Of a stretch of DNA of 64,000 nt, positions 1 through 64,000 are shown one piece after another. The DNA comes from a virus. Numbering within the stretch: position 1 is the stretch's first letter; every line of letters starts with the position of its first letter. The stretch is taken from the UHGV virus genome UHGV-0382128; one strand, written 5' to 3'. Made by a program: the position numbers and the translations under genes. The notes beneath the pieces were generated by a model, which ran no database searches, was not told the origin of the DNA, and saw only the letters and a list, made by a program, of their open reading frames with translations.

Positions 1-982
1 TGTAGGCACCGTCGACCTGCTCTGTTACCGCCGTATAGTTTTTCACAATGGTGTCACCTACGACATCGGTACCGCCGTAAGTTTCACCTCTGGATAACTT
101 ATAGCTCAGTACACAAGGTAGCGTGTTACCTGAGTTAGAAGCGATATAGAACGTGTCGTGTGAACCTGCGTTACGCAATCCGTTGAATTTCACACGAGCC
201 TGGTCGATAGGTAGACGTTTTGTGCCGTCGCTGTAAACAACATCACACCAAAGCGGTATAGACTCGATTGGCATGTTGATCGGCAGCGTCAGTGTGGTGC
301 CGTCATTGTCTACCAAGAACGGTGATACCAACTTAATACCCAACACCGTACGAGCTGGTGTTTCTTGCGGCATTACCAGGTTCGTTTTGATAATGTGCGC
401 GTGACCAATTTGTACCACGTTGCCGACGTCGGAGTAAACAGCGAACATACATTCTTCGCCGTTCTCGACCACAGCTAAGCAAGCACCAGGTAACGTTTGT
501 TTAACGACACGCTCTGCACCTTCGACAGAAATCGTCTGGACCGGTAAGTAAGTGTATTTCAATTTACCGTCTTTGTAGTAGCCGGAGAGTATTTCCGCAC
601 TGTCGTCGACTTTACTGCCTCGGAAAATGCGCACCCCGTCCACATCCGGTCCTTCAAAGGTGAGTGCGTTATCTAACACCATTGTTGCCGGGAGCTTCGT
701 AGAATCCACGTAGACGCGATATTTATCGCTACGCAGTGGGTAGTGTCCGTTCAGACGACCGTCTTGATTAGCCACTCCTACACCGCCCCACGGTTCGGTT
801 TCCCACGACGGTTTGGCGTAGTTAACGCTTATGACGATATCGAAACCGGAGGTGATATCGTTAACGATCAGATCTTTCGGGTTCGGTACGTATCCGGTTG
901 GGCGTTCCGGCGCATAGAGTTCTTCAGGACGCCATACACGGAACCCGCGATCCTTATTAATAATGTCGGTTGTTAAGGCCAT
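1..982 (-). CDS. Partial CDS (ATG at 982..980, runs off the left edge; C-terminus outside window); hypothetical virion structural protein
   Basis: Hand translation of minus strand from 982 gives MALTTDIINKDRGFRVWRPEELYAPERPTGYVPNPKDLIVNDITSGFD... with no stop over the ~260 nt checked; not in the ORF track because no in-window stop. Starts 2 nt after the stop of the 985..3501 gene. Confidence 0.5.
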   Translation of the reverse strand, partial: MALTTDIINKDRGFRVWRPEELYAPERPTGYVPNPKDLIVNDITSGFDIVISVNYAKPSWETEPWGGVGVANQDGRLNGHYPLRSDKYRVYVDSTKLPATMVLDNALTFEGPDVDGVRIFRGSKVDDSAEILSGYYKDGKLKYTYLPVQTISVEGAERVVKQTLPGACLAVVENGEECMFAVYSDVGNVVQIGHAHIIKTNLVMPQETPARTVLGIKLVSPFLVDNDGTTLTLPINMPIESIPLWCDVVYSDGTKRLPIDQARVKFNGLRNAGSHDTFYIASNSGNTLPCVLSYKLSRGETYGGTDVVGDTIVKNYTAVTEQVDGAY

Positions 983-984
983 GA

Positions 985-3501
985 TTAACCCTTGATTTTC
1001 AGATACTGGTTCAGCTGAACTTCACCATTCAGATACCGCTCGTTAACGCGATCCAAAAACGCGAACCCGAGTTCGTTAACTTCCACGGTTTGGTATTTCA
1101 CATGCGGATGGAGCTTGACAAACGCTTTATCGTAACCGATGTACGCGGGGTCGAACGGAAGCAGGTCTTTATACCGCTCCATAATCTCATCCAACTGTGT
1201 TGTTGAAATACGATAATCTGGATCGTCTTCCACGAGGGTGAGAACACCCTGTAAGTAGTCCCACAGGATTTTATTCAACGTAGGTGAATAAAGGTGATAC
1301 AAGTGCGGCAAAGGCACCGGGTTCTGTGGAGGCGGTGTCGGGAACCAGTTAGTCATGTAATTTTCTACACGACTATCCAGATCACGAGCTACGTCCCTGA
1401 GCGCATACGTGTTCCCCGTTACCAGCGTACGCAACGGTATTGTAGGGTCATCGACAGAATAGGGATAACCGTCATCAACAATATTGACACCCACAGTGTT
1501 GTCTTCGCGGAACACTACCTCATCGCGTAATAGCAGGGAACCGCCAGCAACGACACGAATAACTTTGTCGTCACGACAATCAAATTGGTTGTTATTTGAT
1601 AACAGCCCACTCGAGACGAATCCGTGTTTCGGAATACGAAGTTCGCCGGTGACCCCACGACAACGCACCGCGATGTGGTTCTCATCGGAATCACTCATCC
1701 ACGCTTTACAGACCACAACGATTTCTGGCCAAATGACGTGATAATCGATACCGTGTACCAGAGGGTGTCCGTTTAACCACACTTCAACAGTTTCCATCGG
1801 AATCCACAGCGTGCGTTGATTACCTTCTTGGTTTCGGGCCAGAATAGGAATACGAATCTCCCCTTCTCTGACTGCTACATCGATTTCGAAATACAGATGG
1901 CGATCGTCGTAAATCACCGTAGGGTGACGACGAGTACGGTCCACAGTCCAGGTAATGCTATTACCTTCACGGGTGTAATCCGTCCCTTCTACTGCCTTCA
2001 GATATTCGTCTCGTGGAATGTCATCGATAACCTTACGTAACCACAAGTTAACGTTTTGGCCTTCCTGAATCTCGAAATCGGCGGCGTTATCAACGATAGT
2101 TACTGTCTCGGCTTTATCGCCTTCAATCGCCTCGATAATTCTGGTGTTGGGGTTGCGTGCTTGGTATACGTCGTAACCACGGTTTTGATGTGCCTCTAAC
2201 AGCAAACCATCGCCATCATACTCGTACACAGTCGAGTTGGTTGCCAATAACGCAGGTAAGGTAGCGCGGTACCCTCCTTCCGTTAACGTAAGACGCTGAG
2301 GGGTATCGGCGGCATAACGGCTTACGGCGTTGTAACCGTAGGCATCAGTACACAAATCGCGCGTAATATTCTCAAGCTTAGCTGCTGCCAATCGGTTAAA
2401 AGCAGCTTGTTCCAGATTAGCAGCCTGCCACTCTGTTACGTTCGCATTCGCACCAATCATCGCGTCGATTATCAGGTCATCTGATAATCGGTATAAATCG
2501 TGGATGTGTGATGAGTTAAACAACGGTGTAATATCCAGATAATCGTCGCGGATAATCAGCCTGATGATCAGATCGTCCAGGTCGGTGATTGAGCCACTAA
2601 AAACGTTGCGATATTTTGCAATACGTTCAGTCGGGATTGATAAATCGTTCCATGTTAGCTGACGCAGTGCCTGGTGGCGGTGCCGATGGTAATAACGTCC
2701 CCGGCCTTTCCAGTAAAGCTGGATTTCCGCATCGTTGTTAAAAATCCAGATGCCATCTTTTTTCGGAATATGGAGCAAGTATTTTCGTTTACTATCCAGT
2801 TTGGACATAAACGTTTGTAAGTCGCCGCAGCGAAACTCTACAACACGACGAACGCGACCATCGACGCGGATGTCGATATCGTCCCACGTTTTAATATCCG
2901 CAGGCTTTGGAGAATCAACCAGTTCTCCGTTTAACCAGAACTCAACGTACCCTTTGTTTTGTTGTTTCAGGTAATTAAACCGATCGATGACCTTTTGGAC
3001 CTGTTCACGATTCGGCGGTGAATAAAACTCGACGGTCGTCGGGTTGATGTACGGTGCGTTTTCACCCCCGTTGTAACCAGGATAAATTCGCAGGTAACAA
3101 GGGTCGTTGTCCAACCAGGCATACCGATCGGATTGCGGAATAGCCATGTAAACCATTCCCGCACTGTTACGGTAGAAATAAACGTATTCGGAAGGAATTG
3201 TCGTTCCGTTTTCGTTATAGACCTGAATCCAGGTGCTAAAACCGTTTACGCAAGTGGACAGTTTCTTCCAACGGTTTAGGGGGATAGCAAGATTCCCCCA
3301 GTTTACGTGAAGTTTATCCACCGCGTAGGCGTGCCACCACGAATTCTCTTTCGGTAAAGCGACCGGAATCCGACCGTGTTTGAAAAAGCCGATCGCCCCG
3401 GTCTTGGGTGAAAGACGGAAGGGTGCGATGTTGAGCACCCCGTCAAGATATGGACGCTGCCACGCTTTTTGGATGGCGTGGGCGACCAGCCAGTTCTCCA
3501 T
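985..3501 (-). CDS. Hypothetical large protein (838 aa), probably virion structural (tail/baseplate-like)
   Basis: Long uninterrupted ORF in a minus-strand block divergent from the sheath/tube-like operon; no recognisable catalytic motif. Confidence 0.55.
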   Translation of the reverse strand: MENWLVAHAIQKAWQRPYLDGVLNIAPFRLSPKTGAIGFFKHGRIPVALPKENSWWHAYAVDKLHVNWGNLAIPLNRWKKLSTCVNGFSTWIQVYNENGTTIPSEYVYFYRNSAGMVYMAIPQSDRYAWLDNDPCYLRIYPGYNGGENAPYINPTTVEFYSPPNREQVQKVIDRFNYLKQQNKGYVEFWLNGELVDSPKPADIKTWDDIDIRVDGRVRRVVEFRCGDLQTFMSKLDSKRKYLLHIPKKDGIWIFNNDAEIQLYWKGRGRYYHRHRHQALRQLTWNDLSIPTERIAKYRNVFSGSITDLDDLIIRLIIRDDYLDITPLFNSSHIHDLYRLSDDLIIDAMIGANANVTEWQAANLEQAAFNRLAAAKLENITRDLCTDAYGYNAVSRYAADTPQRLTLTEGGYRATLPALLATNSTVYEYDGDGLLLEAHQNRGYDVYQARNPNTRIIEAIEGDKAETVTIVDNAADFEIQEGQNVNLWLRKVIDDIPRDEYLKAVEGTDYTREGNSITWTVDRTRRHPTVIYDDRHLYFEIDVAVREGEIRIPILARNQEGNQRTLWIPMETVEVWLNGHPLVHGIDYHVIWPEIVVVCKAWMSDSDENHIAVRCRGVTGELRIPKHGFVSSGLLSNNNQFDCRDDKVIRVVAGGSLLLRDEVVFREDNTVGVNIVDDGYPYSVDDPTIPLRTLVTGNTYALRDVARDLDSRVENYMTNWFPTPPPQNPVPLPHLYHLYSPTLNKILWDYLQGVLTLVEDDPDYRISTTQLDEIMERYKDLLPFDPAYIGYDKAFVKLHPHVKYQTVEVNELGFAFLDRVNERYLNGEVQLNQYLKIKG

Positions 3502-3511
3502 AGTGGACCTC

Positions 3512-4420
3512 TTACTGGTTGTTTATCGGTTTGGTGTTTTGGTTAAGTAATGTGTCGTATGCCATGATAAAAGCGTCTTTACGTTTTGCCACGTCACATT
3601 TCTTAATTAGCCCACCTAAACGGGAGCGGTTAAATATCACGTTCTCTAAGCATGTGCGGGTAATAACAAAGAGAGACGGTGGATATTCGATGGCGCTGGT
3701 AACAAGTTGACGATCGTAGCTAATAAAGCTACCCAGGCTCGTTGCCAGCATACCTTGCAAACTTACTACGCTGAGATCTTTTAAGCGTGCGGTAATGTCT
3801 GCAGCTTTTACCATCTCGACAAATTCACCGATATTGCGTGGGAACAGGAACTCTGTGTTTCCGGTAACAGTTTCAAAAATCTGTGGTCCGAGGCGAAGTT
3901 CACGTTCTAACTGTTGCTGCATTCTTAACATTTTAACTTCATCTTCGAAGTTGTTGTAGAACTGTCCTACGGAGAACAGGGCAGCGAGTGCCTTGACTTG
4001 ACCACTTTGATATGGAGCAAGTGCGTAGGTGTGTTCAATTGCATCGCTAATCCACCTGCTGAAGATCTCATGGTGATAAGACATACGTGACATTAATGCA
4101 CCGAGCTTATCATTGTTCCGTTTCCACACTAATTCCCAACGTGCTTCGTCGAGACGTAATTGGTGCTCAATGGGGTTACGGATTTTCAGTACGCCGTTTT
4201 TATCGAGCGTAGTGAAAGTTCGTGCGTCAACGTACACGTCATCACCGATGACGATCGGTAACGGGAACGGTTTTACATCGGCGGTTTCGATAACGTAATG
4301 TACTTCGTCAGACTGTGCAACGGTCTGATTGACTTTACGCGCCAGTTCCAAATCCGCGTGTAAGCGGGTAAGGTCTATGGTATTAAACGGAGTACCGTTG
4401 TAAGCGTTTTTGAGTGCCAT
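3512..4420 (-). CDS. Hypothetical protein (302 aa)
   Basis: ORF with ATG start, 62-bp divergent spacer to the 4483 gene; function unknown. Confidence 0.55.
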   Translation of the reverse strand: MALKNAYNGTPFNTIDLTRLHADLELARKVNQTVAQSDEVHYVIETADVKPFPLPIVIGDDVYVDARTFTTLDKNGVLKIRNPIEHQLRLDEARWELVWKRNNDKLGALMSRMSYHHEIFSRWISDAIEHTYALAPYQSGQVKALAALFSVGQFYNNFEDEVKMLRMQQQLERELRLGPQIFETVTGNTEFLFPRNIGEFVEMVKAADITARLKDLSVVSLQGMLATSLGSFISYDRQLVTSAIEYPPSLFVITRTCLENVIFNRSRLGGLIKKCDVAKRKDAFIMAYDTLLNQNTKPINNQ

Positions 4421-4482
4421 GAGTATGATACCTTAGTATGACCCTTTTTCAAGGTCTTAAAGACTGAATATGGAGACGTTCC

Positions 4483-6540
4483 ATGAGTTTTATTCCACGA
4501 AACGGCGCGCCATTGAATAACAAGCAAGGGTGGCAGGATAACTCTGTCCCTGAGCTTGTCCGGACCCCCACGGGTGATCCGATTCATAAGCCGCTGATCT
4601 TCACCTTTGCATCACGCGGGGTAGACGACGAGGCGTTCCCGTTATCCGGGGATAATGCATTGTCTCTGCTTGGTCGTGATTTGTTCGACCTGCGTGGCGA
4701 TTACGCGACGTTCAACACACCCTTCCAGGCGATGTTTAATGGCAATGGTAACGAGTGTATGTATCAGCGTCTGGTGCCGGACGATGCGAAAGTCGCAGCT
4801 GTCCGTCTGGTGGCTGACGTCCTCGAAACCAAAGTTCCTTCATACGAGCGTGTGAACGGCATTATCCAGTATGAAACTAACGGTAAGCCGAAGAAGAAAG
4901 AAGACGTTGATGGCTTGAAAGTGGTTTTCCGTCTGCAAGTTGTCGAAGATGTAAGCACCCTGAAAAAAGGTGTGGTTACTGAAGGGACAATGACCGACGA
5001 AACCACGAGCGCGAAATCAAAGCTCTATCCGATCTTCGACATTAAAGGCCCGTACGCGGGTGCTGATGTCAACGGTTTCGGTTTTAAACTGGTTCCGCTG
5101 AACGAAAAATCCAGCCCATCTATCGCGTCTGCTTATCAGACCAACGTAGGTGGACGTATGTACGCACTGCAATGGTTTGAAACCTTAGCAGGGGTTACAT
5201 CGCCGGTAATTTGGAAGACCCTTAAAGGTCTTAGCAGCATCAATGTTAGCTTCAAGCCCGATGCATACTATCAGCCGATGGCTACTCAACTGGACTTCGA
5301 AGTCGTTGTTCCAGATGCCTATCGTCAGACGATGCCAGACATCGGTGGTCTGCCGGACTACGGTCCTTTCGAAGAGTTCTACATTTACCGTGAAAACCTG
5401 GAAACTGTTCTGAAACTGGCACAGTCTAAAATTCAGAATGCGAAACCAGCGATCACCGATCCGTATATGGTCGATATCTTCGGCGGCCTGGATTTAACCG
5501 GTCAAATGTACGATGGTCTGCAAGTTAGCCCATCTGATGAAGTGGGTAAAGTTGTCTTTTCTGCTTCTAACATTCACTATCTGCAGGGCGGTAGTGACGG
5601 GACGATGGGTAATGATGCTTACGACAAACTCGTGCGTCGTGAGATGAGTCAGTTCCCGGACGGCGGTAAAGTCCGTTACGATAACGAACTGAAATATTCG
5701 TTAGGCTGCTTCTGGGACTCCGGTTTTAGCATGGATACCAAGAAAGTGCTGACCAATTTCATTGGTCGTTCTCGTAACACGTTCTTGACACTCTGTACTC
5801 ACGTTTATAACGAAGGTCGTAATGACTTACAAACCGAAGAGAACGTGAAGACAGCGCTGATCGAAATGATTACGTCCGTGCCTGAATCGTCCTATTACGG
5901 TACCCCAGCGTGCCGTGGGATGATTACTGGCCAGTCTGCGTTCATCCGTAACTCGAGCTACAAGAAACCGGTTCCGATGTGTTATAGCATTGCGAACTTC
6001 TTCTCGAAGTATCTCGGTTCCGGTGAAGGACGTGCAAAACCGGCGTATCGTTTCAGCCGTGGTGAAGAGACGATCATCGAAGATCTGTACGATCTGAGTA
6101 TGCCGTGGAAAGGTAACGAGATTTACGCGTCCGACTGGGATGTGTCCCTGGTTACCGCACGTTCCCGCGACTACTATCGTTTGTTCATCCCAGCTATCCA
6201 GTCCATCTATAGCGAAGAACGTTCAGTGCTGAACAATGCACTGTTTAACTTTATCCTGACTTACGTTTATCGTGTCAGCGATCAGGTTTGGGCAGATATG
6301 TCCGGTGAAAGCCGTATGACGGACGACGAACGCGCGAAAATGATTGAAAACAAAATCACCGAGCGTTTGGAAGGTCGCCTGGATAATATTGCCGACATTA
6401 CCCCGAGTGCGTATATGACAGCGGACGATAAAGCCAACGGCTACTCTATCACGCTGGACATTAAAGCTGAAGGCGGTGTACTGTTGTCGCAGTTCAACAC
6501 GACGATCAAAGTTTATCGTCGCAACAGTACGGAGGTCTAA
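4483..6540 (+). CDS. Highly expressed structural protein (685 aa); candidate tail sheath
   Basis: Strong bias to E. coli high-expression codons (ctg, cgt, ggt, ccg, aaa, gaa), SD ggagacg upstream, followed 3 nt later by a ~290-aa ORF and a strong terminator. Size and sheath-then-tube order fit a contractile tail; identity not verifiable by eye. Confidence 0.4.
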   Translation: MSFIPRNGAPLNNKQGWQDNSVPELVRTPTGDPIHKPLIFTFASRGVDDEAFPLSGDNALSLLGRDLFDLRGDYATFNTPFQAMFNGNGNECMYQRLVPDDAKVAAVRLVADVLETKVPSYERVNGIIQYETNGKPKKKEDVDGLKVVFRLQVVEDVSTLKKGVVTEGTMTDETTSAKSKLYPIFDIKGPYAGADVNGFGFKLVPLNEKSSPSIASAYQTNVGGRMYALQWFETLAGVTSPVIWKTLKGLSSINVSFKPDAYYQPMATQLDFEVVVPDAYRQTMPDIGGLPDYGPFEEFYIYRENLETVLKLAQSKIQNAKPAITDPYMVDIFGGLDLTGQMYDGLQVSPSDEVGKVVFSASNIHYLQGGSDGTMGNDAYDKLVRREMSQFPDGGKVRYDNELKYSLGCFWDSGFSMDTKKVLTNFIGRSRNTFLTLCTHVYNEGRNDLQTEENVKTALIEMITSVPESSYYGTPACRGMITGQSAFIRNSSYKKPVPMCYSIANFFSKYLGSGEGRAKPAYRFSRGEETIIEDLYDLSMPWKGNEIYASDWDVSLVTARSRDYYRLFIPAIQSIYSEERSVLNNALFNFILTYVYRVSDQVWADMSGESRMTDDERAKMIENKITERLEGRLDNIADITPSAYMTADDKANGYSITLDIKAEGGVLLSQFNTTIKVYRRNSTEV

Positions 6541-6543
6541 TAG

Positions 6544-7419
6544 ATGTCTATCAAAGAACGCATGATTTTACCTGACCAGGGCCTCCACGTCGATGGTGGC
6601 CAGTACGATATGGTTAACCCCTTCTCGTCTGGTCAAAACGGTCCGGTCGGTCAGGTTGGTAAGTTCGTTACCAACGCCCACCGTCTGCGTCGTAACGTAA
6701 TCGCACGTGTGATGGAATTCCCTCGTTGGGTTGATTACATGCCGAACCCACAACTGTGGCGTCAGGCAATCAAATCGTTCATCGAGGTTCACACCACGAT
6801 TACCGGTTTGGACAAATCCCTGAGTGCTGAGTACGTACAGACCCAGCAGGGACGTAACAACCGCGTTCAGTACGAAGCTGGACTGGTAACGGAAGCACTG
6901 TCTTCTGTTACACACACTACCCCGGATAAACTGGGTAAAGTGTATCAGAACATGCTCTGGGCGTGGCTGGTTTACGGTGTTTGTGATCCGCACACAGGCC
7001 ACCCTGGTCTGGCGGCAATCAACCCGAACGTGCCGGATCACCTGCCGGATATGTACAGCATGACCGTACTGTATTTCGAACCGGATGCGTATCAGCGTAA
7101 ACCGCAGAACGCTTGGTGGCTGACGAACATGGCTCCTGAATCTAACGGTCAGGATATCGGTGAACGTGACCCGAACACCGGTCCTCAGACCAACGAACTG
7201 TCCATCACCTTCACCTCCCAGCAATGGACAGGTTGGGGTCCGATGCAGGCAGCTCAGAAAGAACTGGAGCGCATGAAGCTTTACGGTCTGCGTCCTTACG
7301 AACGCAAACTGTGGCTTACTCCGTCTCAACAGACCAACGGTATCAACCCAGACGTCGATGCTACGGCTGGCGGTTATCGTTCTGTGTCCGACGAGCAGAT
7401 GGCAAATCAGCTTCGTTAA
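6544..7419 (+). CDS. Highly expressed structural protein (291 aa); candidate tail tube
   Basis: Same codon bias as the upstream gene, 3-nt spacing, terminated by the hairpin at 7436..7462. Confidence 0.35.
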   Translation: MSIKERMILPDQGLHVDGGQYDMVNPFSSGQNGPVGQVGKFVTNAHRLRRNVIARVMEFPRWVDYMPNPQLWRQAIKSFIEVHTTITGLDKSLSAEYVQTQQGRNNRVQYEAGLVTEALSSVTHTTPDKLGKVYQNMLWAWLVYGVCDPHTGHPGLAAINPNVPDHLPDMYSMTVLYFEPDAYQRKPQNAWWLTNMAPESNGQDIGERDPNTGPQTNELSITFTSQQWTGWGPMQAAQKELERMKLYGLRPYERKLWLTPSQQTNGINPDVDATAGGYRSVSDEQMANQLR

Positions 7420-7476
7420 GCAAAAAAAATAAGTTTACCTACCTCCGTCAAGGAGGTAGGTAGCTTTTATTTTTCT
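7420..7476. terminator. Bidirectional rho-independent terminator
   Basis: A-run 7422-7429, stem tacctacctcc / ggaggtaggta with loop gtcaa (7436-7462), T-run gcttttatttttc; lies between convergent genes. Confidence 0.8.
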
Positions 7477-8024
7477 TCTTGCGCCAGATGTTTACGGGCA
7501 GAAGAACGAATAATTAAGTTTTTCATCTGCATTAACAGCAGGAACGTAGAGAGTAAATCGAACGTGGTGGGTGGTGTGTTGGTGGTGTCGCTAGGATAAG
7601 CAACACGCCACAGTGTTAGTTCTGTGTCGCCATTTCCTTTTTCGTTACGTATAATTTCGTTGTTGTGCAAGCTAACCAATTCAGATTCTAACGCTTCTAA
7701 TACATCTTCACCGAACTCAATCCGTAAGAGTTGTTTGAAACGGATAACGTAACCGGCGACGACATTACCGACAGAACTGCTACGTATTTCGGTTAAGAAA
7801 CGCTGGTAGCCGTTGATAGTGTGTGGGATCGTTTCAGCAGGCCAGCCCGCGATGTGTGGAAACGCATCACCTAAAGTGGCTTGCATAGACAACGTAAAGA
7901 TTTCACCGATCTGGTTAAGATGACTAATGACTTCTGTACGGTTCATGACGTTAGGAAGCGGTACGGGCCGTTCTGTATTCGGCTTTTCTTGAGCCATGGG
8001 ATAACCATCGAATAAGTTTTGCAT
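7467..8024 (-). CDS. Hypothetical protein (~185 aa; start revised to the second Met)
   Basis: Track ORF 7467..8063; the first ATG lies inside the upstream terminator hairpin, while the ATG at 8024..8022 is preceded by SD aggaga (MQNLFDGYPMAQEK...). Confidence 0.5.
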   Translation of the reverse strand: MQNLFDGYPMAQEKPNTERPVPLPNVMNRTEVISHLNQIGEIFTLSMQATLGDAFPHIAGWPAETIPHTINGYQRFLTEIRSSSVGNVVAGYVIRFKQLLRIEFGEDVLEALESELVSLHNNEIIRNEKGNGDTELTLWRVAYPSDTTNTPPTTFDLLSTFLLLMQMKNLIIRSSARKHLAQEEK

Positions 8025-8043
8025 TGTTTTATCTCCTGAAATC

Positions 8044-8088
8044 AAAAAAAATAAGGCGGTCATAAGACCGCCCTAGATTTTATTTTCT
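8044..8088. terminator. Rho-independent terminator (hairpin ggcggtc/gaccgcc flanked by A-run and T-run)
   Basis: A8 run 8044-8051, 7-bp GC stem 8055-8072, then ctagattttattttc. Confidence 0.65.
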
Positions 8089-8190
8089 CCGCCGGTGGCT
8101 CAGGTAAACCAGACCATCAATCGGTCTAGGTGGCCCTGGCTTCCGAGAAAGAGGTTGTTGCCATTTCGTAGGATTGATTTTCTCTTCAGG

Positions 8191-8216
8191 AACAAAAGCC
8201 CGATATAGTCGGGCTC
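8191..8216 (-). terminator. Probable minus-strand terminator hairpin
   Basis: Stem agcccga / tcgggct with A-rich 5' flank on plus (T-run on minus), immediately after the stop of the 8234..8716 gene. Confidence 0.45.
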
Positions 8217-8233
8217 CTGAAATAATACCGATC

Positions 8234-8716
8234 TTATTCGTCTTCTTCGTCATCGCCCGCCATCATCGCATCGGCAAACACTTTGCGCATTTTCCCTTCC
8301 AGCTCTTTTGACTTAGGTACACCGTAACCAAAGCCGATAGAAGCTGCCCATTCAGACGCCCCTACTGTTTCCCCAGTTGGACGTGAGAACACCGTAGAGA
8401 ACGACGCGTTACCAATATTCGTGGTAAGGTCCAGTGCGACCAGTTCGTCGTCTGCTTTCGCTTTCTCAACGATAAGTTCTGACGCAACCTTACCGTAGAC
8501 TTCCAGGAAGTTTGCATCGTGTTGGCGAACCGCATCCGCATCCTGTAGCGTCAGACGATAATCGGTGTCGTTCACTTTGATGACCGGAAGTGATTCTTCG
8601 TAGATTTTGATTAACGGGTCTGCGTTAAGTACCGCGCTTTCGTCCAGAGTCATTGCCGGAGTTTCCAGCGCATCGATCATTGCAGCCAGTTCTTTAGTAG
8701 ACATTACTTGTGCCAT
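8234..8716 (-). CDS. Hypothetical protein with acidic C-terminal tail (160 aa)
   Basis: ORF ending ...MMAGDDEEDE; function unknown. Confidence 0.55.
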   Translation of the reverse strand: MAQVMSTKELAAMIDALETPAMTLDESAVLNADPLIKIYEESLPVIKVNDTDYRLTLQDADAVRQHDANFLEVYGKVASELIVEKAKADDELVALDLTTNIGNASFSTVFSRPTGETVGASEWAASIGFGYGVPKSKELEGKMRKVFADAMMAGDDEEDE

Positions 8717-8735
8717 TTGATTTATTCCTTAAGGT

Positions 8736-9407
8736 TTACTGTTGTTGAAGACGGCTTTCTAAGCCAGTGATGATTTCGTCGGTGAAATACGCTAAGTCGA
8801 GCATTTCAACGTACTCTTGGCGTTCCAAGATTTCTTTCGCAAACAATGCGTTATACCAATCAGGAACACGAGATTTACCATTACGACCGAACTTATTTTG
8901 CACGTGACTGATTGCATGGAATTTTGAATCAGTAACAGATTTTCCATGGTCTCGTGCGTATAAGTAAGAGCGGTGCATGTAATTTTTAACTTCCTCGACG
9001 GTAGGGATGCCGCGATCGGCGGCAGCGACAATTTCAGAAACAATGGAATTATAACCACCTTTGTGGGAACTCCGATGTTCTAATACTGCATACGCTACCT
9101 CGGTCACATCGTCGGAACTAAGTTTAAAACGCCGCTTGAGTATAGGTGCAGAATCAAGCACGTAATTGAATGCCTTGATGTGGTGTGAAGCACGGTCAGC
9201 AGGTGTGGAGAAAATATCGTGCGCAGCCACGGCAACCAGAACATTCTTTAGGTGTTGCGTTTCATTCAACAGGTAAGCGATACGAACAGCGTTCGACTTC
9301 ACAGAAAGAATGTGGTCTAGTCGATGCGCGCTATCGGTATAGCGATAGAAATCGCGGAAGTGGCTAAGTACACGTTCCCAGAATTTATTAATTTCAGTAG
9401 CTTCCAT
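8736..9407 (-). CDS. Putative HD-domain phosphohydrolase (223 aa)
   Basis: His/Asp metal-binding pattern ...LVAVAAHDIFS...SHH...AVLEHR... typical of the HD superfamily; assignment by motif only. Confidence 0.45.
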   Translation of the reverse strand: MEATEINKFWERVLSHFRDFYRYTDSAHRLDHILSVKSNAVRIAYLLNETQHLKNVLVAVAAHDIFSTPADRASHHIKAFNYVLDSAPILKRRFKLSSDDVTEVAYAVLEHRSSHKGGYNSIVSEIVAAADRGIPTVEEVKNYMHRSYLYARDHGKSVTDSKFHAISHVQNKFGRNGKSRVPDWYNALFAKEILERQEYVEMLDLAYFTDEIITGLESRLQQQ

Positions 9408-9428
9408 TGATAATACCTTACAAGTCGA

Positions 9429-9818
9429 TTAAGAGAATGTGAACTGACAGCGTGCCAACAGAATACGATGGTTTTTCCAATCGTCAGGTTCTTGGATAAT
9501 GTTTCGATAAAGGATATGGTCAGCGCTTACTACCCTTGCAAGCTCTTGCACCATATCTGGGAGCGTAGGTGCTTTTAGCCGATGCGCTTCACGCCACTTA
9601 GGAGACGCCATACGGGACAGAAACGCATCTTTAGGTACGATGGTATTGCTTTCCTCTTTTAACGTCTCTAAATGCGCCTCAACGCGTTTTACGTGGAGCT
9701 CAAGTGCTTGTGGGTCTGTTACGAAAGTATAGAATCTGTCATCGCGACGTAAGCTACACAGAATCCATAAGGTAAAGGGGTCACGACAGGCATTGATAAG
9801 TTCTTTTGACCATTCCAT
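9429..9818 (-). CDS. Hypothetical protein (129 aa)
   Basis: ORF tightly packed with neighbours (2-nt spacing to the next gene). Confidence 0.5.
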   Translation of the reverse strand: MEWSKELINACRDPFTLWILCSLRRDDRFYTFVTDPQALELHVKRVEAHLETLKEESNTIVPKDAFLSRMASPKWREAHRLKAPTLPDMVQELARVVSADHILYRNIIQEPDDWKNHRILLARCQFTFS

Positions 9819-9819
9819 C

Positions 9820-10209
9820 TTAGCTACCTACGCTAGAGAGCATCCAATTGCTTTTGATAGCATTAATCTGTTTAACTGATTCCCGAATGCCTTCAAACAT
9901 TTTGATGCGGTCTGGCGTAGTAAGACATTGTTTAAGGTCTTTATCGAGAGAGAACAACATTGCCAGTTTTGCAAGCGAAACACTCAAGATATCAGACAAT
10001 TCGTTGTTTCTACGCCACTCTGGGTTACGGACGATAGTCACTAGAGGACCGATATCTTCATAAGGACATTCTTTGTTCAGTAGTTTGTCACGTTGCTCGC
10101 ACAGATAAGTTTCATCTGTAATTAATCGTTCCAGGTCATCTTGACGCGTGATAGCACGAGTAGAAATCATTAATACAACAAACGGGTCTTTAAATAATTC
10201 GTTTTTCAT
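9820..10209 (-). CDS. Hypothetical protein (129 aa)
   Basis: ORF with SD aaaggag before the ATG. Confidence 0.5.
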   Translation of the reverse strand: MKNELFKDPFVVLMISTRAITRQDDLERLITDETYLCEQRDKLLNKECPYEDIGPLVTIVRNPEWRRNNELSDILSVSLAKLAMLFSLDKDLKQCLTTPDRIKMFEGIRESVKQINAIKSNWMLSSVGS

Positions 10210-10299
10210 TTTTAATACTCCTTTAGGTTAAACAGTCGAATAGCGTGTAATTCTACAACGCTCACCTAAGTAAAATATATCTAAGATAATTTTCAATAG

Positions 10300-10345
10300 G
10301 GTTAAAATATAAGTGGGCTAGTCTATTCGATGAATAGACTAGCCG
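10300..10345 (-). terminator. Long hairpin (12-13-bp stem) followed by an AT-rich tract; probable terminator
   Basis: ggctagtctattc-gat-gaatagactagcc at 10317-10344, directly after the stop of the 10353..10904 gene; adjacent AT-rich 10270-10315. Confidence 0.5.
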
Positions 10346-10352
10346 AAAGGTT

Positions 10353-10904
10353 TTACTGCACGCACAAAATCTGACCTGAGTATTCGAAGGGATTTTCTGC
10401 GAATGTTCTGAGCTGCCGACAAACCGCTTCGACGTCAGGTTCATCCGTCCGCGTATAAATCGCGGTCCCGTTCTTTAACACCCACTCACGGCAATTCCGG
10501 CCATAGTCGTCCACTAACAATCTCCCTTTATCAGCGTAAGTCGCTTTTTCCGCAGAGTTTGTAGTTACGATAACTTTGTGACCAGGCACACCAAAGTGTT
10601 TCTCGAAGAATAATTTTTTACACTCAACAACACGGTCGTGATCGAAATGGTCTTCCGAACCCGACGTTAATATCGCCCAACATTCCCCCAGACTTTCTAC
10701 CGTTTCGAGGATTTTTGCGGCCTCGGGTATAGGGTCCAGTTTATAGAAAAGATCCGGGTCTTTTAAATACATTTCCCGGACTAGTGCACGGCGGTGCAAT
10801 TCCGGCATTCCATGAAATTCTTGTATGGACATTCCTTGAAAGTGGTGAGTCAGCACGTATTTGCGCCAACTTGCGAATACGCCGTCACTATCTAAATTGA
10901 ACAT
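10353..10904 (-). CDS. Putative HAD-superfamily 5'(3')-deoxyribonucleotidase-like hydrolase (183 aa)
   Basis: N-terminal MFNLDSDGVF (HAD motif I DxDG), later LTSGS and LLVDDYG (motif IV-like). Confidence 0.5.
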   Translation of the reverse strand: MFNLDSDGVFASWRKYVLTHHFQGMSIQEFHGMPELHRRALVREMYLKDPDLFYKLDPIPEAAKILETVESLGECWAILTSGSEDHFDHDRVVECKKLFFEKHFGVPGHKVIVTTNSAEKATYADKGRLLVDDYGRNCREWVLKNGTAIYTRTDEPDVEAVCRQLRTFAENPFEYSGQILCVQ

Positions 10905-10971
10905 TTTTGATTATCCTTTTTTGTAGAAATTCCTCCGACACAATAACGGTAGAAATCGTAAAAATAAAAAA

Positions 10972-11271
10972 TTAGGACTGCTTAATCGAAAGAATGAACC
11001 GAAACGGTTCAGTTAACAAGAGGTAAGTACGTGTAAAATCGATTTCGGTACCGGCTTGACGTACATCGCAATAAAATTTCGCGATATCTTGTTGTGAAAT
11101 ACCTGCGACAATGTTGTTGACTTTACGTTTGGTGTCAAAACGTTCAGCGAGTATCGAAGAAAGCACTTCCTTTCCAGCGCGTTCTTGAACGGCATAGATT
11201 GTTAGTGCTTTCAATTCCTCAGTCGTTAAAGTTTGCAAAGTCGGAGGTATGGCAATGTTAACCACTTTCAT
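10972..11271 (-). CDS. Hypothetical protein (99 aa)
   Basis: ORF only. Confidence 0.45.
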   Translation of the reverse strand: MKVVNIAIPPTLQTLTTEELKALTIYAVQERAGKEVLSSILAERFDTKRKVNNIVAGISQQDIAKFYCDVRQAGTEIDFTRTYLLLTEPFRFILSIKQS

Positions 11272-11320
11272 GCTTCCCTCACAATCGACAAATTCGGGTT
11301 GCAGACCATGAACTGGGCGA

Positions 11321-11959
11321 TTATGGAGTTACAGTGTATTCGTTTAACGCAGCGTCAAAAATACCCCGAGAGATTTCTTTTGCATCAGAAATCGTAATCT
11401 GAGGTTCCCGTTCACTACACGTTACAGTAAGTTCGTAGAATGAACCACTTTTTAATAGTTGGTTAGCATTCAAACGAACGTCTTGGTTAAGCGCTACTGC
11501 TAACGTGTGAGTGTATCCGTTATTTGCCAGTCGAACTAAACGCAGTTCACCAATCATACTAGGTTTAATTTCCCAGTTTGATAAGCGGTGAGGAACAATC
11601 CACACTTCATTAGCGCGGTAGGGTTCAGCCGACAGTTCTATCGAGGGTTGGACAACATCACGTTCGTCGAACCCATACAGATAAAAACGTGGCACAGCGG
11701 TTGCGGTTTCCGCAGGTGTAAAGTAACGACGGACACCACGCAGGCAACGTTCTAAATCGACAGAGCAGCAAATACGGGGTACCGTTTTGTCTTCGTCTCT
11801 GTAAACGCTATAAGGAATCCGAGGCGTGAAAACCGAAATCTTTCGATCGCTGATATGTAACGGGGCGCTATCTAACTTTTTCAAAGAAACTTTCTTTGCG
11901 GTGCGTGGCAGTTGTTGCTCTAACCACTTCACCAACGAAGGTTCAATAGTATCAGCCAT
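11321..11959 (-). CDS. Hypothetical protein (212 aa)
   Basis: ORF with SD gagggaag; abuts the next gene. Confidence 0.5.
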   Translation of the reverse strand: MADTIEPSLVKWLEQQLPRTAKKVSLKKLDSAPLHISDRKISVFTPRIPYSVYRDEDKTVPRICCSVDLERCLRGVRRYFTPAETATAVPRFYLYGFDERDVVQPSIELSAEPYRANEVWIVPHRLSNWEIKPSMIGELRLVRLANNGYTHTLAVALNQDVRLNANQLLKSGSFYELTVTCSEREPQITISDAKEISRGIFDAALNEYTVTP

Positions 11960-12763
11960 TTACCACTTCCCGTTACCTAAACCCATAACACGCAGGTTAG
12001 TTTTCTTATTAGCGATGGCCAGGTACTCCTGCGCTAACGCACGAACTTCACCACGACGAGATTCTGTCGCGATGGTAGACGTGGTGTTAGGATTTCGCAG
12101 AATGTCCTCCAGTGCCTGGAGAGAAACACGACGGTCCAGCAGTACACGAGTGGATTCTTGAGCCACTTTACTACCGCGTTGAATTGCAGAGTATTTGTTA
12201 CAAATCTGCAACCCGTCTTCGATAACCCAGTCAAACGTTACCAGGCGATCTAAGCGACGTGTTTTCACACCACCTACATAGCCTTCACGTACGATTGCGC
12301 GCAGAGAGAAACACACATTCTGGTGTGGGTTTTCGAGCGCTTCTGCTAAGTACGGACCACGTTCACGGTTCGGCTTAACCCAGCCCCAGATTTCCATGAC
12401 CGGCAAGCCGTTACAGGTTTGGTCGGTTGGAATCACTTCAACTTCACGAATGTGCATACAGACGTTTTTCGTCTCAATCCATTCGTTGCGATCGATCCAT
12501 TGCGCTTCGGTCATGCCGGGTTCTGGCGCTGGGTGATCTTCTTCCCCGAACAGATTCCCTGCTTTCACTTTACGCATAAAAATGTTCGAGCGTTCGAATA
12601 CGTGTTTGGACTCGTTATAGGCGTAAAAAATCCCTTCCGAGTTAAAGATATTCAAAGCACCCAATAGTACGCGGTAATAACCATCCGCGTCTTTCTCCAG
12701 TGTGGCTGGAGCGTTAACACCGGCTAACGCTACACAGTTGTAACGCAGTGTTAAATTGTCCAT
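11960..12763 (-). CDS. Hypothetical protein (267 aa), possibly virion/morphogenesis
   Basis: ORF in the block upstream of the RNAP fragments; no motif recognised. Confidence 0.5.
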   Translation of the reverse strand: MDNLTLRYNCVALAGVNAPATLEKDADGYYRVLLGALNIFNSEGIFYAYNESKHVFERSNIFMRKVKAGNLFGEEDHPAPEPGMTEAQWIDRNEWIETKNVCMHIREVEVIPTDQTCNGLPVMEIWGWVKPNRERGPYLAEALENPHQNVCFSLRAIVREGYVGGVKTRRLDRLVTFDWVIEDGLQICNKYSAIQRGSKVAQESTRVLLDRRVSLQALEDILRNPNTTSTIATESRRGEVRALAQEYLAIANKKTNLRVMGLGNGKW

Positions 12764-12794
12764 TGTTTTCCCCGAGTAAAAGTAAAAGGTAGGA

Positions 12795-13529
12795 TTACCT
12801 CATAAACAAATCTTCGAGCGGTTCGGCACGCACCGGGTCAACCTGTAACGCAGAACGAATACCACGTTTAAGTTCTACGTCCGCAAGTTTCGCCAGTCTC
12901 GACGTTTTGTTAAGTGAACCACTGCGCAACGGAATAAACTGCACAGGGTTGTTAAGATCGCTATCTTTCTTCAGCGTATAACGGAAGAACGTTCTCGGAT
13001 CACCTACTTTACGCTGCGTGTGTGCTGCGTAAACGTCAGCGGTAATCTGATCGGCAAATACAGTAAAACCGTTCCATTTCTTGACTTTATCAGGTGCCAA
13101 GAGTTCAGCATCATCCGCCGCAGTAAACCAGAAAGGACGATTACCAAAGTCGTAAATATACGACGCAATGTTGTAAATAGGGTGAGACAACACCTGTAAA
13201 TTGCGGTTGGGGAAAACCACTGTACCGGGATCAAAACGAAATTCGTAATAAGGAACACCAAAGACGTCGATCTCTTCAAACGCCGTTGGGGTAATTTCCA
13301 TAAGCGTTGTAACGCTGGACACCCCATATGTTTTACGGTCGGTAGAAATCGCAAAGATACCTACTATTGTTACCGTAGAAGAAATAACCGCCAACTCTTT
13401 CGCCACAAACCCAACGGGGATGTAAATGTAACATCCCCCTTTGGTAGTGGTGACCGTGCCGTTATTTACCAAGTCCGCATGAACCTTAGTAGGGTCACGA
13501 CGGGCTGTTTCAATCGCACTCACGATCAC
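12795..13529 (-). CDS. Hypothetical protein (244 aa)
   Basis: ORF only. Confidence 0.5.
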   Translation of the reverse strand: MIVSAIETARRDPTKVHADLVNNGTVTTTKGGCYIYIPVGFVAKELAVISSTVTIVGIFAISTDRKTYGVSSVTTLMEITPTAFEEIDVFGVPYYEFRFDPGTVVFPNRNLQVLSHPIYNIASYIYDFGNRPFWFTAADDAELLAPDKVKKWNGFTVFADQITADVYAAHTQRKVGDPRTFFRYTLKKDSDLNNPVQFIPLRSGSLNKTSRLAKLADVELKRGIRSALQVDPVRAEPLEDLFMR

Positions 13530-13541
13530 CTCCTAAGCGCG

Positions 13542-15002
13542 TTAAAGTTTGTCGACAAATACTGAACCTGCGATCCAGTTCAGTACATAGTCAATCATCC
13601 AACTGGTTGCGGCTTCTGCCGGGTCGGTGTTCTCAATCATTGCTGTATGAATCGTACGCATCAGCGGATCAATTTCGTAGGCGCAGAATACGGAGTTACA
13701 TGCAGTCCGGATGATAAACAACGTAATGTCTTCGTCTGCGTTGACAAAGAAATCATCACAAATACCCATAACAACCTGCTTGACTTCTTCGCGAGTACGC
13801 GTCAGTTCGCCAACAGTCAGGTAGCCCTGGTCGAGTTGGTCGATTGCAATCGAGAACGCTGTTTTCAACGCCTGGCGGTTACGGCTTACCCAGTCGAGTT
13901 CGTTTCGTTTCTGAACGATAATCGCACGACGATTGTAAGCTTCAACGTAGGCTTTCTGGTTTTCCAGCAGAGATGCGACACGTGCGGAAACGTTATAGTC
14001 GCCTTCGTCCATCAGGTAAATGGCACCCAACAGGGCTTCAACGATGCCGCCTTTTTCCAGGTAGTCGTCCATCGTTTCCTGACAGATATAGACGTTTTTC
14101 TCGTTGGTATCGTAAGAGTAAACGATGTTACCTGTGGCGACACGGTTAGCCACCGCTTTTTCGAAACCGTATACCCAACCGATAGACGTGTAGTACGCAC
14201 GACCCATTTCCGCTTTCCATTTCAGGGCGTCAACACCTGAGTCAGGCCATGGACGTTCAATGAAGAACGAAGACAACAGCAGTACCAGAACACGTTCTTT
14301 TACCATCTCCGGTGCTTTATCTGCAACAGGTACGGTGTAGTTACCTGCCAGCAGCAGTTTTGCTGCATCGTACATGCTGAGATTCAGGTCGTTCAGTAAT
14401 TTACGCACCAGCTCATCGTACGCTTTCACACCTGTTTCCGGAATCTCGATGTCGGTCGGTACATCGAACTTGATCGGGTCGTAAGTCGTACCGTTACCCA
14501 CCGGGTTGGCGATTTCTTGAATCAGCGCCTGGACAACTGGGGAATCCACACACGGATCGATACCTACTGGAATCAGGTTCCAGTCTTCAACCAATGGTTT
14601 GACATCCTCAATCGTGTTATTCTGGATAACCAACTGCACAAACGGTTGAACAACGTTACGGGCAAAGTCTAGCATCCCGTTACAACGCTGAATGGCCATG
14701 TTCTTCAGTTCGAATAGCGTGGTTTCGTGATCGTCAACACGCAGTGCTTCAACTTCAACAGCGCCGTCACGAATAATCGAAGCTTCTGCCGTACCGTCTA
14801 CAGGACGTTTAAGCTGCGTAATCGCAGGCAGTTCCTGGAAGAACTGTTCGTCGGTGATTGTGGTATCGAAAACGCGCGTAGGGTCGACCGCACGGTTGAG
14901 TAAATCAACCGGAGAGTCAACGTCTGTGCCAAGCTGAACATTATGCTGTTTGCACAGTTTCATGGCGTTAGTAACCGCATTCAGCGAGTATAAACTGATC
15001 AT
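13542..15002 (-). CDS. Hypothetical protein (486 aa)
   Basis: ORF; 4-nt overlap with the upstream 97-aa gene suggests coupling. Confidence 0.55.
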   Translation of the reverse strand: MISLYSLNAVTNAMKLCKQHNVQLGTDVDSPVDLLNRAVDPTRVFDTTITDEQFFQELPAITQLKRPVDGTAEASIIRDGAVEVEALRVDDHETTLFELKNMAIQRCNGMLDFARNVVQPFVQLVIQNNTIEDVKPLVEDWNLIPVGIDPCVDSPVVQALIQEIANPVGNGTTYDPIKFDVPTDIEIPETGVKAYDELVRKLLNDLNLSMYDAAKLLLAGNYTVPVADKAPEMVKERVLVLLLSSFFIERPWPDSGVDALKWKAEMGRAYYTSIGWVYGFEKAVANRVATGNIVYSYDTNEKNVYICQETMDDYLEKGGIVEALLGAIYLMDEGDYNVSARVASLLENQKAYVEAYNRRAIIVQKRNELDWVSRNRQALKTAFSIAIDQLDQGYLTVGELTRTREEVKQVVMGICDDFFVNADEDITLFIIRTACNSVFCAYEIDPLMRTIHTAMIENTDPAEAATSWMIDYVLNWIAGSVFVDKL

Positions 15003-15292
15003 TGTTTAACCTCTTTATTCGTGCTGATGTTCGCCTGAAGCATCGCGTACAAACGCGCGCCCACCAGATCTGCGATATCACGTTTCAGCAGTTTCTGATC
15101 ACCGATACGGTCAGACATTCCTGAGTTACCGCGAATCAGTCCATGTACAATCTCCGTTGCTAATTCAACGGTATTACCTAAAGACACGTAGTTGGTACGT
15201 TGAATGGGACTGTATCCCTCCACGTTTTGCTGGGTAATATTTTTCCCAGTCGGAATACCGTGCCGCTGTTTGATTTTATCTAGAATAGACAT
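14999..15292 (-). CDS. Hypothetical protein (97 aa)
   Basis: ORF only. Confidence 0.45.
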   Translation of the reverse strand: MSILDKIKQRHGIPTGKNITQQNVEGYSPIQRTNYVSLGNTVELATEIVHGLIRGNSGMSDRIGDQKLLKRDIADLVGARLYAMLQANISTNKEVKQ

Positions 15293-15339
15293 TCTCTTCT
15301 CCGGAGTTTATCAGGGTGGGAGCGACCCACCCCTCGAGA

Positions 15340-18300
15340 TTATTTAAGTGTCGCGGGTAAATCAGGCACAGCTTCCCCATCGAGTATACGCCCGATGAGA
15401 ATCCCGGCTTGTTCACCTACAGCATTCGCGGTACCGATACGTTGGATTGAACCTACGATACGCGCATCGACAGAATCACGACCGAACAACACGTCCAGGT
15501 CATCACCATCCTCTGTTTTGTTGTCGCCGTACATGACTTCTTGTACGGTGGTTTTTAGCTGGTTAGCAATAACCATCTTATCCGCAGCGGCCATCTCAAC
15601 GTCGTGTGTAATAAAGAATCGAACACAAAGTGAGTTAAAGGCTAATGGTACACCTTCGACACGGTAGTCGCCGTTTACACTGCCTGAAACCGGATCACCT
15701 CGCCCGACTGCCAAAGCGGCTTTACGACGAATTCTGTCGTATTTACGCACCAGTTCAGCAAGGCTTGGTGTCATGTCTTCGGTTTCACCGTGATACACCA
15801 CTTCGATCTTATCCACGATACCACGTACCCCTGCACGAGGTGCGTACGAACTTAAACTTTGCAACGTTGCGGCTGCTTCCTGACTAAAGGCACTCATATC
15901 GCCTGTCAAGTCGTCAGTAAACGTGCATAGGATTGTATCGACGTCTACGTGGTCGCCCTCATTCACGATTTCCAAAAGCATCTGGTTGCTGTTAATCGTC
16001 ACTTCTTTCAGCTTTGTTACCTGCCCCACCATTTTCTTCGCGAACCGTTCAGAAATTGCGTTGGAGTCTTCGATAACTTCTTCAGCTTCTAATAAAGCAA
16101 CGGTAGCCAGCACCCCGTTTTTCCAGGAAACCTGAGTAGGATCGTAAATATCAGGTTCAAAGTGTTGCTCGTTGTACGTAATCACTGCTCCGGCCGGGAG
16201 CTTGTCACCGGCTTTCCAGCGTGTTACCAAGGTGTGCGGATAGAAGGTACCTTCGTGGGGGCCGAACCAGCGCCCTAGAGGAAAAGCTTCTTTACTTCCA
16301 TCTTCGTACGTAATTTCAATGTGGTCTTTCGACAGACCAGTAATCTTACCTGCTTTATCAATAACGCGTGCATGTTTCACCGAAGTACGGTGTGCGACGA
16401 ATTTCTCCTGTTCAGTACGATACGGGGTTGTGGTTGCCCCAATACAACTGGTGGCAGAACCTAACTGAATCCCAACGAAGTTTTGACGCTTTGCGTCGTC
16501 CATTAACGTATCTGGTACTAACCCGTCAATAAACGAAAGGGTGTCGCTTGGTTTCGGGGTTTTCTCTTCACGTTTAAATGTAGTACCGTCAACGGTGTCA
16601 AAACGTGGGTTATTGGTGACGAAAGCAGTAATACCTACGTCGCCGTTATCTACGGTGTTACCCGAGACTATCCCGATATCGCTGGGTTGGAACTCACGTG
16701 TGTGGTAGACCATCGTTTTACGATTACGACCACCTGTACCCCCCATCGTAATAACGTCTTTTTCTTTAATTGACTGGATAGGGTTAGCACCTGGTGCCAA
16801 AAGTACCGACGGGTCGGAGTTAATTGCACCCCAAACCATGTCTTGCGTCAGTTCGAACTTACGGTTACTGCCCGGTGCGTTATTGTAGTTACGCATCGCT
16901 CTGACCATCGCGGTATAGATGTGGTAGGCAATCCTCTGATTTCCTAAGAACATCATTTCATCGCCGTTAATCTCTGGTAAAGAGTGGTCAGTTTGTAACA
17001 GTTCGTTAGAACGTTCCAACAAGCCAATAAAGGTTTCCGGTTCACCCATTTTCCTGAGGATACGTGCGTGCATGTCGTCAACAAACGCGGACCGCATCTG
17101 TTTCAGCTCATTGATGTACCGTGGTGTTAGGCCATCTGCATCACGTAATAAGTTCAGGTAAATGTCTTCGCGGTCTGCTTCTGATTCAGTATAAGCAACC
17201 AGGTGTTTGAGATAGCGATCCAAACCATGCAGAATCATCTTCTGCTGATCGTTATCGCATGTAACTAAAAGTTTACAGTCTTGTAGTCGAATAATACTGT
17301 CGTAGGCATTCTTATCAACACGCTGCCCTGCGGGAACCAACTCGTACTGGATACCGAAATGTTTCAACATTCCCTGGAGTCCAAGGTAGAACGAGAAGAT
17401 AAAACCAAGCGACAAAGATTTACCCATCAAAGACAGCTCGGTCATTTCGCGAGGCACTTTCTGGTTATTAAAGCCCAGTACCTCTGCGATAGTTCCCACC
17501 GGCTCAACTTTGTTTCCGTTCACACCGTAAAGCATGGATTTGTCATCCATTGCCAGTATTGTTTCACTGCGCGGACGTTTCGCCACTGGCAAAAGTTTGG
17601 CAGCATCGGCGTCTCTGAGTTGTTCGTCGTTAAAGAAGTTAACGGCTTCTTTGTAGTCGAAGTTCCACATATAGCCATTCGCATTAAAGCTGGCAATACG
17701 ACGTGCAATCTCCGTATACTGACGAGGCAGATGTTGCGTAGGATCGAACACATTTGCTAAACGTGCATCGGTGACTTCGGTGTTTGTCGGGTCAACAGCG
17801 CGTGTGATAATCGCGTTGGTTAACCAACGACCGTAGTCGTTTGCGACCTTATCACTACGACGGACAAAGTTTTTACCGTATGCGGTAGTCAGTGCGACAG
17901 TATCCGGCGCAACCTTACGAATCGGTAAGTCCACACGTTGCCGACGCATGGTGTATTCGACACCATTAGCTACCCAAGTACCGTCCTCGGTCAAGCCTGG
18001 GATAGAGAAGCGAACGGTTGTTGGCTCACCACCGACTGGTTGAACACGTAAAGTGTGGTGCTCGATAGTCCCTGTAACAGAAACTTCTTTTTCCACCGTG
18101 TGATTGTGAATCGCCAGACCCAAACGTTGTGAGCTGGCGACCGCCGCCAGCACGTCCTTGGTCATCATGGTCTGGTTGTACTGTTTCATCATCTGGTCAG
18201 TGACGTTCTCGGCCCACCCTTCGTCGGTAACAAGTCGCTGAACCTTTTTCGGCTCGGCTTTAACGACGACATCTTTCTCGTGAACAGTAAGTGCTTCCCC

Positions 18301-19506
18301 GTAGGTTTCTTTCGGGTTATACGGGTTAGGCAGCTGAACGAAACGTTTAGACGATTCTGACAGGAACTGATATGCTTTAGAACTTAAGCGGCCCGCTTCA
18401 GCTAAGCGTTGTGCTTCTTGTTTAATAATTTCGTCATGCGGAATGACTTTCTCGACAACAATTGTCGTCGGTTTGACGTCTTCCTTCGGTTCTTCAATAA
18501 CAACGTCTTCTTTTTCATCGAAGGTGTTATCGGATTCGACCACAGCGTCATTAACAACGTCGTCATCATCGACAACATCAACGGTTTCTTCTTCGACGTC
18601 TTTAAGGAAAACACGTTCGTCGCCTTCAGGCGTTAGGAATTCCGCTTCGTACGCATTAGACGGCGCTTGTGTCATTACACGCACTAGCGTACGGTAGAAC
18701 ATCCTGGCCATTTGATCGTCACTTAAACGACCGCCGGAGGACTTACGCATTTTCTCTACAACACCCATGTTCATGGACGTAAAGCCCGTGTTGTGGGTGA
18801 AGATAAAGTTCATTCGTGACAGCTGAGTTAAATCCATTCCCGCGAATAAGGAATCGGATTGTTTTCCATAAGCCCAAGCAAACAACTCCAATAACCACAG
18901 CAAGTTGAAGTCCTGGAACTTCTCAATCTTGCTTTTAACACGGTCGTTATAGGTTGTTTGAAACTTCTGGAACGAGGGTAATGTCGAACCCAGTTCAATA
19001 ACGAAATAGTTCTGACGCATGTATTCTTGCGTGTCGTATTTGAACTGGTTAATCATCAACAGTTGGATGTTACGCAATCTATCGTACCAGGCTAACTGGG
19101 TATCAGGATAGTAGTAGTGCGATAGCATCGGCGTGTAGTTCTCGATCAGGAGAACTTTTAAGTCTTTGCGAACCAGTTCGTCTGAGGTAAGACGACGCAT
19201 CGGGCGGTTTGCACGGTGGTAGGCAAAGATAGCACGTTCTTGCCCCTGAACAGGTTTGTTGCGCGGATGTCCGCTAATACCGTCTTCCGGTAATTTAAAG
19301 TGGTGACGAACCTGTGCAGGTTTTTCTAACGGTTGAATAATCTCGAGTGTTGCAGGCGGCGCTAACACCACCTGGTCGAGATCAATGACATGGAGTACAG
19401 AACCTCGCGGTATCTGTAGCTTCTCGAGCGGGATAATCCTCGGATTACCAAACTCGTCGGTTTTACGCACCGAGAAGCGTTGGTTAAACTGTTTAATGAG
19501 CAGCAT
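15340..19506 (-). CDS. Multisubunit RNA polymerase beta-like subunit, N-terminal fragment (1388 aa)
   Basis: Near residues ~940-1045: GGTGGRNRKTMVYHTREFQPSDIGIVSGNTVDNGDVGI and TTPYR, resembling the bacterial beta region [36 protein letters not shown]...ETPYR. Protein ends before the beta C-terminal GDKxxxRHGNKG region, and lies 10 nt downstream of the beta-prime-like gene. Confidence 0.55.
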   Translation of the reverse strand: MLLIKQFNQRFSVRKTDEFGNPRIIPLEKLQIPRGSVLHVIDLDQVVLAPPATLEIIQPLEKPAQVRHHFKLPEDGISGHPRNKPVQGQERAIFAYHRANRPMRRLTSDELVRKDLKVLLIENYTPMLSHYYYPDTQLAWYDRLRNIQLLMINQFKYDTQEYMRQNYFVIELGSTLPSFQKFQTTYNDRVKSKIEKFQDFNLLWLLELFAWAYGKQSDSLFAGMDLTQLSRMNFIFTHNTGFTSMNMGVVEKMRKSSGGRLSDDQMARMFYRTLVRVMTQAPSNAYEAEFLTPEGDERVFLKDVEEETVDVVDDDDVVNDAVVESDNTFDEKEDVVIEEPKEDVKPTTIVVEKVIPHDEIIKQEAQRLAEAGRLSSKAYQFLSESSKRFVQLPNPYNPKETYGEALTVHEKDVVVKAEPKKVQRLVTDEGWAENVTDQMMKQYNQTMMTKDVLAAVASSQRLGLAIHNHTVEKEVSVTGTIEHHTLRVQPVGGEPTTVRFSIPGLTEDGTWVANGVEYTMRRQRVDLPIRKVAPDTVALTTAYGKNFVRRSDKVANDYGRWLTNAIITRAVDPTNTEVTDARLANVFDPTQHLPRQYTEIARRIASFNANGYMWNFDYKEAVNFFNDEQLRDADAAKLLPVAKRPRSETILAMDDKSMLYGVNGNKVEPVGTIAEVLGFNNQKVPREMTELSLMGKSLSLGFIFSFYLGLQGMLKHFGIQYELVPAGQRVDKNAYDSIIRLQDCKLLVTCDNDQQKMILHGLDRYLKHLVAYTESEADREDIYLNLLRDADGLTPRYINELKQMRSAFVDDMHARILRKMGEPETFIGLLERSNELLQTDHSLPEINGDEMMFLGNQRIAYHIYTAMVRAMRNYNNAPGSNRKFELTQDMVWGAINSDPSVLLAPGANPIQSIKEKDVITMGGTGGRNRKTMVYHTREFQPSDIGIVSGNTVDNGDVGITAFVTNNPRFDTVDGTTFKREEKTPKPSDTLSFIDGLVPDTLMDDAKRQNFVGIQLGSATSCIGATTTPYRTEQEKFVAHRTSVKHARVIDKAGKITGLSKDHIEITYEDGSKEAFPLGRWFGPHEGTFYPHTLVTRWKAGDKLPAGAVITYNEQHFEPDIYDPTQVSWKNGVLATVALLEAEEVIEDSNAISERFAKKMVGQVTKLKEVTINSNQMLLEIVNEGDHVDVDTILCTFTDDLTGDMSAFSQEAAATLQSLSSYAPRAGVRGIVDKIEVVYHGETEDMTPSLAELVRKYDRIRRKAALAVGRGDPVSGSVNGDYRVEGVPLAFNSLCVRFFITHDVEMAAADKMVIANQLKTTVQEVMYGDNKTEDGDDLDVLFGRDSVDARIVGSIQRIGTANAVGEQAGILIGRILDGEAVPDLPATLK

Positions 19507-19515
19507 TGCTTAGCC

Positions 19516-21135
19516 TTATGGGTTCTTTAATAACGCTTGCGTTGCACGTTTAATCACGTTGTTGATAGGATTGATTTTAAAGTTCCCATCAGAATCGAAC
19601 CAGTAGTTTTTCGAGTGTATCCAGTTCCGGTTTTCCTCGAGCGCTTCCTGGGACATAGGCGCGTTAAACGACCCGGTATCGCCATCGTAGTCACCCCCTA
19701 ACCCACCTAGGCGTGAAGGGTGTGGTGCCATAGACTCAACGAAGGTAGGAACCGACCGGTCAGGGTAGCTGATAGCCCCTCGGGGTTTTTCAGTTTCCCA
19801 GTCATCTTCCAGTTCTTTTAAATATAAAGATGACGTGGTGGTCTCCAATCTTATGGTCGATGAATACGTCGAGCCTCGGCCTGTAACGGGATAACGTGTA
19901 ACGAAACCGAAATAATCGTTCCAAAGTTCGTAGCCCGACAAATAAAGCAATTCGACGAGTGTCATACCGTGAACGAATTTTCGGTCAAACGTTTTAGGAA
20001 GTTCTTCAATATCGTAGAACACCTTAAAATGTTTGGTGTCTTGGTAAACCAACGCAACGTAGTGGGTGTCGTCCAACATAATCGGTTGATGGCGAAGCTC
20101 GCGAGCTTCCATTCGGTTGATTAAGGATTCAATCCCATCGTCGGTGGTAAAGGTGTCGTATACACGACCACCTACTTCCAAGAATTCACGTTTAAGGGTT
20201 TTGGTGTTTACGCCGTAAAGGTTGCCATCGCCAGCACGGATGTTACCGAGGTAACGTTCGCGTATCTGGTACTGCGCAACGGGGAGTAATGCTTTTAAAC
20301 CCTGGTATAAACCAATTTTGGTGTCGGTGGGACGAATAGCGTCTTCACGACCCATGCATTTAGACCCCGTCGAGAACGAGGACAGTACGTTACGTGTCCC
20401 GTTCATTAACTTACGAGACGTCACTTTACGACGTTGGAAACCCCCTTTACCGTCCTGGATGTTAAAGAAATACATCCAGATATCATTGAAGGTTTGTTGA
20501 AGTTTCCAGCGTACGGGGTTAGTTAACTCGACACGGGTTGCCCGGTCAGGGATCGCCCTGGCGAGAGATACCAACCGACGATACATCCCGCCGATTTCTT
20601 CTTCTTGCTCTCTACCATCTTGTCGAATTACTAAATCGCGTAAACCCGCGGGTAACACGAGAACGTATCGACTAAGACTAACGGGACGGAATTTCAAAAA
20701 GAAATCCACGGTTTCGTCACGTTGTAGAGACTCGTTACGCTTAGGTTTTAAATCGTTATAGTGACTGAGGAAGAAGTTAAAACCGGTATCTGCGCCTGGG
20801 TCTCCCGGCAAGGCCGGTTCGAAATCTTTTTCTTTTTCGCTCCAGGTTGCGTAGCGTTTTCCAGAACAAATTTCTTCGTAGAGTTGTTTGAGTTGGAATA
20901 ACGCCAAACACACTGTCGGCGAAATGATATCGAGCTTAATATCGATATAAGAGAATGTAGAGTCTCGCGCTTCACTACCCGTGAGTCCAAAAATCTCTGT
21001 AGAGTAAAGACCTTCGGGGTGAAAGTTTTTTGTTAACCCCTGGAAAGTATCCGTGGTCGTGACGGGTCGTAATCGCGACACAAGAGACTTGTTTACATTG
21101 AGCAGATAAAAGTCAACCCAATTAAGTTTATTCAC
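19516..21135 (-). CDS. Multisubunit RNA polymerase beta-prime-like subunit, N-terminal fragment (539 aa)
   Basis: GKGGFQRRKVTSRKLMNGTRNV resembles beta-prime [22 protein letters not shown]; C-terminal GGDYDGDTGS matches the NADFDGD Mg-binding motif; ORF ends ~50 aa after it. Confidence 0.65.
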   Translation of the reverse strand: MNKLNWVDFYLLNVNKSLVSRLRPVTTTDTFQGLTKNFHPEGLYSTEIFGLTGSEARDSTFSYIDIKLDIISPTVCLALFQLKQLYEEICSGKRYATWSEKEKDFEPALPGDPGADTGFNFFLSHYNDLKPKRNESLQRDETVDFFLKFRPVSLSRYVLVLPAGLRDLVIRQDGREQEEEIGGMYRRLVSLARAIPDRATRVELTNPVRWKLQQTFNDIWMYFFNIQDGKGGFQRRKVTSRKLMNGTRNVLSSFSTGSKCMGREDAIRPTDTKIGLYQGLKALLPVAQYQIRERYLGNIRAGDGNLYGVNTKTLKREFLEVGGRVYDTFTTDDGIESLINRMEARELRHQPIMLDDTHYVALVYQDTKHFKVFYDIEELPKTFDRKFVHGMTLVELLYLSGYELWNDYFGFVTRYPVTGRGSTYSSTIRLETTTSSLYLKELEDDWETEKPRGAISYPDRSVPTFVESMAPHPSRLGGLGGDYDGDTGSFNAPMSQEALEENRNWIHSKNYWFDSDGNFKINPINNVIKRATQALLKNP

Positions 21136-21164
21136 GCTAAATCTCCTGATACGGATTAAACGTT

Positions 21165-24100
21165 ATGGCTAAAAAAGGTAAAGATGATTTCGATGAAATC
21201 GATCTTGATAACATGGACGACTGGGACGATTTTGATGAGCCCCCTCGTCAACAAGACCAATCGCGTAACCCGGTCATGGACACATTTCGTGCTGCCCGTA
21301 AGTCGGCGTTGTCGACTATCTGGCCCGAAAACAAACGTGATCAGGTTATTTTAAAAGGGATGCCCAAACCTGCGGCAGAAGCCTACGAAGGCTATCAAAA
21401 CGTTAAAGCTGCAGGTCAAGACATTCTGGCCCATACGAAAGACGAGATTGAAAAGACGTCTCGCGTCGTTAAGATGCAAGCGAGACAGTTAGGCCCAACA
21501 CTGAAACGGTATTTACCAGAATCCGTAACACGGAAAATCGACAAGTGGGCACGTAACGATCAAATCGACTATGGGAATTACGATCCTAAACAAGCGTTGA
21601 TGGATCGTGAGCTGGACAGCGTGTTCTCAGGTGCACCGCAAACGGCGGACCAGCAACGCGAAACGCAAGAAGGGATGGTTGAAGACCGCTTGCGTGACAC
21701 GATTAAGGACATGAAGTCCGACGCACTGTTCCAGACAGTAATCGGTATTGCAAAAGACGTCAACTTAACGACTAGCTTAAGTCGTGGCGTGTTGTTGAAT
21801 GTTCAGCGTAAGCAGTTAGAGCTACAATATCGGACATTGTTTGCTTTGCAGGATATTGCGAAACTCAAACAAGATGAGTTTGCACGCAATACACCGGCAT
21901 TAGAAGCTATCGTTAAGAACACAGCACTGCCAGACTACGCGAAGGAAGAGTTTTCTGAAGTTCGTTGGGCTAATGTAAAACGTAAAGCTGCGGAGTGGAT
22001 GAACCCCTTACGCTACGCAGACAATTTCGTTGATCAAATTCGTGAAAATGCGAAGAAGAAAATATCGAACATCTTTAGTGACGGCCGTGGAATTCTAGAA
22101 CAAGTTCTAGGGATGGCTCAGGAAGATGACTTTGGCATGTCGGACAGCTCATCGTTGTCCCCTGACCGTCGTAACACAAACTCGCGTAATAAAGCGGCAG
22201 GTTTTGCAGGTGGTTGGTTAGCAAAACGGTTCTTACAACCCCAGATCGAGCGTCTCCAAAACTGGACTCGTGGCGAGTTAGAGAAAAATCCAGAAGTAAT
22301 GAAGCGGTTGGAAAAGCTGAATTACATCGTTAGTAATAAATCGTCACTTTCTAACTCAGCTATTGCGGGGGAGTCGAGCGGATGGTTAGCCGACTTTTTC
22401 CGCCTGTTGAACGACGTGGGATTGGTTAACCCGCTACGTCGCGAAACGTTAGCATTAGACGATCGCTCTGCGGAATCTCTTTCTGCGGCGGCGAAATTCG
22501 ATCGTAAAGCTTACCTCAGCATCACCGAAGTTATTCCGACATTACTGTCCGAGATTAACAAATCTATTCGTCGGGGATATGGTGAACACCACGATCAGGT
22601 TTATGACCTGACCACGCGCGGTATGGTGGATCGTAAAGTTATTGGTAATCGTGTTCGTAAAGCGGTCGCTAATGACGATCAGCGTAAACGTTTACAGACT
22701 TACATCAACGACACTGTTGACTTTATCGATAAAGATAAAACGCTCGATAATAAAACACGTCAAGCATTAGCGGACTACATCGAATCTCGTGCCTCAGAAG
22801 GGAAAGCGTTCGACGTAGGGTCTTTATTGAAAGACCCGATGCACATGTATCGGTACATGAACGCAAACGCTGTGGAAGCGATTCAGGGTGTTTTAGAAGC
22901 CCGTTCTGCGGAACTGGTTGGTGGGCACCATGAACTGAGCAACGCGATTTCAAACAAAATCGCCGCTATCCAGTCAACGATTCGCGCACGTCAGGACACT
23001 GTTGATGCTGCGTCTGTGATTTACGGCGAGAATGCACTTCGTGATTCCGGTATTTTTAAATACGATGCGAAGAATGACATTTTCGAGGTCGATAAGGACA
23101 TTAACGATCCCTATACGTTATTTAATGACCTGTCGATGGGTAAGACCCGCTCTGGACGTTCGTTAACCCGTGAGCAAGAGATTCAGCGTAAGTTGCAAAA
23201 CGGTTCTGCGTTGGGTGATTACTTGCGTCGGATGGGTGCAGGCGCGGAGACGAGCTTTGAAGACAAAGAACTGTCCAATGTACGTGGCGGTGGAAAAGGA
23301 GGTCGTGGTCGCGGTTTAAGCGCACGCCAACTCGCTGCGGTACTTTATGGAGAGAAATCCACTAACTTTGTTGAACTATTAAGCAGTCGTCCAGACACGA
23401 ACGCCGGGTTGGAGCATCAATTCGACCGTTTGATTGATGCTGTACGTAAACAGCCCGAATCTAGCACAGTGCAAGATATCCTCAAACACGTTAAGAACAT
23501 GGATGAGGAAGGTATTCTCCTAGCCAGTTTAGGCGGTAGTCGTGATGACGGTGACGAATCTGAAAGTTCGAGTGACTCGGGTCGTAAACGTCGTCGTAAA
23601 CGCAAACGTATTGTGCTAGGCGAGACAGGATTGTTACGCCGTTGGGCTGGGGTGCTTTGGGATACCGGTTCAGGTGTAGGGCGGTTTGGTAAGAATCTGT
23701 TCCTACGTGGGAAAGATCGTCTGCAGGCTTTAGGTGGTTTTATCCGTGGGAAATTCTCAGGCGGATCCTCCGAAGGACCCGGTGTATTTAGCCGACTGAA
23801 AGGGCTAGTAACAGGTACTCTATCGACAGGTTGGAATTCTGCTGTAGCTTTCGGTAAAGGCGTTTTAGGCGTTCGTGATATTTACGATGAGCGTGGCAAC
23901 GTCGTATTACAAGGAAGTCGTTTAGAAGCTGGGGAATATTACCAGGCTGACCCGAAAACTGAGAAGCTGATTCAACTTAAAACCCTCGACGATATTAAAC
24001 TGGGACGTGATATTGTCGATGAAGCGGGTAATTTAATCTTAGCTGCTGCTGATTTGGCTGCCGCAGGTAAACTGCGCTTCTACAAAGGTGGTAAAGTTCA

Positions 24101-27100
24101 AGCGCTTTTCCAGTACATTTCTGGGAAAGCAGGAACGGCGGTAAACAAAGCTGTGACTTTACCGAAGAAACTTCTGGGCTTCATTTCACCTAAAGCGGCT
24201 TCGTTGTTCGAGAAAGCACGTGAGTGGTTAAATGAGGTTCCAGAGGGCGCAGAGAAAACCCGTTTACAAAGTATGATTTCCCGTGTAACGGGAATGCCAG
24301 CACGTTTGTGGAACAATGCAAAACGCGGGTTTGAGAAGCTCAAAGAGTTGGCTTCTGATAACCCTCTGACACGTTGGTGGCAGAACCGTAAGGAAGGTGG
24401 TTCTGGTGGTGGGTTTAGTGTGTTCTCATGGTCGAACGGCCGTAAAACTAACCACATCTTAATCCGTATCTACAAACTCCTTAACCGGAGATTGCCAGGT
24501 GAACCAGAAGATGATACCTGGACAGAACAGATGGAACGGAATACGGGAGCCAGCTCAGTTAAAGGATTATTCCAACGTGCTAAAGACATACGTGATGGGT
24601 TCCGTGAACATTTTCAGGGGTTCCGGGATTGGCGTGGTCGGATGCGTGACAGAATGTCCCGTTATCGCAGTGCGGTAGGTGGTCGTCTTTCTCGTTGGGG
24701 CGGTGCCGCACGTGGTTGGTTTGATCGTTTCCGTGGCCATGCAAGCGATATGGTCGATACTTTCCGAGACCCACGTTACGATATCGGCACACGTTATCGA
24801 ATGGAGAGTCGTTTAGCAGGACGCGATGACGATGTTGCTGAGTTTTATCGTCAGCACATCTACGCAAGAGGCAAGGTGTCTAAAACACGTATCATCGATG
24901 CGGCAAAAGAAGACTTAGACACCGTAACGGATAGCGCTGGACGTGTGATTAATAAAGGGAAACAGAAAGCCCGTAGCGTTGGGTCAGCTTTACTGGAACG
25001 CCTGAACCGAATGGTTAATCTTCAGGAAATGTCATGGTTTAACACCATGCGTGATTCTGCGGAAAAAGCAGGTGCTTCGGAAGGTTTGTTAAGAACTATG
25101 TTCAGTAAGTTCGGCCAACGCAATAAGCCGCCTGCCAGTGATGAAAAACGCGATTACTTCCAGTTCTTCCGACGCCGTCGGCGTTCTAAGGAAGAGGAAA
25201 AGGCTAAGAAAGAGGCTGGGAAGAAAGGTGGTAAACGTGGGGTAATGGATTTCCTTAAAGGATTGCCGTTGGTAGGACCAATCGTGAGTATTTTAGGCAC
25301 AGTGGGTTCAATCTTAGGTAAACTTGCAAAATGGGGAATCTTCAAGCCGGTTGGATTTGCAGGCAAAGCGTTGTGGAACGTTGGTAAGTTTGCCGTGACC
25401 CGTTTGGCTGTCCCTGCGGTTAGTGCTGTCGCGACAGCTGCATCTGCAGTGGTAACTGCGGTTGGCTGGCCGATTATCGGTTTGGTAGCCGCTGGCGCAG
25501 GGTTAACGTGGTTTTATTATAAAACTAAAGATCGTGTAAATGCCCAGTATCTGGATAACATGCGATTGGCACAGTACGGTTTTAGAGACCACGATGAATG
25601 GTCTTCCGACGACGGTGCAAAAGCACGTTATTTAGAAGACAACTTGAAACCGTATATCTCTTATACAGAGAACGGTCAAGCGCAGCTGCGTGGTTTGTCC
25701 GGTGACGATGTGAAGAAACTGGCCGAAGGGTTTGGTACTAACGTAGAAGACAAAGGCGAAATGCTGGCGTTTAGTGCGTTTATGCTACAACGTTTTGTGC
25801 CTATTTACTTACGTTGGATTACGGCACTGAAATCGATGGATAATGATATCGCGTTAGCTGACGTCGGTAATCCAGCAAAAGTGTCGAAAGCAGACATGTT
25901 GAACATCTTTAACAAAATGAAGATGTCGAAAGACGCACCTGCATTCCGTGCATTAGAAGACCCCCGCAAGGTTAATCAAGGTTGGTTCTCTAAAGCGTGG
26001 GATTTCGTAACGTTTACCCCGGCCGAGTTTTTGTCAGGTGAAGAAGTCGTTGAAGCACAAGAACGCGTGCTTCGTTCGATTAACATGCGTCGTGATGAAA
26101 AACGTAAGGATGTAAATGCTACGGGCAGCGTGGCCGAAGGACACAAAGTTGCTTCTGTGGCGGAATCGTCCCAAGCGTTGGCTCAAGCGGATGCGGAACG
26201 CAACAAAGAGGTTGCAAAGGTTGAAGGTTGGGAAGACGGCACCGAACAAGTTCAGGTTCAAGTTGACTGGAGAAGCTTACCTAAAGAAACCGATCTCCGT
26301 GATTTGGAATCTGTAAGGTTGAAAGCTTATGGTGCTGTGAGCATTACTCAAACAACCCGTAACCTCTATACGCTCCTAGAACGTCAAGTGTTGCAAGACA
26401 CTGATGTGAAAAGTTGTACGTATAAAGGAGACTGGAAACGTGCGATTGCAGTGATTGCACCTGACGCTATTGGTGGACCAAAAGAAGATCGGTACAAGAA
26501 CTGGTTCTACAACCGCTTCTTACCTGTCTTCATGACGTACGTGGTTGGGGTGAAACGTTATGTCCCTGCTGCCGATCCGATGGACCTACGCGTTACAGGC
26601 GGGTTCTTGTATGAAATCGCACTGATGATGCGTGGTGCGTACAACCTGAAAGGGGGTATTCGCCAATCGGTGTGGGAGGTACCGTTTAACCCGTTAGGGG
26701 GTGATGCTAACACTGACGCTGGTTCAGTTGCGACGGAGTTAGAGAATCTGAAAGAACTGTCTAAGGAAGCTGATTTGGCAGTACGTAAAACGCTGCGTGC
26801 TACGCCTTCTGCTGGTTTCCGTGTGAACTGGCAGCGAAAAGATCGTGCGACTCAGATGTTCTTGACCGATGACGAGAAGGACCAACCACCTCGGCAACAG
26901 ATGAATACTTCCTCCTCTTATCGCGATCTGCTTCAACCGGCAGCGAATGACGGTGGGAATTACGGCACGCCAAACGATTTGGCTGGTGCTTATGGTCAGA
27001 TGGGGGCTAAGAATTACGCCGCGTTTAGTACCGGTAACTTCGGTGTGAAGCTTGGCGAGATGCAAGACGGTGATTATAAAACGTTAGCGGCTAAGTATCC

Positions 27101-28289
27101 AATTTCAACGTTGGGTGACGGATTGAAGCCTAACCTGAATGCGGTCGCAGCACTGATTATAGACGTAGCGAAGATGATGGGTGTTCCTCCAGCGTTAGCG
27201 CTGGGAATGGCACAAGCAGAATCAGGACTTAGATACGGCATCAAAGCTAAAGGAAGTTCTGCAGCTGGCTTGTTCCAGTTCATCAACGGTACCTGGAGTG
27301 AGCAGATGAAAGCTTACGCTAGACGTTACGGTATCCCGCAAACCGACCAGTATGACCCGTGGGCGAATGCCCTGCTTGGTGTCCGCCATATTCGTGACAA
27401 TATCGAGAAAGCCAGAAAGGATTTAGGTGGCATCGATCCTCCCGGTGCAGCAGTTTACCTCTACCACTTCTTAGGACAAGGTGGCGGTAAGAAATTCCTG
27501 CAAGAATGGAAGCGTGATCCGAACGGTCCGTCATCGCGTGGTGCATCGGCCGATCAAATCGCGGCAAACAGCACAATTTTCTACAAGAATGGAAAATTGC
27601 GTAGTTTGGATGAAGTGCTCAGCATCATGGGTGGTAAGATTGGTGCAGTAGGAACAAACGCAATTGCGGGCAATCAGGCATCGGTGAAAGACTTGACGAC
27701 TGGCGTAACGCCAATGCCGTCATCCCCAGCCATCGCTGCGGGCGCTGCTAACGATCCGTCCATCACAGGCCCGGCAGATAACCTGCCAGCTGCGAACGAG
27801 GCGAATCGTGACACAGCCTTAGCAGATAAAGGTGCAATGGGGGCCGATGACATTAAAGCTGCGACGGGCGGTGGTCCGGCGGTGCCGAGCCCCGGCGGCG
27901 ACGTTACACCGAGTGATGCGTCAGTTGTTGTAGATACGGTGGGTCAAAATGCTCGTGCTGACGGCCTGGCCGAAGAGGATGTTGCTAAAGTAAAAGAAGG
28001 TGCTAGACAGCAGATGGAGAAATCAGTCCGCCCTGCACCAACAGTAACTTCCGATGCACAGACTGGTTCTACAGTGAACAGCGGTGATCCGATCAGTGTA
28101 CAACAGCTGGCGGTTGCAAAAGAGTCTGCGGGCTACCTGAAAGAGATTGTAACAATTCTTCGTCAGCGGCCACAGGCTATGCAAAACGGACCGGCTAACC
28201 CTGCGTCAACCGCTCCGGGTTCGGCGTCACGTAACGTGTCAATAACCCAACCCACGCCACAACTCGACGTTAGTCGTAAATCGGCGTAA
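21165..28289 (+). CDS. Giant virion-associated protein (2374 aa) with C-terminal lytic transglycosylase (SLT) domain
   Basis: SLT signature GMAQAESGLRYG...SSAAGLFQFINGTW at about nt 27180-27300; polybasic GRKRRRKRKR; long hydrophobic segment (about 25250-25520); acidic N-terminus. Confidence 0.8.
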   Translation: MAKKGKDDFDEIDLDNMDDWDDFDEPPRQQDQSRNPVMDTFRAARKSALSTIWPENKRDQVILKGMPKPAAEAYEGYQNVKAAGQDILAHTKDEIEKTSRVVKMQARQLGPTLKRYLPESVTRKIDKWARNDQIDYGNYDPKQALMDRELDSVFSGAPQTADQQRETQEGMVEDRLRDTIKDMKSDALFQTVIGIAKDVNLTTSLSRGVLLNVQRKQLELQYRTLFALQDIAKLKQDEFARNTPALEAIVKNTALPDYAKEEFSEVRWANVKRKAAEWMNPLRYADNFVDQIRENAKKKISNIFSDGRGILEQVLGMAQEDDFGMSDSSSLSPDRRNTNSRNKAAGFAGGWLAKRFLQPQIERLQNWTRGELEKNPEVMKRLEKLNYIVSNKSSLSNSAIAGESSGWLADFFRLLNDVGLVNPLRRETLALDDRSAESLSAAAKFDRKAYLSITEVIPTLLSEINKSIRRGYGEHHDQVYDLTTRGMVDRKVIGNRVRKAVANDDQRKRLQTYINDTVDFIDKDKTLDNKTRQALADYIESRASEGKAFDVGSLLKDPMHMYRYMNANAVEAIQGVLEARSAELVGGHHELSNAISNKIAAIQSTIRARQDTVDAASVIYGENALRDSGIFKYDAKNDIFEVDKDINDPYTLFNDLSMGKTRSGRSLTREQEIQRKLQNGSALGDYLRRMGAGAETSFEDKELSNVRGGGKGGRGRGLSARQLAAVLYGEKSTNFVELLSSRPDTNAGLEHQFDRLIDAVRKQPESSTVQDILKHVKNMDEEGILLASLGGSRDDGDESESSSDSGRKRRRKRKRIVLGETGLLRRWAGVLWDTGSGVGRFGKNLFLRGKDRLQALGGFIRGKFSGGSSEGPGVFSRLKGLVTGTLSTGWNSAVAFGKGVLGVRDIYDERGNVVLQGSRLEAGEYYQADPKTEKLIQLKTLDDIKLGRDIVDEAGNLILAAADLAAAGKLRFYKGGKVQALFQYISGKAGTAVNKAVTLPKKLLGFISPKAASLFEKAREWLNEVPEGAEKTRLQSMISRVTGMPARLWNNAKRGFEKLKELASDNPLTRWWQNRKEGGSGGGFSVFSWSNGRKTNHILIRIYKLLNRRLPGEPEDDTWTEQMERNTGASSVKGLFQRAKDIRDGFREHFQGFRDWRGRMRDRMSRYRSAVGGRLSRWGGAARGWFDRFRGHASDMVDTFRDPRYDIGTRYRMESRLAGRDDDVAEFYRQHIYARGKVSKTRIIDAAKEDLDTVTDSAGRVINKGKQKARSVGSALLERLNRMVNLQEMSWFNTMRDSAEKAGASEGLLRTMFSKFGQRNKPPASDEKRDYFQFFRRRRRSKEEEKAKKEAGKKGGKRGVMDFLKGLPLVGPIVSILGTVGSILGKLAKWGIFKPVGFAGKALWNVGKFAVTRLAVPAVSAVATAASAVVTAVGWPIIGLVAAGAGLTWFYYKTKDRVNAQYLDNMRLAQYGFRDHDEWSSDDGAKARYLEDNLKPYISYTENGQAQLRGLSGDDVKKLAEGFGTNVEDKGEMLAFSAFMLQRFVPIYLRWITALKSMDNDIALADVGNPAKVSKADMLNIFNKMKMSKDAPAFRALEDPRKVNQGWFSKAWDFVTFTPAEFLSGEEVVEAQERVLRSINMRRDEKRKDVNATGSVAEGHKVASVAESSQALAQADAERNKEVAKVEGWEDGTEQVQVQVDWRSLPKETDLRDLESVRLKAYGAVSITQTTRNLYTLLERQVLQDTDVKSCTYKGDWKRAIAVIAPDAIGGPKEDRYKNWFYNRFLPVFMTYVVGVKRYVPAADPMDLRVTGGFLYEIALMMRGAYNLKGGIRQSVWEVPFNPLGGDANTDAGSVATELENLKELSKEADLAVRKTLRATPSAGFRVNWQRKDRATQMFLTDDEKDQPPRQQMNTSSSYRDLLQPAANDGGNYGTPNDLAGAYGQMGAKNYAAFSTGNFGVKLGEMQDGDYKTLAAKYPISTLGDGLKPNLNAVAALIIDVAKMMGVPPALALGMAQAESGLRYGIKAKGSSAAGLFQFINGTWSEQMKAYARRYGIPQTDQYDPWANALLGVRHIRDNIEKARKDLGGIDPPGAAVYLYHFLGQGGGKKFLQEWKRDPNGPSSRGASADQIAANSTIFYKNGKLRSLDEVLSIMGGKIGAVGTNAIAGNQASVKDLTTGVTPMPSSPAIAAGAANDPSITGPADNLPAANEANRDTALADKGAMGADDIKAATGGGPAVPSPGGDVTPSDASVVVDTVGQNARADGLAEEDVAKVKEGARQQMEKSVRPAPTVTSDAQTGSTVNSGDPISVQQLAVAKESAGYLKEIVTILRQRPQAMQNGPANPASTAPGSASRNVSITQPTPQLDVSRKSA

Positions 28290-28335
28290 TAACAACAGGG
28301 GGTAGTTTCCTACCCCCGTTTTTTAGAGGTAAAAC

Positions 28336-30507
28336 GTGGACGCTAGATCAGCTAACGACTCAAGCTGGGTCAGAAATCTATTTAAGGGAGAGTTGGAAGG
28401 CCGAGATGAACGTTTTCTGGCCTTGCGACGCTACTCTAACGGTATGATGTCTTTTGAAGATACGACCATGGGCGGTAGTAAAGCGATTAATAGCCCTCCG
28501 CAGTTTACCTGGTTTGCAGACCCCCCATCAACTGGGGCATTTGCACGACCCGGTAATCGTGAGGCGGAGAAAAAGGCGTTGGCTAACGGTATGCCAACCG
28601 CTTCTTATCGCTTAGGGACGTATTATTACGAAAGTATTAACCAAAATTCGTTTTACGTACATTGCCGTTTCGGCAAGCCTAAATATCTGGGCATGGCCGC
28701 GTTCTTTGCGAATATGTACGATTCCAACTTAGCATATTTAGCGCGTACGGGTGACTATCCGGGAATGATCCGTACGATAGCAAGTTATATCGGCGCAGCA
28801 GCGATATGGGCAACTGTGGGTACTGTCGCTTTTGCGGTAATTTTAATTACTCCTCGCATTCTCGCGGCAGCGTTGAATAAGCAAACGTCGCGTTATTATT
28901 ACGTTAAACCGACGATGCATCTGTATTTGCGTGCTGTACAGAACATCTTGAATACGCAACTTGTTTATCGTCGTTTGGTTCCTACGGGTATCTTAGGTAC
29001 CTTCCAGGTCAGTCAAGACGGAGATGGAAAAGGGAACAAAAAAGCACGCGATGAAGCTTTTGAAGCGTTACCGGAGGTTTGGAAAAAGGGCGGTGAATTC
29101 GATGTCTTTAAGATGATCAACCGTTATCAAACTTTGGCGAACTATCAGAATCAACGTTTAAAAGAGCTTCGTAAGCAGTCCTCAAGTGACGACGAACTCG
29201 CCGAGCGGATACGAAATTTCTATTTGGATAGCACGTATGGTGCAGCTTCGTATTCTGACGATGTGAGAAATTACGAAGTTTCTTTGCAAGACATGGAACG
29301 GTTAGCCGCTTCCGAGCGCGGTGGTTATGCGGCGAAAGACGCGTCGGGTAAAGATATTAACAGCGTTGATGAACTGGAGAAAGGGGTTCTCGATGCGTTT
29401 AGTTCCGGGTTACAAACTGGGGGAACGGCAAGCGACCTAGAGGCGCAGGCGGCAGAAATCCAAAACAAAATGAATGAGGATTTGGAAAATGCCGATGCGA
29501 GTAACCTCACCGAGGGACAACAGAATACGATACAGTCCTGGGCGGATAAAGGTAAAGAATCAACCATGGAGACGTTCTTCGGCGACTTTGTTAAAGTGGT
29601 TGGCGAACAGATTGAAGGGATTAAAGCACAGGCTCTGTCCGAAATCTACAACGGTTCTCAGTGGGTGACCTGGAGAATCGATGGGAAGGACACCGTCTCT
29701 CGTTCGTTCTCTAACTCCACAAAAGAGCCGGAGATTTCTAGTACAGTTAACTCAATGACGGCGAAAGCTCGTCAACTTGAAGTAAACTTGTCTGGCGGGC
29801 AAACCGGCTTCAACGCGGTCGATTCATTAATTACAGGCTTTAAGTCCGTAATGCGTGGGTTAGCAGATACGCTGCATTTAACGGGGATTATGTCGTTATA
29901 TAACTCATCCGTCATCGACTTCCCAGAGGTGTGGGACAGTTCAGATGCCTCGGGTGACGATATTAACTTGACAATACCTTTACGTGCGTGGTCGGGAAGT
30001 GACCTGGATATCTTCCAGGAGATTCTAGTGCCGCTGTCCTTTTGGATCGCCGCAGTATGTCCAATTGCGACGGGTAAACAATCATTCACACATCCGTTTT
30101 ATTTGGAATGTTACTCACAAGGCCGATTCTCGTTCCGTAATGCTATCGTGACTTCTTTGTCTTTACAATTCGGTGTTGGTGGTTTAGGTTGGCGGCCAGG
30201 CGATTCTGTTCCATTGTCTTGTGATATCAATGTTACCATCCGCGATTTGTCCCGTGTGATGTATATGCCCATCGTTACAGACACTGGTGTTTGGGACGAC
30301 GATAATAAATTCAGTGAGTTTATGGCGTGTTTGGGTGCAGCGACGTTGTACGAGCGTACGAACGGTATAGAGCGTGCCAAGATCCAGGGAAGCATTTGGG
30401 CGCAGAACTGGGCATCTGCATGGTCACAAGGCAGCTTTATCAACTCTGCGTTTGATGTGCTTCCAGCACGCCAGATCGCGAACATCTTCTTGCCGCAAGC
30501 ACGTTAA
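28336..30507 (+). CDS. Hypothetical protein (723 aa) with one hydrophobic segment; probably virion-associated
   Basis: ORF directly downstream of the giant gene; hydrophobic stretch IGAAAIWATVGTVAFAVILITP. Confidence 0.5.
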   Translation: MDARSANDSSWVRNLFKGELEGRDERFLALRRYSNGMMSFEDTTMGGSKAINSPPQFTWFADPPSTGAFARPGNREAEKKALANGMPTASYRLGTYYYESINQNSFYVHCRFGKPKYLGMAAFFANMYDSNLAYLARTGDYPGMIRTIASYIGAAAIWATVGTVAFAVILITPRILAAALNKQTSRYYYVKPTMHLYLRAVQNILNTQLVYRRLVPTGILGTFQVSQDGDGKGNKKARDEAFEALPEVWKKGGEFDVFKMINRYQTLANYQNQRLKELRKQSSSDDELAERIRNFYLDSTYGAASYSDDVRNYEVSLQDMERLAASERGGYAAKDASGKDINSVDELEKGVLDAFSSGLQTGGTASDLEAQAAEIQNKMNEDLENADASNLTEGQQNTIQSWADKGKESTMETFFGDFVKVVGEQIEGIKAQALSEIYNGSQWVTWRIDGKDTVSRSFSNSTKEPEISSTVNSMTAKARQLEVNLSGGQTGFNAVDSLITGFKSVMRGLADTLHLTGIMSLYNSSVIDFPEVWDSSDASGDDINLTIPLRAWSGSDLDIFQEILVPLSFWIAAVCPIATGKQSFTHPFYLECYSQGRFSFRNAIVTSLSLQFGVGGLGWRPGDSVPLSCDINVTIRDLSRVMYMPIVTDTGVWDDDNKFSEFMACLGAATLYERTNGIERAKIQGSIWAQNWASAWSQGSFINSAFDVLPARQIANIFLPQAR

Positions 30508-30523
30508 TGTTTGAGAGGAAATA

Positions 30524-31087
30524 ATGGCTAATACGCTATTAGGTAAATCAGGAAAACAGCTGGTTTATGAGTTATTAGTAAAAAAGAATCCAGGTTTGGT
30601 AGAGAAAGGTATTACAATCGATAAGTTGAATTTTGGCACACCGGCACTTATCCCTGCGGTAGAAACACCAGAAACTCAATTTACGCGATTAAATACCCAA
30701 CTTAGCGTCCAGGGAATTATTGAACAGAAAACGTTTGGTAAAATTGACGTTATTTATCGTCGATTGGATTTAGAGCACCTCTTAGGTGACTTTGTAGTTT
30801 CTGTTGCGGGTATCAATGCGGCTACGGTATCTGAGGTACTACAGCTTTTTCGCACTAAGTACAATTTGCAGATTACCGACGATGAAGTTGAGAACCCAAC
30901 AGCTGCACCAGACAGCAAAGATAAAACCATCATTATCATGAATGGGAGATCTTTGGCGTGGACGGGGCGGTTGGAGGTGTACTTGACAGAGCTACCGTCC
31001 GACGGTAAGGATATTTCGAAGTTGATTAAAGTCACCGAACTTGACGGTTTAACGTATATCTCTTCTGGGATTGTTCCTGGCGCTTAA
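30524..31087 (+). CDS. Hypothetical protein (187 aa)
   Basis: ORF followed immediately by a strong terminator. Confidence 0.5.
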   Translation: MANTLLGKSGKQLVYELLVKKNPGLVEKGITIDKLNFGTPALIPAVETPETQFTRLNTQLSVQGIIEQKTFGKIDVIYRRLDLEHLLGDFVVSVAGINAATVSEVLQLFRTKYNLQITDDEVENPTAAPDSKDKTIIIMNGRSLAWTGRLEVYLTELPSDGKDISKLIKVTELDGLTYISSGIVPGA

Positions 31088-31152
31088 AAAAAGAAAAAAA
31101 ATAAGAAAGTTAACCTACCTCCGAAGGGAGGTAGGTGCTTTTATTTATTTCG
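31088..31152. terminator. Bidirectional rho-independent terminator
   Basis: A-run, stem cctacctcc / ggaggtagg with loop gaag (31114-31135), then tgcttttatttatttc; between convergent genes. Confidence 0.8.
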
Positions 31153-32002
31153 CCAAGTCTGCTTCTTTTACAAAGATGCCGTCGGCGTTCAGGTAACCTT
31201 TACGGTCTTTGATTTCATGCCAGGCTAAAGAGAAGCAATGGCGAATATCCAATTTATAATACAAGGCGATACGAGCAAGATGGGCTAAACCCAGGCTAAC
31301 GAAATCGAAACCATGATCTTTACCTTCCATAAAGGTTGTGGCAAAACTTTCAATAGCGTGAAGGTATTGTTGATGTGGGTATCCAGCGTTGTTTAAATTT
31401 TCTTCAACTTCAGCTACATCTTCCACGTCTAAGCGTAGACCAGACTCGATGCAGTCTTCTGCCACTGTAAGGTAACCAGAATTTGCATCCCCTAATTCGA
31501 TGATGTTTACCAGAACCACCAACGCGTCGCCGATACCATCCATGATCATTTCAGGTTTGTTTTTACTGATGCCCGCCGCAATTTCACCTAACTCTTCAAA
31601 GAACTTCGTGATTTGGGTTTCCAGTTTGCCGTTATCGAGAATCCCACGTTCTTTAGACCAACCTTTAACGAGTTTTACACATTTTGCGATCGTGCAAACT
31701 AGAACAGATTCTGTATGCATTACCGTACCGTTATAAACGGCATCGGTAAGCTTAATAGGCGCTACAATCGTTTCAATATCCAGTTCTTGATTACCGGTGT
31801 GGCGTTTACCTTCTACACGAATACGGTTGGTACCAGGGTTTACACCAATTGTGTAAATAGCATCGAACTGTACTGCATTCTCATTCAGAGCGCGCAGTTG
31901 CGCGTTAACTTCTTCCAGGTGTTGACCAGGATTAACCACGATGTTGTAAATAGTGTTGATGTCAAAACGTTCGCCCATTTTAAACTCCATTAGATTAAAC
32001 AA
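31145..32002 (-). CDS. Putative MazG-like nucleotide pyrophosphohydrolase domain protein (285 aa)
   Basis: ITKFFEELGEIAAGISKNKPEMIMDGIGDALVVLVNIIELGD resembles the MazG/HisE-type EExxE...D helix pair; N-terminal part unknown. Confidence 0.4.
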   Translation of the reverse strand: MFNLMEFKMGERFDINTIYNIVVNPGQHLEEVNAQLRALNENAVQFDAIYTIGVNPGTNRIRVEGKRHTGNQELDIETIVAPIKLTDAVYNGTVMHTESVLVCTIAKCVKLVKGWSKERGILDNGKLETQITKFFEELGEIAAGISKNKPEMIMDGIGDALVVLVNIIELGDANSGYLTVAEDCIESGLRLDVEDVAEVEENLNNAGYPHQQYLHAIESFATTFMEGKDHGFDFVSLGLAHLARIALYYKLDIRHCFSLAWHEIKDRKGYLNADGIFVKEADLAK

Positions 32003-32040
32003 AAAAGAATAAGGATTAGGGGTGCTACATAAGCACCCCG
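31997..32040 (-). terminator. Probable minus-strand terminator
   Basis: Hairpin ggggtgct-acat-aagcacccc (32019-32039) with A-rich plus-strand 5' flank; follows a small ORF. Confidence 0.5.
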
Positions 32041-32047
32041 TGAACTG

Positions 32048-32191
32048 TTAAATTTTGCAAGCCCCGCCTGAGCAGTTATCGTCTTCCGTAGTTGGGTCAG
32101 CACCCTTCTCTACGGTTTCTTCTGGGTCTAAGCCAGGGATTGCAAATTCGTCAGTTTCTTTAACGGTTTCTACTTTAACTTCTTCAGTCAT
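32048..32191 (-). CDS. Small acidic ORF (~47 aa), not in the supplied ORF track
   Basis: Hand translation MTEEVKVETVKETDEFAIPGLDPEETVEKGADPTTEDDNCSGGACKI; ends just before a terminator. Coordinates approximate (+/-2 nt). Confidence 0.3.
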   Translation of the reverse strand: MTEEVKVETVKETDEFAIPGLDPEETVEKGADPTTEDDNCSGGACKI

Positions 32192-32233
32192 TTTAGTTCC
32201 CAAATTTCTTACAAAGGTGTTAGCAGTTTTGAT

Positions 32234-32416
32234 TTAACGATGGCGAATGTGAGACAGAAGCAGGCCCATCCGTAGTGGAACTGACGCTGTCATTGCCTTT
32301 TTATACTGCACAGTGCGTACTTTCGATTTACCAGGTCCCTTACGTACGCGGTTGTAGCCAATAAAATATAGAGTACCTGTAAAGAATCTGAGGTTATGAA
32401 AATATGGCTTCTTCAT
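32234..32416 (-). CDS. Small basic protein (60 aa)
   Basis: ATG overlaps the stop of the upstream small ORF (ATGA), preceded by aagggggaa SD-like sequence; Lys/Arg-rich. Confidence 0.35.
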   Translation of the reverse strand: MKKPYFHNLRFFTGTLYFIGYNRVRKGPGKSKVRTVQYKKAMTASVPLRMGLLLSHIRHR

Positions 32417-32586
32417 TGTTCCCCCTTCTCGAATGGGTTAGATTCAAGGAACTTGGAATAAGAAAATTGAATTACTTGGAAACGTTTACGTCCTTTACGT
32501 GGCCCTTTGCACCAACGTGTAGTAACGGTACGGAATTTCTTCGGTTCGAAATACATTATCGTGAAACTAAGAACATCATCCAACAT
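32413..32586 (-). CDS. Small basic ORF (~57 aa), not in the supplied ORF track
   Basis: Hand translation MLDDVLSFTIMYFEPKKFRTVTTRWCKGPRKGRKRFQVIQFSYSKFLESNPFEKGEQ; SD aagga before the ATG. Coordinates approximate. Confidence 0.3.
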   Translation of the reverse strand: MLDDVLSFTIMYFEPKKFRTVTTRWCKGPRKGRKRFQVIQFSYSKFLESNPFEKGEQ

Positions 32587-32605
32587 AAATTTTCCTTATC
32601 GCCAA

Positions 32606-33052
32606 CTAACCCATTAAATGTATTACGACGTCTTTAGTTACTGAGTTTGCCAGTAAGCGAAAGAACTTCATGTAACGGAAAATGCTAAAGAAAACCCCAG
32701 CGTCGTCTACAATAACAAGGCTGTATTTTTCTTTTTCTGTACCCATCTGATAACCAATGATTTGCGTGATATTCTCCGGTAAGTCTTCGAGACCCAAACG
32801 GAATAGCACATCGTCCTCTAAGAACCCTTTTGGGTTAACGAATAATACCTTCCCTTTATGGTTCTTAGCTAACTCGACACCGAAGTCTGTAAGTCCTGTC
32901 TGCCTGCCTGTACCGTAGCGGATAGTACGAAATTCAGATAAGGCATTGGGACCATAACGATCGGTAAACGGATTATCTTTAGAATCCAGATCGGTTAAAC
33001 CTTTTGATAATTCTTCTACTACGATGTTATAGTTAACATGAGTTTTAGACAT
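32606..33052 (-). CDS. Hypothetical protein (148 aa)
   Basis: ORF only; sits beside thyA and the MazG-like gene, so a nucleotide-metabolism role is possible but unsupported. Confidence 0.45.
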   Translation of the reverse strand: MSKTHVNYNIVVEELSKGLTDLDSKDNPFTDRYGPNALSEFRTIRYGTGRQTGLTDFGVELAKNHKGKVLFVNPKGFLEDDVLFRLGLEDLPENITQIIGYQMGTEKEKYSLVIVDDAGVFFSIFRYMKFFRLLANSVTKDVVIHLMG

Positions 33053-33109
33053 TTCAATGTTCCTTTTAGTTTCGAGGTGGTTCAGATATAGATTGCATGT
33101 GAAACAACT

Positions 33110-33406
33110 TTACTTAAAATCACGTTTGGCCTTGCTAATGATTTGAGATATTCTGCTTGGCGTCACTCCGTGTATTTCGGCCAATTTCTTGTTACTTAGG
33201 CCACCCAATTTACCAACAAGAATATTCAATACACGTAAGTCTTTTAACGTTGCCGAAATCTTCTCTAAGATTTCGATATCAGCTTGATCAAACTTACCTT
33301 TAGTCTGTAATGCTATCCCAGCACGCTCAGTAACAGTTTTTAGCTCAGCTAATCGACTAATGCCGAAAGAAGTTAACTCCACGTACGATTTCTCATTAAT
33401 CATCAT
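33110..33406 (-). CDS. Small helix-turn-helix protein resembling sigma-70 region 4 (98 aa); candidate transcription factor
   Basis: C-terminal LSNKKLAEIHGVTPSRISQIISKAKRDF resembles the region-4 HTH consensus (cf. ...LEEVG..FGVTRERIRQIE.KAL). Confidence 0.4.
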   Translation of the reverse strand: MMINEKSYVELTSFGISRLAELKTVTERAGIALQTKGKFDQADIEILEKISATLKDLRVLNILVGKLGGLSNKKLAEIHGVTPSRISQIISKAKRDFK

Positions 33407-33413
33407 GTACCCC

Positions 33414-34448
33414 TTAGACAGCTATGGGAGCTTTAATTGTGTCGTGTGATTGATACCCAACCAATTCGAAGTCTTCGTATTTGTAATCGAAGATGGAATC
33501 AGGTTTACGTTTGATAACCAGTTTAGGTAGCGGGTAAGGTTCGCGAGTAAGTTGTAGTTTTGCCTGCTCCAGATGGTTAGAATACAGATGAACGTCTACA
33601 CCACTATAAACCAACTCGTCTGGAACCATGTTCAACTGCTGTGCAATCATGTGAGTTAACAACGCGTACGAAGCGACGTTAAATGGCGCGCCGAGTAGGT
33701 AATCGTTGCTCCGCATCATGTAAAAACATGAAAGCTTCCGACGTGGAATGTCCTCACGATCTAAAATTTCATGAAGTCGCTCTTCATCATCAATATCTTC
33801 GTGATTAATAAGCGGTGCGCTCGCAAATTTTTCCGGTTCGTTTACTTCGTACCAATCCAGTCGTTCAAGCAACGTCATTTCCGTTGTGTAGAATTGGAAA
33901 TAGTTGTGGCATGGGTTAAGTGCCATATCGTCCAGGTCACCTACATTCCAGGCACTAACAATAATACGACGGGAGTCAGGGTCTTCACGAAGTTGCTGGA
34001 TAACTTTACTGATCTGGTCATGTGCTTTTTCATAGACCAAATACGTCGTACCGTCTTCCTTCATATTCCCAATATACTTGTAACCCCGCTGCATTAGTTG
34101 TTGTGTACGTCTTACGTCATGACACTCCACAACTTTACAGTCGCGCCATTCACGCCATTGTTTACCATAAACTGGTCCTAAGTTCCCCTCTTCATCACTC
34201 CATTCGTTCCAAATTTTTACCCCGTTCTCTTGCAGGTACTTCACGTTAGTGTCACCATTTAAGAACCACAGCAGTTCATGAATGATACTTTTCAGGTGAA
34301 CCTTTTTCGTAGTAACTAATGGGAAACCTTCTTTTAGGTCGAAACGTAGTTGGCGACCAAATACAGAAAGTGTCCCTACGCCTGTACGGTCTTTCTTGAC
34401 AACACCGTTATCTAGAATGTCTTGCATTAACGCTAAATACTGTTTCAT
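33414..34448 (-). CDS. thyA: Thymidylate synthase (344 aa) with two insertions
   Basis: Near-identical blocks to E. coli ThyA (MKQYL.LMQ..L..G....[53 protein letters not shown]). Two in-frame insertions of roughly 33 and 46 aa. Confidence 0.9.
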
Positions 34449-34762
34449 TTGTTATTCTCCATACGTTTCGTTAAAATGTCTAAATTACGTTGCGCTTGCT
34501 CAGGACTAAAAATAATGTTTTCCTGGCTATACGTTACATGGAAATGTTTTTTGTTAACAATCTCAACCTTAAGGCCACGAACTTCGAATTGCCGTTTAGC
34601 CTCTTCAACCTTTTTTGGTGAGATTCTAAGAAGACCTGGAAATAGTTCGTCTGCAGGAACGTAGTATTTGATTTCCTTAGTTTCGGGAATTAATTCGATC
34701 CTATCTAAACTGACGCTTATGATTTCGTCAATCTTTTTCTTTATATTGTCGTTCACAGTCAT
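34445..34762 (-). CDS. Hypothetical protein (105 aa)
   Basis: ORF overlapping thyA by 4 nt. Confidence 0.45.
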
Positions 34763-35070
34763 CAGATTTTGTCCTTTTCGAGTTCAGTTAAAATTTCAAA
34801 CAGGTCTGCGTTGGACTGCAGTACGATTTCACTGCCTTCTGCTACAACAGTAATTAAAGGCTTCTTACCACGTAGCAAGAACTCCCAACGCATTGTTCTT
34901 ACGTGGCTGTCGAGTAACTGTTTTAATTTGTGGTTAACTTCAACTTCCAATTTGCCCAGTAACTGTGGTGTAATGCTTTCACCTGAGTTTTTGTTATAAA
35001 GTGTACGCACTAAAGAACGTAAAGAATAGCCAATGCACTGCGAAATTGCCCAACCCGAATAGTTTTCCAT
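34762..35070 (-). CDS. Hypothetical protein (102 aa)
   Basis: ORF only. Confidence 0.45.
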   Translation of the reverse strand: MENYSGWAISQCIGYSLRSLVRTLYNKNSGESITPQLLGKLEVEVNHKLKQLLDSHVRTMRWEFLLRGKKPLITVVAEGSEIVLQSNADLFEILTELEKDKI

Positions 35071-35071
35071 G

Positions 35072-35617
35072 TTAATCCTTCAAAATGTCTTTAAGTTTTA
35101 GTTTTGTATAGAACGGAGAACTACTTAGTTCTTCTGTCCAACTTATACGTCCGTTCTGTAGAACCCGGTCGAAGATTAGGCCGTTCATCTTTACAATTCT
35201 GGCCAATTGATAAAAGAGTGTCGCGAGATGTAGACGACGCTCCATTTGTGCGCGAGCGGTACAACTTCGTACCGCTTTGATAGCAAGTACCGCTTCTGGC
35301 ATCAACGTAACCGCGATTGACTCAGGATGTTCGTTTTTCCATTTCTTAATGGCTAGTAGTCGGTGTAGTGATTTTTCAAGGGGACGTAAATCCCCGTTAT
35401 TCATCACGTAAACTAGAGCAGCAATATCCCACAAGGCGTTACCCACCGCTTTAGCAACAAACAACCCGTCGTGTGATGTCGTGGATTCACAGACTTTGCC
35501 AATACTTCCATAAACACGTGCAGTCCATGCGTCTGTCTGTTCGCCGGGTTTTATACCCGCGTTATCCAGAAAGTGTTTAAACGCATTAACGTGATCAGTT
35601 AACTGTATTTGTTTCAT
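35072..35617 (-). CDS. Hypothetical protein (181 aa)
   Basis: ORF only. Confidence 0.45.
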   Translation of the reverse strand: MKQIQLTDHVNAFKHFLDNAGIKPGEQTDAWTARVYGSIGKVCESTTSHDGLFVAKAVGNALWDIAALVYVMNNGDLRPLEKSLHRLLAIKKWKNEHPESIAVTLMPEAVLAIKAVRSCTARAQMERRLHLATLFYQLARIVKMNGLIFDRVLQNGRISWTEELSSSPFYTKLKLKDILKD

Positions 35618-35631
35618 TTCCGATACCCGAT

Positions 35632-36147
35632 TTAGTCACGAGACTTTATTTTAAGGTACGCAACCGCAGCTCCCACGATTGCAATACCGGCGCCCCAACC
35701 TATCTTTTCTATTACACTCATATCGTCCCATCTTTTCTCTTCGTTACGTCGTTTGGCCTCGTCTGCCCGTTCTCTCCACATCGCTTCGCGTTCCAGACAG
35801 CTGGGATTTATTTCCTCTTCACAACGACGTTTCCGCTCTTCTTCCCTAACCAGTTCTTCTAAATAGAGCCTCGTTTCTTCCACAGCTTGTTCATAGACGT
35901 CTATGCGTTCGGGAAGAATTCTCCTGTGAGCGGCTTTGTTGCGAACGGAAGCAATCATGTGGAGTTTCCGTTCGTATTTTGGTTCGAGAAGATGAGCTAT
36001 GCTTTTGGTCTTCCCATGAAGCCCATGACCGGTACCGCCGAGTTTTTCCACAAGTTCTTCTACAGAAATTGCAAGATCGAGAATATATCCACGCATAATT
36101 GTTTCTCCGCTTAAACGCAGTCTTGGGAGACATAAGTCTGTTCCCAA
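35632..36147 (-). CDS. Small protein with HEPN-like Rx4H motif and C-terminal transmembrane helix (171 aa; may start at the internal Met near 36096)
   Basis: ...LHMIASVRNKAAHRRILPER... matches R-N-x-x-x-H; then a highly charged Glu/Arg/Lys-rich segment and hydrophobic IGWGAGIAIVGAAVAYL. Confidence 0.3.
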   Translation of the reverse strand: MGTDLCLPRLRLSGETIMRGYILDLAISVEELVEKLGGTGHGLHGKTKSIAHLLEPKYERKLHMIASVRNKAAHRRILPERIDVYEQAVEETRLYLEELVREEERKRRCEEEINPSCLEREAMWRERADEAKRRNEEKRWDDMSVIEKIGWGAGIAIVGAAVAYLKIKSRD

Positions 36148-36156
36148 CTGTAAAAA

Positions 36157-36525
36157 TCATTTCAACAAAACAAGATGAATTTGGTATTCGTCATCAGCAG
36201 GAGAAGAATAATCGCCAGCTTCAGGTAACGTTATATCTCCCAGTAGAGCGTGGAAGGGTAATCCACGAGCAGCCTCAACTATTCGTACAAGCGGAAAACC
36301 TGTTCTTTTAATCCAATTGTAATCAACAAACATAACACCACCAGGACTTCCCGAACCTTCCCACACACGAATTTCCACAGTCTTTCCCGAAAAGTTGGCA
36401 AGTACGGTGCGTAGTCCTAATCGCACATAACTGGGAAAGGGTACTTCAATAACTTGTTTTGGTAAAACAAATTCAGGGAATTTAAAACCGAAACCTTTGG
36501 GTGTACTAAAAAACTGAGCTTGCAT
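36157..36525 (-). CDS. Hypothetical protein (122 aa)
   Basis: ORF with SD aaggagaa, first gene after a terminator. Confidence 0.45.
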   Translation of the reverse strand: MQAQFFSTPKGFGFKFPEFVLPKQVIEVPFPSYVRLGLRTVLANFSGKTVEIRVWEGSGSPGGVMFVDYNWIKRTGFPLVRIVEAARGLPFHALLGDITLPEAGDYSSPADDEYQIHLVLLK

Positions 36526-36544
36526 GATAATTCTCCTTTAGGGT

Positions 36545-36585
36545 AAAAAATGAAAATACCCTACTCCTGTCTAGGAGTAGGGTAG
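36545..36585 (-). terminator. Rho-independent terminator (CCCTACTCC family)
   Basis: Stem accctactcc / ggagtagggt, loop tgtcta; T-run on minus strand, then SD and the next start. Confidence 0.7.
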
Positions 36586-36588
36586 GTA

Positions 36589-37248
36589 TTACATACGGGT
36601 AACTGAATCCCAGTAATCGCGAAGATATTCTTGATCTTCAGGATCTTTCGGTGTAGCCGGAATGTGGCCGTCAAACTCAAACGGAATTACAGACAGAACA
36701 TCCGCAATCTCGTAACGCTCGACTTCCAGTTCAACTTTCACCCAGTCACCGACGCTGGTACTACTACGCATCTCGGTGAGGAGATCGTTAAAGTCAGCCG
36801 AAACTTCAATTGCAGGGTGTCCGGTGGTGATAGTGAAAATATCAATATCCCAATGCTTAGCGCCTTTATCGGCTAATTCACCCGGTTCTAAGTGGATACG
36901 TTTCACCAGGTGAGCCAAATAACCGTCCTTGTAAAAAGAGAGTGCAGAACTAATACCGATATCCGAATTCTCTTCAACCTTTCCGTCCAGGAATTTACGC
37001 TTAAGCGTTAGCTGTGCTGTACCGTCTTCTTTAATACGGATACGACGACGCCCACCTTCTATCGGCATGAGAATGTCCATGAACATCTTAGTGGACTGTG
37101 CGTGTAGCCAATCCCATCCCGCTTGCGTGGGTTTTACCCAAACGCAATATTCCTTTTCCACTTCACGTTTAATGGATTCGCCTGCAACGCGAATAACTTC
37201 TTCTTCCTGCGCTTTTTCCAATTGCGCAAGGGTATCGAATAATCCCAT
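36589..37248 (-). CDS. Hypothetical protein (219 aa)
   Basis: ORF only. Confidence 0.5.
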   Translation of the reverse strand: MGLFDTLAQLEKAQEEEVIRVAGESIKREVEKEYCVWVKPTQAGWDWLHAQSTKMFMDILMPIEGGRRRIRIKEDGTAQLTLKRKFLDGKVEENSDIGISSALSFYKDGYLAHLVKRIHLEPGELADKGAKHWDIDIFTITTGHPAIEVSADFNDLLTEMRSSTSVGDWVKVELEVERYEIADVLSVIPFEFDGHIPATPKDPEDQEYLRDYWDSVTRM

Positions 37249-38090
37249 TAGATTAATCCCATACTTTCACTGACGCTCGTAATGTCGAACGTTGTGTCGT
37301 TAAAGTCGATGTTTTCTACAATAGAAACCACCAGATTAGGAAGCCATTCTGAATGGGGTGGTGTAATAACCCGGCCGTTCATAACGTAGTAATGCAAGAA
37401 CGGTAGTCCCATCGAATGGCAGTACGATAACACATTACCTAAGCAACTTCCGTCAAACTTCAAGAGTCGGAGCTTACGCAGTAATGCGTTTTGAAATGCA
37501 CCGCTTGCGTAATTGCTAAACTCGCCAGGTCGATAATCCGTGCCCCCGTAGATACTCGCCTTTAATCGCCGACCGCGTTGTATACATTCAGCCCCAGTCA
37601 GGGTTCGTAATAAACGAATGTCTGGATATTCAGTTTCCAAACGACCCAAAGCGTTTATTCCGTAGCCCTTGTAGAACAGATAGTCTACGATCCTTAAATA
37701 ATGATAGTAACCTTCCAACGTTAAAAACTGACCGTGAATTGTGTCGAATTTAGCACCGTTAGGTTGCGCGTAGAAGTTACTGATCATTTTCCCTACGGTA
37801 GTACGACCGTTAGAGTAAAGGTTAAGGTGGTTGATACCGTCGGTAAAAGGGAGTTTTTCGGGTAACGCACAAACGTAGCCTAAACGACGAAGGTATAGGA
37901 CATAAACAAAGCGCTCATCAGGAGTAAGCACAATGTTTGACGCGTTAACGTATGTATTAGGATTATTTCGGCCAGGTTGATAACCCAGCGTTAAAGCCAA
38001 TGCTTGATTGTCTTCGCTCTGACTTTTGATCTTCTTTAATACGGAACGCAGTAATTGTGGTTCGGTCATAACCGGCCTCTTAAATTGCAA
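37248..38090 (-). CDS. Hypothetical protein (280 aa)
   Basis: ORF only. Confidence 0.5.
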   Translation of the reverse strand: MQFKRPVMTEPQLLRSVLKKIKSQSEDNQALALTLGYQPGRNNPNTYVNASNIVLTPDERFVYVLYLRRLGYVCALPEKLPFTDGINHLNLYSNGRTTVGKMISNFYAQPNGAKFDTIHGQFLTLEGYYHYLRIVDYLFYKGYGINALGRLETEYPDIRLLRTLTGAECIQRGRRLKASIYGGTDYRPGEFSNYASGAFQNALLRKLRLLKFDGSCLGNVLSYCHSMGLPFLHYYVMNGRVITPPHSEWLPNLVVSIVENIDFNDTTFDITSVSESMGLI

Positions 38091-39381
38091 AATAGTCTTC
38101 CACGATTTTATCGGTAGACTGGTAACTTACACTGCCTGCAGCAATCACGTAATTACGTTTCTCAGTGGTCAGTAGTGCCTGAATCGCATTTACGCCCGCG
38201 TAGGTGTAAAGTTTAAGTTCAGTCATCTCCGGCGTGATGTTCTTCGCTTTGTCCCACTTTGCATCTAATCCTTTAAATAGTGTTAATAGGCGAGTACCAT
38301 ACGTTTTGAATCTGACACCAGGTTCAACCCGAAGGTTAGCCATGAGGTTTTGGATAACGGTGGCTGCGATCTGAGTCCCTTGTCCCGGTTGCAGTTTATC
38401 CAGATAGTATTCCGTTGAATCCAGATTACCTGTCGCTGCCGCCTGAATCATCAGCTCGCCGTACAGTACCTCTTTTGCTTGTGTGTCGGTAATCGCTTGA
38501 AGCATCGGCTCAATTTTAGCCGGTAAACCATAACTGTTCAGTTTGGTAGAGAGGCCATAAATCAGCGCCGAAGAGGTATTAATGTCTAACGCGGAGAAAC
38601 TGTTGCTGCCTTTAAAGCTATTAATCAGGTTATCGATGGCTAAGAAGTCATCTAAGTCTTTGTAGCTGTCGAAAGTATGTTGTACGTCATCAACGATCGA
38701 AGTGATTTGATAACGCATACTGTTGACTTCAGACATAAACCCGTTGACTTCTTGACTAACTTCCGAGGGGAGTTTAGCCAGTTGTCCAGCAATGTTCATC
38801 GTCCCTTCGAGACGTTTTTTCACCGAGTTAAAGTCAGTACCGATACCGGATAAAACGGAGTCGGTTAAGCTGCCGATGCTGTCCCACCCTTTACCTAACA
38901 GCTTCCCCATCCCACCTGGACTTAGGTAGTCTAGTGCTTTTAGGCCATCTTCATCCTTTTTCTTAAAGGGTTCAGAAACGTCACGCTTTTGTGGGTCGAG
39001 GACAGGAAGCGTTTCTTTGGTATTAGATGCAAAACCGGGAACCTTTTGTCCTGGCGACACCCCGGAGGCTGAACTCCCCGCAGTCTTAGTTCCCCCAACA
39101 CTGGCGGTATCGCTACCGCCAAAAAGGTTACCAATTTTGCTGGTCAGCTCGTTGCCGCCGCTAATGAGTTTGTTGAAAGTTTCACCAGCGCGGTCTGATA
39201 GTCGGCTGACGCTATCGACCGTGTTCTTAATACCACGCTCCGCATTTTCCACTGTTGTTTGTACGCGGTTTGTGGCGCTCTTTGCCGTATTAACGGAATT
39301 ATCGATTGCCGACTGACCTTTATTTATCTGACTGGTTATTTGGTCGATTTTCATTCTGGTCTCCAATTTGGTATTCGTCAA
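38080..39381 (-). CDS. Hypothetical protein (433 aa), Ser/Gly/Thr-rich with coiled-coil-like N-terminus; possibly virion internal protein
   Basis: Composition only; start may be the downstream Met (~39354). Confidence 0.45.
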   Translation of the reverse strand: MTNTKLETRMKIDQITSQINKGQSAIDNSVNTAKSATNRVQTTVENAERGIKNTVDSVSRLSDRAGETFNKLISGGNELTSKIGNLFGGSDTASVGGTKTAGSSASGVSPGQKVPGFASNTKETLPVLDPQKRDVSEPFKKKDEDGLKALDYLSPGGMGKLLGKGWDSIGSLTDSVLSGIGTDFNSVKKRLEGTMNIAGQLAKLPSEVSQEVNGFMSEVNSMRYQITSIVDDVQHTFDSYKDLDDFLAIDNLINSFKGSNSFSALDINTSSALIYGLSTKLNSYGLPAKIEPMLQAITDTQAKEVLYGELMIQAAATGNLDSTEYYLDKLQPGQGTQIAATVIQNLMANLRVEPGVRFKTYGTRLLTLFKGLDAKWDKAKNITPEMTELKLYTYAGVNAIQALLTTEKRNYVIAAGSVSYQSTDKIVEDYFAI

Positions 39382-40165
39382 GGTTTACCGTGACCTGAAC
39401 TTCGTAGATCTTATTGTCTTTCTGACGCCTTAAGGTCAAAAGGATTTCGAAACTACGAACATCAATTGCCTTGAGTACCCTCATAAACCATTTCCAGGAA
39501 AACTTCTTTTTTAACCTTAGATTGTGCTGCATATTGTGCCGCAAATCATTTCGTTTCGACGGCGTCTGCTCACAGTTAGCGGGATCGTTAACGAAGTTTG
39601 TGGAAAGACGGTACCACCAATCCGCATTCATTTTCATGTTTGCGAAGATAGTCCAAGTTAACCGAGATAACGGATGTACCATCATCTTTGCGGTCTCACC
39701 ACAGTTCTGGAAATAACGGTTCAGTTGCGCCGTTGCAGACTCCTTAGGTCGTTCGTCGTTATCTTCGAACAAATCCCGAGCGAGATCTTCACGCACGCGT
39801 GTGGTAACTTCAGATACGGTTTTTGTTTTGAAGTGTCCTCGGTAAGTGGTTACACAAATCCGCAGTGTTTCCACTCCGGTAATCACCAACCCTTCTGTAA
39901 AACCTCGCCAGGTAAGATCGACAGGTAGTGCAGGGATGTTACCTGAACTCAGCTTCGTGGAGATACGTTGTATTCGATCGTCCATCGTTGCTTTTGAACG
40001 TGTTTTAAATTCTGGAGACAGAATATGTTTGGCGACGGCGAGTTTGTAATCCGAAGGCTTCCATCCGATCAATTCTTTATAATTCCAATAAAGCGTTTGA
40101 AGTGGTCCGCCAGCACGTTCGTCTTCAGCGTCCACGACCACACTTACTTTTTTGCTATCCATCAC
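39320..40165 (-). CDS. Hypothetical protein (281 aa)
   Basis: ORF only. Confidence 0.45.
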   Translation of the reverse strand: MMDSKKVSVVVDAEDERAGGPLQTLYWNYKELIGWKPSDYKLAVAKHILSPEFKTRSKATMDDRIQRISTKLSSGNIPALPVDLTWRGFTEGLVITGVETLRICVTTYRGHFKTKTVSEVTTRVREDLARDLFEDNDERPKESATAQLNRYFQNCGETAKMMVHPLSRLTWTIFANMKMNADWWYRLSTNFVNDPANCEQTPSKRNDLRHNMQHNLRLKKKFSWKWFMRVLKAIDVRSFEILLTLRRQKDNKIYEVQVTVNLDEYQIGDQNENRPNNQSDK

Positions 40166-40195
40166 ATCACCTTGTTACAAGGGGTTACTGGTTTG

Positions 40196-40744
40196 TTAAA
40201 TAGGGCGTTCTAAAAGGTAGTGTTCGATCAGTGTTTCCAACTCCCGGAATAAATGCGCTGTTTGGTTTACCAACGCTTTGTCTTCGTCGGACTCCGGTTT
40301 AAGGAACGTCGATTCATAAGGTTGAATTAGCGCGAGTAATTTACCCAATTTATAAGCGGCAACCTCAGGACTGGACGTCCCAAAATAAGTGTCTAGCCAT
40401 CGGTATTCTGCCAAGTCGTTTCGTTTATTTAAAGCATCGGGCAATGGTAGCCATTCAATTGAACTCCTGTTAATTGCTCGTTGGTATTCGTTAATGAGAA
40501 ATGCTAAACGTTGATAAAGAATGTCAATGTTATTAACGCGCAATTCGAGGAAACCGCGAAGGCTGGGGCGAAAGGGTTCTTCATTTATGTTTAAAGGCAA
40601 TGTAAGCAATTGTAAGCCGGTAAAGACTCTGACATAGGGGTTGTGGGTGTTCTTATGGAACTCCTGCTTCAAAGACTCTCTGAGGGCTTTTAAACGGTTA
40701 TTCTCTAACCGTTGTTTAAAACGAGTTATTATTCCTGTTAACAT
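40196..40744 (-). CDS. Hypothetical protein (182 aa)
   Basis: ORF only. Confidence 0.45.
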   Translation of the reverse strand: MLTGIITRFKQRLENNRLKALRESLKQEFHKNTHNPYVRVFTGLQLLTLPLNINEEPFRPSLRGFLELRVNNIDILYQRLAFLINEYQRAINRSSIEWLPLPDALNKRNDLAEYRWLDTYFGTSSPEVAAYKLGKLLALIQPYESTFLKPESDEDKALVNQTAHLFRELETLIEHYLLERPI

Positions 40745-40815
40745 AATTCACTCCTAAAGAATGTCTCACGTAGATAATATCTGTCTGACTTCTTTTTGAA
40801 ATTGAGGTAGTAAGA

Positions 40816-41280
40816 ATGGCTGACGAAGAAGTGAAATATCAGGCGTTTGATGGAGATGTGGACGACGAAGAATCGCTTCTCCGCCAAACGCAACAAGCCC
40901 GTGTACGGATTGTGAACCTCATCTTAGACGATCCACAAGCACACAAAGACTTGAAAACGGTAGACCGTTTAGGGTCTTTGCTTAACGACGTTGATAAACA
41001 AATCATTTCCAAACGTCGTGTCGCCGCTGCACAGAAAAACAGCGAAGCTAACCAAGATTTGGCGAATGCACTTAATAGCATCCTCATGCAACGTGGTAAT
41101 ATCAAAATACGACGTCATGATGAGGAAATCGAAGAAACCCAGGGCTACCAGCCCCCCGTTCCTGCTATTCCGGATGTTGAGGTAACAGAAGGGGAGCTGG
41201 CACCAGTAGGTGAACAAATCGATGTTAAGTCCATTATGATGGCGGCGTTTGCACGTCCTGAACAGGACGAGCAAGACTAA
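40816..41280 (+). CDS. Hypothetical acidic protein (154 aa), lone plus-strand gene in a minus-strand block
   Basis: ORF with SD gaggtag; 3' end overlaps convergently with the 41234..41956 ORF. Confidence 0.45.
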   Translation: MADEEVKYQAFDGDVDDEESLLRQTQQARVRIVNLILDDPQAHKDLKTVDRLGSLLNDVDKQIISKRRVAAAQKNSEANQDLANALNSILMQRGNIKIRRHDEEIEETQGYQPPVPAIPDVEVTEGELAPVGEQIDVKSIMMAAFARPEQDEQD

Positions 41281-41956
41281 ATAAAGCAGCATCCCGTGGG
41301 TCGACACCGACCCACTCTGCCATAAACCGGATATGTTCCTTAAACGGGTTAACGCCGTCTTGTTTGATTTGTTCAACCAACACGCCGGTCAATTCTGGTG
41401 TGAGCATGGCAGGGTGTGTGATGGTAAAGCTTGGAATCGGTTTTTTCAAGTGCGAAGCGTTAAGCTTAATCCACTCGAACCAATCGTACATTATCCAGCA
41501 ATCCCACGCCAATGATAATCTCCCCGGTGTGAGGTCTTCTAACGACCAAGACACCAATTCGACTTGTACGTTATTGTAATACATCCGAAACAGATTCAAA
41601 AAGGCTTGAAGTTCTTCGCCTGTTAAATCCGTATAAGGCCATGTATTGATGGTCAGAGTAGGTTTTTCAATTGGCGAATGCATTTCGATTTCAAGCATCA
41701 TACACTCGAATTCGTTTTTCATCGTTGCCAATAATTCAGTAGGCTGCGCATTAATCAAAGCGCGCTTATCCCGCTTCCGCCACTCTTCATCCCATTTTTC
41801 AAACCCGAGTACACCCGCCCATGCTTCTGTATAGCGACGCCGATAAACATCGTAGTCTAGTAAGGCTAAGCTTTCAGGCTTAATGGCTTTTACCCAACCT
41901 AAACGCGTATCAAATAACGTATCAATATCGATTAAGAAACGTCGAGATAATCTCAT
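41234..41956 (-). CDS. Hypothetical protein (240 aa)
   Basis: ORF; 4-nt overlap with upstream gene. Confidence 0.45.
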   Translation of the reverse strand: MRLSRRFLIDIDTLFDTRLGWVKAIKPESLALLDYDVYRRRYTEAWAGVLGFEKWDEEWRKRDKRALINAQPTELLATMKNEFECMMLEIEMHSPIEKPTLTINTWPYTDLTGEELQAFLNLFRMYYNNVQVELVSWSLEDLTPGRLSLAWDCWIMYDWFEWIKLNASHLKKPIPSFTITHPAMLTPELTGVLVEQIKQDGVNPFKEHIRFMAEWVGVDPRDAALFSLARPVQDVQTPPS

Positions 41957-42621
41957 GACGGATGGCCTATGTTGTTACCGATATGCATCGCTTTCAGGTA
42001 CGCTGACCACGTACGCGTTGCTTTAGAACTCGTTCGCTCCGCTCCAGGCAAATCAATACGCCCTTTACCGGTTTGGCGCAGTGATTGATAGAAAGCACGT
42101 TGTAGTGCGTCGTTACCACCACGCGCCCACAAGAACTCTTTCAGTGTCCAGTCGTGACCATCGGAATACATGATGTATGCCTCTGGGAAGGACACCCCGG
42201 ATGCTTTGGAAGGCCCGACGACTTGACCGGAGAGCTTATCGCGGACTTTGTCGTTTTTCGCAACCGCCATTTTCTTTTCTTGCATCTGTGTCTGACGACG
42301 GACAGGCAAGCGTAAGACTAAGTGAGGGTAACGAGTACGATGATAAACACCCGTTTTTGGTTCTGTTAGCCACAGTCGTTGCTCCAGGTTTACCCCGAGA
42401 ATTTTACACACCTCGATATTGCGCAGGTGATCAATTTCGACTTTACTTCCCACCGGGTTGTAAATAGGCAAACCGTTACGAAGTCGGTTAAACTGTTCGT
42501 CGGTCATTCGTGCGAAGGCTTTCTTCGCGGCTTCAGCATTAATGCCAGAAGGGTCTACCAACTTTAAGATTTGTAAGGCGTAGGCTTCCGCCTTTTTACG
42601 CCGCGCTGGTTCGAGTTTCAT
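41953..42621 (-). CDS. Hypothetical protein (222 aa)
   Basis: ORF only. Confidence 0.45.
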   Translation of the reverse strand: MKLEPARRKKAEAYALQILKLVDPSGINAEAAKKAFARMTDEQFNRLRNGLPIYNPVGSKVEIDHLRNIEVCKILGVNLEQRLWLTEPKTGVYHRTRYPHLVLRLPVRRQTQMQEKKMAVAKNDKVRDKLSGQVVGPSKASGVSFPEAYIMYSDGHDWTLKEFLWARGGNDALQRAFYQSLRQTGKGRIDLPGAERTSSKATRTWSAYLKAMHIGNNIGHPS

Positions 42622-42895
42622 TGTCTACCGCCTTACGTAAATTGGATAACGTTTCTGCTTCAAGCAGGTCAATCCAGTAGCTGATAGCTTCCGTGTTTTC
42701 AGGAAGTTCGGAACGTACTGGTGCATACCCGTAACGTACTAATAGATTCGAGTAATACTCAGCGACCTTTAAACAAAAGGATTCCAGATCGGGAAACGGA
42801 AGAGTGAAGGCTTCACGAAATTCGGCCGCTGTTTCTAAATTAACACTTGCCAATCCTTCACTTAAGCGTTCCACAATCTCCGTTTGATAACGCAT
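42596..42895 (-). CDS. Hypothetical protein (99 aa)
   Basis: ORF with SD aaggag. Confidence 0.45.
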   Translation of the reverse strand: MRYQTEIVERLSEGLASVNLETAAEFREAFTLPFPDLESFCLKVAEYYSNLLVRYGYAPVRSELPENTEAISYWIDLLEAETLSNLRKAVDNETRTSAA

Positions 42896-42909
42896 GATGA
42901 CTCCTTAGG

Positions 42910-42952
42910 TCGGGTAGGGTTTACCCTACCCGATCCTATTTATTTCTTTTTC
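42910..42952. other. Perfect hairpin (cgggtagggt/accctacccg) overlapping the 3' end of the recombinase-like gene; T-run on the plus side only
   Basis: Stem 42910-42920 / 42923-42933, then tcctatttatttctttttcg on plus; on the coding (minus) side it is followed by an SD, not a T-run. Confidence 0.5.
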
Positions 42953-44436
42953 GTCAGGAACTTCGGTTCTAGTCCATCGACAGCCATACCCAGAATAGTA
43001 CGTGCAGTCAGTGTACGTTTACCACCTTTGGTTTCCTGGTCTTTAAACATCCAGTATTCTACCGTGTTATCCAGAATTTCATTCCAGTCCCACTTCTCGT
43101 CAATCAGTTTGTAAATCTCACCCATGCTGAGATGATACTTCATTTCAAGACGGTGGTAGTTGTTTTGCATATACGCGATTGCCGCCGTGATTTCTAAAGC
43201 GCGACGTAAGCGTGCGTTATCAGAAATCATATCACGGATTGTCGTACGTTGGAATTTCACACCAGGTAAAATGTCCAGTTCTTTGATAGAACCGCCACTA
43301 CCGCTTGACGTAAAACCAAAGTCTGACTTCTTCAGCGTGTCACTTAAATAGTGCCACAGGCTCAGGTGATATAACAGACCCATTTCCTGAGAGAAGATCA
43401 TCTGGAATTTCACACCGGTGTGACCACCCTTCGCACGATACTGAGTAAAGGTGATAATCTTCAAGTCGTTTACCGAAGCATTCATCGCTTTAGAACGTGA
43501 CGTCGGATAAAGTTCTTCGTTAACACCGGTCTGTGCGTTATAGCTCTGGTCTTTCTTCAACTCCCCTGATTTCGTCGCGACGATAAAAGAGTTTGTTAAA
43601 AAGCTAAGCTGACGGCGAGGAATACCTGCGAATTTTAAATCGTCGTTGGCATCGTCAAGAATTTTCGCATTTGCTTTTTGTGCCTGACGACCACCTGCCA
43701 TCGCTTTCCCAGAGTCATCGGCCATCTGTGCCACGAAACCCATATAGAAACCACCGCGTGCAAACGCAGACGGCCAGCGGCTCATCATGTTCGATTTTTG
43801 CAGTGCATCGTGGGCGTTCAGGATGTTCTGATCAGAATCACCGATATCTGTTTTTGCGTGTTTGTCTTCCAGCGAACTGGAATGCCACTCTGACAAAGAG
43901 TCGATAGAATAAAGCCAGGGGTCCAGGATTTCTTTTAACTTCCGACGAACCGGATCGGGGAACGGCGTTACACGGGTTTTACCAGACATATACTGCTTGA
44001 AGCGTTTTTCAACTTCGTCACGAATATAATCACTGTAATACTGTTCCCCAGGCATTACATCAGAACCGACCAGGTTATAACGACCTTCGTGGATGAGTTC
44101 CAATACGGACGTTCCGTCGTCGATACCGTTGGCGTTCATGGCAGAGATGTACCCAGTTTCTAAACGATCGAGGGCGGCGGACACTTCTGTATCGTACTTA
44201 GAACCCCACTCTGCTTTATAACGTTGCAGGATTTGGAAGATACAGAAATCTAACAAAGTGGATTTAAAGGTGTTACCGCGACCTGCGAAACCCATGATGT
44301 GGGCAAAACCACCGTTAAGGTAGTACAAACCATCTTCACCTTTTTCGTAGTTACCTAAGGCATGATCCATGATGGTGTAAACGTTAAAACGTGGACGAAT
44401 TACTTCACCGATAACTTGCTTAGTTGGGCCTGCCAT
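42940..44436 (-). CDS. Putative UvsX/RecA-like recombinase (498 aa)
   Basis: MGFAGRGNTFKSTLL resembles the T4 UvsX P-loop LAGPSKSFKSNFGL; preceding TIMDHALG resembles the RecA/UvsX N-terminal segment. Confidence 0.45.
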   Translation of the reverse strand: MAGPTKQVIGEVIRPRFNVYTIMDHALGNYEKGEDGLYYLNGGFAHIMGFAGRGNTFKSTLLDFCIFQILQRYKAEWGSKYDTEVSAALDRLETGYISAMNANGIDDGTSVLELIHEGRYNLVGSDVMPGEQYYSDYIRDEVEKRFKQYMSGKTRVTPFPDPVRRKLKEILDPWLYSIDSLSEWHSSSLEDKHAKTDIGDSDQNILNAHDALQKSNMMSRWPSAFARGGFYMGFVAQMADDSGKAMAGGRQAQKANAKILDDANDDLKFAGIPRRQLSFLTNSFIVATKSGELKKDQSYNAQTGVNEELYPTSRSKAMNASVNDLKIITFTQYRAKGGHTGVKFQMIFSQEMGLLYHLSLWHYLSDTLKKSDFGFTSSGSGGSIKELDILPGVKFQRTTIRDMISDNARLRRALEITAAIAYMQNNYHRLEMKYHLSMGEIYKLIDEKWDWNEILDNTVEYWMFKDQETKGGKRTLTARTILGMAVDGLEPKFLTKKK

Positions 44437-44451
44437 TTAGCGCTCCGATAA

Positions 44452-44751
44452 TTAACGATTCTTGGTCGGAAGAAGAAGACGGCGGTTGTGCCAGAATTCA
44501 AAGTAGGTCTCTACCCACTCAGTAACTTCTTCCGCATTTTCAGGATAAGGGTTTTCAATAGACTCGAAACGGCGTTTGTTACGCTCGTCAATTTCCAGTT
44601 CCATAACACGTTTACCGCTCGGGCACGACGTTACGCTCAAGACTTTTCCAACTTGAATAGGCTTACCGTTCTGACCTTTTTTAACAGGGCTCAGATAAAT
44701 TTCCGGTTCTAAACGCGGTGTGGTGTTTCGAGTCAGTAATTTGATTTTCAT
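44452..44751 (-). CDS. Hypothetical protein (99 aa)
   Basis: ORF only. Confidence 0.45.
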   Translation of the reverse strand: MKIKLLTRNTTPRLEPEIYLSPVKKGQNGKPIQVGKVLSVTSCPSGKRVMELEIDERNKRRFESIENPYPENAEEVTEWVETYFEFWHNRRLLLPTKNR

Positions 44752-44849
44752 CGAGCTTTACCTTTATGGAATTGTCTCGGTCATAAGGTTTGGGTGAACT
44801 GTAAAAAGACTTTACTATGTAACCCTGACTTATAATCCGAGGTTTTAGA

Positions 44850-45605
44850 ATGAATGTAAATCCACTTGCAGCGTTATCTAGCTTCGCCGCTAAAGCGTCT
44901 GCAATCTTACCGAAAGGCTTTAGTGGCCCTCAACAAGAGATTGCATTAACCACTTATGACGAGATGTCGGACGTTTCCAAGTGGATGCAACAAGAAAAAT
45001 TCCTTCACTTTGCGGGAATGTTGGTTATCGTTCCACCTGGGTTTAATACCTACGTGATGGATCATTTGAACCGCTTAGAATCCGTATGGAGTTCACTGCA
45101 AAACATTTATACGGGTATTCTGTTCCCGGTCGATAAACAACTTTCGGCCCTTACACATGATGTGGGTGTACTGTCATTACCGATTGGTTTCCGTTACAAA
45201 AATGTTAATATACCTTTACGTAACGTTAACCCGAAAGATCTGGTTAACTTGTTAGCGAAATCGTACACTAACAACGTTATTGACCAGCGACCAATCGAGA
45301 AGACGTATCACAGCGCGTCCGAAATTGATGTTGCGTTCAATCGTGCTAAGGCACTGAACGTTGAAATCACAAAACGTCTACGGACAAACATCGACAAGTC
45401 AATCGAGTCTATTCGCACTACGTCAGAAATCTTGTCAGAACAAAACATTCATCCGAATGTAGCAAAAGAACTGACGATGATGTTAGATTTTGCTTCCGAT
45501 TGGGTGGAGCTGTTTGGTTTGTTCATGAAACAGGTTAACGAATTAATCGAATGCCTGAACGTTACTGCCGAACGCTTAAAAGCGCTTAAGGCAAACAAAA
45601 AATAA
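44850..45605 (+). CDS. Hypothetical protein (251 aa), lone plus-strand gene
   Basis: ORF with SD gagg and a TATAAT-like hexamer ~15 nt upstream; ends at a bidirectional terminator. Confidence 0.5.
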   Translation: MNVNPLAALSSFAAKASAILPKGFSGPQQEIALTTYDEMSDVSKWMQQEKFLHFAGMLVIVPPGFNTYVMDHLNRLESVWSSLQNIYTGILFPVDKQLSALTHDVGVLSLPIGFRYKNVNIPLRNVNPKDLVNLLAKSYTNNVIDQRPIEKTYHSASEIDVAFNRAKALNVEITKRLRTNIDKSIESIRTTSEILSEQNIHPNVAKELTMMLDFASDWVELFGLFMKQVNELIECLNVTAERLKALKANKK

Positions 45606-45655
45606 AAAAGTAAAGCTACCCCTAGACCACACGGTCTAGGGGTAAACTATTTATT
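45606..45655. terminator. Bidirectional rho-independent terminator
   Basis: Stem cccctagacc / ggtctagggg (45619-45642) flanked by A-run and T-rich tract; between convergent genes. Confidence 0.75.
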
Positions 45656-46550
45656 TCCCACGATAAAATCCAGAGATGTAGCTTGGCGCTATCCATCGCC
45701 ATTCGCGCCAACGCATTTCTGACATTTTACCACACCATACACGCTTCCAATGAGCACGACGGATATGTGCTGCGCAATAAATCGCCAAACAAACCTCGTG
45801 TCCCTCCTTGCGTTGTTGTTCTATATCTTCCCATTGTACCGGACTTACGTCTAAAACGACCGCTTCACTACGTGGGCGAATCTCTGTATCAGGAACATAA
45901 CGAATGGTCCTCCCGCGAAATTCTTTCTTCTCACGTTCAGTTCGTTTAATTCGCGATGAAAGATATAGTCCGATATAGACGGCGTCGAGTAGTCGTTGAT
46001 TCTCCTTAACCGAAGTAAGGAGCGGCTTTAACTCCACGAAATCATCATTACTTTTATCGATCGTGTAAATCTCAAACTCCATGTATACCGACTCGTCATG
46101 TTCTTCGCATGACATCACAAAGAGAACTTCTTCACCTTCGTAAAGACGTCTTCCGATAAATAACGTGATTGGACATTCGTCGAGATTTACGGTAACCGAG
46201 AAAGTAAATGAAGGGATGGTTTCTATCCAGAAGTACGGGATATTTTTTAGTCTCTCAGTTTTTGCTAAGAGCGCCATCAGTTCTTCATCCGAGATGATTT
46301 CAACAGCAGCGTATTGCCATCCTAGTCCCAGGGACTGCTTAATCAGTCTGGGAATCTGTTCGGTAACGCCATATTCACGATAGGTCGGATCTTTAACTGG
46401 CATAAACGTTACGGGTATTTGTCGTTTATGCTCGTTAATGAACCGAATAAAACGGCACTGATCTAATCCGTGAATTGTTTGGTGTGCTTTTTCTATCTGT
46501 TCGCTCATGCGTCTTAGCGCTTTCCCGTAAAGTCTATTATTCGTTGTCAT
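45651..46550 (-). CDS. Paralog family A, member 1 (~299 aa; start revised to ATG at 46550)
   Basis: Track ORF 45651..46646 overlaps the upstream gene; the internal ATG (MTTNNRLYG...) is preceded by SD ggagca. C-terminal AAHIRRAHWKRVWCG...W.EWRWIAPSYISGF is shared with the neighbouring gene. Confidence 0.5.
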   Translation of the reverse strand: MTTNNRLYGKALRRMSEQIEKAHQTIHGLDQCRFIRFINEHKRQIPVTFMPVKDPTYREYGVTEQIPRLIKQSLGLGWQYAAVEIISDEELMALLAKTERLKNIPYFWIETIPSFTFSVTVNLDECPITLFIGRRLYEGEEVLFVMSCEEHDESVYMEFEIYTIDKSNDDFVELKPLLTSVKENQRLLDAVYIGLYLSSRIKRTEREKKEFRGRTIRYVPDTEIRPRSEAVVLDVSPVQWEDIEQQRKEGHEVCLAIYCAAHIRRAHWKRVWCGKMSEMRWREWRWIAPSYISGFYRGK

Positions 46551-46575
46551 TTTAATGCTCCTAAACACTTTTAGC

Positions 46576-47502
46576 TTAATTGTGGGGTACGTAGCCACGG
46601 ACAAATGTAGGTGGAATCCAACAAAGTTTTCTTTTTCTTTCCCCATCTCTTGGACCGACCCAATATCTGCGCCAGTGCGCGCGACGAATATGTGCGGCCT
46701 TGGCGTGTTTGATACCTTCCATGGTTTTCAAGTCGGTGTTAAATCCCTTTAGATATTTCACTTGTTCTGGTGTGATGTCTATTTTAACGTCACGTTCACG
46801 AGGTTTGATTTCGTGACTTATGCTACCATTCTTTTTGATTTCTTTGAACTTAATGTCATTGAAAGACCCTCTGAGATTGGGCGGGATTAGCGTACAGAGA
46901 AATATCAACGATATGGCGGTTTTGGCCAGTGATAACCATAACGTCTTCTCTTGTTCGGTCTGTACGCCAGTTGTATAATCGATTTCAACAAGCCCGTTTC
47001 CAACACTACATATCTCTAACGAGCAGGTGGCGATTGTGGTAACGCCTTCTGTTAACCCGTAATCAGTATTTGTAGCAATTATAATAAACCTTCTATTCCC
47101 ATTTTTTCGATAACCGAGAAAGAAAGTCTCATCTTCTTTACCTACATCGATTGCCACAGTCCAAGTAGGTATAAAGTCCAACCATTCTTCAGGGAATTTA
47201 CTGGGCATCTCAGTCTCGAAAACAAGTTCTCTAAGTGCTCGATCGGATATTAAGGAAGCACCACCGTATAGCCATCCGATCGCCAATGTTTGAGCGTGAA
47301 GGGAACGGGGATCTTTGAGACCTAACTCAGCATCGTAGGGTATAAAGGCATTAGTTAAATGCTTACGATTCTTTTTTATCCATTTCGAGACGGGATTTTC
47401 TTTTGTTTGGTTTTCTTCCATGACATTTTCTAGATGCTGACTCCCCATTTGTCTAAGGCAGTCTTTAATACCTTTTACTTTTTTACTTTTGTACAAATAC
47501 AT
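46576..47502 (-). CDS. Paralog family A, member 2 (308 aa)
   Basis: C-terminal AAHIRRAHWRRYWVG...LCWIPPTFVRGY and an internal block similar to the gene downstream; own SD aggaga after a terminator. Confidence 0.55.
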   Translation of the reverse strand: MYLYKSKKVKGIKDCLRQMGSQHLENVMEENQTKENPVSKWIKKNRKHLTNAFIPYDAELGLKDPRSLHAQTLAIGWLYGGASLISDRALRELVFETEMPSKFPEEWLDFIPTWTVAIDVGKEDETFFLGYRKNGNRRFIIIATNTDYGLTEGVTTIATCSLEICSVGNGLVEIDYTTGVQTEQEKTLWLSLAKTAISLIFLCTLIPPNLRGSFNDIKFKEIKKNGSISHEIKPRERDVKIDITPEQVKYLKGFNTDLKTMEGIKHAKAAHIRRAHWRRYWVGPRDGERKRKLCWIPPTFVRGYVPHN

Positions 47503-47520
47503 GGTATATTCTCCTAAAAT

Positions 47521-47560
47521 GGTTAAAAAAGATAGAGGGACGCTTTAGCGTCCCTCTAAG
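47521..47560 (-). terminator. Rho-independent terminator
   Basis: Stem agagggacgc / gcgtccctct, loop ttta, T-run on minus strand, then SD aggaga + ATG. Confidence 0.7.
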
Positions 47561-48046
47561 TCAATCATCTTCGGTAAGTTCAGGATGGTGGGTTTTTAAG
47601 TATCCCCATATCTGAATGGCGAGTGGCTCTTGATTTTCTAGAATCATCTGCTTTATTTTAGACTTCGACCCCCCATTCCAAATTTCCTTATAAAGTTTTC
47701 TCCATTCCTCACAAGCATAAAGAACGGTTGTTGTCGGATTTATAGGTAATGAACGATCGTTGTCTAAGAGTTTGACTGTACTATCTAGGATAATGTTAAG
47801 ACATGTTATTATATCTGCTTTTGACACGACAGACTTATCGGAGGGAAAGAAATTAGGCAGATGGCCCATTATAACGCTTTTATAGGTTATCGTAATAAAT
47901 TTACCCACGGCGGTTACCATCCATGGTTCAGCTTTTCTAGATACGTACAAATAAGATGGTAACTGTTTCTCTATTAAATCTATATGGTTTAAAAACAAGT
48001 GAGTAATAGCGCTATTACTCGGCTTAATGATGTTATTTATGTACAT
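47561..48046 (-). CDS. Paralog family B, member 1 (161 aa)
   Basis: Same length as the upstream gene and shared C-terminal block (...W.KLYKEIW...IQIWGYLKTHHPE vs ...WEKFYTRIW...LQLWEWLKANYP). Confidence 0.5.
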   Translation of the reverse strand: MYINNIIKPSNSAITHLFLNHIDLIEKQLPSYLYVSRKAEPWMVTAVGKFITITYKSVIMGHLPNFFPSDKSVVSKADIITCLNIILDSTVKLLDNDRSLPINPTTTVLYACEEWRKLYKEIWNGGSKSKIKQMILENQEPLAIQIWGYLKTHHPELTEDD

Positions 48047-48075
48047 AAAGTACTCTCTTATTTTCAGTCTATATT

Positions 48076-48561
48076 CTATAGTGACACGTAAATAGGATAA
48101 TTAGCTTTCAGCCACTCCCATAGCTGTAAGGAAAGTAGGTTTTCATTACGTTCGATGATTTCCATGATTTCGTCCAAGTTAGAATCTTCAACCCAAATCC
48201 GGGTATAAAATTTTTCCCATTCCGGTTCTGTATAAGGGACTAGAGGAGTAGGGAATCGCTCCATGTGGTACGCATCAGAAACTTTCTTTAAGAACTCGTC
48301 GCGACCATGGCGTAGGCGTTGCCGAACGTCTGTTTCTGTTATGCGCTTGCTTGATAGATCGGAGAAGTCAAATAGGCTAAATATGTATTGCGTTAGACAC
48401 CGAGAAGAAAAGTAGGACGCGGCATAAGCCGCCATCCAAGGAGTGTCTGCAACCAACGGAGTCAACTTTTCTTCAATTTCTTTTCTTACACGTGTTTCGT
48501 TATTGAGAAATTCATGTACGATATCGCAGTTACGAATATCGAAGATATGATTTAAGTTCAT
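48076..48561 (-). CDS. Paralog family B, member 2 (161 aa)
   Basis: See family B member 1. Confidence 0.5.
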   Translation of the reverse strand: MNLNHIFDIRNCDIVHEFLNNETRVRKEIEEKLTPLVADTPWMAAYAASYFSSRCLTQYIFSLFDFSDLSSKRITETDVRQRLRHGRDEFLKKVSDAYHMERFPTPLVPYTEPEWEKFYTRIWVEDSNLDEIMEIIERNENLLSLQLWEWLKANYPIYVSL

Positions 48562-48562
48562 T

Positions 48563-49087
48563 TTACTGTCCTAAAATTGGGGTGAGTCTGTCTGCGGTGT
48601 TTAACAATGCTTTTGTAATTTCGTGGTTGGTCTCTTTTAGGATGGCGCAGCAGAGAGTGGTATAAACCTCGATTGCTAAACCGATTTCTTGTTCAGTCAG
48701 ACACGGTTCGGTGCCGCCAATCCCGTAACGCTGCGCTGCATACTCAATTTCAAGTTTCAAACGTTTTCGTAGTGCCTCGTCATCAGTTAAACGCGCGCAC
48801 GCCCGATCGAAACGTCTATTGTAAGCCTCGATCTTGTGGACAATTTCGCGTCGCAGTTGGTCGACCTTTACGTTATCATCAAGAGTGATGGTGACGTTGT
48901 CAACTAAACAGTAATGCACCGCGTGTCGTAAGTTGTGTAATGTGGCGGCAGTAACGACCCGCTCCTGATGGTCGCTAAAGCCGTGGGCACCACAGAGCTT
49001 GCGTGCAACCGCGCCAGAGATTTTCTCCTCTAACGCTATCGGCGTGGCAATGGTTGTTTTCTTACGAAGCTGAATTAAAATATCCAC
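48563..49087 (-). CDS. Hypothetical protein (174 aa)
   Basis: ORF abutting neighbours (operon-like spacing). Confidence 0.45.
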   Translation of the reverse strand: MDILIQLRKKTTIATPIALEEKISGAVARKLCGAHGFSDHQERVVTAATLHNLRHAVHYCLVDNVTITLDDNVKVDQLRREIVHKIEAYNRRFDRACARLTDDEALRKRLKLEIEYAAQRYGIGGTEPCLTEQEIGLAIEVYTTLCCAILKETNHEITKALLNTADRLTPILGQ

Positions 49088-49089
49088 GG

Positions 49090-49632
49090 TTATACTCCTT
49101 TAGGTTGTCCGTATTTTGACGATAGGTAGATGAGTTCAGCATGGCAGATTTTCTCAACTAACCCGAGTGTCTCAAGGAAAATATCCCGGATACGGGACAT
49201 CGTTTCGTTGGTAAGAATATCGCTCCAACATGTTGTGTCTATTATATCCGTCGTTGAAGATTGGCGCTGCAATATTGCGACATACACTTCGTCGAGGCTA
49301 TCTGGTGCATTATTCTGTAAGTAATGGGCGGCATGTAGAAAGGCTTTCTCAAGAATCAGCTGAATATCCGTATCGGGATCAGTTACCCGTACTAAATGCG
49401 GGTATGTCATAGCCGAACTGATTTTTATCACTAACTGCTCAACGAGGTTATTCACCATCGCTTCTGAATCCAGGATAGTAATATCAGCTCCATCGTGTTC
49501 TTCAGAAATCTTATTCTCATGCACTGCTATCGCATCGTGTAATTCAAACGCAACGCGACTTCGCATCTCACTTAACACTTTGTTTAATTTGTCCCGTGAC
49601 TCGCTGAGTGAGAAATCGATAAGTATTTTCAT
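49090..49632 (-). CDS. Hypothetical protein (180 aa)
   Basis: ORF; 1-nt overlap with the upstream gene. Confidence 0.45.
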   Translation of the reverse strand: MKILIDFSLSESRDKLNKVLSEMRSRVAFELHDAIAVHENKISEEHDGADITILDSEAMVNNLVEQLVIKISSAMTYPHLVRVTDPDTDIQLILEKAFLHAAHYLQNNAPDSLDEVYVAILQRQSSTTDIIDTTCWSDILTNETMSRIRDIFLETLGLVEKICHAELIYLSSKYGQPKGV

Positions 49633-50375
49633 TATACGTACTCCTGATAAATTGGCCGACCCCGATCTTCTCGAATCTGGCAGTATGTTACAACAATACC
49701 GTTAGGGATTTGTGCGCCGCTGTCTTCAAGGTAAATAACGCCCGTAGCTTCACAGAGATAAAACGACCACAATCGTGAGATACCAAGCCGTGCGTTCTCG
49801 TAGTGACTGAATGGCCAGAAACCACAGTGAATCTCATCATAGTCTCCCCGTTCTATCCCGTAAGCAATCATTTCTTTTTCCCACAACGTACATTCAGCGT
49901 CGTAAGTCGAAAACCAGAAACCAACGAGATTCTTTGTCCGCTTAACGTTCATTAAGTCGTTATAAATGGGAAAGAGTGCTTTATTGAAATTTTCTAACAT
50001 CTCTGGAGAGAATAGAAAATTCATGTAGTATTCTAGCCATTGATAAACGGCTTCCCAGACATCTTCAGAAGAGAAATGTTCGAATACGGCGTCATCGCAA
50101 TCGTAGTTATCGAAGATCCCTGAGAGATCTATTTCGACGACGCCGCGAAGGTCAAAGTTTCTGTTGGTATTGACAGCGTCAATAACCTCAGCGATGAGAC
50201 GAGTAAAGACGATTGTGCAGGCGGTTTGTGCGGTATAAAAGAATTCTCCTTGTACGGTTGACCACTTCGGGTCCTTCAAATGTTCATTGAAGTATTGTGG
50301 CCAAATTTTATAAAAGATTCCCTCGAACAACGAGGGATTGATACGTTGTAATTGAGGGACATAAACTTTTAGCAT
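49632..50375 (-). CDS. Hypothetical protein (247 aa)
   Basis: ORF only. Confidence 0.45.
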   Translation of the reverse strand: MLKVYVPQLQRINPSLFEGIFYKIWPQYFNEHLKDPKWSTVQGEFFYTAQTACTIVFTRLIAEVIDAVNTNRNFDLRGVVEIDLSGIFDNYDCDDAVFEHFSSEDVWEAVYQWLEYYMNFLFSPEMLENFNKALFPIYNDLMNVKRTKNLVGFWFSTYDAECTLWEKEMIAYGIERGDYDEIHCGFWPFSHYENARLGISRLWSFYLCEATGVIYLEDSGAQIPNGIVVTYCQIREDRGRPIYQEYV

Positions 50376-50411
50376 TCTAATAACTCCAATGGTGTTACAC
50401 CTGGATAATAT

Positions 50412-51080
50412 CTATCTAAGAATATTTTTAATGAAAAAAGGATCGGCTGTAAACTCCTTCACTTGTGAGTCATAACCCGAATGTATTTGATCGCTACTGA
50501 GCAAATACTGGTCTAGGTCGTGCGGAAGAATCCAAGAATCACCTTGCTTAAAAATACCATAATCTGCTGTTCCTGCGGAAAAAATGATTTCCTCTGGAAA
50601 CGAATAGACACGGCGTAAGGCAAGATCGGATGGCTTTAACACGATTAATCGAACGGGATGTTGACTGACTGCCTCTTTAATAAACTGTTCACGATTAAAC
50701 CAAATTATTTTTTCGGGGTAAGTTTCGAATTCAGCCCATGCCCGCGTGATAACTAATTTGGAAATCTTTCTCAATTCTTCAGAACGCTCTGCGTAGCCGA
50801 TGCACTCCTTGCGTACTTCATGATTTTCTATCGATGTTGTGAATTTTTGGAATAGGTGTTGTTGGAAAAAGCCGTTCTCCGGGATATCACAACCCGCGTT
50901 GTATAGTGCTATGATCTCCCACAACAACGAAAGAGAAAACACAAATGCTAACTTTTCCACAACTTCCCAATCTTCGGAGTAAGGGGCTTTAAAGCCCCAA
51001 TACTGCCGTGCGTTATACATAAAGTGAGTTTGTAAAAACCGAGGGGCTTTTGACAAGACCTCACTATAAACGATCAGCAT
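50412..51080 (-). CDS. Hypothetical protein (222 aa)
   Basis: ORF; 7-nt overlap with the RNase H gene. Confidence 0.45.
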   Translation of the reverse strand: MLIVYSEVLSKAPRFLQTHFMYNARQYWGFKAPYSEDWEVVEKLAFVFSLSLLWEIIALYNAGCDIPENGFFQQHLFQKFTTSIENHEVRKECIGYAERSEELRKISKLVITRAWAEFETYPEKIIWFNREQFIKEAVSQHPVRLIVLKPSDLALRRVYSFPEEIIFSAGTADYGIFKQGDSWILPHDLDQYLLSSDQIHSGYDSQVKEFTADPFFIKNILR

Positions 51081-52594
51081 TCAAGCTCCTTATCCGTCAA
51101 TATTCGTTTGTTTGAATAATAGCCGCACCACAAACCATGATATTTTTCCCCGATATAAACCAACGCGTATTCGATATACTGCCGTTCTGGACGACGTACA
51201 GCCACGTAAAACCGCCCTTCCGGTTCTTTGATACGGTTGATTTCCGTACGCGTCGGTATGTCGATACCTCGAGTAAGGATAGCTTTAACCTTGTTTTTAC
51301 TACCAGGGATCTTGATGGTTACGTCAAAACCTTTATCTACGTTACGATAAATGTCTTTCTTCGGCTTACCTTTCTCATCGTAAAGTACGTCAGTAATGTC
51401 ATTCAACACTACTGAGTTTTTCCCTTCCATGGCATCGCGTAACCAACCTGCAAGCTCATCACGAATCGCAATACAACGATAAGATAATAGCGCAGGACGA
51501 AGAATTCGTGTAATCGAAAGATCTTCAAACATCCACAGGTTTTTGTCTTCACTAAAATGCATCCGATCGATAGGAATGCCGTTAGCAGCGGCTTCTGCGA
51601 ACTTCTTGCGCTTTACGAATAAGTTAAAAACAACGGCGATTGGATCAAATTGACGTAAACGGGGCACCCCTTCCCACGCTTTCGCAGAATGGGTATTTAC
51701 CAACTCGTATACGTTATCCCACGGTTCTTTGGTAAACATTACGCAGAATTGTGCATCTGGAATGTACTTACCAACGAAGACGATATCATCCTTCTGTTTT
51801 GCGTGGTTTCCACCGAACATGTAATAAAGTTTATTACCGTTAACTGTAACAGTGGGGTGAGGCTCGTTCACCATCGGGTAACAGAACTTCGTAACACAGA
51901 TATCGGGAAAAGTGGACAAATTGACACCCTCACCAACAACTTCCGGTTGCTGTTCTTCCTCAGGCAGTTCGTCTTTTGACCAATACGGTGTATAGTCTAA
52001 CCCCTCCCCTCGGGCAGAGATAATTGAGCCTTTCCGCGCTAACTCGTCTGCGCGTTCGTTTCCATAACGTCCAGAGTGGCCTTTAATTTTAAGGACACGA
52101 ACACCTTTCCCTTCTTTCTTTAAGCGCTGTTTAACCACCCACATCCGTTGGATTAATTCCAGATTCGCAATAGGTGTACCGTCCGCACGACGCCAACCAC
52201 GTGCTGCCCAACCATCAATCCAGTCGTTATACGTGTTGACAACGTAAGATGCGTCGATATAGATAACGTAGTTTTTGGCAACGAAGGGGGCGTGTTCGAA
52301 GACGGTCAGGAAAGCCACGAGTTCTGCAACGTCGGAGTGTGACATTTTTGGTACAGGAACAACTCCGTCAATAAACTCCACGGTTTCTGGTAAAGGCGGA
52401 AGTTTTTCATCTTTGTTTATCTGGCGGTATCCTGACGTCGTAATCCCCTCGGGAATAGTGGGATGGCGGTAAACCCGACCATCCTCAATCGCTTCACGAT
52501 TAAATAAGTATCCATGAATCCCCGCCCCTGTACCGAGCGGGGAGGTCAAATGGCTACCGTCCGTGTAAATTACTGCAACATCAACGTTCTTCAT
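51074..52594 (-). CDS. RNase H (RNase HI-like) domain fused to a ~310-aa C-terminal domain of unknown function (506 aa)
   Basis: N-terminus carries the full RNase HI pattern: IYTDGS, AELVAF, IYIDASYVVN...W..GW, IKGHSGRYGNERADELARKG (cf. E. coli RnhA FTDGS...E...STDSQYV...VKGHAGHPENERCDELAR). Confidence 0.8.
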   Translation of the reverse strand: MKNVDVAVIYTDGSHLTSPLGTGAGIHGYLFNREAIEDGRVYRHPTIPEGITTSGYRQINKDEKLPPLPETVEFIDGVVPVPKMSHSDVAELVAFLTVFEHAPFVAKNYVIYIDASYVVNTYNDWIDGWAARGWRRADGTPIANLELIQRMWVVKQRLKKEGKGVRVLKIKGHSGRYGNERADELARKGSIISARGEGLDYTPYWSKDELPEEEQQPEVVGEGVNLSTFPDICVTKFCYPMVNEPHPTVTVNGNKLYYMFGGNHAKQKDDIVFVGKYIPDAQFCVMFTKEPWDNVYELVNTHSAKAWEGVPRLRQFDPIAVVFNLFVKRKKFAEAAANGIPIDRMHFSEDKNLWMFEDLSITRILRPALLSYRCIAIRDELAGWLRDAMEGKNSVVLNDITDVLYDEKGKPKKDIYRNVDKGFDVTIKIPGSKNKVKAILTRGIDIPTRTEINRIKEPEGRFYVAVRRPERQYIEYALVYIGEKYHGLWCGYYSNKRILTDKELEC

Positions 52595-52596
52595 TC

Positions 52597-53331
52597 TTAA
52601 TCCCTGGTTAATTGATCACGAATCTGCGGCGCAACATACTCGCCAGTTTTCAGTTCTTCGTGACAGGCTTTGGCGCGTTCAAACCCGTATTGGTGTGTGA
52701 CCAAAGCGAGGTGGTAAATACGTGCCGTGGTGTAGGCTTCTTTTGCTGCATCCCACATTGCGTGGTGCTCAAAAGCGGGCTTACCGCGTGTCCAATAAAC
52801 TTGCTCTACCGTTAAGTCGGGTTCGAAACCAAACGCAAAGGCTAAACGTTCTGCGGTGCGATCGCTATCCAGCGCACTAAATTTACGGAACTTCCCGGGC
52901 GGAATATCGCATTGTGCGAAAGCGTTCATGAAAATCGGCGCATCGAAGTCGGGACCGCGCATGGTAATAACAAACTCATGTTTTGCGGTGATCTCCCCGA
53001 GCCATTTTTGCATCGCCCACAGAGCATCAGGCAATGCTGTTGTTCCACCCCATGCTTCCGCATAGGCTTCACGAGACGGCGCGTATTCAGGTTCGCCTTT
53101 ACCTTCCCACCATCCCACCGTTTGTGGGTCTTCGTGGAAAATAGCTTTTGCTTTAGGGTCATTAGGATCGATACGGATGTATGAGGAACCAACCATTTTC
53201 AAGGTAGGGACGTCAAACGCCACTAAACCTGCACTCAACAGATAAGCGTCGGGACGTAACGATTTGGTTTCTGCATCGGCACCAATAACCAACGTCGGTG
53301 TGTACGGGGTGATAATTTTTGGGTAGGTCAT
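52597..53331 (-). CDS. Putative DEDDh-type 3'-5' exonuclease (244 aa)
   Basis: LVIGADAETKSL (Exo I-like DxE) and C-terminal EHHAMWDA (H-x4-D, Exo III-like); spacing and middle motif not verified. Confidence 0.4.
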   Translation of the reverse strand: MTYPKIITPYTPTLVIGADAETKSLRPDAYLLSAGLVAFDVPTLKMVGSSYIRIDPNDPKAKAIFHEDPQTVGWWEGKGEPEYAPSREAYAEAWGGTTALPDALWAMQKWLGEITAKHEFVITMRGPDFDAPIFMNAFAQCDIPPGKFRKFSALDSDRTAERLAFAFGFEPDLTVEQVYWTRGKPAFEHHAMWDAAKEAYTTARIYHLALVTHQYGFERAKACHEELKTGEYVAPQIRDQLTRD

Positions 53332-53371
53332 GTTGAATTCTCCTGTTAGTCTACATTAAAATAGTCGTAAA

Positions 53372-53418
53372 CGTTAAAAAGAAAGGCCCTCCTGTACCTC
53401 GAAGGGTACAGGAGGGAG
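53372..53418 (-). terminator. Rho-independent terminator
   Basis: Stem ccctcctgtaccc / gggtacaggaggg, loop tcgaa, T-run on minus, then SD aggaga + ATG. Confidence 0.7.
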
Positions 53419-53420
53419 TG

Positions 53421-53879
53421 TCAGTACAAACACGATGTCAAGTATTGGTTATACGAATCGAGCAGTGCCTGACGGTCGGAACGGTAATTCCACAACAAAT
53501 TATTGAGTTTACGCGATAAATCACGGCTAATCTCCTGGGCCGTTAAAGAGCTCTCATCAAGAAACATGCGCTCAGGTACAACGTGTAATTTCGGTAACTC
53601 ATAGCGTTCACAAAGTGGAGCCAACATTGGTGGACTCCAGCCACGTTTAGCGGCTTGCTGGTTTAAATTTCGTGTGTAGACATAAACGTAATAAGCATAG
53701 GTGTTGACATCTGCAACATACTCACGCATTGCATTCTTGTCAATTTTCCAATTCACCATTATTGGCGGTTCAGGAGGAAGTTCCAGTGGTCTATAAGCTG
53801 GACGTTTAACTTCGTCACCGTAGCTATTACTCACCAACCCCACGAACACTACCATGATGAATAATAGCATTTTCATCAA
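53421..53879 (-). CDS. Secreted/periplasmic protein with N-terminal signal peptide (152 aa)
   Basis: MMKMLLFIMVVFVGLVSNSYG|DEV: hydrophobic core and small residues at -3/-1; no lipobox Cys. Confidence 0.5.
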   Translation of the reverse strand: MMKMLLFIMVVFVGLVSNSYGDEVKRPAYRPLELPPEPPIMVNWKIDKNAMREYVADVNTYAYYVYVYTRNLNQQAAKRGWSPPMLAPLCERYELPKLHVVPERMFLDESSLTAQEISRDLSRKLNNLLWNYRSDRQALLDSYNQYLTSCLY

Positions 53880-54383
53880 TCACTCCTTAGAAGACGATAG
53901 CGTCTTTATGATCTCCTGTCGAAAACTGTTCGCGTTTAAATTACCAACAGGTCTCGCCGAAGCCTCTTTACGTTGTTCTGGTGTTGAAGCCGGATTAACA
54001 GGAGTTTCTGGTTTTGCCGAGGACAGATCCTTCGTCGTACCGCTCGCTTTCGATGAATTAAACGTGCTTTCATATGGCGGTTTCTGGCCGAGGCAAACGA
54101 AGAGTCTGTCGTATAACTTATCATTATCTTCTTTTAGTTTATCTCGATCTTGTTTCATCTCTTGGTAAGACTGTGACATATAAGTGTCATGAGACTGCAC
54201 TGCAACGAGCGCGTGAAACTGTTGTACATAGGCGTAGGAGACGAAGCCAGAATACGACAACAAGATCGTGATGATTAAAGTCATTATCTTGCTTGCTCTT
54301 GATACGTTTTCTCCTTCTCCTGGTTTAAATGCTTCCATTAACATCTGAAGGAAGAACGGAAGCACTTTAAAAAATGAACCCAT
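53880..54383 (-). CDS. Membrane protein with one N-terminal TM helix and charged periplasmic/coiled-coil-like domain (167 aa); i-spanin-like
   Basis: TM segment IMTLIITILLSYSGFVSYAYV, then KQDRDKLKEDNDKLYDRL; abuts the signal-peptide gene. Confidence 0.4.
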   Translation of the reverse strand: MGSFFKVLPFFLQMLMEAFKPGEGENVSRASKIMTLIITILLSYSGFVSYAYVQQFHALVAVQSHDTYMSQSYQEMKQDRDKLKEDNDKLYDRLFVCLGQKPPYESTFNSSKASGTTKDLSSAKPETPVNPASTPEQRKEASARPVGNLNANSFRQEIIKTLSSSKE

Positions 54384-54408
54384 TGCTCACCTCGGAGTAT
54401 TTTTAATT

Positions 54409-55782
54409 ATGTTAGACTTACAAGGTTTTATTCAGATACCGGCACTGTTTGACAATCAGGACGGCGTCACCGCTCCGGTGGGCGAGCTGTCGGATTTGAC
54501 ACTCTCGTACGCGAAGAGTAAACAGACGTTTACCAAAACCAATTTGCAAGTTCAATTGGTGACTTTTACGTCTAAACGAGAAAAACAGACGGTTGTTGTA
54601 CCAGCCGAATTTTCTGATCATATTCTAACCGTTTCTCAATGGATATACCAGCAAGCCATCTTGGGGAATCTGAGAAATGACGAACTTGAATTCCAGCGCC
54701 TGTTACTAGGACAATTCCAATCAACCATTTCTGGCGTTCAGTCCGGTGCGATGATTCAGACGAACAGTAATTGGTTCCCACGCTGGGTGAGCTGGAAATA
54801 TGAAGCAACAGCAGATCAAGTACAAGATGACACTGATGTAGATAATCAGATCATTGTTTGGTTCTCGGATGAAGACTTCGATCAAGATTACACAGGGTTC
54901 GAAATCGAAGTGCAGATGCCGATTTCACCAATCGACACATTTTTGTCGACCAAGTCAGTCGTTGAAAAGGCGATGGAAGGGTTTAACCTTACCGAACACC
55001 ATAAGAAAATCAATGAGTTAATGGCAGGATTTCCTTACACCGCTATCCAAACCAACTACTATACTTGGCACGATAAAGAAAACTACGAGTCCACCCTAGT
55101 TGTCCCAATGTCGGTTATTATTTACGGCCGCGCGGGAAAAAACCCAACGAAAATAAAGCAAGCATTGCGAGAACATATTCTTGCCAATTCTAGCTTTACT
55201 GTCCCCGTCGGGGTAAAGGTATTTCCTGAAATTTTCACTACCACGAAATTTACAATTGTTCCTGGATGGAAAATTCGTGGAATACCTAATGAGGAAGACG
55301 TAGCGGCGCTTTATTCCCCTATCCTTCCATATGATTTCTGGGTCAAAGCTATCAGTCGGTTTGGAGAATGGGCAGACCTGACGGTAGCGGAAAGAAATAC
55401 TAAAACGATCAGTAAGCCTACGACAGATGTAACTGACTTACCAACCGTTTATAAATCATTAAACTGTGTTGTAATCAGTGGGCCGGAAAATGATACGCGG
55501 AAAGCGACCTTACACGAAACTATCCCGGATTATGCGTTAATTGCGACGACTAACCCTGATATTGCGCGTATGTCGAAAACAACGACCGAATGGTTGGCGT
55601 TATTCTTCCAGGCACTTATTGCTGCGGAAGAATACCACCCGTATCAAACCAGCTTAGATGTTGTAAAACTGGTCGATGAGGCTGACCCTGATAACTACTT
55701 CTGGGTGTTTGAATACGACAACGTAGAATATCGTATCCTGTCTCGGAAAGCGAAATGGTACACCGAGTTAGACGAGGAGTAA
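54409..55782 (+). CDS. Hypothetical protein (457 aa)
   Basis: ORF; only 25 bp from the divergent 54383 start. Confidence 0.5.
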   Translation: MLDLQGFIQIPALFDNQDGVTAPVGELSDLTLSYAKSKQTFTKTNLQVQLVTFTSKREKQTVVVPAEFSDHILTVSQWIYQQAILGNLRNDELEFQRLLLGQFQSTISGVQSGAMIQTNSNWFPRWVSWKYEATADQVQDDTDVDNQIIVWFSDEDFDQDYTGFEIEVQMPISPIDTFLSTKSVVEKAMEGFNLTEHHKKINELMAGFPYTAIQTNYYTWHDKENYESTLVVPMSVIIYGRAGKNPTKIKQALREHILANSSFTVPVGVKVFPEIFTTTKFTIVPGWKIRGIPNEEDVAALYSPILPYDFWVKAISRFGEWADLTVAERNTKTISKPTTDVTDLPTVYKSLNCVVISGPENDTRKATLHETIPDYALIATTNPDIARMSKTTTEWLALFFQALIAAEEYHPYQTSLDVVKLVDEADPDNYFWVFEYDNVEYRILSRKAKWYTELDEE

Positions 55783-55785
55783 TGA

Positions 55786-56409
55786 ATGGCTACGCGTTTA
55801 CCACTCCAGGTACCAGTCAACACCACGGGACTGTTTAAAGTAAAAACACCATTTACTTTGGCCGAGACCGTCATTTATACGGTAGAAGCGTCACGTACCT
55901 TCCCAGATTTAGTACGTCAGAATATTGACGTTTATAACTCGTATTACCAGCCAGTAGGGCTAGGACGTGAAGAATATTTAGCAGATGCGAATGTTAGCGC
56001 GTCGATTCTGACATTTAAATCTCGTGATGGTCAAGTTGTATACATACCTGACACCTACCTGGAATCATACCCAGGTTTATCCGGGATCACGTATCAACGA
56101 AATGTGTTAGTGGTAGATTTGGCACTGGTACCGGATTACGTGAAAGTGTCGTCTATAACAAAAGACGTTTCAGATATTCTCACGCATACACTAGGGATTG
56201 AGCCGAAAGTTGAAATTACAACGCTCGAGTATGAGGGGAAGGTAACGGAGGAACAACACTTGCAGATGGAAGCGGCACGAAAAAATAAAATTCGTGAATC
56301 TATTCCATTAGGTGAGAAAGTTGCTGCGTTGACAGAAGAGAACAAAAAATTAAAAGAGTTAAACAACCAAATGTTAGAGATTCTTAAAGCTAACGGGTTA
56401 GTTAACTAA
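55786..56409 (+). CDS. Hypothetical protein (207 aa) with C-terminal coiled-coil-like segment
   Basis: ORF 3 nt after the upstream gene; ends at a terminator. Confidence 0.5.
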   Translation: MATRLPLQVPVNTTGLFKVKTPFTLAETVIYTVEASRTFPDLVRQNIDVYNSYYQPVGLGREEYLADANVSASILTFKSRDGQVVYIPDTYLESYPGLSGITYQRNVLVVDLALVPDYVKVSSITKDVSDILTHTLGIEPKVEITTLEYEGKVTEEQHLQMEAARKNKIRESIPLGEKVAALTEENKKLKELNNQMLEILKANGLVN

Positions 56410-56455
56410 AAAAGATTACCCTACTCCTTCGGGAGTAGGGTAGCTTTTATTTTAA
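56410..56455. terminator. Bidirectional rho-independent terminator (CCCTACTCC family)
   Basis: Stem taccctactcc / ggagtagggta, loop ttcg, then gcttttatttt; between convergent genes. Confidence 0.8.
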
Positions 56456-57000
56456 ATGTCAACTTCTAGTTTACGGTAATCGATGACACCTTGAGCAATC
56501 ATAGCAGCAACATCGTTCCAAGTACGAAAAATGAAGTAAACTGTGTCTCCGTTTAAAAAGATGTTAGATTCTTTATCCGGGAAATCGTCTTCACTGAGGT
56601 AGTAGTAGGGTTTGTCGAATGGGAAGTCGCGCTCATCAGAGGAACCAAGTACCGCATAACGATTGCCACAATCAAACAGAATCTTCCAACCAGACATTTC
56701 ACTATTAGCGTCAATACGATCGACGATTTCAACGGTAATAGGAGAATGATCAAGAAAACTGATTGTAATATCTCCGTTATAACGCTTGAATCGCCAAATA
56801 TCTGTAGGTACGATTTCAGATGCCGCTATAAGGGAATAAAGTTGTGTTGATGTGATCTTTTTGTAAACGTTAGTTCCATCTCCAAAATGGTTATATAAGA
56901 AATTAGCCAGGAAATTTATATCCTTTAAACGTGTGCGGAAAACAGAACCACGACGAATACCGTAAGCCAGATGAGTTAAATATTCAGATGATGGAAACAT
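56452..57000 (-). CDS. Paralog family C, member 1 (182 aa)
   Basis: N-terminus MFPSSEYLTHLAYGIRRGSVF...FLANFLYNHFGDGT resembles that of the upstream gene (MTFPSEVIYTLANIFRRSHNF...VTADFLFNYLIGTD). Confidence 0.5.
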   Translation of the reverse strand: MFPSSEYLTHLAYGIRRGSVFRTRLKDINFLANFLYNHFGDGTNVYKKITSTQLYSLIAASEIVPTDIWRFKRYNGDITISFLDHSPITVEIVDRIDANSEMSGWKILFDCGNRYAVLGSSDERDFPFDKPYYYLSEDDFPDKESNIFLNGDTVYFIFRTWNDVAAMIAQGVIDYRKLEVDI

Positions 57001-57015
57001 TTTAATACTCCTAAG

Positions 57016-57054
57016 ATGGAAAAAGAATTAACCCTACTCCCGGAGGAGTAGGGG
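57016..57054 (-). terminator. Rho-independent terminator (CCCTACTCC family)
   Basis: Stem ccctactcc / ggagtaggg, loop cgga, T-run on minus, then SD aggag. Confidence 0.7.
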
Positions 57055-57061
57055 ACTTAAA

Positions 57062-58006
57062 TTATTTTTTGGTTTGGCCCAGCTTTTCAAGAACCAGTTC
57101 ACGAATGTACTTTTGAGTACGTTTCTTCGGCGGTAAAGCCATAAGGGTGTCAACGATTTCCTGGCCGCTGATAACCTTGCTGACGAGTTGCTGAACTTGG
57201 AAGAGTTCTGCTTCTTCGTCGCTAATTTCGTTAGCTTGGTCTTTCTGACACAACGCTTCTACCAGATCAGCTACGGATATTTCATTTTCGTCACCGGGGA
57301 AATCCAGGTTTAACGATTCGAAAACATCACGTTTAACGAGTACAGATTTCAGATCATCGTAGTTTTCACAAACGGCGACTTCTGTACCAGGTACCGTCGG
57401 TTCATTGTACTCAGCAAACAAATCTTCCATTACTTTCTGATCGTGCTCTACTTTCAAAGCGTGGAAGGTGTTGGAAGCCTTGGTTAAGACGTAACCAATT
57501 TGCTGCCAGCTACTCAGAATGAAGCAAAGCGTTTTTCCAGTTAGACCGATATTGCCCTGACGTGCGTCAAAAAAGATTTCTTCGGTGCGAGAAATCTGAC
57601 CCAGTTCGAAAAAGGTTTCTTTTTTGGCCGCGACGACTTCATACCGATTCTTACCCTGTTCTACAACAATTAACCAGTTACCAAGAATTTCGTGTTGGTA
57701 GTTTGATAGGGAGAGAGACTCGTTACCCACGAGTGGTTTAATGTCAATGGACGCCCGGCGCATACCCATTGAGAAGTTGAACTTAACCCCATTGTTATAC
57801 GCTGAGGCGTACTCGATCGGGATAATTTCTGAGACACGTTCAATATCCATAATTGTTTCCTGCGTAACACATGCAGGATCGGTACCAATTAGGTAATTAA
57901 ACAGAAAGTCGGCTGTAACGTCTGCCGATTTCCGAAAGATTGGGAAATTATGGCTGCGGCGGAAAATATTAGCCAGTGTATAGATTACTTCAGATGGAAA
58001 AGTCAT
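57062..58006 (-). CDS. Paralog family C, member 2 (314 aa) with acidic C-terminal extension
   Basis: See family C member 1; extra ~130 aa C-terminal region. Confidence 0.5.
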   Translation of the reverse strand: MTFPSEVIYTLANIFRRSHNFPIFRKSADVTADFLFNYLIGTDPACVTQETIMDIERVSEIIPIEYASAYNNGVKFNFSMGMRRASIDIKPLVGNESLSLSNYQHEILGNWLIVVEQGKNRYEVVAAKKETFFELGQISRTEEIFFDARQGNIGLTGKTLCFILSSWQQIGYVLTKASNTFHALKVEHDQKVMEDLFAEYNEPTVPGTEVAVCENYDDLKSVLVKRDVFESLNLDFPGDENEISVADLVEALCQKDQANEISDEEAELFQVQQLVSKVISGQEIVDTLMALPPKKRTQKYIRELVLEKLGQTKK

Positions 58007-58059
58007 TTTAATAGTCCTCTTTTAGGTTTGTTCAAATCAACTAAGGGTTATGTAAAAAG

Positions 58060-58539
58060 TTAAAATAAAGGCAAGTTACGCCATTGTCCTACCGAGTAAA
58101 AAGCTTTTGGATGTTTACGGATATACGCTTTCGCTTCTTCTGGCAACCAACGGTCACCTACCAGTTTTTGTTGTGCAACAATTACTGCCATCAACAAATA
58201 CGGGTTTTTCGCACCGGGAAACTTTGCATTGGTTTCTAGCGCAATATCCAACATTGACGACCAGCCCAGTAATTTATGTTGCGCCGGTAAACGTTCTTCA
58301 ATATACATCAGCCACTTCATGATTTGTTTAGGCTTATACGGACAGGTATAATTCGCCCAACAGACCATGACGAACTTAATAGCCTTCGCAATCACCCATA
58401 CAGGGACAGTCACGAAAAGGCAGAAAATAGCCAACTGCGAGGCGGGCGCTTCGACAAAAGTAACCGCTACAAGAACCATACACAGTTCAAGTACCACAAA
58501 CCAAAAACGTGTCGGATAACGCCAAATGAATTTTATCAT
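58060..58539 (-). CDS. Membrane protein with two or three N-terminal TM helices (159 aa); holin-like candidate
   Basis: Hydrophobic FWFVVLELCMVLVAVTFV and LAIFCLFVTVPVWVIAKAIKFVMV; two genes upstream of the endolysin-like SLT gene. Confidence 0.4.
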   Translation of the reverse strand: MIKFIWRYPTRFWFVVLELCMVLVAVTFVEAPASQLAIFCLFVTVPVWVIAKAIKFVMVCWANYTCPYKPKQIMKWLMYIEERLPAQHKLLGWSSMLDIALETNAKFPGAKNPYLLMAVIVAQQKLVGDRWLPEEAKAYIRKHPKAFYSVGQWRNLPLF

Positions 58540-58547
58540 AACTCTGC

Positions 58548-58590
58548 TCCTTTAGGGAATGAAAATAAAAGTACCCCTTACTCCGTATAG
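58548..58590 (-). terminator. Rho-independent terminator
   Basis: Stem accccttac / gtaaggggt (~11 bp), T-run on minus, then SD aaggag. Confidence 0.7.
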
Positions 58591-58605
58591 GGTAAGGGGT
58601 AGAGG

Positions 58606-59115
58606 TTAGAAGAACGGCTGGTTTGGAATGACAGCGTACTCTAAAATGAACATGTGTTCTGGGGCGTCTTCTTTACGCCAGACTTTGTGTGTCGACACAA
58701 GTTTTTCCAGAATCGTTAAGAAACTGCGCTGGCAGTATGTGTTTTCACCAAGCAGTAGATTTTGAAGTTCTACAGTAGCGTCCATATACGCCTGTTTAAA
58801 GACTAAATTACGGTTATACTGCCCGGTAAAATTCCAAAGCAAGACTTTCCCTTCTTCGGTTTCTTTTACCGTTGGTCGTAAACCACAAATCCACAGTAAG
58901 GCAAGGTTGACGTTCCAGTCAAACTCTAAACCTTCTTCTTCGTCATCACCGAATGCTGTGGGTAAAGCATCGTAAAATTCGTGTTTCTCTGCGAATTCTT
59001 CATCCGACTTAATCTCGTCTTCGATACTGCTTCGGACGATACTGTAAACGTCTTTCGCGGTCAATTGTGCGGCTTTTGTAATGCCTTTATACCAATCGGT
59101 TACTACGATGCTCAA
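58606..59115 (-). CDS. Hypothetical protein (169 aa)
   Basis: ORF overlapping the SLT gene by 4 nt. Confidence 0.45.
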   Translation of the reverse strand: MSIVVTDWYKGITKAAQLTAKDVYSIVRSSIEDEIKSDEEFAEKHEFYDALPTAFGDDEEEGLEFDWNVNLALLWICGLRPTVKETEEGKVLLWNFTGQYNRNLVFKQAYMDATVELQNLLLGENTYCQRSFLTILEKLVSTHKVWRKEDAPEHMFILEYAVIPNQPFF

Positions 59116-59837
59116 AGGGTAACTCCTCTATTGATTGGAAAACTCGTGTTTATCGTATCCCAAATTCTACTAACTTCCGCCAGTTGAATCTGACGTGGTG
59201 TTTTCTTCGCAAACGCAAGCTGACGTGGGGCCGAGCCCACAACAACAGGCACATCGATTTTCGCGCTATAGAACGCGGCGTCTTTCATAAAGCCTGCCAT
59301 TTCTCGTTGTGCTGCTCGAGATTTGCTTTTGATTCGCGTGTGAGCGCCACTTTCACCCCAGTGGTAAGCTAACGCAATTTCAGCCATGGTGGGCTTGCGT
59401 TTGAGTCGTTTGGTTAACCCCCTCTCAAGATGTTTAACATACGCGGCAGCCAGCAAAACAGCATTACGCGGATTATATAAATCGGCGTTCTGACTAAGAC
59501 CTAATTCTTTTCCATAAAGCCTTAGCAGATTACGCTTGGTACTTGGAAGCATCTGTACCAGGCTGTGTGCTCGTGAGCTTTTGTTGTAAGCCTTGGGATC
59601 AAAACGTGATTCGCGATAAATCAGCGTAATCATCAGCTTAGGATCAACGCCTTGCTTTCGTGAGATTTCCACAATTAACGGGCTGACTTTTTCGAACCGA
59701 TGTTGGATTTGTGCAAACTCACGCTGATGCTTAGAATGTGGCGTTGACGTTGACGCCTGTGCGTTAAACGCGAAAAGTGTTACCAGTAAAAGAAAGAAGA
59801 TACGAAACATTTTGTTTCTCCAGTTGGATTTATACAT
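59112..59837 (-). CDS. Signal-peptide-bearing lytic transglycosylase (SLT domain), endolysin candidate (241 aa)
   Basis: N-terminal MFRIFFLLLVTLFAFNAQAS; SLT core LIYRESRFDPKAYNKSSRAHSLVQMLPST...LLAAAYVKHL (catalytic Glu-Ser and the SxxGxxQ block). Confidence 0.7.
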   Translation of the reverse strand: MYKSNWRNKMFRIFFLLLVTLFAFNAQASTSTPHSKHQREFAQIQHRFEKVSPLIVEISRKQGVDPKLMITLIYRESRFDPKAYNKSSRAHSLVQMLPSTKRNLLRLYGKELGLSQNADLYNPRNAVLLAAAYVKHLERGLTKRLKRKPTMAEIALAYHWGESGAHTRIKSKSRAAQREMAGFMKDAAFYSAKIDVPVVVGSAPRQLAFAKKTPRQIQLAEVSRIWDTINTSFPINRGVTL

Positions 59838-59910
59838 TTCCGTATTCCGTAAGACGAAATGACGGCGCGGACAGCTAATACTCCTTTGTTGTGTGCCCTA
59901 ATGATAATAT

Positions 59911-60471
59911 CTATTTAAAAGAGTTTGGAATTAATGACTCTGCTTCTTGGTACAACTTATCAGGTAAGTATAACGTGTAGCACTGCCTCCTCGGTTCAAG
60001 TTTTTTGTAAAGCCACAAAAAGATTTCTTGTCTTTCCCAGGAATCTAACCACCCATTTGCCATTCCCAGTGGAGGGATAGCAACGCTGGTATTCAGATCC
60101 TCAGCACAGTCTGCTAGTGCGCTAATGCCCGCAGTAACATAAGAAACCTGTGACTTTAAACGCCAATGGGTTTTCGTGGGGAGCAAGATACACTTTTCAT
60201 CAGAGTAAACGTAAACGCTTCCAATCTTAATTTCGTCTTCACGACACCGCTTACGATAATCCTGATAAAGGTTGGGGTAGCGTTCACGGCACGCCAGTGC
60301 AATACCGCGACCCATCGCTCCTACGCAGTTAATGGTAACGACTTTATAGTCTTCGGGTGCATTAAAAAGATCGTTACCAATTTCAGATTCTTTACGTACC
60401 GTTAACATAACGAAACGTCCGGAGTTGGTGTGTAGTATTAAAACGTGTACCGCCGATTGATAGCTCGACAA
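59911..60471 (-). CDS. Putative macro-domain (ADP-ribose binding/processing) protein (186 aa)
   Basis: VVTINCVGAMGRGIALACRERYP (glycine-rich loop as in macro domains) and later VAIPPLGMANGWL; by eye only. Confidence 0.45.
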   Translation of the reverse strand: MSSYQSAVHVLILHTNSGRFVMLTVRKESEIGNDLFNAPEDYKVVTINCVGAMGRGIALACRERYPNLYQDYRKRCREDEIKIGSVYVYSDEKCILLPTKTHWRLKSQVSYVTAGISALADCAEDLNTSVAIPPLGMANGWLDSWERQEIFLWLYKKLEPRRQCYTLYLPDKLYQEAESLIPNSFK

Positions 60472-60495
60472 GTATAGCGATATATGTTTTACCCA

Positions 60496-60864
60496 TTATC
60501 GATTTTTCGTAATCCATTGCTTGACCGCCGCTTCTAAACCTTCGTGTTGTAAGCCCAGGCGTTGCATAGTCAGTGCCAGGTTGAGCGTGTGTACAACCTG
60601 TTCACGGAACTGATGATCGTTCATACGGTCCCAGACCTTCTCTACTGAAATGTTGTGTTTCCAGAGCAAATAAGCTTCGCGACACGATGCGCGACGAACC
60701 AAGCTGGGTTTAACAAAAGGCAACTCGATTTCAGGCAAGTAACCTAAAAGCTTAACTAGCGGCGTTACTTGCGTCTTACCGAAGTCACCGCACTGATAAC
60801 AAATTTGCAGAATATCAATTTCATTCAACGGTATACCGTAAATTGATGGGTTCTCTGTGAACAT
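60496..60864 (-). CDS. Hypothetical protein (122 aa)
   Basis: ORF only. Confidence 0.45.
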   Translation of the reverse strand: MFTENPSIYGIPLNEIDILQICYQCGDFGKTQVTPLVKLLGYLPEIELPFVKPSLVRRASCREAYLLWKHNISVEKVWDRMNDHQFREQVVHTLNLALTMQRLGLQHEGLEAAVKQWITKNR

Positions 60865-61132
60865 TCATATTCTCCTCAGGCTCGAAATGTGATTCGGGTG
60901 GCAATGTCCCTAAAGCCCCTTGGATACAAGCCGTCAGCGTAGGTTTGCCAAAACAGACCTTACCTATTGTCCCCACATTGGGATGTTGTAAGAACGCTTT
61001 TGCACGTTCGTATTCCTTCCAACAAATACTCGTATCCAAACCACCCACTCCGTACGATTTTAACATAATTAGCTCTCCTGACGTAAATTTCTCACACTCA
61101 TAGTGAGGTACGTCAGGAGAGCTTGATTGTTT

Positions 61133-61582
61133 TTAGAATGTTTTGCTAAAATCGACCCACTCACGATCGTGCGAGTAAACCGCCTGATAGCCGCGTCGGA
61201 TGAAATACTCTTTTGCTTCTTTACATTTCGCATACATGCCAGTAACAATCTCACCGAAAACTTCATCAGCTGCAATTGCTTTGAAAATCTCTTTCATTAC
61301 ACCCCGTTGACGATAGTCTGGGAGCACGTATACCGAACGTATCTTAAGTGAACCGTTACGATTCCGATAACTACAGTATCCTACCGCGACATCATCCTGA
61401 TACACCAGAACTATGCAGTTACCTTCGATCAGCTGTCGCGCATTTAACTTCGGCACCGACGTTTTGATTTTCAGTAACGTGGCCTGGTGGTCTAAGTAAC
61501 GGTAGTGTAGTTTGAGTAAATCGGCAGCTTGTCGCTCACCGACTTTAGAAGATGCGTTCAACAAATAAATTTCCATTTGCAA
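61133..61582 (-). CDS. GNAT-family N-acetyltransferase (149 aa)
   Basis: Motif A-like IRSVYVLPDYRQRGVMKEIFKAI. Confidence 0.55.
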   Translation of the reverse strand: MQMEIYLLNASSKVGERQAADLLKLHYRYLDHQATLLKIKTSVPKLNARQLIEGNCIVLVYQDDVAVGYCSYRNRNGSLKIRSVYVLPDYRQRGVMKEIFKAIAADEVFGEIVTGMYAKCKEAKEYFIRRGYQAVYSHDREWVDFSKTF

Positions 61583-61608
61583 ACCTTAGAGACGCAAAAA
61601 AAGTAAAA

Positions 61609-61737
61609 TTAAAACCAACGCGCGATGACGAATGCCGCAGCGGCTAATATGGCCGTGGTGATTATTAATCCACCCCATGAAAGTTCCGCATCGTATAATG
61701 CGGATATCGCTACATTCGTAGTGTTTATCGAGGTCAT
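61609..61737 (-). CDS. Small hydrophobic peptide (~41 aa), not in the ORF track
   Basis: Hand translation MTSINTTNVAISALYDAELSWGGLIITTAILAAAAFVIARWF with SD aggagc; coordinates approximate. Confidence 0.3.
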   Translation of the reverse strand: MTSINTTNVAISALYDAELSWGGLIITTAILAAAAFVIARWF

Positions 61738-61794
61738 TTTCTGCTCCTAGTAATACCCTCACGCCGGAGGGTATCTTCTGGATTATTTGGGTGG

Positions 61795-61893
61795 TTAATC
61801 TTCGAACGCCCAACGGTGTCGTTTAATCAGCCAGTTTAAACCTTTACCAATTAACCACAACGAGCCAAGTGTTAACAGAACCCCTACAACCAT
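61795..61893 (-). CDS. Small hydrophobic peptide (~32 aa), not in the ORF track
   Basis: Hand translation MVVGVLLTLGSLWLIGKGLNWLIKRHRWAFED with SD aggagaggg; coordinates approximate. Confidence 0.3.
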   Translation of the reverse strand: MVVGVLLTLGSLWLIGKGLNWLIKRHRWAFED

Positions 61894-61903
61894 ATTCCCT
61901 CTC

Positions 61904-62083
61904 CTAATTCCGCCATTCGCATTCGCGTTGACGCCAAATTGAACCCCACGATAGTTTAATCAGATAAGATGAAACTACCCATAAAATCATCACCACACAA
62001 AACATGACATAAAGAACCGCTAGAATGGACATGAAGCCAAACCCTGCCGCATCCACAATACGACGGAACCAATCAGTTTGCAT
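61904..62083 (-). CDS. Small membrane protein (~59 aa)
   Basis: Track ORF 61904..62089 begins at a TTG; ATG at 62083 (MQTDWFRRIVD...) has SD aggag. TM FGFMSILAVLYVMFCVVMILWVV. Confidence 0.35.
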   Translation of the reverse strand: MQTDWFRRIVDAAGFGFMSILAVLYVMFCVVMILWVVSSYLIKLSWGSIWRQRECEWRN

Positions 62084-64000
62084 AAACAATTTTTACTCCT
62101 TCGTTATACACCGCAGGCAATGTCACTCCTTCCGGTTCGATGACACAGTACGATGCTTCATTAAGTTTAGAATGGACCTCAGCTTCGTGGGAAACTACCA
62201 AGAGTTGTGAAAATTCTCCCGAGTTTGCTAACGTTTTAATAAAGCCGACCAGGTTATTACGGTGTTCCTCGTCCATGCCTTCCGAAGGCTCATCCAAAAG
62301 CAACGGAAACTGATGCAACTTCAGCGCTTTGTACGCAGTCAGTCTGAACATCAGATTAAATATAGCACGCTGTGCCTTAGACCCTTTACGCACGTCAGGA
62401 ACAGGCTCAGGGTGCGTTTTTAGCTGGACAGGAAAAGTATAATCCAAATCGCCGTCAGTGAGATCACAGGGCATAACACGCATGGGGTACGTCCAGACCT
62501 GTTCGATATAACGCGTCATTAACTCTGTGATTCTAACGATAGCGTTGTAAAAATACTTTCTAAGTACACCCTTTTCTGGCGAGAAGGCTTGAATCATCAG
62601 TTTGTTATTGAACTGCTGGGCTTGTAAGTCAGCAAGTTCACGTTCCAAACTGTTGAGTTGGTTCAATTCATTTTCCATCTGACGATAACGCTCGCGTGCG
62701 GTTGTAAAAGCATCCAGCTTCCCTTCCCGCACTCGTAAGAGTTCCTCGACGACCGTATTTGTCAACGTAACCTTAACATCACTCTCTAACCGTTCGAATA
62801 ACGCACTGAAATCATCTACAGCACGTTTAACATTCACTAGATAGGTAAGTGTCGTGTTAGCCAGTTCGTGCTCTCTACGACGCATTGAGAGCATCTCTGT
62901 GGCTTTACCTAATCGCGACTGTTGGAAGGCGATTTTCTGTTGTAAAGCACCATCGACGTTACCAACGGCCGCTACGGCATCCTGCCATTCTTTTTCCGCT
63001 TTCACTAACCGTTGTCGGGTTTCATGGTACTCAATAGCAGAGTACAATTCACCGTCAAACGCTGCACATAGACTCCCGAACTGCTCGCGAGATTCTGTGA
63101 AAACGTTACGTTCTTGCAAACGCTTAAAGAACATGCTCAATATCGGGTCCTTTGAATACGTCAGCACAATCTCACGAACCTGCCGCATATAAGTTACATC
63201 AGATTCTAATTCAACACGATCGCGTAATAAGGTCTCTAGCTGTGTTTGAAGTTCCGTCCGTTGCTGCTGTTGACCACGAATCGATGACTCGAGTTCAGGT
63301 AAAGAACGCGTAACACCTGGCCGAAACTTAAACCGACACTGCGGACAATCCACTTCTGCCGTTTCTAAGTAGTGGTTACGTTCGTGATTTAAATTCTGTA
63401 AAACGTTCTCCACTCGCTGGAGTCTATCCCGTAATCCTGCGGTTTTTTGATCCATCACCAGAAGACGTTCTTCCAAAACATTGAGTTTCTCGGTTGAATG
63501 AATAGCGTCCAGTGTTGTTCCCAACCGTTGTCCCCAAACACGCGCATCGGTAGCCGCACGAAGTTGGTCTAAATTAACGTTATCGTTAAATAAACCTGGA
63601 AAGAGATGTTCGGTGTCCCACTTGGTAAGTAACTCACGTAAACGTGCCAGTGTGTTCTTGAGACCTTCGTGGTTCCGCATCAGGTAGTCTTGTCGTGTTG
63701 ACTCATCCATCAATAGCGATAAATCTTTATTCAACATCGATACCTCTGTTTCGGTAGAAACGACGGCTTCGCGGGCTGTCGCTTCATTTTGTCGGGCGGC
63801 CAGTATCTGTTCATCAGTAGGCAACCCACCACGATGTTGTAATATTGCGTCGATGGTTGGACCCAAACCGTTTAATAACGCTTGGATTGTTTCGATCGTG
63901 ACAGCACGATTTAATCCTGGCAACTGTTCGATTTCTCGGTTCAGTTCACGTAAATCCGATTCCAAACCTTTTAATCTCGTTGCTAATTGTTGTCGTTCTT
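62073..64000 (-). CDS. SbcC/Rad50-like recombination-repair ATPase, partial (N-terminus outside right edge)
   Basis: Long coiled-coil with zinc-hook-like CPQC (DCPQCRFKF), C-terminal FPLLLDEPSEGMD (Walker B/D-loop). Reading frame is open from 64000; the track start at 63965 is a TTG. Confidence 0.6.
   Translation of the reverse strand, partial: ERQQLATRLKGLESDLRELNREIEQLPGLNRAVTIETIQALLNGLGPTIDAILQHRGGLPTDEQILAARQNEATAREAVVSTETEVSMLNKDLSLLMDESTRQDYLMRNHEGLKNTLARLRELLTKWDTEHLFPGLFNDNVNLDQLRAATDARVWGQRLGTTLDAIHSTEKLNVLEERLLVMDQKTAGLRDRLQRVENVLQNLNHERNHYLETAEVDCPQCRFKFRPGVTRSLPELESSIRGQQQQRTELQTQLETLLRDRVELESDVTYMRQVREIVLTYSKDPILSMFFKRLQERNVFTESREQFGSLCAAFDGELYSAIEYHETRQRLVKAEKEWQDAVAAVGNVDGALQQKIAFQQSRLGKATEMLSMRRREHELANTTLTYLVNVKRAVDDFSALFERLESDVKVTLTNTVVEELLRVREGKLDAFTTARERYRQMENELNQLNSLERELADLQAQQFNNKLMIQAFSPEKGVLRKYFYNAIVRITELMTRYIEQVWTYPMRVMPCDLTDGDLDYTFPVQLKTHPEPVPDVRKGSKAQRAIFNLMFRLTAYKALKLHQFPLLLDEPSEGMDEEHRNNLVGFIKTLANSGEFSQLLVVSHEAEVHSKLNEASYCVIEPEGVTLPAVYNEGVKIVYAN

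What the first reader, a model, noticed from the sequence alone, without database searches (positions are those of the whole stretch)
4483..7476. Codon-optimised two-gene operon with strong terminator: candidate tail sheath and tube
Both ORFs are dominated by E. coli major codons (ctg, cgt, ggt, ccg, acc, gaa, aaa), visibly more so than neighbouring genes. They are 3 nt apart and are closed by one of the strongest terminators in the window. A ~685-aa protein followed by a ~290-aa protein fits the sheath-tube order of contractile tails, but major capsid or phage-nucleus shell protein cannot be excluded by eye.
Basis: partly seen in the sequence, partly recalled or inferred. Interest (0 to 1): 0.5.

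Follow-up and report, generated by a model that had tools for sequence, protein, structure and literature searches.

The report
Jumbo-phage tail sheath and tube genes

Summary
ORFs 4483-6540 (685 aa) and 6544-7419 (291 aa) lie 3 nt apart on the + strand. A 12-bp hairpin at 7435-7463, flanked by A8 and a T-run, follows them. E. coli CAI is 0.563 for ORF2 (rank 1 of 63 ORFs) and 0.436 for ORF1 (rank 4), against a window mean of 0.29. With amino-acid composition held fixed, z is +12 and +9.

ORF1 matches PHROG 'tail sheath' (5e-282) and Pfam phiKZ_gp29PR. It also matches the solved sheath chains of phiKp24, Goslar and phiKZ gp29 over nearly its full length. ORF2 matches Pfam Phage_TTP_14 (1e-92) and the Goslar and phiKZ gp30 tube chains. 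They are 81% and 89% identical to SPN3US gp256 (sheath) and gp255 (tube). Both SPN3US proteins are virion proteins, and a gp255 amber mutant makes tailless heads. No capsid or chimallin match appeared.

The terminator is bidirectional. Ten lineages keep its structure while the stem sequence changes. The promoter, probably a phiKZ-type TATG start site read by the phage RNA polymerase, is only inferred.

The window comes from a roughly 222-228 kb Chimalliviridae phage common in gut metagenomes and enterobacterial assemblies, probably the recently proposed 'Bapsvirus'. Already known; low interest.

The parts
4421..4482 (.). 62-nt divergent intergenic spacer between the gp28-like vertex-binding protein gene (minus strand, ATG at 4420) and the sheath gene. 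It carries all the conserved upstream elements listed below.
   Evidence: Sequence. Alignment of five relatives and listing of ten lineages show invariant blocks separated by variable, indel-bearing spacers.
4431..4443 (+). Block CCTTAGTATGACC, invariant in ten lineages. It contains a TATG (4437-4440) that is one candidate phiKZ-type late start site, with G4440 as +1 and a 43-nt leader. Its reverse complement also supplies the AAGG ribosome-binding site of the minus-strand gene.
   Evidence: unique in the window at 0 mismatches. phiKZ has CTAGTATGGTC in the equivalent gp28/gp29 spacer. The TATG late-promoter rule comes from PMC4666361. The function here is inferred.
4454..4464 (.). Palindrome GTCTT-A-AAGAC. 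It is kept with a 1-2 nt centre in 8 of the 10 lineages and is degenerate in Phobos and EarlPhillipIV. The centre is too small for an RNA hairpin, so it may be a DNA-binding site. Function unknown.
   Evidence: 1 match in the window against 0.24 expected; 20 of 100 shuffles have at least 1.
4469..4475 (+). TATGGAG. This is a second candidate TATG start site (G4472 as +1, 11-nt leader) fused to the sheath gene's Shine-Dalgarno GGAG (4472-4475), 7 nt before the ATG.
   Evidence: TATGGAGA is invariant in ten lineages. The motif is not enriched in the window as a whole, so promoter function is inferred only.
4483..6540 (+). Tail sheath gene (685 aa), orthologue of SPN3US gp256, phiKZ gp29 and Goslar gp218.
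6531..6535 (+). Shine-Dalgarno GGAGG of the tube gene, embedded in the 3' end of the sheath gene. The sheath stop is TAA 6538-6540, followed by a 3-nt gap.
   Evidence: The arrangement (GGAG-type site in or next to the last sheath codons, gap of 3-6 nt) is kept in ten lineages.
6544..7419 (+). Major tail tube gene (291 aa), orthologue of SPN3US gp255, phiKZ gp30 and Goslar gp217.
   Evidence: This exact protein is on record on hundreds of contigs.
7422..7474 (.). Bidirectional intrinsic terminator. It consists of A8 (7422-7429), stem TACCTACCTCC (7436-7446), loop GTCAA, stem GGAGGTAGGTA (7452-7462), and T-run 7465-7474. The T-run overlaps the stop codon of the convergent gene 7467..8063.
   Evidence: The structure is kept with changed stem sequences in ten lineages.

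Best explanation
The two ORFs encode the contractile tail sheath (4483-6540) and the major inner tail tube (6544-7419) of a phiKZ-like (Chimalliviridae) jumbo phage of Enterobacteriaceae.

By homology with the solved phiKp24, Goslar and phiKZ tails, hexameric rings of the tube protein stack on the baseplate's tube initiator. Each protomer threads its C-terminal extension into the layers above. Rings of sheath protein polymerise around the tube in the same helical symmetry, interlocked through their terminal extensions and C-terminal domains. On host binding the sheath contracts and drives the tube through the envelope. A tail needs roughly 260-280 copies of each protein.

That demand explains three features. 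The genes are adjacent. The tube's ribosome-binding site sits inside the sheath's last codons, which suggests co-transcription and possibly coupled translation. Both genes carry the strongest host-adapted codon usage in the window.

Transcription most likely starts in the 62-nt divergent spacer at one of two invariant TATG motifs. By analogy with phiKZ these would be read by the phage's own non-virion RNA polymerase late in infection. Transcription ends at a bidirectional hairpin terminator shared with the convergent downstream gene.

Shown here: the identity of both proteins, the gene layout, the codon bias, and conservation of the hairpin. Inferred: the promoter, the timing, translational coupling, and actual termination.
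For: Identity of the proteins:
- Pfam PF20961 phiKZ_gp29PR, 1e-71 (ORF1 residues 142-373), and PF23806 Phage_TTP_14, 1e-92 (ORF2 residues 4-290 of 291).
- PHROG 3242 'tail sheath', 5e-282, and PHROG 3185, 2e-124.
- PDB sheath chains: 8au1 (phiKp24 gp118) 2.8e-75, Goslar 1e-64, phiKZ gp29 (9xpf_A) 9.8e-57. The alignments cover residues ~8-682 of 685.
- PDB tube chains: Goslar 9.9e-35, phiKZ gp30 1.1e-22, phiKp24 gp119 7.5e-19.
- 81% and 89% identity to SPN3US gp256 and gp255.
- In SPN3US, gp256 is the sheath with 686 spectra in virions. gp255 is the major tube, and the mutant 255(am107) makes heads without tails (PMC5105663, PMC10052503).

Context:
- Synteny is identical from SPN3US and phiEaH2 down to phiKZ: gp27-like and gp28-like genes diverge from sheath then tube.
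- The window also holds split virion-RNAP beta subunits, the prohead protease and a 2374-aa tape-measure protein with an SLT domain.

Expression features:
- Codon bias. It is conserved in orthologues of five other genera (sheath CAI 0.44-0.50, tube 0.46-0.60).
- Terminator: all ten lineages keep an 8-12 bp uninterrupted stem of -19 to -29 kcal/mol, with 2-3 different pair types at stem positions 3-7 counted from the loop. All keep the A-run and T-run.
- Promoter: the TATG motifs are invariant in ten lineages. phiKZ nvRNAP starts at the G of TATG (PMC4666361, PMC12809450).
Against: Nothing argues against the protein identities.

The expression model is weaker. TATG is only 4 nt long. TATGGRG is not enriched in the window (11 found against 8.8 expected). 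No transcript data exist for this lineage. Invariance of TATGGAGA could be due to the ribosome-binding site alone, and invariance of CCTTAGTATGACC could be due to the ribosome-binding site of the opposite gene. A sigma-70 scan found no good + strand promoter in the spacer. That fits phage-RNAP transcription but does not prove it.

Some GenBank records (Proteus phage 7, MET_P1_082_240) label the orthologues 'tail connector' and 'baseplate wedge'. PHROGs files the tube family under 'head and packaging'. I regard these as annotation errors.
Confidence: 0.97

Rival explanations
1. ORF2 is not the major tube protein. It would instead be a tube-like paralogue, such as the tube initiator that caps the tube at the baseplate (as Goslar gp62 relates to gp217), or a baseplate wedge protein as some GenBank records annotate it.
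For: Two phage records label the orthologue 'baseplate wedge protein'. The Goslar preprint notes that the tube initiator gp62 is homologous to the tube protein, so such paralogues exist in this family.
Against: The best PDB match is the chain deposited as 'Tail Tube of Bacteriophage Goslar' (303 chains in 5 entries, which means the repeated major subunit), followed by phiKZ gp30. ORF2 is 89% identical to SPN3US gp255, which the literature calls the major tail tube protein and whose loss abolishes tails (PMC10052503). It has the highest CAI in the window and sits directly after the sheath gene. Both points fit a protein made in hundreds of copies.
Confidence: 0.02
2. ORF1 is a major capsid protein or the chimallin phage-nucleus shell protein. 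These were the first reader's fall-back readings.
For: Only size and high expression signals. Both alternative proteins are abundant in phiKZ-like phages.
Against: ORF1 gave no HK97-capsid or chimallin family hit in Pfam at E<=1, in PHROGs at E<=0.01 or in PDB at E<=0.01. It is colinear over nearly its full length with three solved sheath proteins. In SPN3US the capsid protein is gp75, which is a different locus (PMC5105663).
Confidence: 0.005
3. The codon bias is not translational selection for high expression. It would instead be a compositional footprint (the two genes are 49-53% GC against 45.6% for the window) left by horizontal acquisition of the sheath-tube cassette.
For: GC and GC3 are higher in these genes than the window average: GC3 is 0.55 and 0.58, against 0.26-0.54 in the other 61 ORFs.
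Against: The enriched codons include T-ending CGT and GGT, not only G/C-ending ones. The same elevated CAI is seen in orthologues from Seoulvirus, Erskinevirus, Machinavirus, Derbicusvirus and Wellingtonvirus, so it is ancient and maintained. Another virion protein gene elsewhere in the window, the gp243 homologue 13542..15002, shows the same bias (z = +9.2). Synteny extends to phiKZ, which argues against recent transfer.
Confidence: 0.05

Closest known systems
Salmonella phage SPN3US gp256 (tail sheath) and gp255 (major tail tube), genus Seoulvirus
   Same: 81% and 89% amino-acid identity over the full length. The 3-nt gap, divergent upstream gene, convergent downstream gene and hairpin terminator are all the same. 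Function is shown by virion mass spectrometry and an amber mutant (PMC5105663, PMC10052503).
   Different: About 79% nucleotide identity at this locus. Only 33% of the first 25 kb of the window aligns at the DNA level, at 75.5% identity. The terminator stem sequence differs (ACCTCTCTCC vs ACCTACCTCC). The intergenic spacer is 5 nt shorter. The relatives of the window's phage have genomes of about 222-228 kb, against 240 kb for SPN3US.
Pseudomonas phage phiKZ gp29 (sheath; PDB 3SPE, 3J0H, 9XPF) and gp30 (tube; 9XPF)
   Same: Founding members of the same protein families (Pfam phiKZ_gp29PR and Phage_TTP_14). The gene order gp28 < > gp29 gp30 is the same. A TAGTATG motif lies in the divergent spacer.
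   Different: Only about 25% identity for the sheath. The sheath-tube gap is 31 nt rather than 3. A small extra ORF (gp30.1) follows the tube gene, and its terminator is followed by a gene on the same strand. The host is different.
E. coli phage Goslar gp218/gp217 and Klebsiella phage phiKp24 gp118/gp119 (cryo-EM tails)
   Same: These are the best solved-structure matches. They supply the mechanistic model. The sheath has an outer gp29PR-like domain plus a central domain with N- and C-terminal extensions that tie rings together. [quoted passage not shown]
   Different: The relationship is distant (E-values 1e-35 to 1e-75, not near-identity). These phages differ in genome size and in baseplate and fibre apparatus.
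T4 gp18/gp19 and other contractile injection systems (general class)
   Same: The same machine logic applies: a rigid tube inside a contractile sheath with shared helical symmetry. This rests on established knowledge and on the statements in the cited structure papers.
   Different: No T4 or other non-phiKZ-type sheath or tube chain appeared in the Pfam, PHROG or PDB hit lists at the thresholds used. I ran no direct comparison with T4 gp18 or gp19. Membership is in the phiKZ-type subfamily only.

Membership tests
phiKZ-type contractile tail sheath (Pfam PF20961-containing; PHROG 3242) | Outer, protease-resistant gp29PR domain | tested here: met
   PF20961 scores 241.5 bits (cut-off 26), E 1e-71. 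Residues 142-373 cover profile positions 1-231 of 231.
phiKZ-type contractile tail sheath (Pfam PF20961-containing; PHROG 3242) | Full-length colinear homology to proteins modelled as the sheath in cryo-EM tails | tested here: met
   8au1 (phiKp24): residues 14-661 vs 14-664, 2.8e-75. Goslar: 8-682 vs 6-684, 1e-64. phiKZ 9xpf_A: 15-673 vs 13-681, 9.8e-57. PHROG 3242: 1-683 vs 1-689 of 692.
phiKZ-type contractile tail sheath (Pfam PF20961-containing; PHROG 3242) | N- and C-terminal extensions that interlock subunits of adjacent rings | tested here: inconclusive
   The sequence alignments reach both termini, and phiKp24 places the extensions at M1-S21 and A667-G689 (PMC9700779). No structure was predicted here, so their conformation is not shown.
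phiKZ-type contractile tail sheath (Pfam PF20961-containing; PHROG 3242) | Gene immediately upstream of the tube gene | tested here: met
   3-nt gap. The same order holds in ten relatives and in phiKZ.
phiKZ-type contractile tail sheath (Pfam PF20961-containing; PHROG 3242) | Abundant virion (tail) component that contracts | not testable with these tools
   Known only for orthologues: SPN3US gp256 gave 686 spectra in virions (PMC5105663).
phiKZ-type major tail tube (Pfam PF23806 Phage_TTP_14) | Full-length match to the family profile above the curated cut-off | tested here: met
   310.9 bits (cut-off 27), E 1.2e-92. Residues 4-290 vs profile 5-288 of 292.
phiKZ-type major tail tube (Pfam PF23806 Phage_TTP_14) | Homology to the repeated tube subunit of solved tails rather than to a single-ring paralogue | tested here: met
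   Goslar 'Tail Tube' chain (303 chains in 5 entries) 9.9e-35. phiKZ gp30 1.1e-22. phiKp24 gp119 7.5e-19. 89% identity to SPN3US gp255.
phiKZ-type major tail tube (Pfam PF23806 Phage_TTP_14) | Required for tail formation | not testable with these tools
   Shown for the orthologue: SPN3US 255(am107) yields tailless heads (PMC10052503).
   No such family appears among the Pfam (E<=1), PHROG (E<=0.01) or PDB (E<=0.01) hits for either ORF.
Intrinsic (factor-independent) bidirectional terminator | G+C-rich hairpin followed by a T-run on each strand, placed between convergent genes | tested here: met
   12 pairs with 6 G-C, A8 upstream and a T-run downstream. Energy -22.4 kcal/mol. The hairpin is kept in ten lineages with different stem sequences.
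Intrinsic (factor-independent) bidirectional terminator | Transcripts actually end there | not testable with these tools
   This needs 3'-end mapping. It is also not known here whether the phage RNA polymerases obey such signals in this lineage.
phiKZ-type late promoter (nvRNAP) | 5'-TATG-3' with the G as start site, upstream of a late gene | tested here: inconclusive
   Two + strand TATGs (4437-4440 and 4469-4472) are invariant in ten lineages, and a similar TAGTATG lies upstream of phiKZ gp29. The motif is only 4 nt and is not enriched in the window. Yakunina et al. showed that TATG is necessary but not sufficient (PMC4666361).
Proposed genus 'Bapsvirus' (Chimalliviridae; PMC12768965) | Genomes of about 220-249 kb found in Salmonella, E. 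coli and Shigella assemblies, syntenic with Seoulvirus but with limited nucleotide similarity to it | tested here: inconclusive
   Contigs carrying the identical tube protein are 222-228 kb and come from such assemblies and from gut metagenomes. Nucleotide identity to SPN3US is about 75% over 33% of the first 25 kb, and synteny is kept. No named Bapsvirus reference sequence was available for a direct comparison.

The most novel reading that the evidence does not exclude
The 62-nt divergent spacer upstream of the sheath gene may be more than a plain promoter. It holds three elements: the block CCTTAGTATGACC, a GACC-N4-9-GGTC inverted repeat, and the palindrome GTCTT-N1-2-AAGAC, which is too tight to fold as RNA. 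The first two are invariant in all ten lineages sampled across five named genera. The palindrome is kept in eight and is degenerate in the two Derbicusvirus phages. Together they could be a dedicated regulatory switch, for example the binding site of a dimeric phage factor. Such a factor could time or balance the divergent head-vertex (gp28-like) and tail (sheath/tube) transcripts on top of the minimal TATG start signal. [quoted passage not shown]
Probability: 0.12. Interest if true: 0.35.

Novelty: already known. Interest (0 to 1): 0.08.

Why it matters
It matters little as a discovery. The sheath and tube families of phiKZ-like phages have Pfam models, several cryo-EM structures and genetic proof in SPN3US. 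The phage lineage itself appears to have been described in 2025 as a genus found in bacterial assemblies.

There are two practical points. First, the public copies of these genes nearest to this window are annotated 'hypothetical protein', for example on two roughly 222-kb circular records filed as plasmids. Some phage records mislabel them as 'tail connector' and 'baseplate wedge'. This analysis gives a firm annotation that can be transferred. Second, the result is a clean positive control for reading expression level and function from raw sequence: codon bias, tight gene spacing and a strong terminator correctly flagged the two most abundant tail proteins.

Tried and rejected
1. A sigma-70 promoter scan of 3500-9000 found fewer sites than shuffles give (4 vs 6.2) and none usable on the + strand in the spacer. 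It is not informative, as expected for a phage that uses its own RNA polymerases.

2. I tested whether the upstream motifs recur in the window. CCTTAGTATGACC (up to 3 mismatches), GTCTT-N1-3-AAGAC and TATGGRG showed no enrichment. They are therefore local elements rather than a general promoter consensus. Two other ORFs have TATGG(A/G)G at -15 (33414..34448 and 36589..37248), which is too few to build on.

3. The MAFFT/RNAalifold run on the terminators put the hairpins out of register and under-counted covariation. I replaced it by folding each sequence and counting pairs from the loop outward.

4. I suspected the virion-RNAP beta-N gene was interrupted, because my ATG-only ORF caller gave 356 aa against 538 aa in SPN3US. 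It simply starts with GTG at 21135. The suspicion is rejected.

5. I wondered whether the other high-CAI ORF (13542..15002) was chimallin. It has no Pfam or PDB hit. It is the homologue of SPN3US gp243, an essential head protein. Rejected.

6. The exact-sequence look-up of the sheath protein found no gene on record. The tube look-up worked.

7. I tried to find an experimentally mapped phiKZ start site upstream of gp29. No supplement is held for PMC10914365 and Ceyssens et al. 2014 is not in the library. This question stays unresolved.

8. I judged structure prediction and the large homology searches unnecessary and did not run them.
Full report
**1. The observation**

The junction reads ...ACGGAGGTC TAA TAG ATG.... 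The gap is therefore 3 nt, and the second gene's Shine-Dalgarno sequence (GGAGG, 6531-6535) lies within the last codons of the first gene. The first gene has GGAG 7 nt before its ATG.

Downstream, the consensus scan finds a 12-pair hairpin at 7435-7463 followed by CTTTTATTTTT. The mirror-image site lies on the minus strand.

**2. Is the codon bias real?**

- The 291-aa ORF ranks first, with CAI 0.563.
- The 685-aa ORF ranks fourth, with CAI 0.436.
- The window mean is 0.292 (sd 0.077), and the immediate neighbours score 0.28-0.34.

I then kept each amino-acid sequence fixed and redrew synonymous codons from the usage of the rest of the window. The observed values lie 9.2 and 12.3 standard deviations above expectation (0 of 5000 draws). 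CTG, CGT, GGT, CCG and ACC are enriched. T-ending CGT and GGT rise as well, so the bias is not merely higher GC3. Orthologues from five other genera show the same elevated CAI.

**3. Is the terminator strong?**

I scanned the whole window for hairpins ending at a T-run. This one (-22.4 kcal/mol) ranks about seventh, 2.1 kcal/mol from the strongest. It lies between the tube stop codon (7417-7419) and the stop codon of the convergent ORF 7467..8063. It is flanked by A8 on one side and a T-run on the other, so it should work in both directions.

Ten lineages were compared: the window, two 'plasmid' records, SPN3US, phiEaH2, Caitlin, Machina, Phobos, Kwan and EarlPhillipIV. All keep an uninterrupted 8-12 bp stem (-19 to -29 kcal/mol) with the A-run and T-run. 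The stem sequence changes between them (ACCTACCTCC, ACCTCTCTCC, CCTCACTCC, ACCCACTCC, CCGACCCC, ACCCCACTC). Stem positions 3-7 counted from the loop each show two or three different pair types. That pattern is expected for a selected RNA hairpin.

**4. What the proteins are**

ORF1:
- It matches PHROG 3242 'tail sheath' over its full length (5e-282).
- It matches Pfam phiKZ_gp29PR, the protease-resistant outer sheath domain of phiKZ gp29 (1e-71).
- Against solved structures it aligns end to end with the sheath chains of Klebsiella phage phiKp24 (8au1, 2.8e-75), Goslar (1e-64) and phiKZ (9xpf_A, 9.8e-57) (8au1 identified through PMC9700779).

ORF2:
- It matches Pfam Phage_TTP_14 'phage tail tube protein' (1.2e-92).
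- It matches the tube chains of Goslar (9.9e-35), phiKZ gp30 (1.1e-22) and phiKp24 gp119 (7.5e-19).

No capsid or chimallin family appears for either ORF.

At the DNA level the locus is about 79-80% identical to SPN3US and phiEaH2, where the genes are annotated tail sheath and virion structural protein. The proteins are 81% and 89% identical to SPN3US gp256 and gp255. For SPN3US the functions are experimental. gp256 is the abundant sheath protein. gp255 is the major tube protein, and the amber mutant 255(am107) produces heads without tails (PMC5105663; PMC10052503).

A tblastn search shows the sheath family in 259 phage records. Those listed are almost all phiKZ-like jumbo phages.

**5. Context**

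Upstream and divergent are homologues of the phiKZ gp28 vertex-binding protein (Pfam PhiKZ_VTX) and of a DUF7193 protein. Further along the window are an HD-domain protein homologue, the prohead protease, the gp243 homologue, two virion-RNAP beta fragments and a 2374-aa tape-measure protein with a lytic transglycosylase domain. The order equals that of SPN3US, and at the sheath locus that of phiKZ.

**6. How it works**

By homology with the solved tails, tube hexamers stack on the baseplate's tube initiator. Sheath hexamers polymerise around them with the same helical symmetry. Goslar has 47 sheath layers and 46 tube layers, and phiKZ has 44 and 43, which means roughly 260-280 copies of each protein per virion. 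Contraction of the sheath drives the tube through the envelope. This demand for near-equimolar, very abundant products explains the adjacency, the embedded ribosome-binding site and the codon usage.

How transcription starts is inferred only. The 62-nt divergent spacer has two + strand TATG motifs that are invariant in ten lineages (4437-4440 and 4469-4472). phiKZ late promoters consist of TATG with the G as start site, and that motif is recognised by the beta-like subunit of the non-virion RNA polymerase (PMC4666361; PMC12809450). phiKZ itself has CTAGTATGGTC in the equivalent spacer. However, the motif is only 4 nt and is not enriched in the window. Both conserved blocks also overlap ribosome-binding sites. 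I could not reach mapped phiKZ start sites.

**7. Where the window comes from**

The exact tube protein is on record in 886 blocks of the assembly collection. These include 222-228 kb contigs from human gut metagenomes and from Salmonella, Shigella and E. coli isolate assemblies, and they are 93-99% identical to the window at this locus.

Two circular records of about 222 kb filed as plasmids are 90% identical here, and their genes at this locus are annotated 'hypothetical protein'. They are E. coli NZ_CP173450.1 and Enterobacter ludwigii NZ_CP134650.1.

Isolated phages reach only about 75% identity over about two thirds of the first 25 kb. This fits the proposed genus 'Bapsvirus' of Chimalliviridae (about 220-249 kb; Salmonella, E. 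coli and Shigella assemblies; syntenic with Seoulvirus) described in PMC12768965. I could not compare the window with a named reference.

**8. Verdict**

The feature is the ordinary sheath-tube gene pair of a phiKZ-like jumbo phage. The family, structures and genetics are already known, so interest is low. What remains open is how these genes are transcribed and what the conserved palindromic elements in the upstream spacer do.

Noticed in passing
window 7435-7463, 31102-31143, 36554-36595, 45606-45654, 56408-56452, 58569-58610: Several of the strongest terminator-like hairpins in the window resemble one another. The 5' arm is TACC(C)TAC(C)TCC and the 3' arm GGAG(G)TAGG(G)TA. Each is a near-perfect palindrome flanked by A- and T-runs, so each is bidirectional. 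The 3' arm contains a Shine-Dalgarno-like GGAGG. This could reflect a shared origin or a preference of the phage RNA polymerases.
   Followed up: partly
L013 and L016 vs L014 and L015, about 4900-4910 (equivalent to window 7447-7451): Among relatives 98-99% identical at this locus, the terminator loop switches between GTCAT and its reverse complement ATGAC while the stem is unchanged. This is the signature of inversion or template switching within a perfect palindrome.
   Followed up: no
window 4421-4482: The divergent spacer holds three elements: CCTTAGTATGACC, a GACC-N4-9-GGTC inverted repeat, and the palindrome GTCTT-N1-2-AAGAC, which is unique in the window. The first two are invariant in all ten lineages. 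The palindrome is kept in eight and is degenerate in Phobos and EarlPhillipIV. The minus-strand gene (gp28-like) has no TATG on its own strand in the spacer, so its promoter is unexplained.
   Followed up: partly
whole window; NZ_CP173450.1 and NZ_CP134650.1 (L002, L004); L011-L018: The window belongs to a jumbo phage of about 222-228 kb that is very common in public data. The identical tube protein occurs in 886 collection blocks, in gut metagenomes including Hadza samples, and in Salmonella, Shigella and E. coli isolate assemblies. The phage is absent from the isolated-phage collection above about 81% identity. Two complete circular copies are deposited as 'plasmids', with the genes at this locus annotated 'hypothetical protein'. 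It probably belongs to the 'Bapsvirus' genus of bacterial-assembly-associated phages (PMC12768965).
   Followed up: partly
window 13542-15002 (-) and 8234-8716 (-): Two other ORFs share the strong E. coli-type codon bias, with CAI 0.468 and 0.454. The first is the homologue of SPN3US gp243 and phiKZ gp177, an essential head protein needed to load the major ejection proteins (PMC5694885). The second (160 aa, PHROG 7952) has no known function and no Pfam hit. It lies at the position of SPN3US gp252, by synteny only. Its codon usage predicts an abundant protein.
   Followed up: partly
GenBank MT679221.1 (Proteus phage 7) and OQ383623.1 (MET_P1_082_240), orthologous locus: These records label the sheath and tube orthologues 'tail connector protein' and 'baseplate wedge protein'. 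PHROG 3185, the tube family, is filed under 'head and packaging'. Both look like annotation errors in the light of the solved structures.
   Followed up: yes
window 19516-21135 (-): The gene for the N-terminal fragment of the virion RNA polymerase beta subunit starts with GTG, as it does in SPN3US. ATG-only gene callers truncate it to 356 aa.
   Followed up: yes

What the first reader, a model, noticed from the sequence alone, without database searches (positions are those of the whole stretch)
7420..58600. Recurring CCCTACTCC/GGAGTAGGG hairpin terminator family defining a modular gene architecture
At least eight intergenic hairpins share a CC(C)TAC(C/T)(T)CC core stem: near 7436, 31114, 36558, 42910, 45619, 56418, 57032 and 58563, with variants near 47534 and 53387. 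Each has A/T runs on one or both sides and is usually followed by a strong SD and ATG on the minus strand. Several sit between convergent genes and look bidirectional. Conservation of the stem sequence, not just the structure, suggests a shared recognition element (RNAP termination signal, RNase processing site or protein-binding site). The hairpin at 42910-42933 has its T-run on the strand opposite the coding strand and overlaps a gene's 3' end.
Basis: seen in the sequence. Interest (0 to 1): 0.55.

Follow-up and report, generated by a model that had tools for sequence, protein, structure and literature searches.

The report
Jumbo phage terminators sharing one stem
These are most likely the transcription stop signals of a giant phiKZ-type phage: very stable RNA hairpins followed by a U-run, many built on one preferred stem sequence. 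The same trait is already documented for phiKZ, so the finding is real but largely ordinary.

Summary
All ten hairpins exist and are intergenic. The one cited "near 58563" is actually at 58572-58601. Five share an identical core (CCTACCTCC at 7436 and 31113; CCCTACTCC at 36557, 56417 and 57032). 58572 is a bulged variant, and 45617 is a diverged orthologue of canonical copies in relatives. 47533 and 53387 have unrelated stems, and 42910 has the opposite arm polarity. The window comes from a phiKZ-type jumbo phage that encodes its own multisubunit RNA polymerase. It is related to the Erwinia Huxley/phiEaH2 and Salmonella SPN3US phages. The same stems recur clade-wide, mostly in ~220-250 kb phage genomes.

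Several results point to RNA-level function. Unidirectional copies read UUCG on the T-run strand 26 times and CGAA 0 times. Wobble pairs fall only on that strand (6:0). Orthologous stems evolve by compensatory changes yet keep C on the 5' arm (101:7). The clade consensus, (A)CCCYACTCC-UUCG-GGAGTRGGGT-YTTTTATTTT, parallels the experimentally mapped phiKZ terminator motif.

Best reading: intrinsic terminators, bidirectional between convergent genes. A dedicated recognition factor is neither shown nor needed. "Modular architecture" holds only as transcription-unit punctuation. This is a new member of a known kind and of modest interest.

The parts
7436..7462 (.). Core family member. TACCTACCTCC-GTCAA-GGAGGTAGGTA, between convergent genes 6544-7419(+) and the minus-strand gene ending at 7467. 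A-run upstream and CTTTTATTTT downstream on both strands, so a bidirectional terminator. The whole element spans about 7422-7474.
   Evidence: -24.8 and -22.9 kcal/mol on the two strands. The orthologous site is conserved across 17 genomes with compensatory changes.
31113..31136 (.). Core family member. ACCTACCTCC-GAAG-GGAGGTAGGT, between convergent genes 30524-31087(+) and 31145-32002(-). Bidirectional terminator.
   Evidence: The stem is invariant and the loop flips between GAAA and TTTC in close relatives. It shares 51 nt with the 7436 element.
36557..36584 (-). Core family member. TACCCTACTCC(T)-loop-(A)GGAGTAGGGTA, then TTTTCATTTTTT on the minus strand only. Lies between co-directional genes 36589-37248(-) and 36157-36525(-). 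The SD and ATG follow about 31 nt downstream.
   Evidence: Stem invariant and loop variable or flipped in relatives.
45617..45644 (.). Diverged family member. TACCCCTAGACC-ACAC-GGTCTAGGGGTA, between convergent genes 44850-45605(+) and 45651-46646(-). Bidirectional terminator.
   Evidence: The orthologous site in relatives carries CCCTACTCC, CTACCTACTCC or CCCACTCC stems.
56417..56442 (.). Core family member and the closest to the clade consensus. TACCCTACTCC-TTCG-GGAGTAGGGTA with A-run and GCTTTTATTTT, between convergent genes 55786-56409(+) and 56452-57000(-). Bidirectional terminator.
   Evidence: The loop flips between TTCG and CGAA in relatives. The 45-nt element finds about 240 kb Salmonella and Erwinia jumbo phages almost exclusively.
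57032..57053 (-). Core family member. CCCTACTCC-CGGA-GGAGTAGGG. The sense (minus-strand) loop is UCCG, followed by TTAATTCTTTTT. Lies between co-directional genes 57062-58006(-) and 56452-57000(-).
   Evidence: and (loop flip in L039).
58572..58601 (-). Near-variant member with a bulged T. TACCCCTTAC(T)CC-GTATA-GGGTAAGGGGTA, then CTTTTATTTTCATT on the minus strand. Lies between genes 58606-59115(-) and 58060-58539(-).
   Evidence: Relatives have CCCCTAATCC/GGATTAGGGG at this site, a compensatory change.
47533..47558 (-). Terminator-like hairpin with an unrelated stem, not a member of the stem family. TAGAGGGACGC-TAAA-GCGTCCCTCTA (minus strand), then TCTTTTTT. Sits at a gene-content breakpoint.
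   Evidence: Close relatives carry ACCCTAGC-TTCG-GCTAGGGT here and lack gene 47561-48046.
53387..53416 (-). Terminator-like hairpin with a C-rich 5' arm but a different sequence. CCCTCCTGTACC-CTTCGA-GGTACAGGAGGG (minus strand), then CCTTTCTTTTT.
   Evidence: In relative L025 a mismatch is a G.U pair only on the minus (coding) strand.
42910..42933 (-). A different class of hairpin with the G-rich arm first: CGGGTAGGG-TAAA-CCCTACCCG. There is no T-run on the coding strand, and the SD follows 2 nt after the stem. Probably a weak or decayed terminator, or an mRNA-stability or regulatory hairpin.
   Evidence: Orthologues are GGCGGGG/CCCGCC hairpins, with a sense T-run in SPN3US and phiEaH2 but none in Huxley or the window's clade.
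8052..8075 (-). Further terminator-like hairpin outside the stem family. TAGGGCGGTC-TTAT-GACCGCCTTA, then TTTTTTTT on the minus strand, with one G.U pair on that strand only.
28298..28317 (+). Further terminator-like hairpin with the G-rich arm first. GGGGGTAG-TTTC-CTACCCCC, then GTTTTTT, after the 2374-aa tail-fibre-like gene.
10316..10344 (-). 13-bp perfect hairpin with a mixed stem and a weak T-run. Its structure is conserved by two compensatory double substitutions in relatives.
15340..21135 (-). Context: two phage multisubunit RNA polymerase beta-like subunit genes (15340-19506 and 19516-21135). They mark this as a phiKZ-type phage that transcribes with its own polymerases.
   Evidence: PHROGs E=0 and 7e-234. 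Syntenic with Huxley gp252 and gp253.

Best explanation
The recurring hairpins are intrinsic (hairpin plus U-tract) transcription terminators of a phiKZ-type jumbo phage. The RNA forms a perfect 9-12 bp stem, usually capped by a 4-nt loop, followed by a YTTTTATTTT tail where the transcript ends. That last step is inferred. Where genes converge, an A-run upstream makes the element symmetric, so it can stop transcription from both directions. Between co-directional genes only the coding strand has the T-run, and the next gene's ribosome-binding site follows within 12-55 nt.

The shared stem is the local form of a clade-wide consensus: (A)CC(C)YACTCC-UUCG-GGAGTRGG(G)T. What is conserved is the pairing, a C-rich/G-poor 5' arm, a loop-proximal ACTCC/GGAGT and the TTAT-containing tail. 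This is the enterobacterial counterpart of the terminator motif mapped experimentally in phiKZ and 201phi2-1.

The near-identity of copies is best explained by stabilising selection on a fast-folding, very stable RNA hairpin, probably helped by exchange between the ~50-nt copies. Both parts of that explanation are inferred. No dedicated recognition factor is needed.
For: Shown here:
- Every family member is intergenic and lies immediately 3' of a stop codon.
- T-runs match the direction of the upstream gene. Four copies sit at convergent junctions with T-runs on both strands.
- The stems are very stable.
- In unidirectional T-run hairpins across the clade, the loop reads TTCG on the T-run strand 26 times and CGAA 0 times (p=3e-8).
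- In stems with a single mismatch, the wobble falls on the T-run strand 6 times and on the other strand 0 times.
- At an orthologous site in 17 genomes all stem positions stay paired through several pair types. C(5')-G(3') pairs outnumber G-C pairs 101 to 7 (tallied from the per-position pair counts). A second site behaves the same way.
- In an unbiased census of the complete Huxley genome, T-run hairpins split 25 C-first, 6 G-first and 12 mixed. Nine of the 25 C-first arms end in ACTCC, against 0.25 expected from composition (0 of 20,000 shuffles).
- The clade position table gives CCCYACTCC, a TTCG loop and a tail containing TTAT in 86 of 161 cases.
- The first 50 kb of phiKZ shows the same signature: 10 C-first against 1 G-first, TTCG loops and TTAT tails.
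- The window encodes phage RNAP beta-like subunits.

From the literature:
- 61 phiKZ terminators with mapped 3' ends share BCCYCCCCHWWDGGGRRGGBYTTAT (PMC10914365).
- 201phi2-1 has a closely resembling motif, and eight of its terminators work in vivo in uninfected host cells (PMC11512511).
Against: There is no transcript 3'-end data for this phage or its enterobacterial relatives.

Between co-directional genes the next SD follows within 12-55 nt and no promoter was identified. Either read-through or an unrecognised phage promoter must therefore be assumed.

Composition and polarity alone do not explain the specific ACTCC/CTAC preference. Some sequence-specific constraint, or copying between sites, remains unexplained.

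The host-type control is small and noisy: 100 kb of E. coli and 50 kb of T4.
Confidence: 0.8

Rival explanations
1. The conserved stem sequence is a recognition element. A phage RNA polymerase subunit, or a phage protein, reads the (C)CCTACTCC/GGAGTAGG(G) hairpin specifically, for example as a polymerase-specific termination signal, a 3'-end protection tag or an mRNA-handling tag. The hairpin would then be more than a generic intrinsic terminator.
For: Loop-proximal ACTCC and CTAC are far commoner than composition predicts. The same 9-mers recur at non-orthologous sites in genomes that are otherwise only about 70% identical in their most conserved genes. Stems drift but stay near one consensus at two deep orthologous sites. 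The C-first polarity is seen in chimalliviruses and not in the small E. coli and T4 controls: 739:558 and 173:97 against 415:406 and 58:64.
Against: Orthologous stems do change sequence freely as long as pairing and polarity are kept: CCTACCTCC, CCTCTCTCC, CCCAACTCC, CCGACCCC. About half of the terminator-like hairpins in the window and in Huxley lack the motif. 201phi2-1 terminators of the same type terminate in uninfected host cells. No candidate binding protein was identified.
Confidence: 0.15
2. The sequence identity reflects history rather than function. The ~50-nt terminator cassette spreads or is homogenised within the genome by recombination or gene conversion between copies, or by moving together with genes, as with the PeSL cassettes of T4-type phages. 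Any stable hairpin would do.
For: Non-orthologous copies share the whole ~45-50-nt element, including the A-run and tail. Some loci match the window only over that element, at 88-93% identity. Genomes have their own favourite bidirectional variant: CTACCTACTCC three times in Huxley and TACCTACCTCC twice in the window. One 'gene plus hairpin' unit is swapped between close relatives, with homology resuming exactly at the T-run. The phage encodes UvsX-like and SbcC-like recombination proteins.
Against: Orthologous copies keep their own variant across 80-98% identical relatives rather than being homogenised. Only 1 of about 6 gene-content breakpoints abuts a hairpin. No sigma-70-type promoter is consistently attached to the hairpins. 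History alone does not explain the 101:7 polarity bias or the 26:0 loop orientation. This can be a contributing process rather than a full alternative.
Confidence: 0.3
3. The hairpins are mainly RNA processing or stability elements, acting as 3' exonuclease barriers or endonuclease sites that segment polycistronic transcripts, rather than sites where the polymerase stops.
For: Between co-directional genes the next SD follows 12-55 nt after the hairpin with no recognisable promoter, which suggests read-through transcripts. 42910 and 15314-15332 are conserved hairpins with no sense T-run. The phage encodes a ribonuclease-like protein at 51074-52594.
Against: Family members are tightly coupled to T-runs on the strand of the upstream gene. 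Stems of 9-13 bp are too short for RNase III (established knowledge of that enzyme, not tested here). In phiKZ the equivalent motif coincides with mapped termination sites that show a read-depth drop. Stabilising the 3' end is a normal secondary role of terminators, not an alternative to termination.
Confidence: 0.1
4. The palindromes act at the DNA level, either as binding sites for a dimeric DNA-binding protein or as REP/MITE-like mobile repeats.
For: They are perfect inverted repeats with a conserved sequence, present in multiple copies per genome. Loops are frequently inverted between relatives, which is a DNA-level event.
Against: Loop length varies from 3 to 8 nt. Arms co-vary to keep pairing rather than sequence. 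Loop orientation (26:0) and wobble pairs (6:0) follow the transcribed strand. Similarity ends at about 50 nt, with no terminal repeats, clustering or extension beyond the A- and T-runs. At every orthologous site examined in close relatives the hairpin was present.
Confidence: 0.03

Closest known systems
phiKZ conserved intrinsic-terminator motif (5'-BCCYCCCCHWWDGGGRRGGBYTTATKYYGT-3'; Putzeys et al. 2024, PMC10914365) and motif A of 201phi2-1 (PMC11512511)
   Same: A phage with its own multisubunit RNA polymerases. Dozens of copies per genome. A C-rich/G-poor 5' arm, a 4-nt loop (TTCG in my census of phiKZ) and a G-rich 3' arm, followed by a T-tract containing TTAT. Roughly half of all terminators carry the motif, and some are bidirectional between convergent genes.
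   Different: The stem consensus is (C)CCTACTCC or CCTACCTCC rather than CCYCCCC, and stems are longer (9-12 bp against about 7). An upstream A-run is common here (96 of 161) and absent in the phiKZ sample (0 of 14). Nothing has been mapped experimentally in this clade.
Canonical bacterial intrinsic (Rho-independent) terminators
   Same: A GC-rich hairpin immediately followed by a U-tract, 3' of genes. An A-tract gives bidirectionality.
   Different: In the small E. coli sample the stems show no arm polarity (415 against 406 pairs). Among the short, clean hairpins listed, the loops look mostly GNRA-type (GAAA, GGAA, GCAA) by my reading rather than by a count, and UUCG is not among the commonest loops. 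Strong hairpins are far sparser: 4 per 50 kb in E. coli and 1 per 50 kb in T4, against 14 per 64 kb here.
PeSLs, the composite promoter-early/stem-loop cassettes of T4-type phages (PMC2839356, PMC4122927)
   Same: A short, conserved, multi-copy terminator-containing intergenic motif. One case here where a gene plus its hairpin is exchanged, with the junction at the hairpin's T-run.
   Different: No conserved early promoter is attached. Most gene-content breakpoints are not at hairpins. The copies sit throughout conserved core regions rather than being confined to hyperplastic regions.
REP/BIME elements and MITE-like palindromic repeats of bacterial genomes
   Same: Multi-copy intergenic imperfect or perfect palindromes, some of which double as terminators or mRNA stabilisers.
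   Different: Here the elements are strictly coupled to T-runs and gene 3' ends. There are no clusters, no extension beyond about 50 nt and no presence/absence polymorphism at the orthologous sites checked. Whether a RAYT-type transposase is encoded was not examined.
Hairpin-loop inversions and quasipalindrome template switching (known from chloroplast intergenic hairpins and E. coli mutagenesis; recalled from general knowledge, not checked in the literature here)
   Same: The loop flips to its exact reverse complement while the arms stay identical: TTCG/CGAA, GAAA/TTTC, CGGA/TCCG, GAT/ATC, TAAT/ATTA between relatives that are 88-98% identical.
   Different: This is a mutational side-effect of the perfect inverted repeat, not a function. 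At unidirectional terminators selection apparently keeps UUCG on the sense strand.

Membership tests
Intrinsic (factor-independent) transcription terminator | Stable GC-containing RNA stem-loop (about 5-14 bp, short loop) | tested here: met
   Perfect 9-12 bp stems, at -18 to -25 kcal/mol, z -4 to -7.
Intrinsic (factor-independent) transcription terminator | U-tract immediately 3' of the stem on the transcribed strand | tested here: met
   At least 6 T in 8 within 0-4 nt of the stem on the strand of the upstream gene for all seven family members, and on both strands at the four convergent junctions.
Intrinsic (factor-independent) transcription terminator | Located at the 3' end of a gene or transcription unit | tested here: met
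   All lie in intergenic gaps of 42-66 nt directly after stop codons.
Intrinsic (factor-independent) transcription terminator | Selection acts on the RNA structure (covariation, strand-specific wobble) | tested here: met
   Compensatory changes at two deep orthologous sites and in close relatives. Wobble on the T-run strand 6:0. UUCG orientation 26:0.
Intrinsic (factor-independent) transcription terminator | Transcript 3' ends map to the U-tract; termination in vitro or in reporters | not testable with these tools
   No transcript-end data found for this clade.
phiKZ-type conserved terminator motif | Phage encodes its own multisubunit RNA polymerases | tested here: met
   RNAP beta-like subunits at 15340-19506 and 19516-21135. 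Huxley, which is syntenic, has several RNAP beta-subunit genes.
phiKZ-type conserved terminator motif | C-rich/G-poor 5' arm and G-rich 3' arm | tested here: met
   All seven family members. Huxley 25 against 6. phiKZ sample 10 against 1. Orthologous-site pairs 101:7.
phiKZ-type conserved terminator motif | T-tract containing TTAT directly after the stem | tested here: met
   GCTTTTATTT(T) at 7436, 31113 and 56417; CTTTTATTTT at 58572. TTAT present in 86 of 161 tails in the clade and 10 of 14 in phiKZ.
phiKZ-type conserved terminator motif | Match to the published stem consensus BCCYCCCC...GGGRRGG | tested here: not met
   Stems are (C)CCTACTCC or CCTACCTCC, with A and T interrupting the C-run. 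The design is the same but the sequence differs. It therefore works like the phiKZ motif but is a clade-specific variant.
PeSL (promoter-early stem-loop) recombination cassette | Stem-loop fused to a conserved early promoter | tested here: not met
   No consistent sigma-70-like hexamers next to the hairpins. Promoter-like hits are below the shuffle expectation. Phage-specific promoters could not be assessed.
PeSL (promoter-early stem-loop) recombination cassette | Indels and gene replacements between close relatives bounded by the motif | tested here: inconclusive
   One clear case at 47528-47558. About five other variable segments are not bounded by hairpins.
REP/MITE-like mobile palindrome | Presence/absence polymorphism, terminal repeats or target duplications, similarity beyond the palindrome | tested here: not met
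   Present at every orthologous site checked. Similarity is limited to about 50 nt or less.
Curated RNA families (Rfam 15) | Match at gathering threshold | tested here: not met
   0 matches in the window.

The most novel reading that the evidence does not exclude
The C-first, UUCG-capped, TTAT-tailed hairpin is a termination or 3'-end code specific to nucleus-forming jumbo phages. It would be conserved from Pseudomonas phiKZ to the enterobacterial SPN3US and Huxley-type phages. The loop-proximal ACUCC/GGAGU would be read sequence-specifically, either by the phage's non-canonical RNA polymerases or by a phage protein that marks, protects or routes phage mRNAs.
Probability: 0.12. Interest if true: 0.6.

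Novelty: new member of a known kind. Interest (0 to 1): 0.3.

Why it matters
The work gives a ready-made, clade-wide terminator consensus for the enterobacterial phiKZ-type jumbo phages (the SPN3US, phiEaH2, Huxley and Asesino groups and this metagenomic lineage). I found no transcript-end map for any of them. The consensus is (A)CCCYACTCC-UUCG-GGAGTRGGGT-YTTTTATTTT.

It can be used to delimit transcription units, to correct gene starts (for example the ORF called at 7467-8063) and to supply compact, strong, often bidirectional terminators for synthetic biology.

The conserved arm polarity and the ACTCC preference pose a modest open question: what do these phages' unusual RNA polymerases, or co-transcriptional folding, demand of a terminator? 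The basic phenomenon is already published for phiKZ and 201phi2-1, so this is an extension and not a discovery.

Tried and rejected
- **'ACCCTAAAGGAG' downstream of hairpins.** I suspected a promoter or shared leader. It is the extended Shine-Dalgarno sequence (TAAGGAG) found before many genes, whether or not a hairpin is present.
- **Sigma-70 promoters attached to the hairpins, as in PeSLs.** The scans give fewer hits than shuffles and nothing consistent next to the hairpins.
- **Rfam.** No family matches. There are no tRNAs in the window.
- **T4 and E. coli as polarity controls at the stringent hairpin threshold.** Too few hairpins: 1 and 4 per 50 kb. I replaced this with a looser energy-based finder, which is noisy with many coding-sequence false positives, so its result is only indicative.
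- **MAFFT alignment of the orthologous terminator region.** It did not keep the stems in register, so pairs were counted after anchoring each sequence on its own loop.
- **Mobile element or longer repeat unit.** Similarity between copies ends at about 50 nt.
- **Literature searches for this motif in the SPN3US, Erwinia or Chimalliviridae phages.** Nothing specific was found. The library covers open-access papers only, so a prior description elsewhere cannot be excluded.
- **Phage promoter consensus from the 201phi2-1 paper.** The motifs are given only as figures, so they could not be used.

Full report
**What the window is.** The 64-kb window is densely coding; only 2,433 nt lie in intergenic gaps of 25 nt or more. 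It encodes a tail sheath, a 2,374-aa tail-fibre-like protein, a UvsX-like recombinase, an SbcC-like protein, a ribonuclease-like protein and two multisubunit RNA polymerase beta-like subunits at 15340-21135. At the DNA level it matches known phages only weakly: about 73-74% identity over the UvsX-like region to Erwinia phages Asesino and phiEaH2 and to Salmonella phages of the SPN3US type. It has close uncultivated relatives of 220-225 kb in IMG/VR. It is syntenic with Erwinia phage Huxley, whose whole genome I fetched. It is therefore a phiKZ-type jumbo phage that carries its own RNA polymerases.

**Checking the observation.** All ten hairpins exist, fold very stably and are intergenic. The one 'near 58563' is at 58572-58601. 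Five carry an exact shared core: CCTACCTCC at 7436 and 31113, and CCCTACTCC at 36557, 56417 and 57032. 58572 is a bulged near-variant. The exact cores are strongly over-represented: 7 against 0.83 expected and 4 against 0.17 expected, with no shuffle reaching the observed count. 47533 and 53387 have unrelated stems. 42910 has the G-rich arm first, so the CCCTAC string sits on the other arm. 45617 does not match the pattern, but it is the orthologue of canonical copies in relatives. Four hairpins (7436, 31113, 45617, 56417) lie between convergent genes and have T-runs on both strands. The others have a T-run only on the coding (minus) strand, followed by an SD and ATG.

**The motif is a property of a whole phage clade.** Exact searches for the two palindromes in 2.9 million viral contigs returned 71 and 55 loci. 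Reading the contig lengths in the table, I count 42 of the 71 in contigs of 218-249 kb. A 45-nt query (56408-56452) against 50,697 phage records hit 72 records. Nearly all of the records listed are ~240 kb Salmonella, Erwinia, Escherichia or Proteus jumbo phages, with up to 9 places per genome. Some loci match the window only over the ~50-nt element. Within the window, non-orthologous copies share no more than about 50 nt, namely the A-run, stem-loop and T-run. The repeat unit is therefore the element itself and not a longer mobile sequence.

**Evidence that the RNA hairpin is what is selected.**
- In close relatives the motif stems are invariant while loops vary. Non-motif hairpins (10316, 58572, 53387) change by compensatory substitutions, and one mismatch is a G.U pair only on the coding strand.
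- At the terminator after the tail-tube-like gene (6544-7419), 17 genomes with 42-100% protein identity keep the layout A-run, stem, loop, stem, CTTTTATTTT. The stems differ between them: CCTACCTCC, CCTCACTCC, CCTCTCTCC, CCCAACTCC, CCCACTCC, CCCCACTC, CCGACCCC.
- At that site every stem position stays paired through several pair types, and C(5')-G(3') pairs outnumber G-C pairs 101 to 7 (tallied). The junction orthologous to 45617 behaves the same way.
- Among stems with a single mismatch and a T-run on one side only, the mismatch is a wobble on the T-run strand 6 times and on the other strand 0 times.
- Among unidirectional T-run hairpins across the clade, the loop reads TTCG on the T-run strand 26 times and CGAA 0 times (p=3e-8).

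These strand-specific signatures, together with variable loop length, argue against a DNA-level binding site.

**An unbiased census.** In the complete Huxley genome, hairpins with a perfect stem of at least 8 bp and a T-run split into 25 with a C-rich/G-poor 5' arm, 6 of the opposite polarity and 12 mixed. Nine of the 25 C-first arms end in ACTCC and 13 contain CTAC, against 0.25 and 2.6 expected from arm composition (0 of 20,000 shuffles). Canonical copies follow the major head protein gene and sit at convergent junctions. A position table from 161 instances not selected on the motif gives (A/T)CCC(C/T)ACTCC, a TTCG loop and a YTTTT(A/T)TTTT tail with TTAT in 53%.

**Comparison with what is known.** For phiKZ, long-read transcript mapping found 133 termination sites. 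Sixty-one of them share 5'-BCCYCCCCHWWDGGGRRGGBYTTATKYYGT-3', described as a conserved stem-loop followed by TTAT (PMC10914365). For 201phi2-1, 132 terminators were mapped. The main motif (n=59) resembles phiKZ's, and eight terminators worked in uninfected host cells (PMC11512511). My own census of the first 50 kb of phiKZ gives 10 C-first hairpins against 1 G-first, with TTCG loops and TTAT tails. The window's family therefore has the same design with a different stem consensus, longer stems and frequent upstream A-runs.

In small controls, E. coli (100 kb) and T4 (50 kb) show no arm polarity (415:406 and 58:64 stem pairs, against 739:558 in Huxley and 173:97 in phiKZ) and far fewer strong hairpins. 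UUCG is not among the commonest E. coli loops, and the cleaner E. coli hairpins look mostly GNRA-type by my reading. The loose finder used for this comparison is noisy. I found no paper describing this motif in the enterobacterial clade.

**How it most likely works.** The polymerase transcribes the C-rich arm first and then the G-rich arm, which snaps onto it around a UUCG-type loop. The U-rich hybrid that follows releases the transcript. This sequence of events is inferred from the anatomy and from the phiKZ data. It has not been shown for this phage. Symmetric copies stop transcription from both directions between convergent genes.

Two further inferences follow. A G-poor leading arm may avoid mis-pairing before the trailing arm appears. 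The high density of strong terminators may reflect transcription that is independent of the host apparatus, as described for phiKZ.

The ACTCC/CTAC preference is not explained by composition. It may reflect a real sequence optimum, exchange between the ~50-nt copies, or both. Genome-specific favourite variants hint at exchange: CTACCTACTCC three times in Huxley and TACCTACCTCC twice here.

**'Modular architecture'.** The hairpins punctuate runs of one to several genes. Comparison with close relatives shows one clear case where the exchanged unit is a gene plus its 3' hairpin. The window has an extra paralogous 161-aa gene (47561-48046) followed by hairpin 47533. Relatives have ACCCTAGC-TTCG-GCTAGGGT at that position, and homology resumes exactly at the T-run. 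About five other variable segments are not bounded by hairpins. There is thus no general PeSL-like role (PMC4122927).

**The odd one at 42910.** Its orthologues throughout the clade are G-first hairpins (GGCGGGG/CCCGCC). SPN3US and phiEaH2 have a sense T-run there, but Huxley and the window's clade do not. The antisense 'T-run' is the complement of the conserved C-terminal Lys codons and stop of the UvsX-like gene. It belongs to a second class of hairpin, and the CCCTAC resemblance is not family membership.

**Verdict.** The terminator interpretation is well supported by comparative evidence and by a published precedent. A dedicated recognition element is possible but unproven. This is a new clade-specific member of a known kind of element, of modest interest.

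Noticed in passing
window 56428-56431, 31123-31126, 57041-57044, 10329-10331, 42920-42923, versus loci L018, L048, L103, L039, L087, L149, L153: Between relatives that are 88-98% identical, the hairpin loop is often the exact reverse complement while both arms stay identical: TTCG/CGAA, GAAA/TTTC, CGGA/TCCG, GAT/ATC, TAAT/ATTA. This looks like recurrent loop 'flip-flop' inversion through the perfect inverted repeat. At unidirectional terminators the sense strand nevertheless reads UUCG 26:0.
   Followed up: partly
window 15314-15332 (minus strand), and Huxley 217318-217340: A G-first hairpin with no T-run lies directly after the RNAP beta-like gene and before the next SD: GGGTGGG-TCGCT-CCCACCC, then TGATAAACTCCGGAG. 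In Huxley the stem has changed compensatorily, but the loop TCGCT and the downstream AAACTCCGGAG are conserved. With 42910 it suggests a second, non-terminator class of conserved hairpin, possibly regulatory or for processing.
   Followed up: partly
window 47561-48046 and 48076-48561: Two tandem paralogous 161-aa genes. Close relatives have a different number or version of these genes, making this a local copy-number and replacement hot spot with one edge exactly at the T-run of hairpin 47533.
   Followed up: partly
window 7467-8063 (minus strand): The mechanical ORF start (ATG at 8063-8061) lies inside the loop of hairpin 8052-8075. A better start, AGGAG followed by ATG near 8019, comes after the hairpin's T-run, so the gene is probably about 15 codons shorter.
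   Followed up: no
window 40816-41280 (+) and 41234-41956 (-): These apparent convergent ORFs overlap by 47 nt with no hairpin between them. If the plus-strand ORF is real, its transcript would run antisense through the neighbouring genes. The next plus-strand T-run hairpin is 42910.
   Followed up: no
window 42940-42952 and orthologues in L147-L161: The UvsX-like protein ends in a conserved Lys-rich tail (T-K-K-K-stop) across the clade. This creates an A-run in front of the downstream hairpin and accounts for the 'antisense T-run'.
   Followed up: yes
whole window; Huxley L162-L166; phiKZ L167; E. coli L168 and L170; T4 L169: Strong perfect hairpins with T-runs are much denser in the RNAP-encoding jumbo phages than in E. 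coli or T4: 14 per 64 kb, 46 per 241 kb and 14 per 50 kb, against 4 per 50 kb and 1 per 50 kb.
   Followed up: partly
window 62073-63965 (minus strand): An SbcC-like protein is encoded in a genome full of short perfect palindromes. The SbcD-like partner is annotated in Huxley (gp44). The palindromes are probably too short to be substrates, but the co-occurrence is worth noting.
   Followed up: no

What the first reader, a model, noticed from the sequence alone, without database searches (positions are those of the whole stretch)
8736..10904. Nucleotide-pool remodelling genes dispersed through the window
Together with thyA (33414-34448) and the MazG-like gene (31145-32002), an HD-domain hydrolase (8736-9407) and a HAD-type nucleotidase-like gene (10353-10904) suggest extensive reshaping of dNTP pools. 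Several intervening ORFs are unknown and could complete a pathway, for example for a modified base.
Basis: inference. Interest (0 to 1): 0.4.

Follow-up and report, generated by a model that had tools for sequence, protein, structure and literature searches.

The report
Ordinary jumbo-phage nucleotide metabolism genes
The four genes are real and correctly identified nucleotide-handling enzymes of a large Salmonella/E. coli phage related to SPN3US, but they look like the usual supply-and-clean-up kit for normal DNA, not a pathway for an unusual DNA base.

Summary
All four ORFs exist at the stated coordinates and all four family assignments pass profile or structure checks. These are ThyA (33414-34448), a MazG-type NTP pyrophosphohydrolase (31145-31978; true start is probably the ATG at M9), an NT5C-type HAD 5'(3')-deoxyribonucleotidase (10353-10904) and a YpgQ/YedJ-type HD phosphohydrolase (8736-9407). 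The window is a SPN3US-like jumbo phage, gene-for-gene syntenic with SPN3US gp241-259, and some GenBank records of relatives already carry the same annotations. The modified-base idea is not supported. ThyA is a canonical dUMP methylase, 67% identical to E. coli ThyA over its core, with the catalytic Cys, the dUMP-specifying Asn and the C-terminal tail intact. No PurZ, hydroxymethylase, kinase or transferase was recognised in the window. The two unknown ORFs between HD and NT5C are missing in more distant relatives, where the two enzymes are directly adjacent. The modest new points are a conserved NT5C-HD gene pair and two clade-specific insertions in ThyA. Most likely function: dTMP synthesis plus dNTP/dNMP hydrolases that supply dUMP and trim or sanitise pools. 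Substrates are inferred, not shown. Low interest; new member of a known kind.

The parts
8736..9407 (-). HD-domain metal-dependent phosphohydrolase of the YpgQ/YedJ/2pq7 type (orthologue of SPN3US gp251)
   Evidence: Invariant H28, H63-D64 and D131, plus H75 and E110-H111, in 25 family members. PF01966 in 12/25 members. Family profile vs PDB: 2pq7 9e-7, YedJ 0.023. AF2 pLDDT 92.3. Foldseek top hits 2pq7, 2pjq, 2qgs, YpgQ 5dqv. NCBIfam YedJ-family model 4.8e-5, far below its cut-off. 67.7-70% identical to proteins annotated 'putative HD domain protein' in SPN3US and SPAsTU.
9429..10209 (-). Two 129-aa ORFs of unknown function (9429-9818 and 9820-10209; SPN3US gp250 and gp249 equivalents) lying between HD and NT5C. 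Listed only because they sit inside the finding; they are judged NOT to be functional partners.
   Evidence: No Pfam or NCBIfam hit; PHROGs of unknown function only. Absent in Derbicus and ChrisDB, where NT5C and HD are adjacent. SPN3US gp250 is listed as a non-virion protein (PMC7411985).
10353..10904 (-). HAD-superfamily phosphatase of the NT5C type, a 5'(3')-deoxyribonucleotidase-like enzyme (orthologue of SPN3US gp248)
10316..10344 (-). 13-bp-stem terminator-like hairpin 9 nt after the NT5C stop codon
   Evidence: Consensus scan only; the T-tract is weak and function is untested.
31145..31978 (-). MazG-type all-alpha NTP pyrophosphohydrolase core (about aa 100-277) with a clade-specific N-terminal extension of about 100 aa of unknown function
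   Evidence: phrog_7855 3.7e-68, phrog_1992 8.5e-38, phrog_715 8.9e-27. Pfam MazG 8.7e-4, 20 bits against a 22-bit cut-off. The acidic residues of the EExGE...DGIGD motif (second E, last E, both D) and the C-terminal I-x-x-R-x-G of EIKDRKG are invariant down to 26% identity. The core profile's top seven PDB hits are all MazG-like (5ie9 0.0012, 1vmg, 2gta, 3crc/3cra, 2yxh, 2q73). The core occurs in 513 phage records, the full length in only 51.
33414..34448 (-). Thymidylate synthase ThyA with two in-frame insertions (aa 103-142 and aa 190-237)
   Evidence: Pfam 4.2e-110. NCBIfam equivalog cut-offs passed. E. coli TS is the top PDB hit at 7.3e-110, with 67.2% identity over 256 aligned core residues. 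Catalytic PCH Cys, RR pair, PFN Asn and the KAPIAV C-terminus are present. Both insertions are shared with SPN3US-group SaP7.

Best explanation
These are four ordinary accessory nucleotide-metabolism genes of a SPN3US-like (phiKZ-related, probably nucleus-forming) jumbo phage with canonical DNA. They are organised as two small, separately conserved modules rather than one pathway.

Module 1 lies in a co-directional non-structural block. ThyA methylates dUMP to dTMP. The MazG-type enzyme, 1.4 kb downstream, cleaves (d)NTPs to (d)NMP + PPi. It is most plausibly a house-cleaning/dUTPase-dCTPase-like activity that keeps unwanted dNTPs out of DNA and feeds dUMP to ThyA. DHFR and thymidylate kinase, which are encoded elsewhere in relatives, complete the dTTP route.

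Module 2 lies between the prohead protease and the tail tube genes. It is a conserved NT5C-HD gene pair. The HD enzyme (closest characterised relative: YpgQ, a Mn-dependent (d)NTP pyrophosphohydrolase) would convert (d)NTP to (d)NMP, and the NT5C-type HAD phosphatase would convert dNMP to deoxynucleoside + Pi. Together they would form a catabolic or sanitising arm that trims pools or removes aberrant nucleotides.

Shown here: gene presence, family and fold membership, conservation of catalytic residues, synteny. Inferred: all substrates, the coupling of HD to NT5C, and the absence of base modification.
For: - Phage identity and synteny.
- ThyA is canonical.
- MazG core and motif.
- NT5C.
- HD. 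The invariant H28/H63/D64/D131 match the YpgQ Mn ligands H29/H58/D59/D124 (PMC8177086).
- The NT5C-HD pair is on the same strand, in the same order, 107-1038 bp apart in every record listed in both tblastn tables. It is directly adjacent in Derbicus and ChrisDB.
- The ThyA...MazG linkage is also present in SaP7.
- DHFR, TS and Tmk are reported in all SPFM/SPN3US-group genomes (PMC6614189).
- The relative Asesino forms a phage nucleus, leaves host DNA largely undegraded and keeps thymidylate kinase in the cytoplasm, which is consistent with reliance on de novo dNTP supply (PMC11724907).
- A cyanophage MazG hydrolyses dGTP/dCTP and not (p)ppGpp (PMC6850273).
Against: - No enzyme assay, expression or localisation data for any of the four proteins were available; the SPN3US infection proteomics paper (PMC6384053) is not held.
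- The Pfam scores of the window's own MazG, NT5C and HD sequences are below the gathering cut-offs, so these are divergent members whose substrates could differ from the textbook ones.
- The HD family also conserves H75 and H111. This could fit the extended H...HD...H...H...D motif that is diagnostic of a dinuclear site (PMC8177086), so its chemistry may not be YpgQ-like.
- A dTMP synthase together with a dTMP/dUMP-preferring nucleotidase would form a futile cycle unless they are separated in time, place or specificity.
- Only 64 kb of a genome of about 222 kb was examined.
Confidence: 0.7

Rival explanations
1. One reading: the enzymes, together with unknown neighbours, build a modified base. 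Candidates are a 5-substituted pyrimidine made through a ThyA-like hydroxymethylase, or 2-aminoadenine made by a DatZ (HD) / MazZ (MazG) / PurZ system.
For: An HD hydrolase plus a MazG-type hydrolase is the accessory pair of the Z-genome cluster (PMC8342488, PMC12884076). MazG-like triphosphatases in jumbo phages have been proposed to remove unmodified NTPs (PMC7824862). Many neighbouring ORFs have no known function.
Against: - ThyA keeps the dUMP-specifying Asn, the catalytic Cys and the C-terminal tail. It is 67% identical to E. coli ThyA and passes the equivalog cut-offs.
- No PurA/PurZ-like or other modification enzyme was recognised in the window.
- HD and MazG are about 22 kb apart, whereas datZ-mazZ-purZ are contiguous (PMC8342488).
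- The 50 best Foldseek PDB matches listed for the HD model are led by YpgQ/YedJ-type proteins and include no entry described as DatZ.
- The ORFs between HD and NT5C are not conserved.
- The ORF upstream of thyA is unrelated to MazG.
- The text of the survey of PurZ across ~54,000 viral genomes does not mention Erwinia or jumbo phages, and mentions Salmonella only in its reference list (weak evidence).
Confidence: 0.05
2. Counter-defence: one or more of the hydrolases (HD, NT5C, MazG) destroy host immune nucleotides. These could be chain-terminating analogues such as viperin products, cyclic-nucleotide signals or alarmones, rather than normal dNTPs. The NT5C-HD pair would then act as a two-step detoxifier (NTP analogue to NMP to nucleoside).
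For: The HD superfamily includes (p)ppGpp hydrolases and cyclic-nucleotide phosphodiesterases (PMC8177086). All three hydrolases are too divergent to reach the Pfam cut-offs, so specialised substrates are possible. The pair is conserved as a unit across genera. A Macro-domain protein and a GNAT lie in the same window, which suggests other host-interference functions nearby.
Against: The nearest structural and sequence relatives are housekeeping enzymes: YpgQ/YedJ, human cdN and a staphylococcal deoxyribonucleotidase. The one phage MazG tested in the literature found here does not cleave (p)ppGpp (PMC6850273). Nucleus-forming phages already shield their DNA. There is no direct evidence of any kind.
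Confidence: 0.12
3. Host shut-off or nucleotide disposal: HD and NT5C deplete host dNTP/dNMP pools or dispose of breakdown products. From memory, phage T5 deoxynucleoside 5'-monophosphatase does this with dNMPs released from degraded host DNA.
For: NT5C-type enzymes dephosphorylate dNMPs, and phrog_2643 is filed under 'moron, auxiliary metabolic gene and host takeover'. HD followed by NT5C gives a complete route from dNTP to exportable nucleoside.
Against: The close relative Asesino does not noticeably degrade host DNA (PMC11724907). The pair sits in a block with the prohead protease and next to tail genes, not among obvious early genes. Draining dNTPs would also starve the phage's own replication of a genome of about 222 kb.
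Confidence: 0.08

Closest known systems
SPN3US gp251 / gp248 and their orthologues in Seoulvirus, Machinavirus, Derbicusvirus and related Erwinia/Salmonella jumbo phages
   Same: 61-70% amino-acid identity, same gene order (protease - 2 ORFs - NT5C - [0-2 ORFs] - HD - 2-3 ORFs - tail tube - sheath) and same strand. Some records already annotate them as 'putative HD domain protein' and 'NT5C'.
   Different: There is no nucleotide-level (megablast) match to any of 50,697 phage records, so this is a distinct species-level lineage. None of the orthologues has been characterised biochemically in the literature I could reach.
Bacillus subtilis YpgQ (PDB 5dqv) and E. coli YedJ (3gw7), 2pq7, 2pjq, SE1688: small stand-alone HD phosphohydrolases
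   Same: Same fold (Foldseek probability 1.00, TM up to 0.62 on target length), profile similarity and the same H...HD...D ligand spacing as the YpgQ Mn site (PMC8177086).
   Different: Only 15-21% identity. The match covers mainly the N-terminal 130 residues in sequence searches. The phage family conserves extra His residues (H75, H111, H164) and has its own C-terminal helices. Activity is unknown.
Human cytosolic 5'(3')-deoxyribonucleotidase cdN (6g2n, 4yih) and the staphylococcal deoxyribonucleotidase-like protein 3bwv (Pfam NT5C, PF06941)
   Different: 17-23% identity. The window sequence is just under the Pfam cut-off. Base and sugar specificity are unknown.
Phage MazG-like pyrophosphatases (phrog_715/1992/7855), bacterial YpjD/MazG, and the cyanophage MazG
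   Same: Conserved EExGE...DxxGD acidic motif and C-terminal EIKDRKG motif. The best PDB hits are MazG-type structures.
   Different: It carries an N-terminal extension of about 100 aa found only in the SPN3US/Erwinia jumbo-phage group. It has Asp where many MazG proteins have Glu in the second acidic pair. Substrates are untested.
E. coli thymidylate synthase ThyA
   Same: 67% identity over the 256-residue core, with all catalytic and substrate-binding signatures.
   Different: It has two in-frame insertions of 40 and 48 residues (net about +34 and +46) that are shared with SPN3US-group ThyA. The gene's GC content is 43%.
Z-genome cluster datZ-mazZ-purZ of cyanophage S-2L and relatives
   Same: It contains an HD-domain dNTP hydrolase and a MazG-fold NTP diphosphohydrolase (PMC8342488).
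   Different: There is no PurZ here, the genes are not contiguous, and the HD protein resembles YpgQ/YedJ rather than DatZ. This is not a member of that system.

Membership tests
Thymidylate synthase ThyA (PF00303 / TIGR03284) | Full-length profile match above the curated cut-off | tested here: met
   Pfam 367.5 bits (cut-off 24.3), profile positions 1-266 of 266. NCBIfam NF002499 414.2 > 405, NF002497 398.1 > 327, TIGR03284 341 > 108.
Thymidylate synthase ThyA (PF00303 / TIGR03284) | Catalytic Cys in the P-C-H motif, the Arg-Arg pair, and an Asn (not Asp) in the P-F-N motif that selects dUMP over dCMP (role of the Asn is from established knowledge of TS vs dCMP hydroxymethylase) | tested here: met
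   Residue-by-residue alignment to E. coli TS: [22 protein letters not shown] and the C-terminal KAPIAV are all present.
Thymidylate synthase ThyA (PF00303 / TIGR03284) | dUMP to dTMP activity with methylene-tetrahydrofolate | not testable with these tools
   Needs an enzyme assay or complementation of a thyA mutant.
MazG-type all-alpha NTP pyrophosphohydrolase | Significant profile similarity to the MazG domain | tested here: met
   phrog_7855 3.7e-68, phrog_715 8.9e-27. The core-only profile gives MazG-like structures as the top seven PDB hits, best E=0.0012. Caveat: Pfam MazG gives 20 bits for this sequence, under the 22-bit cut-off.
MazG-type all-alpha NTP pyrophosphohydrolase | Two acidic pairs (E-x-x-E ... 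E/D-x-x-D) that bind Mg2+ | tested here: met
   E136-E137-x-G-E140 and D155-G-I-G-D159 are invariant in the clade. The second Glu, the last Glu and both Asp are invariant across seven homologues down to 26% identity, and they align with the motif in 5ie9, 1vmg and 2gta.
MazG-type all-alpha NTP pyrophosphohydrolase | (d)NTP to (d)NMP + PPi activity and substrate preference | not testable with these tools
HAD superfamily, NT5C 5'(3')-deoxyribonucleotidase family (PF06941) | HAD motifs I (DxDx[TV]), II (S/T), III (K) and IV (DD) | tested here: met
   D5-S-D7-G-V, T80/S81, K120 and D132-D133 are invariant in 11 sequences.
HAD superfamily, NT5C 5'(3')-deoxyribonucleotidase family (PF06941) | Profile and fold closest to NT5C members rather than to other HAD families | tested here: met
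HAD superfamily, NT5C 5'(3')-deoxyribonucleotidase family (PF06941) | Specificity for 2'-deoxyribonucleoside monophosphates | not testable with these tools
   Needs an enzyme assay.
HD-domain phosphohydrolases, YpgQ/YedJ-like subgroup | H...HD...D metal-binding motif | tested here: met
   H28, H63-D64 and D131 are invariant in 25 sequences. They align to the motif of 2pq7, YedJ and SE1688. Their spacing matches YpgQ H29/H58/D59/D124 (PMC8177086).
HD-domain phosphohydrolases, YpgQ/YedJ-like subgroup | Sequence-profile and fold similarity to the subgroup | tested here: met
   2pq7 9e-7, YedJ 0.023, SE1688 0.32. Eight of the nine best Foldseek hits are chains of 2pq7, 2pjq, 2qgs and 5dqv (rank 9 is yeast Ddi2) and YedJ 3gw7 is rank 26; E-values are modest at 3e-3 to 0.39. 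The NCBIfam YedJ-family model gives 4.8e-5 but only 23 bits against a 286-bit equivalog cut-off, so this is not an equivalog.
HD-domain phosphohydrolases, YpgQ/YedJ-like subgroup | Mn-dependent (d)NTP pyrophosphohydrolase activity | not testable with these tools
   Needs an assay. The extra conserved His residues leave mononuclear versus dinuclear chemistry open.
Z-genome (2-aminoadenine) system datZ-mazZ-purZ | PurZ, a PurA (PF00709) paralogue | tested here: not met
   No adenylosuccinate-synthetase-like hit was found among the ORFs scanned with PHROGs and/or Pfam. Only this 64-kb window was tested.
Z-genome (2-aminoadenine) system datZ-mazZ-purZ | Contiguous cluster of the HD (DatZ) and MazG-fold (MazZ) genes with purZ | tested here: not met
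   HD and MazG are about 22 kb apart, separated by vRNAP and virion genes.
Pyrimidine hypermodification pathways (hydroxymethylase-based) | A ThyA-family hydroxymethylase instead of, or beside, a methylase, plus downstream kinase/transferase genes | tested here: not met
   The only ThyA homologue is equivalog-level ThyA. No kinase or transferase was recognised in the window. A dUMP hydroxymethylase cannot be excluded from sequence alone with certainty.

The most novel reading that the evidence does not exclude
The conserved NT5C-HD gene pair is a dedicated two-step 'drain' (nucleoside triphosphate to monophosphate to nucleoside). It would be specialised for a non-canonical or host-defence-derived nucleotide, such as chain-terminating analogues or damaged dNTPs, and would protect replication of a very large genome inside the phage nucleus. 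It would then be a new kind of phage counter-defence or sanitation module rather than general pool housekeeping.
Probability: 0.12. Interest if true: 0.55.

Novelty: new member of a known kind. Interest (0 to 1): 0.15.

Why it matters
As it stands this is routine. It confirms that a widespread but unisolated SPN3US-like jumbo phage carries the nucleotide-metabolism genes typical of its clade, and it removes a speculative modified-base lead.

Three small points may be useful to specialists:
- NT5C and HD form a conserved adjacent pair across several jumbo-phage genera. That gives a concrete, testable hypothesis for two proteins that are annotated as 'hypothetical' in most records listed here (NT5C) or only generically as an HD-domain protein.
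- The clade's ThyA is a host-like enzyme carrying two conserved insertions of unknown role.
- The ORFs between the enzymes can be discounted as pathway members.

Tried and rejected
1. Nucleotide-level identification: megablast of two 4-5.5 kb pieces against 50,697 phage records found nothing. Identification had to go through proteins.
2. A second, degenerate MazG upstream of thyA (35072-35617). This was suggested because that ORF and the MazG core both touch phrog_10269. It is rejected: BLASTP shows no similarity, hhalign probability is 0.05, the acidic motif is absent, and there are only two real relatives among 1.84 billion representatives.
3. Z-genome and hypermodification systems: their defining genes are absent from the window (see the membership tests).
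4. Paralogy of the two 129-aa ORFs: BLASTP E=0.056 only. Left open and unimportant.
5. PDB sequence searches with the NT5C protein and its family profile gave only chance-level hits. The assignment needed Pfam at family level plus structure comparison.
6. The full-length MazG profile against the PDB returned only weak Rab11 hits to the N-terminal extension (E about 0.003; the aligned region does not include the P-loop). I judged these spurious. The core-only profile solved the problem.
7. Conserved flanking unknowns (11321-11959 and 8234-8716): no informative PDB, Pfam or NCBIfam match.
8. Expression and essentiality data: the SPN3US infection proteomics paper (PMC6384053) is not held. The SPN3US essential-gene paper does not mention gp248, gp251 or thymidylate. 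The Chimalliviridae core-genome paper mentions only thymidylate kinase.
9. The sigma-70 promoter scan around the pair found fewer sites than shuffled sequence does. This is uninformative for a phage that uses its own RNA polymerases.
Full report
**What the window is.** The 64-kb window has no nucleotide-level match in 50,697 phage records. Its proteins are 60-70% identical to those of Salmonella phage SPN3US and its relatives SPAsTU and Erwinia phages Asesino and phiEaH2. Gene order across 4.4-19.5 kb matches SPN3US gp241-gp259 one for one, in reverse orientation: virion RNA polymerase beta, prohead protease gp245, gp246, gp247, gp248, gp249, gp250, gp251, gp252-254, tail tube and sheath. The window is therefore part of a phiKZ-related jumbo phage. 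The close relative Asesino has been shown experimentally to form a phage nucleus (PMC11724907). Identical or near-identical copies of the genes studied lie on contigs of 221-226 kb, which is probably the whole genome.

**Check of the observation.** ORFs of the stated lengths lie at exactly the stated coordinates, all on the minus strand. The only correction concerns 31145-32002, which is the maximal ORF from a TTG. All relatives begin at the ATG encoding M9, so the gene probably starts at 31978.

**ThyA (33414-34448).**
- It matches Pfam Thymidylat_synt end to end at 4.2e-110.
- It exceeds the NCBIfam equivalog cut-offs.
- Its best PDB relatives are E. coli thymidylate synthases at about 1e-109.
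- Over the 256 aligned core residues it is 67.2% identical to the E. coli enzyme.
- The alignment shows the catalytic Cys in NPCH, the DSRR arginine pair, and the Asn of PFN. From established knowledge of the family, that Asn distinguishes dUMP-using synthases from dCMP hydroxymethylases, which have Asp. The C-terminal KAPIAV tail is also present.
- Two in-frame insertions (residues 103-142 and 190-237) interrupt the core. Both occur at the same positions in the SPN3US-group enzyme of phage SaP7.

Nothing suggests a hydroxymethylase.

**MazG (31145-31978).**
- The window protein scores just below the Pfam MazG cut-off: 20 bits against 22, E=8.7e-4.
- It matches three PHROGs labelled MazG at 3.7e-68, 8.5e-38 and 8.9e-27.
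- In an alignment that includes homologues down to 26% identity, the acidic residues of the EExGE...DxxGD motif and much of the C-terminal EIKDRKG motif are invariant.
- A full-length profile found only weak, probably spurious Rab11 hits to the N-terminal part.
- A core-only profile placed seven MazG-type structures at the top of the PDB list, with the metal-binding motif aligned: 5ie9, 1vmg, YpjD 2gta, E. coli MazG 3crc/3cra, 2yxh and 2q73.
- The core is common in phages (513 records). The N-terminal extension of about 100 residues occurs only in the SPN3US/Erwinia jumbo group, where 51 records match the full length.

**NT5C-type HAD phosphatase (10353-10904).**
- The sequence is just below the Pfam NT5C cut-off, at 22.7 bits against 24.8.
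- All 11 family members hit NT5C, with a best E-value of 1.1e-7, and six carry a precomputed PF06941 assignment.
- phrog_2643, labelled '5'-3' deoxyribonucleotidase', matches at 1.5e-17.
- The four HAD motifs are invariant: D5-x-D7-G-V, T80/S81, K120 and D132-D133.
- The AlphaFold model is confident (pLDDT 94).
- SPN3US annotates the orthologue gp248 only as hypothetical. One SPFM record already calls it NT5C.

**HD hydrolase (8736-9407).**
- The window sequence has no Pfam hit, but 12 of 25 family members hit PF01966.
- The family profile hits the HD hydrolase 2pq7 at 9e-7, E. coli YedJ at 0.023 and SE1688 at 0.32.
- H28, H63-D64 and D131 are invariant. Their spacing matches the Mn ligands H29, H58, D59 and D124 of B. 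subtilis YpgQ. YpgQ is the only biochemically characterised member of this subgroup and is a (d)NTP pyrophosphohydrolase that prefers dGTP and dATP (PMC8177086).
- The model is confident (pLDDT 92). Its best Foldseek matches are 2pq7, 2pjq, SE1688 and YpgQ 5dqv, though with modest E-values.
- The family also conserves H75, H111 and H164. H75 and H111 could correspond to the extra histidines of the extended motif that marks dinuclear sites (PMC8177086), so the metal stoichiometry and the exact chemistry remain open.

**Arrangement.** The genes form two groups about 21 kb apart, separated by virion RNA polymerase, tail fibre and other virion genes.

*NT5C and HD.*
- In the window they are 945 bp apart, with two 129-aa ORFs between them.
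- In every record that appears in both tblastn tables they lie on the same strand, in the same order, 107 to 1038 bp apart. This covers SPN3US-group Salmonella, Escherichia and Enterobacteria phages, SPAsTU, Asesino, Stratton, Huxley, Machina, ChrisDB, Kwan, pEa_SNUABM_4 and Derbicus.
- The annotated records of Derbicus and ChrisDB show them directly adjacent, with the same flanking genes as here.
- The pair is therefore conserved down to about 40% identity, and the two intervening ORFs are insertions specific to the SPN3US-like branch. They have no recognisable domains, and SPN3US gp250 is listed as a non-virion protein (PMC7411985).
- The pairing is not universal. HD homologues occur in 135 phage records and NT5C homologues in 72. 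A Vibrio jumbo phage has NT5C at the same site with no annotated HD gene next to it.

*ThyA and MazG.*
- They lie in one co-directional block 1.4 kb apart. The same linkage, with different small ORFs in between, is seen in SaP7.

**Search for pathway partners.** About 60 ORFs of the window were scanned with PHROGs and/or Pfam. The hits were:
- structural proteins and RNA polymerase subunits;
- UvsX, an RNase H-like ribonuclease and an exonuclease;
- a transglycosylase, a Macro-domain protein and a GNAT.

No PurZ/PurA homologue, DHFR, dCMP deaminase, nucleotide kinase, glycosyltransferase or other known base-modification enzyme was found. One lead was followed and rejected: the ORF upstream of thyA (35072-35617) shares a PHROG with the MazG core, but it is unrelated by BLASTP and by profile-profile comparison and lacks the acidic motif.

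**Interpretation.** The best-supported reading is that these are the usual accessory nucleotide genes of this phage clade.
- ThyA makes dTMP. In relatives, DHFR and thymidylate kinase are encoded elsewhere in the genome (PMC6614189). Thymidylate kinase is a core, cytoplasmic protein of nucleus-forming phages (PMC10299810, PMC11724907).
- Asesino leaves host DNA largely intact (PMC11724907), so such phages plausibly depend on de novo synthesis rather than salvage.
- The MazG-type enzyme probably hydrolyses particular (d)NTPs to (d)NMPs. A cyanophage MazG prefers dGTP and dCTP and does not touch (p)ppGpp (PMC6850273). Supplying dUMP and excluding dUTP is an attractive role next to ThyA, but that is inference.
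- The NT5C-HD pair could act in series (dNTP to dNMP to deoxynucleoside) to trim or sanitise pools. This too is inference, based on the activities of YpgQ and cdN-type enzymes.

**Rivals.**
- A modified-base pathway is unlikely (about 0.05), for the reasons above. The Z-genome system in particular fails on its defining gene PurZ and on clustering (PMC8342488, PMC12884076).
- A counter-defence role against immune or toxic nucleotides (about 0.12) and a host-pool depletion role (about 0.08) cannot be excluded. All three hydrolases are divergent and untested.

**Limits.** Only 64 kb of a genome of about 222 kb was available. No expression, localisation or enzymatic data could be retrieved; the SPN3US infection proteomics paper is not held. 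Base composition of the DNA cannot be judged from sequence.

**Verdict.** This is a new member of a known kind, of low interest. Two minor follow-ups are the conserved NT5C-HD pair and the ThyA insertions.

Noticed in passing
whole window; related contigs L006-L011: This phage lineage is absent from the INPHARED phage collection at nucleotide level, yet it occurs as contigs of about 221-226 kb in many public assemblies. Some are labelled Salmonella enterica (many serovars), E. coli or Shigella isolates; others are ENA metagenome assemblies. Single protein variants are seen on up to 62 contigs. It could be a carrier-state or pseudolysogenic jumbo phage travelling with cultured isolates, or a common gut phage.
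   Followed up: partly
window 33414-34448 (ThyA residues 103-142 and 190-237): ThyA is a host-like enzyme (67% identical to E. coli ThyA in the core) carrying two in-frame insertions of 40 and 48 residues. The SPN3US group has both insertions at the same sites. Their role is unknown. The SPFM study reported positively selected ThyA sites at positions 89 and 92, close to the first insertion (PMC6614189).
   Followed up: partly
window 34445-35617: Three small ORFs upstream of thyA (35072-35617, 34762-35070 and 34445-34762) form a chain with overlapping stop and start codons that runs into thyA. The first two match different halves of one 299-position family, phrog_10269, so they are a split or two-gene version of a protein that is single elsewhere. 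The 181-aa ORF has only two real relatives among 1.84 billion representative proteins.
   Followed up: partly
window 59911-60471 and 61133-61582: A Macro-domain protein (Pfam 3.1e-6; PHROG label 'phosphatase') and a GNAT acetyltransferase (7.8e-8) lie close together. They may be ADP-ribose- or acetylation-related host-interference genes.
   Followed up: no
window 31703-31978 (MazG residues 9-100): The MazG enzyme carries an N-terminal extension of about 100 residues that is restricted to the SPN3US/Erwinia jumbo-phage group. Its only PDB similarity is a weak, probably spurious match to part of Rab11 (E about 0.003).
   Followed up: partly
window 9429-9818 and 9820-10209: The two ORFs inserted between HD and NT5C are both exactly 129 aa and share faint similarity: 24% identity, E=0.056, with a common DPF...P(K/E)WR pattern. 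They may be an old tandem duplication. The second has a lower GC content (0.395) than its neighbours.
   Followed up: partly
window 10316-10344 (-), 7435-7463 (both strands), 8052-8075 (-): There are strong terminator-like hairpins right after the NT5C stop codon, between the convergent tail-tube gene and the 198-aa ORF (bidirectional), and just upstream of the 198-aa ORF.
   Followed up: no
window 33110-33406: A 98-aa ORF immediately downstream of thyA has weak helix-turn-helix hits that are all below the Pfam cut-offs (HTH_3 8.8e-4, Sigma70_r4 4.8e-3). It may be a small DNA-binding regulator. No PHROG match.
   Followed up: no
window 45651-46646 and 46576-47502: Two adjacent ORFs that overlap by 71 bp both match phrog_6160 over their C-terminal two-thirds, so they are tandem paralogues of unknown function.
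   Followed up: no
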